From a virus (lineage: Duplodnaviria; Caudoviricetes): a stretch of 27,488 nucleotides of DNA. Shown piece after piece: positions 1 through 27,488 of the stretch; position 1 is the first letter of the stretch, and each line of letters opens with the position of its first letter. The notes under the pieces are model-generated. The model searched no databases. It saw nothing but the letters and a program-made list of their open reading frames with translations, and was not told where the DNA came from. The stretch covers positions 1-27,488 of IMG/VR virus record IMGVR_UViG_3300043296_000027, one strand, 5' to 3'. A program made the translations under genes and the position numbers.

Positions 1-2
1 GC

Positions 3-509
3 AACCTGCAAGACATCGGCATGGCTGAGGTGCTACGCAAAGGCCGCAAGGGTCGAGACGAAACATTCACGCAACGCAACTGGGGACAGCTGTCCGGAAT
101 GCTGAAGCAATTCATCAGCGACTTCCGTGACCTGTCTGACCATTACAATTTGCTGCTGATTGCGCACGAACGTATCAACGAAGCAGGCGACGATGAAGAA
201 GAGTCCATCGAGCCCAGCATCGGTGCACGCGTGATGCCGTCAGTGAGTTCCTTCCTCGACGGTGCTGTCGATGCCATCGGATCAACGTTCATTAAAGAGC
301 GTTGGGAAACGGAAGATAAAGAAGAAGTCAGGCACGTGGACTACTGTATGCGAATCGGTCCTCATGCGTACTACTCGACAAAGATTCGCAGACCAGTGTC
401 CGCTGGACCGATCCCGGAGCTACTCGTCAACCCGACGTTCCAAAAAGTGAAGGATCTGACCACGGGTAAACAGAAACCAAAACGTAAGAAAATCAGGAGA
501 AGAAACTAA
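3..509 (+). CDS. AAA_24 / Sak4-like phage NTP-binding recombination protein, 5'-truncated
   Basis: Frame is open from the window edge (NLQDIGM...). TQRNWGQL, LLLIAHER and LDGAVDAIG segments resemble the C-terminal half of phage AAA_24 proteins; lies directly upstream of a DUF669-like SSB, the usual pairing. Confidence 0.7.
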   Translation, partial: NLQDIGMAEVLRKGRKGRDETFTQRNWGQLSGMLKQFISDFRDLSDHYNLLLIAHERINEAGDDEEESIEPSIGARVMPSVSSFLDGAVDAIGSTFIKERWETEDKEEVRHVDYCMRIGPHAYYSTKIRRPVSAGPIPELLVNPTFQKVKDLTTGKQKPKRKKIRRRN

Positions 510-1288
510 TGGCGACACGTAAAAAGCGGCCTGCTAAAAAGGCGAGCAAGAAAAAGACGTCACGCGGGCGTCGGGGCAAGAACGTCGTATCAGTTGATTT
601 TACAGATGTTGAGTCTGGGGGTGGCATGCCCACGCCGGATGGCTACTACGTCGCTGAAGTCACTAAGGCGGAACAGGAGGTCAGTCAGAACGGCAACGAC
701 ATGATCGTAGTGCGTTGGAAGACCCACACCGGTTCCACCGTGTTCGACAGATTTGTTCTGGTGCCTCAGTCCCTCTGGGTGCTGCGTACGGCACTTGAGT
801 GCATGGGGTATGACATTCCGGATGGTCCTTTCGACTTTGACCCGGATGATCTGGTCGGCTGTGCGTGCGGACTGGAAATTACCAACGAAGAATACGAGGA
901 GAAAGATCAGCCTCGGGTAACGGGTTACATGCCTCCTGAGGTAGCCGAAGCGGAGATTGAAAAAGCCGGTGGCTACGTTGAGCAGGAAGAAGAAGAGGCA
1001 CCCGAAGAAGAAGAGGAGGAGCCGGAAGAAGAGGAAGAAGAGCCCGAAGAGGAAGAAGAAGAGGCACCTCCCGCTCGCAAGAAAGCGTCGAAGAAAAAGA
1101 AGGCTCCCGCTAAAAAGAAGAGGAGAGCCTCAGGTGCGTTACGACCGGGTGCGCGCGTCGTGTTTGAAGATGAAGACGGCGAAGAGTATCAGGGCGTGAT
1201 CGAGGGCATCGAAGATGACATTGCAATTGTTGTTGACGATGAAGAAGGTGAATGGGAGATTCCGGTCGGTGAGCTGAAGAAGGCGTGA
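509..1288 (+). CDS. DUF669-like single-stranded DNA-binding protein with basic N-tail, acidic linker and C-terminal beta domain
   Basis: VDFTDVE..PTPDGYYVAEVTKAE..SQNGNDMIVVRW..FDRF..SLWVLRTALECMG..DLVG..EEYE pattern is typical of DUF669/phage SSBs; TAATG overlap with the upstream gene. Confidence 0.75.
   Translation: MATRKKRPAKKASKKKTSRGRRGKNVVSVDFTDVESGGGMPTPDGYYVAEVTKAEQEVSQNGNDMIVVRWKTHTGSTVFDRFVLVPQSLWVLRTALECMGYDIPDGPFDFDPDDLVGCACGLEITNEEYEEKDQPRVTGYMPPEVAEAEIEKAGGYVEQEEEEAPEEEEEEPEEEEEEPEEEEEEAPPARKKASKKKKAPAKKKRRASGALRPGARVVFEDEDGEEYQGVIEGIEDDIAIVVDDEEGEWEIPVGELKKA
986..1069 (+). repeat. Imperfect 21-nt purine-rich tandem repeat encoding EEEEE(A/E)P
   Basis: About four units of GAA/GAG codons punctuated by Pro codons inside the SSB linker. 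Confidence 0.8.
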
Positions 1289-2712
1289 TCCGAACTGAAC
1301 TCCGCACCTATCAGGAAGAGGCTGTCGCTGCGGCACGTCCGCACGACGGCTTCTGCCTGTTTCCAGAGCAACGCACAGGGAAGTGCCTTGTCTCGCTCGC
1401 GATTGTTGATGAGCGCAAGCCCGATGTACTGATCATCCTCTGTCCGAAGAAAGCGGTGCTCACGTGGAACACGGAGATAGACAAGCACCTCGATAATGAT
1501 TGGGATTGCGAGATTTACATCATCACGTATCAGGAGCCGGTTAAAAATCTCGACCTGCGCAAGGATTGGTATAAAGAGACGCTGAAGTGGAAAAAACAAG
1601 GCGTCAAGATGATGATCATCGGTGACGAGATCCAATACATCAAAAAGCCGGGGACTGCCCAAGGCAGATTCGCACGCACGTTAGCCAAGCGCTGCGTCTG
1701 GAAACTCGCTCTCAGTGGCACACCAATTGACACGGGGTTTGAACAGTACTGGGCAATTTTCGACTTCATCGATCACAGAGAAATATTTGGCACCTACGAT
1801 AGCTTCAAGGAGGAGTACGTTGTCTACGAAATTAAAGCACGCAAAGACGGACGACAATATCCCGTCCTCATCGGATATCGAAACGAAGAGCAACTGCTCG
1901 AAGTCATCCACGAATACAGTTACCGAATTACGTTCAACGAGGCGCGAGTTGCCATGGGAAAGTCCCCCGTGCGCCTCCGCCGGAAGAAAGTGCGTTTCGA
2001 CCTCAATCGTAAGGCGCGTACGATCTACAACGAATTAGAACAAGACATGGAAACCACCATAGGCGAGTTAACGGTGGGTGCTCCGCTACCGGTCACACTG
2101 CCGCAAAAGTTGCAGCAGGTTTGTGGTGGTTTCCTTTTGCATCAGGAGCGTGTTCCGGGGCAGCGAAAACGCATTAGGACGATAATCCCGTGTGGCAGCG
2201 AAAAGCTCGAAAAACTCATGGGACTGCTTTCCGGCTTTGGGCAAGAAAAGGCAGTTATCTGTTGTCGCTTCACACACGAAATTGACGCGATTGCGGCCAA
2301 ATTCGACGAATTCGGTTGGACGTACAAAATCATCGATGGGCGCAATGAGTGGGATGACAAGTTCGACGTCGATTTCGTCATTTTGCAAGTTAGGAGCGGT
2401 TTGGGCTTCGATTTGTCAGAAGCGAACGCATACGTGTTTTACAGTTGGGACCATAGTTGGATTACGTTCGATCAGTCCCGTTTTCGCATCATGAACATGG
2501 AAACTACCAACTGGGTGTATTACTACTTTATGATGGCGAACGACACGATAGAGGATGAGTTTTATGAAGCGGTTGCGAAGAAGAAAGAATTCTCGACGCT
2601 TGTGCTCGACAGGTACCGCAGAGAGAAGGCACAAAAGCGTCGAAGATCAACTTGGCGAGGTGCGCGCAGAATTCGAAAAACCCATCTCCTCGCAGATGCC
2701 CCTTATAGGTGA
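1285..2712 (+). CDS. SNF2-like superfamily 2 helicase
   Basis: Q motif LRTYQ, Walker A region EQRTGKC, CP motif Ia, Walker B GDEIQ, motif III LSGTP, KLQQVCGGF, motif V SGLGFDL, DTIED near the end. GTGA overlap with the SSB. Confidence 0.85.
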   Translation: MIRTELRTYQEEAVAAARPHDGFCLFPEQRTGKCLVSLAIVDERKPDVLIILCPKKAVLTWNTEIDKHLDNDWDCEIYIITYQEPVKNLDLRKDWYKETLKWKKQGVKMMIIGDEIQYIKKPGTAQGRFARTLAKRCVWKLALSGTPIDTGFEQYWAIFDFIDHREIFGTYDSFKEEYVVYEIKARKDGRQYPVLIGYRNEEQLLEVIHEYSYRITFNEARVAMGKSPVRLRRKKVRFDLNRKARTIYNELEQDMETTIGELTVGAPLPVTLPQKLQQVCGGFLLHQERVPGQRKRIRTIIPCGSEKLEKLMGLLSGFGQEKAVICCRFTHEIDAIAAKFDEFGWTYKIIDGRNEWDDKFDVDFVILQVRSGLGFDLSEANAYVFYSWDHSWITFDQSRFRIMNMETTNWVYYYFMMANDTIEDEFYEAVAKKKEFSTLVLDRYRREKAQKRRRSTWRGARRIRKTHLLADAPYR

Positions 2713-2756
2713 ATCGGTGAAAAAGTAGTGCGATATTTTTGCGGAAATACGGTTTT

Positions 2757-3251
2757 ATGAACGAAGCGAGTTTATGGGAGTGGCTGCGAGACGTTTCGCT
2801 GCCTCTGGGGCATTACTCCAGAATCGAATCCCCAGAGACTTCGCCGGGATTTCCTGACGTATTCTTTTGCGTGGGCCAAGGTCCACGGAAGACAGCTAAA
2901 CCACCCGTCCCCGGCAAGGCTGGGTGTGGCACCCTCGAACTCAAAGCAACTGACCGCAGCCTGCGAGTGCCCTTCCCTGATGAGGAGAAAGGACTGCACA
3001 CATCACAGCTGCGATGGATCCGAGAGAACGTAGCTGCAGGTGGAGTCGTCTGGATCATTGCAGAAACTCCCGGCATCATTTACATTATCCACGGCAAGGA
3101 TGCCGCGAAGTTCAACGGGGCAACGCACGAGGACTTGCTTGAGATGTCATGGGAGACGATGAGCAGGAAAGATCCTAAACAAGCTGCGTCCTTACTGGAT
3201 GGAGCACTTAGAGTGTCGGATAATTACCGGCTTCACGCAGAGTACTACTGA
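2757..3251 (+). CDS. VRR-NUC / Holliday-junction-resolvase-like PD-(D/E)xK nuclease
   Basis: MNEASLW..SRIES..PGFPDV..LELKA..LHTSQLRW..AGGVVWII matches the VRR-NUC pattern. ATG at 2757 preferred over TTG at 2739. Confidence 0.8.
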   Translation: MNEASLWEWLRDVSLPLGHYSRIESPETSPGFPDVFFCVGQGPRKTAKPPVPGKAGCGTLELKATDRSLRVPFPDEEKGLHTSQLRWIRENVAAGGVVWIIAETPGIIYIIHGKDAAKFNGATHEDLLEMSWETMSRKDPKQAASLLDGALRVSDNYRLHAEYY

Positions 3252-3262
3252 GGAGAATAAAA

Positions 3263-3475
3263 ATGTTTGAGAATGAAGGTCAAGCAGTTGAGGCAACAGG
3301 TCGTGCACTCATGGACCACCGTCCGCCGACTGTCAGCGAGAAGCTGGAGCAGGAGAAGAAAGAACTGGAGCTGCGTCTCGAAGCAGTCACGTCACTGATC
3401 GCATCACTGGACGAGTCTCCGAATGTCAGAGCCATCATCGACAAGCTGTCGCAGCTCGGGCATCGAGTGTACTGA
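3263..3475 (+). CDS. Small coiled-coil hypothetical protein
   Basis: Strong GAGGAG RBS; heptad segment EKLEQEKKELELRLEAV; TGATG coupling to the next gene. Confidence 0.75.
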   Translation: MFENEGQAVEATGRALMDHRPPTVSEKLEQEKKELELRLEAVTSLIASLDESPNVRAIIDKLSQLGHRVY

Positions 3476-3891
3476 TGCGCAGCTGCACCTACCTCAACAA
3501 ACATCATGTCGAGTGCTGCACTGAGTGCGGCCTCGGCATTGATTTCTGTCAGTGCGTTGAGCCTGATCACATAGCGGATGACCGACTGACGAGTGCCGAT
3601 GGTCTGATGATCAAGATGATCCGTGACGAGCTGGCTGCAGCACGCGAAGCATTTCCGGGTAAGACACACATGCTCTGCGCACTGGTCGAAGAGGTAGGTG
3701 AGCTAGCGCAAGCAATGATGCAACACGACCGTTCCGAGGGGACCAGCGTGCAGGAAGTACTGCGTGAAGCAGTGCAGGTAGCAGCGATGGCAGTACGCGT
3801 CGCAGTCGAAGGTGATGACAACTTCTTGTACGAATTCCCTGCGGTCGAAGATGAGTTACCACGCGGACCAGTTGGAGGGCAATACCAATGA
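3475..3891 (+). CDS. MazG-like nucleotide pyrophosphohydrolase with Cys/His-rich N-terminus
   Basis: LVEEVGELAQA ... REAVQVAAMAVR is the all-alpha NTP-PPase (MazG-like) signature. Confidence 0.75.
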   Translation: MRSCTYLNKHHVECCTECGLGIDFCQCVEPDHIADDRLTSADGLMIKMIRDELAAAREAFPGKTHMLCALVEEVGELAQAMMQHDRSEGTSVQEVLREAVQVAAMAVRVAVEGDDNFLYEFPAVEDELPRGPVGGQYQ

Positions 3892-4142
3892 GATACGACC
3901 GCGAACGTGTCAACACGATCCTCAACAAGATGCTCGATGACGCTCGACGCAAGGGGATCTATCAGATGGATGAATGCACCGACGAGCTGGAGAAACTGGT
4001 CGGTGATGTTAGGGCGGAAGCAATCCAGTACACGTGGACCGAGGCCTGTTCACACTATGATCGCGGCATGGATCCACGCAACTACACCATCCCATTGTTG
4101 GTGGAGAAAGCAGCTGCAGATCTCAACCCGAAGAGAGAGTGA
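3888..4142 (+). CDS. Hypothetical protein
   Basis: GGAGG RBS, ATGA overlap, normal composition. Confidence 0.7.
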   Translation: MRYDRERVNTILNKMLDDARRKGIYQMDECTDELEKLVGDVRAEAIQYTWTEACSHYDRGMDPRNYTIPLLVEKAAADLNPKRE

Positions 4143-4387
4143 CCTACATGAGCAACGAAGAAGAGAATGGAAAGGACGAGGTCTCAGAGCCTACGGTGAT
4201 CGGTAAGGACGAGAGTGAGGAAGAAGCTCCAGATCTGGGCATCTCTGTCGGTGTAGAGAACGGCAACGTAATTATTGTGTTCTCTCAACGACTTACGACA
4301 ATTGGCATGCCTCCTAAAGCTGCTGAAGATATGGCGAATGCCCTGCTTAAACACGCTGCTGAGGCTCGTGCAATGCAGAGTGACTAG
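4139..4387 (+). CDS. Hypothetical acidic protein (start may be ATG 4148)
   Basis: GTGA overlap with the upstream gene; beta-beta-beta-helix-like C-terminal half. Confidence 0.7.
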   Translation: MTYMSNEEENGKDEVSEPTVIGKDESEEEAPDLGISVGVENGNVIIVFSQRLTTIGMPPKAAEDMANALLKHAAEARAMQSD

Positions 4388-4391
4388 TTCC

Positions 4392-4419
4392 TGTACACGT
4401 AAGCGGAAGTGTGTATAAT
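4392..4419 (+). promoter_or_regulatory. Putative sigma70-type promoter
   Basis: Perfect TATAAT at 4414-4419 and TGTACA (4/6 to TTGACA) at 4392-4397 with 16-nt spacing, in an intergenic gap upstream of a GGAGGT RBS. Confidence 0.55.
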
Positions 4420-4449
4420 AAGGGTTAAATCTAACTGGAGGTAGTCCGC

Positions 4450-4629
4450 ATGGCAATGCAAGCCCATAGCGACAGCATCGGTGCACAGATGGCAATGATG
4501 CGCAAGCGAGGCTGGAAAAAGTGTGCGAACCCGGAATGCAAGAAGCGTTTCGAGGGTCTCACCATCACTACATACTGCTCGGACGAGTGTCGTTTCCGGG
4601 CAGCTTATCTGCGACGCAAAGGAAAATAA
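4450..4629 (+). CDS. 59-aa zinc-finger protein (CGNR/treble-clef-like), absent from the ORF track
   Basis: Hand translation: MAMQAHSDSIGAQMAMMRKRGWKKCANPECKKRFEGLTITTYCSDECRFRAAYLRRKGK; GGAGGT RBS at 4437-4442; CxxxxC..F..YCSxxC followed by a basic helix. Confidence 0.85.
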   Translation: MAMQAHSDSIGAQMAMMRKRGWKKCANPECKKRFEGLTITTYCSDECRFRAAYLRRKGK

Positions 4630-4630
4630 C

Positions 4631-4867
4631 ATGGCGTTCTTAAAACAGCACCGCAAGGCAGAGCTGCAACTCGAAGGGCGAAAGCTCATCGGTAAGTTCA
4701 GCGTGAGCCTGACCAATCAGGGTGACCGCGAGGTGATCCTTGAGTTCATCAACGAGATGCGCAAGCAGCTCCGTGAATTTGACCCGAACAAAGGGAAGAA
4801 GAAGACGGGTGCAAAGAGGCGCACCAAAAAGAAAGCCAAACGAAAGGTCATCAAGAGACGTAGGTGA
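4631..4867 (+). CDS. Small basic hypothetical protein (78 aa) with Lys/Arg-rich tail
   Basis: ATG 1 nt after the zinc-finger stop, AAGGA RBS; true start of the track ORF 4523..4867. Confidence 0.75.
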   Translation: MAFLKQHRKAELQLEGRKLIGKFSVSLTNQGDREVILEFINEMRKQLREFDPNKGKKKTGAKRRTKKKAKRKVIKRRR

Positions 4868-5325
4868 TCATGGTCGATCTGGAGGGGACGTTAAGCGATC
4901 ACAGCGCTCGCTTAGCAACCCTTCTGGAGAACGAAGAGAAGTACAGGAAGCGTGACCGCACTGCGTGGAAGACCTACTACGCAGGACTCATTGACGATCC
5001 ACCGCGCACACACATCATGGAACTGGTGCGCGAGTACATCGAAGAAGACATTCGTCCTCTCATCTACAGCACCCGATTCATTAATAAATACAAGCACGAA
5101 GAGGGATGGCTGAAGCTGCACGGGCTGTGGGATCAAGTCGATCTCTTGCAACGTGAGCCTCACATGACCAAGATCAAGGGACCTGATCTCGTTGCGCAAT
5201 GGGTGCGTGAGTACACCCCGCTGCTCATCGTCGATGATCGAGAAGAAGTACGCGAGTTGGTGCGTGCAATGCAGACAGAATGTGTTGCTTACGCACCCGA
5301 AGCGTTCATCAACTTGGAGGGATAA
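4864..5325 (+). CDS. HAD-superfamily phosphatase, similar to the 3'-phosphatase domain of T4 polynucleotide kinase
   Basis: Motif I VDLEGTL, DDPP, motif II YSTR, WLKLHGL, motif IV IVDDR. Confidence 0.75.
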   Translation: MIMVDLEGTLSDHSARLATLLENEEKYRKRDRTAWKTYYAGLIDDPPRTHIMELVREYIEEDIRPLIYSTRFINKYKHEEGWLKLHGLWDQVDLLQREPHMTKIKGPDLVAQWVREYTPLLIVDDREEVRELVRAMQTECVAYAPEAFINLEG

Positions 5326-5588
5326 TGAAAATTCATTGTGCAGACGGTTGGCTCTTCCACGAATGGAAGAACAACAAGTGCGACCGGTGTGGTGTTACCT
5401 ACCGGGGAACCCTGACCGACGTGACATGGGGGGACGACCCGTCCCTCTTTGGAGTGCCCGTGCAAGACCACCTTGCTGATCCGACTGACCGACGCGGTTC
5501 GGCTGTCCCCCTGCTCCGGCTGGTCCGGGTACACCGCGACGAGGACGATTCATCATCGCACGCGTCTGCATCTGACCTCGTAAGCTAG
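5325..5588 (+). CDS. Small Cys/His protein (C..H-x-W..CxxCG); 3' part overlaps the convergent late gene
   Basis: GGAGG RBS and TAATG coupling; MKIHCADGWLFHEWKNNKCDRCG resembles small phage zinc-binding proteins (DUF1660-like). Confidence 0.5.
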   Translation: MKIHCADGWLFHEWKNNKCDRCGVTYRGTLTDVTWGDDPSLFGVPVQDHLADPTDRRGSAVPLLRLVRVHRDEDDSSSHASASDLVS

Positions 5589-6978
5589 ACGGAATCCGAG
5601 GTCCACCTATCGGTCCACCTCCACCACCGGGAGTTACACCGGGTCCACCTCTAGGATCTACGCCCGGAGGTGGTCTCATTGGCGGACGACGCGCTCCGCC
5701 TTGTTGCTGCTGCATCCGCTGCATCATTTCACGGATACCACCTCTACCTCCACCGGGTGGCATTGAACGTGGATCTCCACGCTGACCTTGTATCTGATTC
5801 ATCATCCCACGGATTCCGCCTCCACCACGTCCACCGGGGAACTTACCCGGCGGAGGTGTCATCGGTCCACGACCAGTCATCCACGGAGGCATCGGCTTAC
5901 CACCACCCGGCATCGCTCTGGCAGGAGGTGCACCTCGCCATGGTGTGCGACCACCACCACCGGGGAAGCCACCTCTAAAGTTTGATGCCGCAGCCAGTCC
6001 ACCGTGCTGATAGCCATCGACGTAACCACCATATGCTTGTTCCATTTCTTCTAGCTCCCGTTCGGTACGTGATTGACGATCTTCCTCAACACCGAGGCCT
6101 AACAACTTGCTGAACCAACCCTCTTCTTCCTCTGGCTCGGGTGGAGGTGGAGGGGGAGGTGGCTCTGCATGATACAGACGCTCCCAGTAATTGTACTGAG
6201 CACCATCTTTCGGGTGCGGGTTCGGTCCTCTATCTAAGGTGTCTTCGTGATGTCCAGCACGCACTCCACCACCTTCCGCGTAGCCACCCGGTGGCACCGC
6301 TAATGATGCTGCGATACGCAACTTGTGCGCACGTATGGCGTCCGAGTACTCGGTGTCTCTCCCTTCCCTCGGATCAGGTGGCGTGAAATCCACGGGAGGC
6401 ACGGCTGGCGGAATGATTCTGGGTGGAGTCTGACCTCCACCACCTCCGCCTCCGCCTCCTCCACCACCACCACCGCGACCACCTCCGCCACGTCGGCCAC
6501 CTCCACCGCGACGTCCACCACCTCGGGGACCTCGGTTAGGACCTGCGCTAAAAGTAGGTTCTGAGTCTTGTGGTTGCAGTATCGTTGGCTGCGGTGGGTA
6601 CCACTTCTTCTCTTCTTCATTGAAGAACCAGTTGCTGTGTATCAAGGCGTCGTAAGCACCTACGGAAGAGTAGATTCCTCCCTCCGGAAATAATCTCCCA
6701 GCCTGCCTCAAAGTAAGAGGTTCGTCACCTGCCCAGCTCATGTCAGGATCAACGGTAGTCCCACCACCATGGGCAAAGTTCAATTGCAAACCCGGCGCAT
6801 CCATTCGCTGACGCAGGTCATTCATCGGTGCGAGCCCACCTTCGTACATGCCTGCAGCTTGGTCAGCTGCAACGAACTCCTGTGCCACTGCAACGGGAGG
6901 AGCCTCCGTACGTGTGGGTTGCCAGCCGTGCGCAACAGCATTCATAAATCTAGCTTGCTTCTGTGACGTGCTCGGCAT
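5395..6978 (-). CDS. 527-aa Gly/Pro/Arg/Met-rich, largely disordered late protein with a conserved phage N-terminal module
   Basis: GGGAG RBS before ATG 6978; MPSTSQKQARFMNAVAH..VAQEFVAAD resembles a small module common in phage late regions; many RGG repeats, poly-Gly, poly-Pro; several FxxGG/YxxGG motifs. Confidence 0.8.
   Translation of the reverse strand: MPSTSQKQARFMNAVAHGWQPTRTEAPPVAVAQEFVAADQAAGMYEGGLAPMNDLRQRMDAPGLQLNFAHGGGTTVDPDMSWAGDEPLTLRQAGRLFPEGGIYSSVGAYDALIHSNWFFNEEEKKWYPPQPTILQPQDSEPTFSAGPNRGPRGGGRRGGGGRRGGGGRGGGGGGGGGGGGGGQTPPRIIPPAVPPVDFTPPDPREGRDTEYSDAIRAHKLRIAASLAVPPGGYAEGGGVRAGHHEDTLDRGPNPHPKDGAQYNYWERLYHAEPPPPPPPPEPEEEEGWFSKLLGLGVEEDRQSRTERELEEMEQAYGGYVDGYQHGGLAAASNFRGGFPGGGGRTPWRGAPPARAMPGGGKPMPPWMTGRGPMTPPPGKFPGGRGGGGIRGMMNQIQGQRGDPRSMPPGGGRGGIREMMQRMQQQQGGARRPPMRPPPGVDPRGGPGVTPGGGGGPIGGPRIPSSLRGQMQTRAMMNRPRRGVPGPAGAGGQPNRVGQSDQQGGLARALQRGTGRPPMSRRSGFPGR
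6433..6525 (-). repeat. Gly-codon low-complexity tract (RGGGGR repeats then poly-Gly)
   Basis: CCA/CCT/CCG triplet runs on the + strand with varied wobble positions. Confidence 0.8.
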
Positions 6979-6980
6979 GG

Positions 6981-7712
6981 TTACTCCCATCCTTTCACAA
7001 TTTCGTTGTACTTCTCAATGCTCCAACTTTTGGAGCGACGTTCCATCTGTTCTTCCTGATCTTTGTGCAGGCTTTCAGTGGTAAAAAAACCTTCACGTTT
7101 TATCGGTACATCACCTTCTGCTTCTCGTGCGTCCACTTCAGTTTGGAGAAGTGAGTTGCGGTTACTTGCAATCGTTTCTTTAAGGTGTCGCTCGACGTCC
7201 GCGTAAGTATTAATCGAGTCGTCGTTCTTCCACCTTCTCTTGTTCAATGCGTACCATCGATTAACTGCAGCTGCCCACTCGAACGGTGTGTCCGACCGGA
7301 AGGCATCGTGTATTAATCGACGTCTCTCTCTACCACCACCACCTTGTTGCTGATCAAGCCGGTGACCAAATTCGTGTGCCCAGATCTGCGGGTTAGCATT
7401 CGATGCACCAACTGCTGCAACTGTATCCGGACCCGGTGCTTCAATTCCTTTTTCCCTCAGCTTGTCAGCGATGGGTCCGTACCTACCAATCTCCATGATT
7501 GATTCAGAATCTGGACCTCGATACATCCCCTGCAAATTATAGTTACCAACAGGTAACAGTCGTGCTCTTTCCGCCTCCACTACTCCTTGAAGTTGCGGGC
7601 CACCTTGACTGACCACCTCGCCTTCGAACTCCATGTCCCAGAGCTGCGCTTGTAAAGCATACGCCGCATCCTCTTCCGGAGTAGAGTCAGGCCAAGGTGC
7701 TTTCTCTGGCAC
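6981..7712 (-). CDS. Putative zinc metallopeptidase-like protein (HExxH), 243 aa
   Basis: GAGGAGG RBS then GTG at 7712 overlapping the upstream TAG; QIWAHEFGHRLD motif (HEFGH at 7362-7376). Confidence 0.6.
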   Translation of the reverse strand: MPEKAPWPDSTPEEDAAYALQAQLWDMEFEGEVVSQGGPQLQGVVEAERARLLPVGNYNLQGMYRGPDSESIMEIGRYGPIADKLREKGIEAPGPDTVAAVGASNANPQIWAHEFGHRLDQQQGGGGRERRRLIHDAFRSDTPFEWAAAVNRWYALNKRRWKNDDSINTYADVERHLKETIASNRNSLLQTEVDAREAEGDVPIKREGFFTTESLHKDQEEQMERRSKSWSIEKYNEIVKGWE

Positions 7713-8452
7713 TAATGATACCTCCTCACTCGACGTGGTTGCGCAGCACGCATGAGACCACCGTGTGCAAAGCCACCCCACGTAGGTACGTTACCTACTC
7801 TGAGCGAACCGAGGGCTCCCATCGGTACCTGCTCTGCTATCTCAAGTGGAAATTCTTCGTCCATTGATGCCGCTCCCGCAGCCACTGCTGCCGTAGCTGC
7901 TGCACCAGTTCCCGACAAGCCAGCCATGAATGTAGATGATGCTGGTATCGCAGCCGTGAGTCCGCCCACGGTACTTCCTGCAGCGGTACCTGCTCCTGCA
8001 CCAGCCGCAGCACCTGCACCGGGAGCGAGTGCACCGAGTGCTCCGCCTGCGTAGATCGATGCAACTGTCGCAGCTATCTGATGGTTTCGAGCAGCCTTCT
8101 CCGCGATCTTCGGATCACCACCTTGCTCGACGTAGTCCACAAACCTCTGACTGGTTGCGCCACCCAACTGGTTGATGATGGGGTCGTAATCTGTACCGAG
8201 AGCTTCGTTCCACAGCTTCGTGCTGAACGGATCGAAGGACCCGTAAAGAATGCGCCCCGGATTACGCATGAGATCGTCCCAGATCTGTTTGAAGTGGAAC
8301 TTCTCGAAGTCAAGGCCAAGCTCTTCCCCGACTCCCTTCTCCAGCTTCTTTATGTGACCGAAGGGATCTCCCGGATCTTGCTTGATCCCGAGTGCCTTTC
8401 GCGTCTTCTTATGGAGGCCGAGAGGATCGGTGAGTGTACTGAAGAGACCCAT
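7712..8452 (-). CDS. Probable internal virion / DNA-transfer protein with Gly/Ala-rich hydrophobic segment
   Basis: MGLF start, long A/G-rich hydrophobic stretch as in podovirus small ejection proteins, C-terminal FAHGGL. Confidence 0.55.
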   Translation of the reverse strand: MGLFSTLTDPLGLHKKTRKALGIKQDPGDPFGHIKKLEKGVGEELGLDFEKFHFKQIWDDLMRNPGRILYGSFDPFSTKLWNEALGTDYDPIINQLGGATSQRFVDYVEQGGDPKIAEKAARNHQIAATVASIYAGGALGALAPGAGAAAGAGAGTAAGSTVGGLTAAIPASSTFMAGLSGTGAAATAAVAAGAASMDEEFPLEIAEQVPMGALGSLRVGNVPTWGGFAHGGLMRAAQPRRVRRYH

Positions 8453-9015
8453 TACTTTTCGACCTCCCCGGTGCGTCCGTCGATCAGTGCGTTGTCGGAC
8501 TTCGGTTTAATCAGTGACAGGATGCTGGACATGACTTCCATCCTCGTCTCGTCACGAATACCAATGGGTGCTCCTTCCGTGCCGCTGTGCTCAGTGTGTT
8601 TACGATCAGCCCAGTTCTTCCGCTGGCGATTGGTCAGCCACAACTTGATCGCTTGCACGTCAGGTTTGTAATGCTTGATGGTGTCGGCACGGATGACCTC
8701 ACCGTCCCACATCATTATCTTTTCTTCGTCGTGCGTGTAGCCGGTCGCTGTCTGGAACAGTGCGTTCAGCACTGCAGCATCCGCATCGGTGTAACCATCT
8801 TCGACAGCTCTTTTGAACGTAGGGTACTGTGCCTTCCAGATGCCCAGCTGCCTGCGACTGATGTCAAACACCTCAGAGATGTCGTCTTCGTCGAAGCCGT
8901 TCATCATGATCGCGCGGATCTGATCTGGGTAGTCAGGCAGGAATACACGGGAGCCAGCGGACAGTATCTGACCGTGTCGGTTCCTCGCCTTGCGATTGAT
9001 ACGTTTCGCTGGCAC
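8452..9015 (-). CDS. terS: Terminase small subunit-like protein
   Basis: HTH (DEDDISEVFDISRRQLGIWKAQYPTF), ADAAVLNALFQTATGY, KHYKPDVQAIKLWLTNRQRKNW.DR..EHSG, all typical of a widespread TerS family. Confidence 0.8.
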   Translation of the reverse strand: MPAKRINRKARNRHGQILSAGSRVFLPDYPDQIRAIMMNGFDEDDISEVFDISRRQLGIWKAQYPTFKRAVEDGYTDADAAVLNALFQTATGYTHDEEKIMMWDGEVIRADTIKHYKPDVQAIKLWLTNRQRKNWADRKHTEHSGTEGAPIGIRDETRMEVMSSILSLIKPKSDNALIDGRTGEVEK

Positions 9016-11336
9016 TACTGGTCCTCACCTGATAAGAAGTCCAGTACGTTCTTAGGGAGCTGCCCAATCTCACCAAAGGCTGCTTGAGTTTGCTCGACCG
9101 CGTAGTCAACGACGTCTTTACCTGCCTCCTTGAGAGAGTCACGTGAGATGTTCACCTCTGGGAAGTGGTAGTTGTTTCCCTTCCACTGTTTCTCGGCAGC
9201 AAGCATGTACGGGCGTAACGAATCCATGAGGAAAGCAGTTAATTTCTCATCACCTCTCGTGTGCGCCAATTGCAGCAAACGATTACGAACGAAGTTGCTC
9301 TGGTAAGCGTGACCTGCGCCAGCTGTAAAAGCACCCACTCCAACGAACGCTTCCAACATGCCAGCTATCCATGCACCACCACCACCGACAGCAGCAACCA
9401 TACCTGCACCTGCTGCAGTCTTCTCCGCAGATGCAGACAGACGTAAGTACTCACGCATGCCCGTGAGCATCTGCTGCTCTTCAGGACTAAACCATGCTGC
9501 GATGACCTTCCTGTTTGTAGGTGCGTTAAGCCACGTCATGAACTTCTGCGCATTTGCATTGCCCGGTGCATCCGCGTGCCACGTCGCGTCCTCCAAACCA
9601 TTCATAAGCCAGCGGTTCTTAAGAGCTGTTTTACCTTCAGGTGTCAGTCGTTCAAACAAATCAGTCATTATCGCTGACTTATTAGATGTCATCACTCCAT
9701 CGATAACAGCATCATCGATGTTGTTATTCAAGATTGCTTTCCTCAGGACACCCTCCGTGACTTCCTCCGCCTCTTTCGCCCACGCACGTTCTATCATCTC
9801 TTGCGCACGTCTTGGACCAGTCTGCGAGCCTTTGCCATAGTACGGAACGTTCTCTAGCATCTCCTGTTGCTTACCCCAGAAGCGTTGGTTCGTCATGCGT
9901 TCAACAAACGACTCCATTACACGGGTGCCATAGTTCGACTCAACATCGATGCCATATTTTTTAGCCAGCTCTGTCAATGAGTCGATGCGTTCCTGCACCA
10001 TGCGTTTACGCGCACGACCAGTACCGACGATAGGAATACGTTCAACAATTTTGGCGAAGATAGCCATCGGTGGCGTGATGCGTTCCTGCAATACATCTTG
10101 CGTCATCAGTCTGCGACCAGTCGTATCCGCGAACTCCATGGCAGCAGTTTTACCCGCGAGTTCTGCTACATCACCCTCGGGGATGGCACCTCTCAGATAG
10201 CTGGGAATTTTTGTTGCCACCCTGATAAGAGGATCGAAGACGTAGTCAGGCACCACACCTAGTAAAGTTGACAGAGCGACCTCAGCTTTGTTGAACTCGC
10301 CTCCGACCTGCGCATGTCCAGCTTGTATAGCTGTCTCAGTAAGCGCAGAGCCAGCCATCATAGCTTTAGCGCTTGCTGCACGAGCCTGACGTACTGCCAA
10401 TCGACGTGCCGTCTCACTCGCAGCTTTTACAGCTGCTTGACGCGCACCCGCTGACGCAACAGTAGCCCAACGACCGGTAGGCGTGTACATGCTACCAATG
10501 CCGATGATCTGCAGTGCATCCATCATGCTGAAGCCCGGACGATTGACCAGTGCCATCAGCGGCTGTCCATTAGCGTCCCTCCGGTGGTTGTTGACCAAGA
10601 TAAGTGCACCATCAGGCGCAACCATATGACTAACACCGGGGAACATCGCAACGCTTTCCATCTCCCCTGTCGTGGGGTTCTCGAACTCAACCCGCTGCGT
10701 CATGGTGTCCACAATCTCTTGCGGATCCGTCATCGTCAGCGTTGCCATGCTCATGCCGAAGTTCTCAGCGAGCTGTCCAAGACCATCGATTCTGATCGGA
10801 GGCATAAACGGCGTACCCGTCATCGCGGAAGCAGCTGCCGCCTGTTCCCAGCCACCCATCCGGTCGAGTGCTTCTTCATCAATGCTCATTCTTACATCTG
10901 TCTCGGGCAAGAACATTGACAAACCTGCTTCCATGCTCGCCATCTCAGGGAGTTGAATCGATGCACGTGATGTACCACGCTCCTCAGGGAAGGGAGACAA
11001 CTCTGGCATCCCCTTTGGAGTTACGATGTCGGCGGGCTGGGCAGATCCAAAATCCATCTCCCCAAACGGATCGTTAGCAGGATCTCCCCAGAAATCAGCG
11101 AACGGATCATCGTACGCCTGACCAAACTGACCTTCAGGCGGCATTATCTCGGGTGTACCCAGCTCCTGAGCCATCAGTGCGATGTTCTCTTCCTCGGCAG
11201 ACTTCCCTGAGATTGCAAGGTCCGAACGCATGTTGAGGATCTCCTCCTCGGTGGGCTCTTCCTCACGCCCTTCCATCTCACCCATCATTTGCTGCAAGCG
11301 GATGTCGGCCTGCACTTCTTCTTCAGGTCTGGACAT
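9015..11336 (-). CDS. Large internal virion / ejection protein (773 aa)
   Basis: Helical, Ala-rich, hydrophobic patches, VNRPGFSMMD segment; last and largest of the ejection-like block. Confidence 0.6.
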   Translation of the reverse strand: MSRPEEEVQADIRLQQMMGEMEGREEEPTEEEILNMRSDLAISGKSAEEENIALMAQELGTPEIMPPEGQFGQAYDDPFADFWGDPANDPFGEMDFGSAQPADIVTPKGMPELSPFPEERGTSRASIQLPEMASMEAGLSMFLPETDVRMSIDEEALDRMGGWEQAAAASAMTGTPFMPPIRIDGLGQLAENFGMSMATLTMTDPQEIVDTMTQRVEFENPTTGEMESVAMFPGVSHMVAPDGALILVNNHRRDANGQPLMALVNRPGFSMMDALQIIGIGSMYTPTGRWATVASAGARQAAVKAASETARRLAVRQARAASAKAMMAGSALTETAIQAGHAQVGGEFNKAEVALSTLLGVVPDYVFDPLIRVATKIPSYLRGAIPEGDVAELAGKTAAMEFADTTGRRLMTQDVLQERITPPMAIFAKIVERIPIVGTGRARKRMVQERIDSLTELAKKYGIDVESNYGTRVMESFVERMTNQRFWGKQQEMLENVPYYGKGSQTGPRRAQEMIERAWAKEAEEVTEGVLRKAILNNNIDDAVIDGVMTSNKSAIMTDLFERLTPEGKTALKNRWLMNGLEDATWHADAPGNANAQKFMTWLNAPTNRKVIAAWFSPEEQQMLTGMREYLRLSASAEKTAAGAGMVAAVGGGGAWIAGMLEAFVGVGAFTAGAGHAYQSNFVRNRLLQLAHTRGDEKLTAFLMDSLRPYMLAAEKQWKGNNYHFPEVNISRDSLKEAGKDVVDYAVEQTQAAFGEIGQLPKNVLDFLSGEDQ

Positions 11337-12736
11337 TAGAGTGGTGCTCCTAATTGACGGAGAGGTACGATCATATCCTCTGGAATCTTAGCTCTCTGTC
11401 GGAACGATTCGATGATTCTTCGCTGCTCCTCAGGGTTACCTTGATTCGCCTCAATAAGCTGCATCAACTTATCGCGCGTTGCCTGAGGTATGGGAGGAGG
11501 ACCTGTCTCCCGCTCTTTGACCTGCAACATCTCTGCACTCTCTTTCTGGAATCGTAGGTACTGATTCTTCCACAGCTGAGCTTCTTGGTTACCCGGTGAT
11601 TCTGCCAACATCTGCGCAGCGAACTCCCCACGCTCGATGATCTCGCCCATCTTGATCATACCCAAACCGATGATCGCGACGTTTTCTGAGACGCCTTTGC
11701 CCAGTCCTGCGTTCAGTTCTGCCATCTTCTTGTATTCGAAGTCGGTCTTGCTACCTGTCAACGTCAACAGATCAGCAAGTACCTGATCACCGAACAGTCG
11801 ATGCAGTTTAGCGAGTGTCGTGTTGTCCGTGATGGCTGCATCACTGATGCCAGCCCACATTGCAACCTGACGTATGGCTTCGTTAAGACCACTCGTGTTC
11901 TCATCCAAGGTCATCAACAGATTGTGCGCCTTCCTCAACCGCAGGATGGCAGGCATCATTTTGATACCGTCATTGGCTTGTTTGTTAGCTGTCTGAACCG
12001 CTAAGGTTGCAGTGTTCGTTGCTACTGCCTGTGCAGCTGCTTGCGACGGATCCTTCCTCGGATCTACCATGATCCATGGATCTCCCGGTGTGCCATCAGG
12101 ATTTATCTGACGCTCAATGCGCGAGACGGTAGTACCGTCAGGCTGCATAATAATGCTGACGATGTTGCGCTCGGCTTGCGCCTCCGTGATTTCATTATTT
12201 GCGATGCGTATTTTATCAGCCGGAGAGATGACATCTCGCAGACCTACGACACGTGCACGGCTGTTGCCTTTGAAGCCTTCCAAGTTAGCGAGCGAGTCGA
12301 AGTAGTCACCTGCGATCTCGTACTCACGATGAAGCATGCGCTCTTCTTCCTCTGCTATCGCTTGTTCTTGCTCGAACGATTGCGCATTCACGTCACGCAG
12401 TGCGCCCGCAGCGTAGCCAACGTTCTCACCGAACGCACCGGTCTTCGTTGGCGACAGCATTGCCTGTGCAAGTGCGAGCCACCTGTCCTGTTCGGCACCC
12501 TTCTGCTGCCTCGTCCGACGTTCTGCTAAGGTGTTACGTGACTCACGCAGACGAGCCATGGCATCGTCCTTGGTCATCGTCGCCATCTTGCGCAGCTCGA
12601 CTAACGGATCGACCTCTGCAAGGATCTCTTCGGTACCGGTCGCTGCTGACACATCAAAGGACGTATCTTCTTCTTCCTCCTCGAACTCGGGGGAAAGTGT
12701 CAACGCTGCCAGTCCACCTGCTTGAAAGTTTCTCAT
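11336..12736 (-). CDS. Internal virion / ejection protein (466 aa)
   Basis: TGATG overlap gives the start MRNFQAGGL; coiled coil; LALAQAMLSPTKTGAFGE and LTGSKTDFEY segments resemble podovirus ejection proteins. Confidence 0.6.
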   Translation of the reverse strand: MRNFQAGGLAALTLSPEFEEEEEDTSFDVSAATGTEEILAEVDPLVELRKMATMTKDDAMARLRESRNTLAERRTRQQKGAEQDRWLALAQAMLSPTKTGAFGENVGYAAGALRDVNAQSFEQEQAIAEEEERMLHREYEIAGDYFDSLANLEGFKGNSRARVVGLRDVISPADKIRIANNEITEAQAERNIVSIIMQPDGTTVSRIERQINPDGTPGDPWIMVDPRKDPSQAAAQAVATNTATLAVQTANKQANDGIKMMPAILRLRKAHNLLMTLDENTSGLNEAIRQVAMWAGISDAAITDNTTLAKLHRLFGDQVLADLLTLTGSKTDFEYKKMAELNAGLGKGVSENVAIIGLGMIKMGEIIERGEFAAQMLAESPGNQEAQLWKNQYLRFQKESAEMLQVKERETGPPPIPQATRDKLMQLIEANQGNPEEQRRIIESFRQRAKIPEDMIVPLRQLGAPL

Positions 12737-14058
12737 CAGTCCTGTTTCCATTTCAGTTCGATGTTCTTTTTGGATGCATTCTCATTAGCCAATGTGTGAC
12801 CACCCAAGACACCAATACTATCGGTAGGGTCAGGGCGAAGGTTTTGTGCCCATGCGCTCAACCCACCCCACGCAGTTTTACCAAGCCCGTACATCTTCTT
12901 CCACGCTGCCGTGGCGAGTCCCCCGATGCTGTACTCCTCGGGAATGTATCCGCCTTCAGCCATTACTTTTGGGTACGCATACCCACCCTCCGCGTAGTCG
13001 CTCACGTCTTCGTACTCACCTTCAATGTAACCACCTTCCGCTTCGCCGCTCGGATTCATTCCGCGATACACACCGTACGCGCCAACAATTTGTGACAACG
13101 GTGACGGCTGGTAAATCGAAGCCGGTCCAAAGTCGGTGCGAGTTTGCGTCCTGTCCATCGGCAAGCCACGAATAGCTTGGTTCATGAATGCAACACGGTC
13201 GAACGGCAAGTTGCGCTGTTCGAGGAAGTCGGCGTAAGCCATGTCGAGGCTCGCCTGATTGAGACCTTGTTGCTGAGCACCGATGCCCTCCATTGCTGCT
13301 GCATCTGTAAGACCCATGCGTTGAGCTTCTGAACCCAGCATGCCAAGACCTTCGGCACCTCGGTACATGCTCGTCGCACCCGCTTCTTCGAGTGCACCGA
13401 CGATGCGTGCCATCTCTGCGGAACGCGACTGGTCACCAGCAAAGATGTCTGCGCCTTGACCGTACGCTCCGTGAAGTGCTTCGAGCCGCTGGGCTTCGAG
13501 ACCTTCCTGAATGTCACGTCCACCTCGCATGGCAATGTCTTCCATCGAGCCGGTGCCACCACGGGATCCATACTGACCTGCGCCTCCGAACATGCCGGAG
13601 AGGCGAGGCATAAATTCTTCTTCCAGTGTTCGCGTGGCGAGCGCCTCCTGTCGGTCGAGCACGTTCCCGATGTACGGGCTCATGTAAGACTCGGCGACAC
13701 CTTCGTCAGTCCACGCTTGCGATCCTCTTTCGACGAAGGGAGATGCCGCACGTCCAATGTTCGCAGCGCGACTGAGACCACCACCGTAACCAGCTGCTGC
13801 GCCTTCGAGGTAAGGCTGGTACGCACCTGTTTGCGCTTCTACCATGCCGAACGCAGCTTGTTGCTCGGGCGTGAAGCCTGCGATCCTCGGACCACCGTAC
13901 GGGATGTACGGCTCAGCAGCGGCTGCGTTCGCTCGTGCGATCAACCCCTGCGTGTAATCCGACATCCATTTTGGGATGCCCTCGACGGTCTGCCCTTCAG
14001 TTGTAACCGATTGTGGAGGCTTTCCCTCAAACAGAAAGTCAATATTGCTATCTGGCAT
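12736..14058 (-). CDS. Internal virion / DNA-transfer protein (440 aa)
   Basis: IPKWM..PYIPYGGPRIAGFTPEQQAAF, YMSPYIGNV, GAQQQGLNQASLDMAYADFLEQRNLP pattern of podovirus ejection proteins; four tandem xxGG motifs near the C-terminus. Confidence 0.65.
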   Translation of the reverse strand: MPDSNIDFLFEGKPPQSVTTEGQTVEGIPKWMSDYTQGLIARANAAAAEPYIPYGGPRIAGFTPEQQAAFGMVEAQTGAYQPYLEGAAAGYGGGLSRAANIGRAASPFVERGSQAWTDEGVAESYMSPYIGNVLDRQEALATRTLEEEFMPRLSGMFGGAGQYGSRGGTGSMEDIAMRGGRDIQEGLEAQRLEALHGAYGQGADIFAGDQSRSAEMARIVGALEEAGATSMYRGAEGLGMLGSEAQRMGLTDAAAMEGIGAQQQGLNQASLDMAYADFLEQRNLPFDRVAFMNQAIRGLPMDRTQTRTDFGPASIYQPSPLSQIVGAYGVYRGMNPSGEAEGGYIEGEYEDVSDYAEGGYAYPKVMAEGGYIPEEYSIGGLATAAWKKMYGLGKTAWGGLSAWAQNLRPDPTDSIGVLGGHTLANENASKKNIELKWKQD

Positions 14059-15983
14059 TACGATCTCCCCGCTGCGGCTCGAAGCCGTCCCATGTAAGCC
14101 TCAGGCGACTTGGCCTTATGGCTGAAGCCACCCTTCATCAGGTTCTTCGCTTTGTGCTTACGCATGTTCGAGCGCATCTCATCCAACCGACTTGCGCCTG
14201 CCTTACCGGATCCGTCACCCAAGAGTGCCACCGTTTCTGCGTCTATGACGTACTCACCGTCGCTCAGTCGCGCCGGAATGTCGTCGGACCTACCAGTGCC
14301 CGGTCCCTGCGTGTAGCCACCACCAGCGCTCACAGCGGGTGCAGCGCGTGGTACGTCGGCGTTCTGAGCCCAGTAATCGAAGTGACCTCCACGTTGGAAG
14401 CCCGTGCCCTGACCCAGCTGTTGTGGAGGCATCCATGTCTGCGTGTTGGGATCCAACGTGTAGCCAGCTGCTTGAATCTGCTGACCACCATCTCCGACCA
14501 TGGCTTGTGGAATAGGCTGACCTGCCGCGATCATCTGAGCGATGCCTCCCACCCCGCCCAGTCCACCAGCGGGACCGGGATGTGTCGGCGTGCCGGTCTC
14601 ACCAGAGAAAGGATCAGGCGTGATGAACAAGCTCTCGCCTGTGATAGGCGCACCGGGCTGTCCGTATGTGTAGTAAGCATTCGGATCGGTCGGGCCGATG
14701 AACTGACGATTGCTGTCGTAAAGAGGCAGCGGCTTGTTGAAACCCTCAGGTTGGGTGAAATCAGGTGCGCCCTCTTCTTCGCCACCACTCAGTGCGCCCA
14801 TCGCTGCCATGATTGGCAGTCCGTACTTCATCAGGTTACCGGTATCACCACCAGCTGCAGGAGTTGTCGTGCCTCCGGCGGGAGTCACCACAGGTGCCGG
14901 AGGACCGGAAGGACCACCGGGCTCACCGTAACCGGGAATCGGTTCTGGCGGACCCATCTCGCCCGGTGCAAGGCCACCGGATGGATCAAGTGACCGCGCT
15001 TGTGCGAGTGCACCTTCTGTTCCCGCTCTCGCGGCTTCACGTGCCATCGCAGTTTCTGGCGACTCAGCTCTCGCAAGGATGCCGCCTTCAGCGGGACCTT
15101 CGAGCCCCAGCATCTCCTGACCTCTGCCTGCGATGTTCTCTATCGTCGGCTGCATCATCTGGGTCAGTGCACCGGACATGGCACCTTCCATGAAGTCGCC
15201 ACCGGTTAATGAAGAACCTGCGCCACTCGCCAGACTGGATCCGACGATGGCTGCAGTGCTGTCGGACAGTCCGGGTGCAACAGTTTTTATCATGTCGCCC
15301 GTCACCGCACCGAGACCTCCAGCGATAGCACCTGTCATTGCACCCGTTGCGAAGTCACCACCACCGGCAGCGGACATGCCACCGCGCAGCAGTGCGTTGC
15401 CGACAATAGAAGCCCCGGCTCCTGACACGCCCGGTATCAGACCACCGATCCACGTGCCGAGTCCGGGAGCGAACATGCTCAGTGCGATTGGAGCAACGAT
15501 CTGGAAGATCTTGGAACTGAAGACTTTTTTCACTGCCTTCTTCACGCTCTTCCAAATCTTGGAGAAGAATCCGTACTCAGGCATGCCGGTGTTCGGGTTG
15601 ATGTCAGCCTTACCCCACATGCCTTCAAGGACGCCTAACTCTTCAGGCGTCATGTGCACCATCATCGAGTCACCGTTGCGTCCACCTCGACGTGTCGTCT
15701 CAGCAGCTTTCGCCAGACCACCTTCGGCCTTCTCGACGTAGCCACCGATCTCGTACAGCTTCACCTTTTTGGTTTCCGATGACTTGACACCTGCCTTCTT
15801 CAGCAACTCGGTTGCAGCAAATGAGTAAAGCAGCTCAGGACCACCCGGTATGGATTCGATCAGCTCCGCAGCATCAACGACCTCTTGGTCGCCGCCCTGC
15901 TCCACCAGCATGGAAGCCAGACCTCGTCTTGCACGGATGCCTTCAGCAGCTGCCGGTACTCTGGAAGTATTTTGTGTAGCCAT
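14058..15983 (-). CDS. Internal virion / ejection protein (641 aa)
   Basis: GRNGDSMMVHMTPEE..INPNTGMPEY module, amphipathic helix, Gly-rich hydrophobic region, C-terminal GPGTGRSDDIPARLSDGEYV module also familiar from tape-measure protein C-termini. Confidence 0.7.
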   Translation of the reverse strand: MATQNTSRVPAAAEGIRARRGLASMLVEQGGDQEVVDAAELIESIPGGPELLYSFAATELLKKAGVKSSETKKVKLYEIGGYVEKAEGGLAKAAETTRRGGRNGDSMMVHMTPEELGVLEGMWGKADINPNTGMPEYGFFSKIWKSVKKAVKKVFSSKIFQIVAPIALSMFAPGLGTWIGGLIPGVSGAGASIVGNALLRGGMSAAGGGDFATGAMTGAIAGGLGAVTGDMIKTVAPGLSDSTAAIVGSSLASGAGSSLTGGDFMEGAMSGALTQMMQPTIENIAGRGQEMLGLEGPAEGGILARAESPETAMAREAARAGTEGALAQARSLDPSGGLAPGEMGPPEPIPGYGEPGGPSGPPAPVVTPAGGTTTPAAGGDTGNLMKYGLPIMAAMGALSGGEEEGAPDFTQPEGFNKPLPLYDSNRQFIGPTDPNAYYTYGQPGAPITGESLFITPDPFSGETGTPTHPGPAGGLGGVGGIAQMIAAGQPIPQAMVGDGGQQIQAAGYTLDPNTQTWMPPQQLGQGTGFQRGGHFDYWAQNADVPRAAPAVSAGGGYTQGPGTGRSDDIPARLSDGEYVIDAETVALLGDGSGKAGASRLDEMRSNMRKHKAKNLMKGGFSHKAKSPEAYMGRLRAAAGRS

Positions 15984-15987
15984 CGCT

Positions 15988-16257
15988 CTATCCCATAAAA
16001 TTTGTAGTTGAAAACAATCTCATTGCCCAGTCTTTCCAGTCGTCGTAATCGTAAGGGTCAGGCACATCTTGCCCCAACGCATCGACCCCACCATACACAC
16101 CGACTGCCCACGCTTGCCACTCCGCAGCATCATCCAAGCGTGGGTAATTAGGATCCGATCCGCTCAGCTCGTCAGAGAAAAAACCCAGCTCACCAGTCAT
16201 CCGGTCAGCCCACTGAATCACCTCAGTGTCAGCGAAGCCTCGGGGATCGATGATCAT
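15988..16257 (-). CDS. Small acidic Trp-rich hypothetical virion-module protein
   Basis: ATGA overlap with the nozzle gene; WQAWA..VPDPYDYDDWKDWA. Confidence 0.7.
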   Translation of the reverse strand: MIIDPRGFADTEVIQWADRMTGELGFFSDELSGSDPNYPRLDDAAEWQAWAVGVYGGVDALGQDVPDPYDYDDWKDWAMRLFSTTNFMG

Positions 16258-17798
16258 GTCTCGACCCTTCCGTCAGCAGGCCCGATGTGGGCGTACGTCT
16301 TGCCCAGCTCGTAGTTGCCGCCTGCTACGTTCGATTCAAACTTGAAACTCATCAGCCGCTTGATCTCTTTAAACTTAACAGTCTCCTCGTCGGAGGAGGA
16401 GGGTGTAGCAAAAATTGTCTCAGTCGCTCCGTCCACCACATCAGCTTTCGCGTTGGCACGTCCACGTACCTGCAGGGTCATGTCACCCGACTGCACCAAG
16501 TCAGGCTCGACGCGTGCAACGTGCAAGGATTTGTCCGCTATGTTCTGGTCGAGCAGTGCAAACTCATGCGTCTCGAACGACGAGCGCACCGCACTGATGC
16601 TGCTCAGGCGAATCTTGTCGAACGCAGTCTCGTGCTGCCACAACGTACGACCGTTTGCCGTGACTTCGTTGTCCACCATGAAGGGACGTTGATACACGTC
16701 AGCGTAGATGCCTGCGCATCGTCCTTGGTTGAGGTCGTCGCTGTCAGGTAACGGTGTGTCGAACCAGTAACCTTCACGCACGTTGAAGACCACAGCGTGC
16801 GTGCACTCGGTCGCACTGCCTCTTGGGTAGCACCACCACAGCTCACCGTAGCGTGGGATCTTCATGCCGAAACATTTCTGCCGCTCGCGGAAGTTGATGT
16901 TGTCGAAAAAGAAATTCTGATTCATGTTGTTTGGAATCTCTCGCACGACACCGTTGAACATGTACCACCGATCCACACCGGGCCAGTAGTAAATGCCGTC
17001 CATCTCGACGACACCCTGCGAACTCATGATGGTTGTGCCACGAGCAATGACGTCGTACGCGAAGTCGGGGGGACCACTTGGAATGAAGGTGGCCCGAATG
17101 ACAATATCGAGACCCCAGAACAGTGCAGCAGGACCTTGCCCAGCTCCACGCAGCGGCATGCCCTTCACGATCTTCTGGGAACCGATGTTGACAGCAACTG
17201 GTTGCAGGGTGAGGTTGTTGGCTACCGACTGCACGATGAGTCCGTCACTACCGTAAGTCCACGTGTACACACCGCTGGTCAGGACACCACCACTGGTTGC
17301 TTCCGCACCGTTCCAGTCGGCGTGTAAGCCAACCGTGTCGAGTACGGTCGTCGCAACGAGGGTGTCGATGTACAGCGTACCGTTGACAGAGTTGTCGATG
17401 TTCTGGGCGTTCTCTGCAGCGTGCGCCATCAGTACATGATTAGGAGTGCCACTGGTGTCAGCGAAGATGTCGAACTGCCACAGGTTGTTGAGATCTGCAT
17501 TGAATCCTACGGGCGTGCGATCACTGAACAAGTTGAGCGAACCGTTCGACACTTGGTACTGACCGATGGTGTTTGGGTGACCGAGGTGTAAGAACTGAAT
17601 GTTATCCTGTGAAAATGAAGCCATGCCGCGAGTAATCTCGGGCACCGTGTCGGTGACCTGCTGATAGCCGCCAATCTTTTTCGGTTTGCCACGCTGGAAC
17701 CTGCACCACTCGCCATCGACGTAGTGTTCGCTGTCGAAACGCGTGCCGTCCCGTTTGATACCGGGAGCAGACGCTAGCATTGCAGGTTGTTCAGCCAT
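16254..17798 (-). CDS. Tail nozzle / packaged-DNA stabilisation protein (P22 gp10 / T7 gp12-like role)
   Basis: PGIKRDGT..YVDGEWCRFQRGKPKKIGGY N-terminus, beta-rich body, YGELWWCYP..VVFNVREGYW, ends in DGR; position before the ejection genes. Confidence 0.7.
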   Translation of the reverse strand: MAEQPAMLASAPGIKRDGTRFDSEHYVDGEWCRFQRGKPKKIGGYQQVTDTVPEITRGMASFSQDNIQFLHLGHPNTIGQYQVSNGSLNLFSDRTPVGFNADLNNLWQFDIFADTSGTPNHVLMAHAAENAQNIDNSVNGTLYIDTLVATTVLDTVGLHADWNGAEATSGGVLTSGVYTWTYGSDGLIVQSVANNLTLQPVAVNIGSQKIVKGMPLRGAGQGPAALFWGLDIVIRATFIPSGPPDFAYDVIARGTTIMSSQGVVEMDGIYYWPGVDRWYMFNGVVREIPNNMNQNFFFDNINFRERQKCFGMKIPRYGELWWCYPRGSATECTHAVVFNVREGYWFDTPLPDSDDLNQGRCAGIYADVYQRPFMVDNEVTANGRTLWQHETAFDKIRLSSISAVRSSFETHEFALLDQNIADKSLHVARVEPDLVQSGDMTLQVRGRANAKADVVDGATETIFATPSSSDEETVKFKEIKRLMSFKFESNVAGGNYELGKTYAHIGPADGRVET

Positions 17799-17802
17799 TC
17801 AA

Positions 17803-20097
17803 TTACTCAATAAGTACGGGGCAAATTGTCATCCAGCCACCGCTGTTGCGAGAAACCGTGTCGATCTGGTTAACCGTTGGCCTCCAGCGGAAGTCGAACG
17901 TCGAAGAAAAGTTATCGAATCTGGCGTATCCGGTGATGCGCAAGTAGGTGCGCTCTCCAGCTGACCCCAAGGTGAGTGACTGGTTGGTTGCTGCGTCGTC
18001 GCTTGCACCTGCACCGCTAGGTGTACCGTCGGCAGTGCGGAAGTCATAGATGTAGCTGCACTCAATAATGTTGGTGCCGTCGAAGTCAAACTCGATCTGA
18101 GCCGTGCCGCCCACTTTAGAGAACGAGGCGTAGACCTCGAACTTGACATAGCCTTGGCGTCTGACAAAGCCTGCGACCAGACGGTTGTCCGCTGCCATCG
18201 TGGTGGTCAGGCTGCGGTCGTCCGCGATGCCACCTGTCATGGCGTGATCGATGTAAGTCAGCACGCGTTCGTTGGAACCTGTACCCGTCGTGTTGTTGTT
18301 AACGAGGAAGCCACCGCTAGTGCCGAAGTACGGATAGGCTGCACCACTGACTGCTGCGGAGCGGGCAACAGGTACGTTGCCGAAGTTCAGCTGTACGCTA
18401 CCATCGGATGTGATCAGGTCGATATAAGTTTTGACGAATCCACCAGTGTTAAAGGTGTCATTGATTCTCCCGTCACCAGAAGCGTCTAGAATCTCAAGTT
18501 CGATACCTCCTCGGAAGTTCAACACTTTCAGCTGGATGGCAATGTCAGAATTCTCACCGTAGTGGAATGGACCTGCACCCAAGAATTCCATCTGGGTGCC
18601 ATCCCATTGGAACTGGATGTCATTACCGGTGCCGAATCGAATCTGTTCATTGTCCAGCAGGATCAGCGGTGCGCCGATGGTGATCGTCTTATCGGTACCT
18701 CCTCCTGACGCTGTGACAAATCCACCAACGAAGTCGAGAACCTGTGCTTGTGTCGCCAGAGGTACCCCTTCATCTTCGATAGTGACTCCGCCCAGTGCGA
18801 GGATGTCAGTGAGCGTCGCTTTGATATTGATGTCAGCACCATCGACATCTTGTAAGACCATGAAGTCGCCGAGTGCCGGAGCAACTGCACCGATGCTTGC
18901 AAGATTGAAATCGAACGTGCGTGGAGTGGATGATAGATCTCCACCTCCAACCATGCCGTCGCCCGCTATCAGGTCGAACGTCTCAGCGACAGCCCCCAAG
19001 TTTACAAGCGCTGTTGGTGCATCGGTTGCACTCGTGCCCCCCTGACCAATGGTGATCGGGAACGCCACACTGGTGGATGACGTCGCGTTGATCACGTCGG
19101 TAGCATCGCAGTAAACGATTACGCTCTGCCCTTGCGGGATGGTTATCCCTGCACCAGCAGCTGTGGAAACCTCCAGCGAGAAGGCACCACTCGTCTGGTT
19201 ATCTGCCCAGTACTGCTGCGTCGTATTCGGTACGACGATGCGTCGGTTACCCGTCAGTGCGCCCGTAAATCTATACGAGATCCTGTCGAGGTTTGCACCG
19301 GAGAGTACGAAGTCACCAGAGCCCGGTACCGCAAGCGACACGAAGTCGAACGCAATGGTCGAGGCAACAGTGAGTCCGATGGTGAAAAAGTCAGTGCCGT
19401 CTGTGAAGATAAACGTACTACCATTCGGATCGAGGTTGAGACTCGACGCTCCATCGATGTCGCCAGACGGGGGCACGATGTTAAGCGTACCGCTGCCTGC
19501 GTTGCGCAGCATGAAGAACCAGTTGTTGAAAACCACTCCCGGTGATGGCAAGTTACATGTGCCTGCACCTGCCGTGTAAATCAGGCACTTCGCTCGATCA
19601 CCATTGACCACAGTGAAAGGTGTTCCAGCCTCGACATCCGAATCAATGATCTGGTCCAGCTGAATACCAAAAGGTCTGAGACCATCACCTGCTAACGCAG
19701 AGGCAGACGCTTGGGTAGCTGCATTGCCACCCAGTTGGAAAGTTGTCCACACACCCATATCGGTCGAGTTGTCCGTGAGCACGATGACCCACTGCTCACC
19801 GGGCTGCACGGATTGAATCGTGCCGCCTGTGTTGTCGCGCACGGTGAAGACGTTGACGCCTCCCACGTTGTTGAACGTCGCTTTGTTACCCAGCGAGGTG
19901 TTCCTCGCGTCAGGCATGTCGATGTTGAGTCCACCAGCTGTGGTATTGACATCGATGATGTCTGCAACGACGTCTCCGCCTGTGATCTGTTGCTCAGTCG
20001 GCCATTGCAAGACAACATCGATGGCTGTGGTGAGTGCGAGATAAGTGACCCTCGATGGGAAGATCAAATTGCCGCCAAATACGTCGGAGTAACCCAT
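17803..20097 (-). CDS. Tail fibre / tail appendage protein (764 aa)
   Basis: Gly/Thr/Asn-rich beta composition, ITIGQGGTSAT..ALVNLG fibre motif, FTGALTGNRRIVVP module, modules shared with the second fibre. Confidence 0.75.
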   Translation of the reverse strand: MGYSDVFGGNLIFPSRVTYLALTTAIDVVLQWPTEQQITGGDVVADIIDVNTTAGGLNIDMPDARNTSLGNKATFNNVGGVNVFTVRDNTGGTIQSVQPGEQWVIVLTDNSTDMGVWTTFQLGGNAATQASASALAGDGLRPFGIQLDQIIDSDVEAGTPFTVVNGDRAKCLIYTAGAGTCNLPSPGVVFNNWFFMLRNAGSGTLNIVPPSGDIDGASSLNLDPNGSTFIFTDGTDFFTIGLTVASTIAFDFVSLAVPGSGDFVLSGANLDRISYRFTGALTGNRRIVVPNTTQQYWADNQTSGAFSLEVSTAAGAGITIPQGQSVIVYCDATDVINATSSTSVAFPITIGQGGTSATDAPTALVNLGAVAETFDLIAGDGMVGGGDLSSTPRTFDFNLASIGAVAPALGDFMVLQDVDGADINIKATLTDILALGGVTIEDEGVPLATQAQVLDFVGGFVTASGGGTDKTITIGAPLILLDNEQIRFGTGNDIQFQWDGTQMEFLGAGPFHYGENSDIAIQLKVLNFRGGIELEILDASGDGRINDTFNTGGFVKTYIDLITSDGSVQLNFGNVPVARSAAVSGAAYPYFGTSGGFLVNNNTTGTGSNERVLTYIDHAMTGGIADDRSLTTTMAADNRLVAGFVRRQGYVKFEVYASFSKVGGTAQIEFDFDGTNIIECSYIYDFRTADGTPSGAGASDDAATNQSLTLGSAGERTYLRITGYARFDNFSSTFDFRWRPTVNQIDTVSRNSGGWMTICPVLIE

Positions 20098-20741
20098 TAG
20101 ACTGTGTCCCTAGTAACGTTTCTATCGACGATGCGTTTGATGTCCTGCCCTTCAAGAATTGCAACGTCTTTCTCGTAAATCGCTTCCCACGTGGGAATGC
20201 GTTCGTCGTTCTTTAAAAACGGAGTTGCCTGCAGGAGCGCGCCATGAAGTAGGGCGTTCGGGGCAAAGTCCGACGACCAATTCGTTTGATTGGTGGCATC
20301 CAGAAGTGCAGGCAACTCCCAATAATTGACCTCGAATGGATATGCGAAGTCAGCTGACGGAGCTATCAACCAGTTGAAGTAATCGTAGTCAGCATAGAAC
20401 TTTGGCTGAGCAGTCAAATCTTCATCCGGCCAATAGCGCCGACAGTACTCGTAGCTGCGAGCGAACAGAGGGGTGCGTACCTGTGTAGTGCCCACACCGA
20501 AGTTGATCGAGATGGTATCTCTCCACCTGTCGGGCTTCGGAATTACTGACTGTCCAACACCCAGCGTATCCGTGACCACAGTCACGAATCCGAGGATCTT
20601 TAACCGGTTTGCCAGCTCACGCTCAGCCAGATTGATCAGGCTGGGCAGCTGTTCAAACACAGTAGGATCGACAGCCGTGCCTCGCTCCAAATATGCACGG
20701 AGATCAGCAAGAAGCGAGTCGAATGTCATTGAGACAGCCAT
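20097..20741 (-). CDS. Head-tail adaptor / tail tubular protein-like
   Basis: MTFDSLLADLRAYLER..LPSLINLAERE..PKFYA..IAPSAD..TNWSSDFAPNALLHGALLQA..FLKND pattern. Confidence 0.7.
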   Translation of the reverse strand: MAVSMTFDSLLADLRAYLERGTAVDPTVFEQLPSLINLAERELANRLKILGFVTVVTDTLGVGQSVIPKPDRWRDTISINFGVGTTQVRTPLFARSYEYCRRYWPDEDLTAQPKFYADYDYFNWLIAPSADFAYPFEVNYWELPALLDATNQTNWSSDFAPNALLHGALLQATPFLKNDERIPTWEAIYEKDVAILEGQDIKRIVDRNVTRDTV

Positions 20742-20751
20742 TAGCTACTCC

Positions 20752-21192
20752 TCACCCTGTTACGGGTGGATCTTCTTCTTCAGGTGGATCGACCGGCTCT
20801 TCAGTCGGTGTTTCCACTGCGGGTGAAGCTGGTTCAGAGTCAACGGGGTCGGTTGGTACTTCGTCGTCCACAGTTTCTTCTGGCTCTTCTTCTTCAAGAA
20901 GCTCCTCCTTCGCTGCCTGCAAACGTGCGTGCGCGTCGTCAGACCTTGCGCGCATGACATCCCATTCACCGGGGGAGGGTTCTCTGCCTTTTGCAGCCAT
21001 CTCTTCGATGAGTGAAGTGAACTCCTTGAGATCGTCGAGCGCATCGTCACCCTGTGAAATTAGAGCGCCGAGTATGCCGAGTAGCTCGGAGGCTTGGCCC
21101 AGTTTTAGGCTGCTGCCACCACCCAATGCAGGGTTGGACAACACCGTACTCAGACCGTTGATTGCGAGTATTGCTAGTGAAATTGGATCCAT
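20752..21192 (-). CDS. Hypothetical protein with hydrophobic N-terminus and acidic Pro-rich tail (lysis-cassette associated)
   Basis: AGGAG RBS; follows the lipoprotein gene. Confidence 0.65.
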   Translation of the reverse strand: MDPISLAILAINGLSTVLSNPALGGGSSLKLGQASELLGILGALISQGDDALDDLKEFTSLIEEMAAKGREPSPGEWDVMRARSDDAHARLQAAKEELLEEEEPEETVDDEVPTDPVDSEPASPAVETPTEEPVDPPEEEDPPVTG

Positions 21193-21194
21193 TG

Positions 21195-21605
21195 TTATTG
21201 TGCTCCTTTGATGTTTCGAATTAATTCATTCATCAGGGGAGCCAACTCTGAGATCCAACTGTTAAGTTCCCTCGACGCAATAGCAAACTGTTGTTCGCTT
21301 GTTTCTCCTGCGTCGAATTCAGCTTTCACAATTAAAAACGCGGTGTAGGCAACTAATAAACTGTCGGCCACCGGCTTCGCTCGTTCCTCTGCCTGAATGA
21401 TGCGTAATTTGACACCGCGAGGGATGGCAGGATCTTCAACAAGATCAGCAGCCGTCTCCTGTAAAATGACAAACGTGCCGTAAGCAGCAAACGCTCGCTG
21501 CTCTGGCGTTTCCGCTGCCGCAATAGGATTAGCGGACTGACACCCTGCAAGAGCAAAGAGCCAGAGCATCAACCATGCGTAGCGGTAGTCGAGTTTCCTC
21601 ACCAT
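21195..21605 (-). CDS. Lipoprotein, possible outer-membrane lysis (spanin-like) component
   Basis: GGAGGT RBS before ATG 21605; signal peptide with lipobox LAGC; adjacent to holin and endolysin. Confidence 0.7.
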   Translation of the reverse strand: MVRKLDYRYAWLMLWLFALAGCQSANPIAAAETPEQRAFAAYGTFVILQETAADLVEDPAIPRGVKLRIIQAEERAKPVADSLLVAYTAFLIVKAEFDAGETSEQQFAIASRELNSWISELAPLMNELIRNIKGAQ

Positions 21606-21606
21606 A

Positions 21607-21837
21607 CTAAATACCTCCATCTCCAGTGCCTGAGATTTTATTCACCGTACGCCGCACCGTGAGCGCTTGGTAATCTTTGAAAAATGCTACTGCTGCACCA
21701 CCGACAAGAGAGACCCACGTTGCCGTTGTTAGATCGGCAAACGTCAGATCTGGATTGCTAGTGAACAGCGTTACGACGCTTGATCCAAACAGAATCAGCG
21801 CTGCAATGAGTGCCCCTGTGAGAGTGTTAATGTTCAT
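21607..21837 (-). CDS. Putative holin (two TM segments, basic C-tail)
   Basis: GGAGGA RBS before ATG 21837; LTGALIAALILFGSSVVTLF and WVSLVGGAAVAFF hydrophobic helices; next to the endolysin. Confidence 0.6.
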   Translation of the reverse strand: MNINTLTGALIAALILFGSSVVTLFTSNPDLTFADLTTATWVSLVGGAAVAFFKDYQALTVRRTVNKISGTGDGGI

Positions 21838-22285
21838 GACCTTTCCTCCAGCTATTGATGTACTCGTCCGTCGTGCCACGTCCGAGATCTGTGTTGTAGT
21901 GCTCCTTCCAGTAAGTAGCCTGATGTTTCAGGTCACCTGCTTGCGGAAGCGGAGCGCGCACACGCCTGTAATGCACACGACACATCGCAACTGCGTACTT
22001 CAAATTCCAGATCAACTCTCGCGAATCCGGACCTCCGATTTCAGACACAGCTGCTGCTAGCCTGTCACGGTACTGTAGGTAGTTATTCCAGATGTCATCA
22101 TGCGTTGCGGGTTCCATCTGGCACACGCCCAACGCTGGACCGCTGCCCAGCTGCTTGATGTAAATAAGTCTCGACTCTTGAAGACATGTGCCCAGCACCA
22201 GCTCGGAAGCTGCTGTCGAGTACAGGCCCAAATCTTCGAGAGTCGGCTCGATGATCAGGTCAATAAATTGTTCGCGATCAATCAC
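21827..22285 (-). CDS. Lysozyme-like / lytic transglycosylase endolysin
   Basis: LVLGTCLQES (candidate catalytic Glu), GPALGVCQMEPAT, YWKEHYNT; lysozyme-fold signature within a membrane-gene cluster. Confidence 0.75.
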   Translation of the reverse strand: MIDREQFIDLIIEPTLEDLGLYSTAASELVLGTCLQESRLIYIKQLGSGPALGVCQMEPATHDDIWNNYLQYRDRLAAAVSEIGGPDSRELIWNLKYAVAMCRVHYRRVRAPLPQAGDLKHQATYWKEHYNTDLGRGTTDEYINSWRKGHEH

Positions 22286-22629
22286 GAAGTGTTATCCGTT
22301 TTCAATTCTGCTCTCGCTTCTTGCAACGCTTCCAGCTCGATCTCCAGATCAGCCAGATACTCTGCGTCGTCTTGTTCCCAGTCCGTGTCCTGACGCTGCC
22401 GGAACTTCAGCGCTGCGATCTCTTTACGCAACGAATTGATGTCACGTGTCAGCAGCACCGAGAATGCAGACTTAATTGGTTGCGCTTGGTCTTGTGCAAT
22501 CTGCTTAAAGTCTTCAGCCAACGATGCAGAGATGAGTGGCTTGCCGACGTACCACAGAACAGGGATCACGACCGCGAGAGACGCAACGGTGCTAAAAATT
22601 GTGCTTATTGAAACTTCTCTCGCAGCCAT
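22282..22629 (-). CDS. Single-TM membrane protein with coiled-coil C-terminus (lysis-associated)
   Basis: IFSTVASLAVVIPVLWYVG TM helix followed by heptads; directly upstream of the endolysin. Confidence 0.65.
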   Translation of the reverse strand: MAAREVSISTIFSTVASLAVVIPVLWYVGKPLISASLAEDFKQIAQDQAQPIKSAFSVLLTRDINSLRKEIAALKFRQRQDTDWEQDDAEYLADLEIELEALQEARAELKTDNTS

Positions 22630-22640
22630 AATCCTATCCC

Positions 22641-22958
22641 TTATGCCTCAGGCTTCGGGTCTTCACCGCTTTCGTTTGCGGCGCTTGCCTCCGCCCCGCT
22701 TTGGTCTTGGTCCCCTTGGGGTGGGGTTTCCACGGGAGCCATGGCGGGCTTTGGGCCACCCCCTCCAATATTTTCCTGCGGAGGAGGTCCAAGCACCACT
22801 TCACCATTCGCTATCGCTTGCAACATCCCTTCGAGAACACCCAGTGCTCCAGACTTCGCTACCTTCAGCGGCACCGGGAGATCATCCACTTGCAACAGCG
22901 TCACACCTGCTGCTGCAGCCATTTGAACCTGAACTGCTGTTACTTCTTGCTTTGCCAT
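22641..22958 (-). CDS. Hypothetical protein downstream of the tail fibre
   Basis: AGGAGAAGGA RBS; helical N-half, disordered C-half. Confidence 0.65.
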   Translation of the reverse strand: MAKQEVTAVQVQMAAAAGVTLLQVDDLPVPLKVAKSGALGVLEGMLQAIANGEVVLGPPPQENIGGGGPKPAMAPVETPPQGDQDQSGAEASAANESGEDPKPEA

Positions 22959-22995
22959 TTTTCCTTCTCCTAATTATCCACTTTCGTGGTTTGTG

Positions 22996-25152
22996 TTATT
23001 CCCTGATCAACTGCGCGGTCAGACTCGACGTGTTGTTGATTGAAAGATCGTTTGCATTGCTGCTTTGCTGCGCCCACTGGAAGGACAAGACGCCAGCAAC
23101 TGTGACCACTGCGACACCCTCGATGTCGAGGTAGTCCGAAGCTCCTACCGTCGTGATGGTTGCGTAGTTCGACGTTGAATTGAAAAACGTTGGATTACGT
23201 TGAGCGTCCGCACCGTTGATCCTGTTCTGCTGTATGAAGCGCGTTCGAGCAATGCTGCCTGTGAAGTTCAGCCGGTACTGTATGCCCATGCCGCCAGCCG
23301 TGTTAGCCGAGAGAATGGCTATGAGGTGGATCCTGTACGTGCCGACAGGCAACGTCATCGTAAGTTCGGCGTCATCGGATAAGACAATGTCGGTGTTCGT
23401 ACTCTCAGTAGTCGCCTTCTCCCTCGCAACGCTGAACCCACTTACTACAAAATCATTGCCGGTGTCATCGGTGAACATGAGCGTGTTGGGATTGTCGTTG
23501 CGCACCCAGACCTGACCATCACCCAGTACGTCTGCCTCAGCCGCTGCCTGTTCTCCAATGAAAATGGGAGGGCAAACGAGTTTCGCGAAGCTGCTCTGTG
23601 CGATTTCGAAGATACCCGAACCGAAGTCTGCACCTGCAATACCCCATTGAAGTGTTGGTCCGAGATTCTGTACAAACGTTGCTGAGTTGTCGGAAGGATT
23701 GCGGAAGTGTATAGCTGTGCTGACACCAAGCTTCAGATCAAATACCGCATTGTCAAACGTCCAGTCGCCTGTGATCGTCTGGTTAGCCGCAGGATCGAAG
23801 CTGGTACTAAGATCAGCTGTGGTCAGTACGCGTTCAAGGCCTGCACCAGTATTTAAGTTGTTAGCGAGGAAGCCACCGTCTGCTGCGGCAGCAGTCTCAG
23901 CTACGGTCGTACCTACCTGAGCGTGTTGGAATCTGACTGCAACGCCGAAATCTACTTCGACCTGCGCACCGTTCAGGCCACCGATAATTACATTGCTACC
24001 TGCGGTACCGGCACCATTGATGTTGATAAATAATGTAGCGTTGAAGCCGCCCGAACTTTGTCGAGTCTGAATATTCTGACGGTTGATCTGCATCATGCCC
24101 ATCGTGCCAGTCAGGTTAGGACCGATATTCAAAGCAACGTTGGCGTACGGAGAAATCGTTTGACTGACTGACTCTGAACTCGTGGCGTTAATCGAAGCAA
24201 TGATCAGTGGGTCTGGGATTGCTCCTCCTGCAGCGACATAATTTCCCTCTTCGTTGAGGAAGTCAGTCGCAACGCCAGCATTTGATAACGAGACTCCGTT
24301 GACCGACACGCCCGTGATCGCAGCATCAAGGTTAACGATAGGATTGACCGGGTCGGCGACATTGACACTGATGTTCGTGCCACCAACAACCGAATCCACC
24401 TGACCACCCGGCACTACGAGGTCACCTATGGTCAGAACACGTTCCAGACCAGCACCGGTCAATGTGTTGTTGACTGACAAGCCACCAGCTGCAGGAGCGA
24501 GCGACAATGCAATGGTATCCAAGCCACCTCTGAGAAGACTGACCTCTGCGCCTGAGCGAAGTTGTGAATCTGCTCCACCCGTTCCACCAAAGAATGCTGT
24601 GCCGTCATCCTGAATGCGGATCAAGTCGTTGCCGCCAACTTGCACGACGTACTGATACGCACCACCACCGAGATTGCTCGACTCCAAGCTCACGTCACCG
24701 TTCAGGGCTCGCAACAGCAAGCCAGCACTTGCAACGATTTGGTAATTACTCTGAAGCTGATTCAATCCAATGTTAATTAGGAGATCACCACCAGTGTCTT
24801 CCCAGTTCACACCGTCAACATTGAACAGCAAGTCGCCGGTTGCTTGCCCAGTGAGATCAACGTCGCTTAATGCAGCGAGTGTAGTAACACCTCCGGGGAT
24901 CGTGATTGTCTTGGTACTTCCTACACCGCTCGCTGCTACACCAGCACCGACAAAGTCCAACGTGGTGGCTCCACCCGCAAGCGGTACGCCTTCGTCCTCA
25001 ACGATGATCGATGCAAGTAGTGCCAAATCGTCAGACGCAACTTTACGGCTGACTGTCTCGCCACCTTCAATGGTCTGCACCTCGAAGAAACTGTTCGGTC
25101 CATCCAACGGCAACGTCGCAAGGGGCAGACTTGAAATTGCTATGTTAGGCAT
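22996..25152 (-). CDS. Tail fibre protein (718 aa)
   Basis: Start MPNIAISSLPLAT at 25152 with GAGGA RBS; TLAALSDVDL..GDLL...W and QVDSVVGGTNISV fibre repeats; C-terminal beta-sandwich. Confidence 0.8.
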   Translation of the reverse strand: MPNIAISSLPLATLPLDGPNSFFEVQTIEGGETVSRKVASDDLALLASIIVEDEGVPLAGGATTLDFVGAGVAASGVGSTKTITIPGGVTTLAALSDVDLTGQATGDLLFNVDGVNWEDTGGDLLINIGLNQLQSNYQIVASAGLLLRALNGDVSLESSNLGGGAYQYVVQVGGNDLIRIQDDGTAFFGGTGGADSQLRSGAEVSLLRGGLDTIALSLAPAAGGLSVNNTLTGAGLERVLTIGDLVVPGGQVDSVVGGTNISVNVADPVNPIVNLDAAITGVSVNGVSLSNAGVATDFLNEEGNYVAAGGAIPDPLIIASINATSSESVSQTISPYANVALNIGPNLTGTMGMMQINRQNIQTRQSSGGFNATLFININGAGTAGSNVIIGGLNGAQVEVDFGVAVRFQHAQVGTTVAETAAAADGGFLANNLNTGAGLERVLTTADLSTSFDPAANQTITGDWTFDNAVFDLKLGVSTAIHFRNPSDNSATFVQNLGPTLQWGIAGADFGSGIFEIAQSSFAKLVCPPIFIGEQAAAEADVLGDGQVWVRNDNPNTLMFTDDTGNDFVVSGFSVAREKATTESTNTDIVLSDDAELTMTLPVGTYRIHLIAILSANTAGGMGIQYRLNFTGSIARTRFIQQNRINGADAQRNPTFFNSTSNYATITTVGASDYLDIEGVAVVTVAGVLSFQWAQQSSNANDLSINNTSSLTAQLIRE

Positions 25153-25510
25153 TATTGGCTTCCTCGTTTCCGGCAATTTCCGATGGTTCAAGCACACGTA
25201 GCCTGCCGTCTTCCGTCACACGTGGACTTGTACCGGGAGCGTCACGCACACCACCGATGAAGTTCACATTCGGGTCCGGACCTCCTGTCGTCAGGTCTTG
25301 GTCGGGTCGATAGAACGGCAGCGTGATGCGATCTGCCTGACGTGGAGCCAGACGATACGGATCGTAATCATCGAGGTCATCGATGCAGACCTTAATCCCC
25401 GGACTGTTCGGGTCCGAGTGCAGGTCTTCCAGAAAAAACTTGCAACTACATCGGGCACAGATCCCGATGCCGAACGTTGTTTTCCCAGTTGGATCTAAAA
25501 AAATTGGCAT
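25145..25510 (-). CDS. Small conserved virion-module protein with CxxC..VC motif
   Basis: GICARCSCKF..L..VC..DP..RPD pattern, typically found after the adaptor gene in this kind of phage. Confidence 0.7.
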   Translation of the reverse strand: MPIFLDPTGKTTFGIGICARCSCKFFLEDLHSDPNSPGIKVCIDDLDDYDPYRLAPRQADRITLPFYRPDQDLTTGGPDPNVNFIGGVRDAPGTSPRVTEDGRLRVLEPSEIAGNEEANNA

Positions 25511-25512
25511 GC

Positions 25513-26580
25513 TTACCTCGTGTACGGTGCAATGTTAGGACGCAAGTAGGCTTCCGACTCGTCGGTCTCACCTGTCCATGCGTCTTTCAAATATTTTTCT
25601 GCGTCGGTGTCGATGAACGGCAACTGTGAGACGTCCACCTCTTTAATCTCGCGACTCAGCTGTCGAGCAAGTTCACAAATAATTGCAAGGTACCAACGAT
25701 CAGGCACCTCCAGTTCGTCTGTCAGTGCACCGACGTCCTGCAACTGTCGCTGCACGAAACCTGTGATCTGATCGAATGTAAATTCTGCACCGGGGCTCGG
25801 CCACAACTCGATCTCCGGTCGTATGCGTCGCTTGTCGTACCAGAACTGTGTCGGTCGGCCAGTGCTTGCCTTGTCAGGCAGGTTGGCGTAGTCATTCCGA
25901 TTGAGTTTGTACATCGGAATTTCGTTGGGCTTGTTCTGGTAGACCAACTCAATCACATCGAGCACCGTAGTACCGGTCGCACGCAGTCGCCATGAATCGA
26001 ATTCCACGACGCGAGTAGGTGCCTGCACATCTTCCCAGATCCACTCATTAGCAACGACTTCCTGTTCGGTACGCGTGATGTAAGGAGTTGCCGTCACGAA
26101 GTTATCGTTCGACGCTTCGATCACATAGTCCCACGTCCCAGAGACGTTGGGCATGATGCCAAAGGTACTGATTGCCATCGCACTGTCGAGCAACATGGTG
26201 ATCGTGCCCAGTGCTGCCAGCTGTGTGCACGCTGTGGTCAGGTCTCCATCGAACGCATTACCAGCTACACCTTCCGATGCAGTTGCGTCGCCAGTGAGTC
26301 GGTTCTGATTCCGCAGGTTGATCGTGTACGTGTCCACGGTACCGAGAGGACACGGCACCGTCTGGTTGCGTTCGTAGATCGGCAGGATGATCGGATCCAC
26401 ATTCCACAGCTTGATGCCCTTGTTGCTGAGCGTCATGGTAAACAACCACAGCAGGTCGAGAGCAATCGTCAGATGCTCACCTGTGATCTGTTGCTCAACC
26501 ATCTTGCAACGCCGGAAGGCGTGGTCGATGATTTGCTGGTTCAAGAAAACTGTTGAACCGACTGTTCCTGTTGTTGGCAT
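25513..26580 (-). CDS. Head-tail connector/adaptor protein with inserted beta-sandwich domain
   Basis: IIDHAFRRC..LSNKGIKLW N-terminus and LNRNDYANLPDKASTGRPTQFWYD..LWPSP..QDVG..VPDRW C-terminus; NAFDGD insert in between. Confidence 0.7.
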   Translation of the reverse strand: MPTTGTVGSTVFLNQQIIDHAFRRCKMVEQQITGEHLTIALDLLWLFTMTLSNKGIKLWNVDPIILPIYERNQTVPCPLGTVDTYTINLRNQNRLTGDATASEGVAGNAFDGDLTTACTQLAALGTITMLLDSAMAISTFGIMPNVSGTWDYVIEASNDNFVTATPYITRTEQEVVANEWIWEDVQAPTRVVEFDSWRLRATGTTVLDVIELVYQNKPNEIPMYKLNRNDYANLPDKASTGRPTQFWYDKRRIRPEIELWPSPGAEFTFDQITGFVQRQLQDVGALTDELEVPDRWYLAIICELARQLSREIKEVDVSQLPFIDTDAEKYLKDAWTGETDESEAYLRPNIAPYTR

Positions 26581-26697
26581 CTATCTCGCTCCGCGTGTAC
26601 GCATTCCTCGTCCACCGCTTGGACGTTGCTGATGTCCGCGAGGGCGAGGAGCCTTGATGTGCTTATCCATTACATCCTCAGCTTCCCGCCTCGCTAT
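26581..26697 (-). CDS. 38-aa -1 frame extension of the 207-aa protein (alternatively an independent 29-aa ORF from ATG 26670)
   Basis: Hand translation IARREAEDVMDKHIKAPRPRGHQQRPSGGRGMRTRGAR*; its TAG directly abuts the ATG of the adaptor gene. Confidence 0.6.
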   Translation of the reverse strand: MARREAEDVMDKHIKAPRPRGHQQRPSGGRGMRTRGAR

Positions 26698-26716
26698 TTT
26701 TTTATGCTGCCACCTC
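26638..26716 (-). promoter_or_regulatory. Candidate -1 programmed ribosomal frameshift signal
   Basis: GAGGT, 8 nt, A AAA AAA (26703-26697), TAG, then a hairpin with arms GCGAGGCGGGAAGC / GCTCCTCGCCCTCGC and inner GATGT/ACATC. Confidence 0.55.
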
Positions 26717-27317
26717 TCGCATAACCAACGCTGCCACCTTTGCACTTGACGTTCTTCGGCATGCCTGCCGCTGAAGCTTTCAAGGGTGCTTTCATCGGGC
26801 CTTTCTTCGGATGCAGGACTTTTTTGGCATGCTTAATAGCAGCATCAGCCAGTGCACCTCCACCGCTATCGACCCTGCCACCCTTATGCAATCCGGGCTT
26901 CAGTCGCCCAGTGCCACCGGCTTCTCGCTCGGCCTGATTGCGGGCATTCTTTCCGCGACGCGCAGGCTGAACACCATGGTCCATGGTCTTCTGCTTGCCC
27001 TTCTTCATCTTGAACTCATCGGAGGTGTCGCCGCTCGCACCGTATTTCTTGACCGCACCACCGTACATGTAGCCCATCTTCGCGCCAGCCTTTTTCAGCT
27101 TGCCATGCATGCCACCTTTCATGTAGCCGCCCTTGGCACGAGGTGTCGTGATCGTCACGTCATCGACTTGGATCTCACGCTCCGGTCCCATGAAGCCGCC
27201 CGCCATTTTCTTCACTGCTCCGCCACGCTTGTAGCCTTTCACGCTACGGGAACCAGTGAAGCCCTGTTCCGCAGGAAATTCAAATTCCCCGTATGTTAAT
27301 CCAACGTTCTTTTTCAT
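26694..27317 (-). CDS. Lys/Gly-rich basic late protein with repeated xxGG motifs
   Basis: GGAG RBS; YKRGG, KMAGG, RAKGG, YMKGG, YMYGG, LHKGG, KCKGG, YARGG. Confidence 0.75.
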   Translation of the reverse strand: MKKNVGLTYGEFEFPAEQGFTGSRSVKGYKRGGAVKKMAGGFMGPEREIQVDDVTITTPRAKGGYMKGGMHGKLKKAGAKMGYMYGGAVKKYGASGDTSDEFKMKKGKQKTMDHGVQPARRGKNARNQAEREAGGTGRLKPGLHKGGRVDSGGGALADAAIKHAKKVLHPKKGPMKAPLKASAAGMPKNVKCKGGSVGYARGGSIKK

Positions 27318-27321
27318 TTCA

Positions 27322-27486
27322 CTACTCCACTATGTCTGGATCTGCAGGCGGACGAGTGTCGTCAAACTCCTGCCCCTGTCCTACGTTAATGATGTCGTTG
27401 AGCCACTGTCGCGTGCGTTCTTCCACCCAGTCCTCATCATCCAAACCGGCATCAGGTCGGGAAGGTGGGTTCGGGGGAACAAAGTC
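27322..27486 (-). CDS. C-terminal fragment of an upstream late gene
   Basis: Open frame from the window edge: DFVPPNPPSRPDAGLDDEDWVEERTRQWLNDIINVGQGQEFDDTRPPADPDIVE*. Confidence 0.6.
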   Translation of the reverse strand, partial: DFVPPNPPSRPDAGLDDEDWVEERTRQWLNDIINVGQGQEFDDTRPPADPDIVE

Positions 27487-27488
27487 TG

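Follow-up and report, generated by a model that had tools for sequence, protein, structure and literature searches.

A Gly-Gly peptide motif on ejection-cassette, small basic and large accessory proteins of a podophage family, and its possible role as a docking tag

In the late operon of a podophage, we found a short peptide motif that is real, is selected at the protein level, lies at termini and module joints and varies in copy number. In this podophage family it is limited to ejection-cassette, small basic and large accessory proteins. We propose, with a probability of roughly 45%, that the motif is an uncut docking tag that would hold the predicted cargo on a head-assembly partner until ejection. 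How short-tailed phages choose the proteins that they pack and inject is known case by case only, as for the capsid-targeting sequence (CTS) of T4 and the scaffold of P22. If the proposal is true, a 7-residue tag on ejection, basic core and polyvalent effector proteins would make cargo choice directly testable, would make cargo predictable from sequence and would provide a portable handle for protein delivery. That the motif is identical with the end segments of an unnamed module of tape-measure proteins, for which there are about 8,000 representatives, also bears on the anchoring or cutting of tape measures such as lambda gpH. No paper describing the motif was found in the literature covered, which excluded subscription papers and most supplements.

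Results

The motif and its carriers in a podophage late operon

The window, i.e., the whole stretch of 27,488 nt that was analysed, is the late operon of a podophage with 32 ORFs, six carriers and 26 others; head genes are absent from it. The initial annotation had reported a [FYM]-x-x-G-G motif in six late proteins, and all 20 hexamers quoted were located in six minus-strand ORFs. The pattern itself describes 16 of these 20 copies and misses LHKGG, KAEGG, EAEGG and QAYGG; the improved consensus is [YFMK]-[AQK]-x-G-G-x-[VA]. The lengths of 466 and 527 aa given earlier correspond to ORFs of 471 and 531 aa taken from the second start. The features are as follows.

5395..27317, minus strand: region under study, with the six ORFs bearing the motif
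26694..27317, minus strand: 207-aa basic protein (45 Lys + Arg, 15 Asp + Glu)
27216-27233, 27108-27125, 27054-27071, 26874-26891, 26706-26723: its quoted motif copies
20097..20741, minus strand: 214-aa SU10-type tail adaptor (PF24175, E 1.8e-22), without the motif
17803..20097, minus strand: 764-aa tail fibre, three loose [FYM]xxGG matches that all fail the profile described below
16254..17798, minus strand: 514-aa nozzle/stabilisation protein, a context gene without the motif
14058..15983, minus strand: 641-aa protein that opens the ejection cassette, preceded by the nozzle gene and an 89-aa gene
15738-15755, 15714-15731, 14382-14399: its motif copies
15507..15791, minus strand: its N-terminal conserved block, with two motif copies and invariant Asp/His/Glu
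14061..14399, minus strand: its C-terminal module, common to tape-measure proteins, core at 14247-14306
12736..14058, minus strand: 440-aa second ejection-cassette protein, four copies in the C-terminal tail
13027-13044, 12979-12996, 12946-12963, 12916-12933: its motif copies
11336..12736, minus strand: 466-aa third ejection-cassette protein (471 aa from the upstream ATG)
12710-12727: its single motif, at residues 4-9
9015..11336, minus strand: 773-aa DNA-transfer (ejection) protein (phrog_770, E 3.5e-12), without the motif
7712..8452, minus strand: 246-aa accessory protein, one motif at 7754-7771
5395..6978, minus strand: 527-aa accessory protein (531 aa from the upstream ATG), Gly/Pro/Arg-rich
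6832-6849, 6760-6777, 6673-6690, 6265-6282, 6022-6039, 5995-6012: its motifs

Behind the adaptor, fibre and nozzle genes, the large genes up to that of the DNA-transfer protein form a podophage ejection cassette, and Caulobacter KcrB/GB2A and DSL-LC04 have the same gene order. The 514-aa protein shows 42% identity to its counterpart in Caulobacter phage RW/KcrB/GB2A, and its weaker matches are annotated 'stabilization protein'. In relatives, the gene of the 207-aa protein, which has seven profile-scored motif copies, lies between the capsid genes and a 355-aa gene, and the protein is predicted to be internal and nucleic-acid-associated. The motif of the 246-aa protein is located 14 residues ahead of the C-terminus, and the 527-aa protein begins with a phrog_16759 block. 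In the N-terminal block of the 641-aa protein, the motifs and the Asp/His/Glu residues are followed by a Lys-rich amphipathic stretch and then a hydrophobic segment; this block gave no family match and no structure match, and its haemoglobin matches were set aside as chance. Matches in MAGs were spread over many phyla and indicated no host.

Enrichment over shuffled sequences and selection at the protein level

Plain residue shuffles placed the motif above expectation in the six proteins (19 [FYM]xxGG matches versus about 6.5 expected), an enrichment that has to be read with the selection of these proteins for having the motif in mind, and below it in the other 26 window ORFs (3 versus about 4.2). 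Taken singly, just two of them reached significance, the 531-aa (p=0.002) and the 207-aa protein (p=0.007). We then built a profile from 34 proteins that belong to distant relatives (L101-L166) and were picked with our own pattern, capsid proteins being excluded. With this profile, 13 sites were called in the six proteins. When the sequences were shuffled 500 times around fixed Gly positions, the mean was 1.62 and no shuffle gave more than 6. The other 26 window proteins had 0 sites, so that the tail-fibre matches drop out. A single plain match had been claimed for the tail fibre; the 764-aa protein holds three, and these are chance background.

All four Gly codons are used at both motif positions, and the constraint therefore acts on the protein; all 16 Gly-Gly codon pairs occur, GGT-GGT being the commonest. 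The motif columns are more conserved than their flanks, in a comparison that is partly circular, and family p-values overstate significance because the homologues are related.

Distribution across protein classes and relatives

Among dereplicated homologues, the profile marked 19/19 of the 207-aa protein (with 3-8 copies each), 30/32 of the 641-aa, 24/26 of the 440-aa (where the copy number ranges from 0 to 4), 15/27 of the 471-aa, 18/19 of the 531-aa and 6/6 of the 246-aa protein, the last mostly fusions with the 531-aa gene; the looser pattern was present in 22/27 members of the 471-aa family. It marked nozzles in 0/33 cases, fibres in 0/42 and 1/27, adaptors in 0/20 and 0/16, helicases in 0/11 and the 773-aa ejection protein in 2/26.

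In a second set, 11/14 large accessory and 27/64 small basic (Lys-rich) proteins were marked, together with 15/377 unassigned ORFs. Portal (0/28), TerL (0/16), GroES-like (0/36) and adaptor proteins (0/16) scored zero, as did MCP (0/24, partly by design since the profile was trained without capsids) and fibre-like proteins (0/29 despite 344 GG pairs). A copy lies ≤30 residues from the C-terminus in 6/14 of the large accessory proteins, and both in large accessory proteins and in extended 471-aa homologues further copies stand between modules. Large carriers in relatives gave PcfJ, ART-PolyVal, GNAT, GP88 or ASCH matches, several of them under the Pfam cut-off.

Some 471-aa and some 440-aa homologues lack the motif. 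In Roseobacter phage CRP-901, none of the late-strand sequence in the 50 kb examined scores, and Caulobacter phage KcrB has two module copies only. Together with the motif-free 773-aa protein, these phages indicate that the motif is not needed for this virion plan. The capsid protein of distant relatives carries [FY]xxGG at residue 70 in 8/8 cases; it was set aside because the HTVC023P capsid lacks the motif although the ejection proteins of this phage bear it. A scaffold copy, present in 9/11 close relatives but in 0/33 and 2/43 of wider sets, was kept as a lead only. The family has cultured members, namely Pelagibacter HTVC023P, DSL-LC04 and Caulobacter KcrB.

A module common to the 641-aa protein and tape-measure proteins

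A link to tape-measure C-termini had been suggested before and turned out to be closer than claimed, as an entire module is held in common. Tape-measure PHROGs match the 641-aa protein at residues 521-611, and a significant profile match makes it a bearer of the module, which is laid out as motif, G.G..D.I.A.LS.GE core, helices and motif, so that the motif forms its first and last segment. The copy at residue 529 is the leading motif, with a 20-residue insert in the window; the trailing copy is lost in the window and kept in homologues. There are 7952 representatives at E≤0.001. Profile searches matched the tape-measure protein gp46 of JBD30 (E 2.3e-13) and the mycobacteriophage tape-measure protein gp16 (PDB 8ZDO, E 7.5e-36), the latter also with a podophage-only profile (E 3.9e-16). 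Residues 1022-1066 of JBD30 gp46 have been predicted to form an anchoring 'hook' (PMC11445458; PDB 8RK3). In giant tape-measure-like proteins the module recurs 3-5 times, with invariant D, S, G and E. Within the 641-aa protein, the N-terminal block and the C-terminal module showed no significant homology to each other (E 0.22, 0.045).

AlphaFold modelled the window module with a pLDDT of 47 and a tape-measure-type unit as two helices without strands (pLDDT 65.7), where the 'hook' would call for a hairpin besides two helices; in both models, which are monomers, the motif segments were unfolded (pLDDT about 40-50). A viral fold search returned tape-measure matches, none at E≤0.001.

Protease sites and the crAss001 cargo protein C1

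Adenain requires Met/Ile/Leu at P4 ahead of x-G-G, and C39 leaders are N-terminal with hydrophobic residues at -12, -7 and -4 before the GG. The protease analogies drawn earlier did not hold: the adenain rule is obeyed at 2/20 window and 24/339 homologue sites and the C39 pattern at 0/20, and both were rejected as descriptions of the motif. No cysteine protease was detected among the 32 window ORFs or 58 ORFs of relatives (Pfam E≤0.01, a threshold at which remote homologues can be missed), and no peptidase family among these 58 late-region ORFs of close relatives, 38 of which are the run from terminase to the 531-aa homologue of one contig. Head and late genes of relatives, scanned with PHROG and Pfam, gave no protease, nor is one annotated in the late regions examined of KcrB, GB2A or MW202545, many genes in both sets being without assigned function. 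A conserved 192-aa head gene had only unnamed Atlas neighbours.

The cargo protein C1 (gp45) of crAss001 has eight A-x-G-G strings, only one of which passes the profile. The published model of its portal-bound domain begins at residue 425 (PMC10172136; PDB 7QOG), where the sequence reads Ala-Phe-Gly-Gly with no aromatic residue at -3; in the model as described there, that GG is therefore not cut after the glycines. No sequence homology was detected between the C1 domain (PF25725; also PDB 7QOG chain M) and the 641-aa module (E 0.38), and homologue searches for C1 gave mainly near-identical sequences. We also re-matched the published crAss001 MALDI peaks (PMC6235969, supplement file 8) with 27 proteins, the portal not included, after trypsin and keratin masses had been removed by hand. 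Ten or more virion proteins were recovered well above decoys; gp45 was not one of them, with 5 matches at best where decoys averaged 3.4, and among the 27 proteins gp46 was not recovered and no motif-spanning peptide was found.

Discussion

The carriers are probably packed inside the head, judging by the gene order after the nozzle, the DNA-transfer neighbour and the polyvalent-type domains on large carriers; for the 207-, 246- and 531-aa proteins this location is a prediction. In the proposed docking mechanism, the aromatic residue and the Val/Ala two places after the GG would plug into a groove, with Gly-Gly making a tight turn, and tandem copies would add avidity. The reader would most likely be the 641-aa module, in which free copies would substitute for the end segments that belong to it, or alternatively a portal or scaffold surface to which this module binds. 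New cargo could be recruited by gaining a terminal copy, and gene fusions would then leave copies at domain joints; also in favour of the docking tag, the 246-aa protein is fused in some relatives to the 531-aa homologue with the junction at the motif. The variable tandem copies of the 440-aa family and the 6/14 accessory proteins with a copy near the C-terminus fit a binding tag better than an inter-domain cut. The earlier idea of a common tag on internal proteins thus gains support from where the motif occurs, but the untagged 773-aa ejection protein shows that such a tag is not universal, and proteins of this kind may ride in via partners. The latter protein, the 471- and 440-aa homologues without the motif, CRP-901, KcrB, the unfolded motif segments in the AlphaFold models and the scoring unassigned ORFs all count against the docking tag.

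A maturation cleavage site is the first alternative, and a fairly unlikely one: a cryptic phage or host protease, or the module itself by means of the invariant Asp/Ser/Glu, would divide polyprotein-like cargo into modules, shorten termini and break basic proteins down to peptides that neutralise DNA, possibly combining tag and cut as in T4, where Alt loses propeptides at both ends. Copies between modules of the large accessory proteins and extended 471-aa homologues, and the repetition of the module with its invariant residues in giant proteins, speak for such a site, and so does lambda gpH, whose C-terminal portion is cut within a Gly-rich region, with enzyme and site given as unknown (PMC12617516). 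Modelled pieces of C1 begin at or just after motif-like strings (425; 214, with GG at 209-210) and C1 could be cut directly before Ala425, but GG 427-428 is continuous with the downstream domain; C1 was absent near full length from the MALDI re-match, but so was the motif-free gp46. The rarity of adenain- and C39-type sites and the missing peptidase families in close relatives argue against cleavage, and a cut would not need four tandem copies in a single tail. Usual prohead-protease substrates include the scaffold, unlike here, where scaffolds mostly lack the motif (2/43). At the level of sequence, cleavage at the motif is not supported. Alternatively, and unlikely in our view, the motif might act after loading, as a structural element rather than an address: a hinge, or a segment pairing with itself, that would take up its fold in oligomers only, or one engaging the portal or tail channel to order unfolding and exit, with free copies cross-linking the bolus or spacing DNA-binding segments. 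This would suit the even spread of the 3-8 copies in basic carriers, the unfolded monomer models and the tape-measure proteins, in which the motif is an integral end of a module near the tail tip, where capsid loading is irrelevant and a 'hook' is predicted (PMC11445458). It explains single terminal copies on unrelated accessory enzymes less well than an address does, and the largest ejection protein must also pass the channel, yet lacks the motif.

It is very improbable that a Gly-rich composition, a recent duplication of DNA or Shine-Dalgarno-like stretches at gene junctions gave rise to the motif as a by-product. The carriers do contain 7-21% Gly, four of the six are not significant alone and several copies lie near gene ends. 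However, enrichment persists with every Gly fixed and Gly-rich fibres stay at zero in the second set, and a composition artefact was rejected on these grounds. Codon use, including the different codons of the four tandem copies in the 440-aa protein, speaks against a DNA-level origin, and the greater conservation of the motif columns (with its partial circularity) also counts against a by-product; Shine-Dalgarno and DNA-repeat origins were discarded on codon use.

Comparison with known systems

The docking tag has precedents in the T4 CTS, which loads unrelated proteins (PMC9026906), and in the ejection proteins of P22, which load via the scaffold (PMC8402733). The CTS, present on IPI, IPII and IPIII and trimmed by gp21 (PMC9026906), is likewise a short peptide common to unrelated, often small basic, non-conserved internal proteins, and such a peptide would let a phage recruit new cargo. 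For the motif, sharing among unrelated proteins and absence from external ones are read from sequence, and the internal location is probable. The CTS consists of one 10-mer at the N-terminus, which a known protease cleaves off after L/I-x-E, whereas the motif differs in sequence, is N-terminal only in the 471-aa family and elsewhere C-terminal, internal or tandem, and comes with no protease found. P22 gp7, gp16 and gp20 load through the scaffold and host OpdA trims gp7 N-terminally (PMC8402733). As in P22, an ejection cassette follows the tail genes and the 773-aa protein matches a DNA-transfer PHROG, but the part of that source consulted describes no common loading motif. Phage polyvalent proteins are late-gene neighbours, likely packed in virions, with processing tied to MPTase domains and delivery to MuF (PMC5512222), and the word 'glycine' is absent from the main text of that paper; the large carriers in relatives resemble them in lying among late genes and in the domain matches given above.

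With adenain, ASFV pS273R and C39 sites the motif shares the Gly-Gly core, and adenovirus substrates are likewise small and basic, but the hydrophobic residue lies one place further out than in adenain sites (P5, not P4), with Ala/Gln/Lys at P4 and Val/Ala at P2'. crAss001 C1 is similar in that its gene directly follows the nozzle gene and its product is Gly-rich with many A-x-G-G strings, one of which starts the portal-bound domain; the other cargo proteins lack scoring copies in the part examined, and in sequence terms the link is resemblance only. JBD30 gp46 and 8ZDO gp16 have the same module with the motif at both ends, there in a siphophage tail protein, whereas here the module forms the C-terminal part of an ejection-cassette protein in a podophage, and other proteins carry free copies of the module's end segment. 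It is rather unlikely that cargo loading in podophages and tape-measure anchoring in siphophages rely on a single peptide code; the 641-aa module would then capture free [YF]-A-x-G-G-x-V in trans, any protein with the 7-residue tag would be packed and injected, and the module would mark processing or anchor points in tape measures.

Genome context and relatives

The window, a phage fragment of 27.5 kb, has replication genes on the + strand up to 5325; its late genes occupy the − strand between 27317 and 5395. Family scans assigned the following late genes:

20097-20741, − strand, SU10-type adaptor
16254-17798, − strand, nozzle/stabilisation protein
9015-11336, − strand, DNA-transfer protein (773 aa)
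8452-9015, − strand, terminase-small-subunit-like gene

The end of the 641-aa protein gave tape-measure-like matches in such scans. Judged by its sequence, the window is a podophage late operon with a predicted ejection cassette of the 641-, 440-, 466- (the 471-aa ORF from its second start) and 773-aa proteins. Cultured relatives include the Caulobacter phages RW/KcrB/GB2A (nozzle identity 42%; the capsid of a close relative is 77% identical to a capsid of this group) and, more distantly, HTVC023P, CRP-901 and DSL-LC04. The head genes lie beyond the window, and their order was taken from relatives: terminase, portal, GroES-like, scaffold, two unknown genes, capsid, probable decoration protein, fibre and 207-aa homologue. 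The terminase-small-subunit-like gene lies 3′ of the ejection cassette and distant from the large subunit; in relatives the position directly upstream of TerL is taken by a different gene of 180 aa. Close relatives carry Tad2-like and Acb2/Tad1 anti-defence genes upstream of the terminase (records L088:84-464, L093:2770-3006 and L093:3196-3423). Across the phage family, a GroES-like co-chaperonin (L088:9541-9990) is encoded upstream of the scaffold and a conserved 192-aa protein without known family (L088:11014-11592) 3′ of it.

A Gly-Gly motif restricted to certain protein classes

The initial annotation proposed an [FYM]xxGG motif in six late proteins (207, 641, 440, 466, 246 and 527 aa, the last being the 531-aa ORF from its second start). 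All 20 strings it quoted are present, but only 16 fit that pattern, and the consensus is [YFMK]-[AQK]-x-G-G-x-[VA]. Against plain shuffles these six carriers gave 19 matches (~6.5 expected); the other 26 proteins gave 3 matches (~4.2 expected). This test is circular, because the carriers had been selected for the motif, so 34 proteins of distant relatives (scaffold identity 31-42%) were used to train a profile; they were picked with our own pattern, and capsids were left out. The profile detected 13 sites in the six carriers, where 500 shuffles with the glycines kept fixed averaged 1.62 and never exceeded 6; the window's other 26 proteins had no site. Homologues of the carriers gave a matching picture, with 19/19 (207-aa), 30/32 (641-aa), 24/26 (440-aa), 15/27 (471-aa), 18/19 (531-aa) and 6/6 (246-aa) profile-positive. 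Hits were few or absent in nozzles (0/33), fibres (0/42 and 1/27) and homologues of the 773-aa protein (2/26). As a second set, 825 ORFs taken from 59 MAG contigs and dereplicated per class were scored; they gave no hits in portal (0/28), terminase (0/16), capsid (0/24), GroES-like (0/36), adaptor (0/16) and fibre-like (0/29) proteins, 2/43 in scaffolds, 15/377 in unassigned, 27/64 in small Lys-rich and 11/14 in large charged accessory proteins. All Gly codons are used at the motif, codons differ between tandem copies, and motif columns are more conserved than their flanks (471-aa family glycines 0.77/0.74 versus 0.07-0.22 upstream, a partly circular comparison). On sequence grounds, the motif is real, selected and class-restricted.

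Location of the motif

The location depends on the family. The 466-aa protein has the motif at its N-terminus, the 641-aa protein at both ends, and the 440-aa protein as tandem copies in its C-terminal tail (0-4 across the family); in the 207-aa protein, which is basic, and the 531-aa protein, which is Gly-rich, copies are scattered along the chain. In some relatives the 246- and 531-aa genes have fused at the motif, which reveals a route from terminal to internal copies. Relatives also carry the motif on unrelated 700-1400-aa proteins close to terminase and portal, which match PcfJ, ART-PolyVal, GNAT, GP88 or ASCH and have it at module joints; 6/14 large accessory proteins have a copy ≤30 residues from the C-terminus. 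The motif is dispensable, because it is absent from the 773-aa protein, several 471- and 440-aa homologues and CRP-901 (no scoring copy within the 50 kb examined), and reduced in KcrB, which retains two module copies and no others. In HTVC023P, DSL-LC04 and 023Pt_psg01 its carriers are ejection-cassette, accessory or small basic proteins.

The 531-aa protein (5395-6990, − strand) begins with a portable phrog_16759 block and finishes with a long low-complexity Gly/Pro/Arg/Met tail; in relatives the block follows the 246-aa homologue or other domains as a fusion. The major capsid protein of the clade (L051:3283-4212 and relatives) has [FY]xxGG at residue 70 in 8/8 distant relatives; the capsids of HTVC023P and CRP-901 lack it. 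In 9/11 close relatives the scaffold (L051:1066-2076 and relatives) has a motif-like pentapeptide ahead of its conserved C-terminal domain, and in three distant scaffolds a copy lies in the acidic N-terminal part.

At its C-terminus the 641-aa protein has a block that belongs to a tape-measure module with 7952 representatives; the motif forms both the first and the last segment of this module, for which Pfam has no family. Matches to the module include the tape measures of JBD30 (8RK3) and of a mycobacteriophage (8ZDO). The window's version has lost the trailing motif; the leading one, at residue 529, comes with a 20-residue insert. Some podophage homologues have tandem modules, each copy partly decayed (L045:15075-16994; proteins P0158, P0224 and similar), and giant tape-measure-like proteins of 2000-5000 aa have 3-5 copies (P0123-P0260). 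The N-terminal block of the 641-aa protein (15507-15791, − strand) has invariant Asp, His and Glu, and directly downstream come an amphipathic stretch rich in Lys and a hydrophobic segment; the block matched nothing in family and structure searches and looks like a pro-region that would mask a membrane-active helix, comparable to trimmed P22 gp7.

Discussion

We favour, at a probability of about 45%, the motif as an uncut docking tag for predicted head cargo, bound by a putative reader; the conserved 192-aa head gene is a candidate for this partner or for a protease. A cleavage or tag-plus-cut site ranks next and is rather unlikely. Lambda gpH presumably carries the tape-measure module too. 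Copies at module joints, the invariant Asp/Ser/Glu of the module and an unexplained cut in the Gly-rich C-terminal region of gpH (PMC12617516) speak for cleavage. Against cleavage, no peptidase family was found in the window's 32 ORFs or in 58 ORFs from the late regions of relatives, many of them without known function. The adenain and C39 analogies drawn earlier are also not supported: residues that fit the adenain P4 consensus occur at 2/20 sites in the window and 24/339 in homologues, and the C39 leader pattern at 0/20 window sites. A structural or ejection-ordering element follows closely and is likewise rather unlikely; structure prediction leaves the motif unfolded, and PMC11445458 predicts an anchoring hook at the module site of the JBD30 tape measure. 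An artefact is very improbable. No description of the motif was found in the literature searched, mainly main texts and including PMC5512222.

The cargo protein C1 (gp45) of crAss001 offers an analogy only, its portal-bound domain having no detectable homology to the module. Eight A-x-G-G strings occur in C1; the model of the portal-bound domain (PMC10172136) begins at residue 425, where the sequence reads Ala-Phe-Gly-Gly, and this Gly-Gly is therefore intact, which by analogy would argue against cleavage at the motif. A cut upstream of Ala425 is possible. When published crAss001 MALDI peaks (PMC6235969, section 7 and supplement file 8) were re-matched to proteins, neither gp45 nor gp46 was found. 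Bands 1-2 (record L171) match gp44 as well as the small ring proteins gp34 and gp40, which suggests an SDS-resistant tail complex. Although the motif differs from the T4 capsid-targeting sequence in position and sequence, and so is not a member, we propose that it may act like that sequence (PMC9026906).
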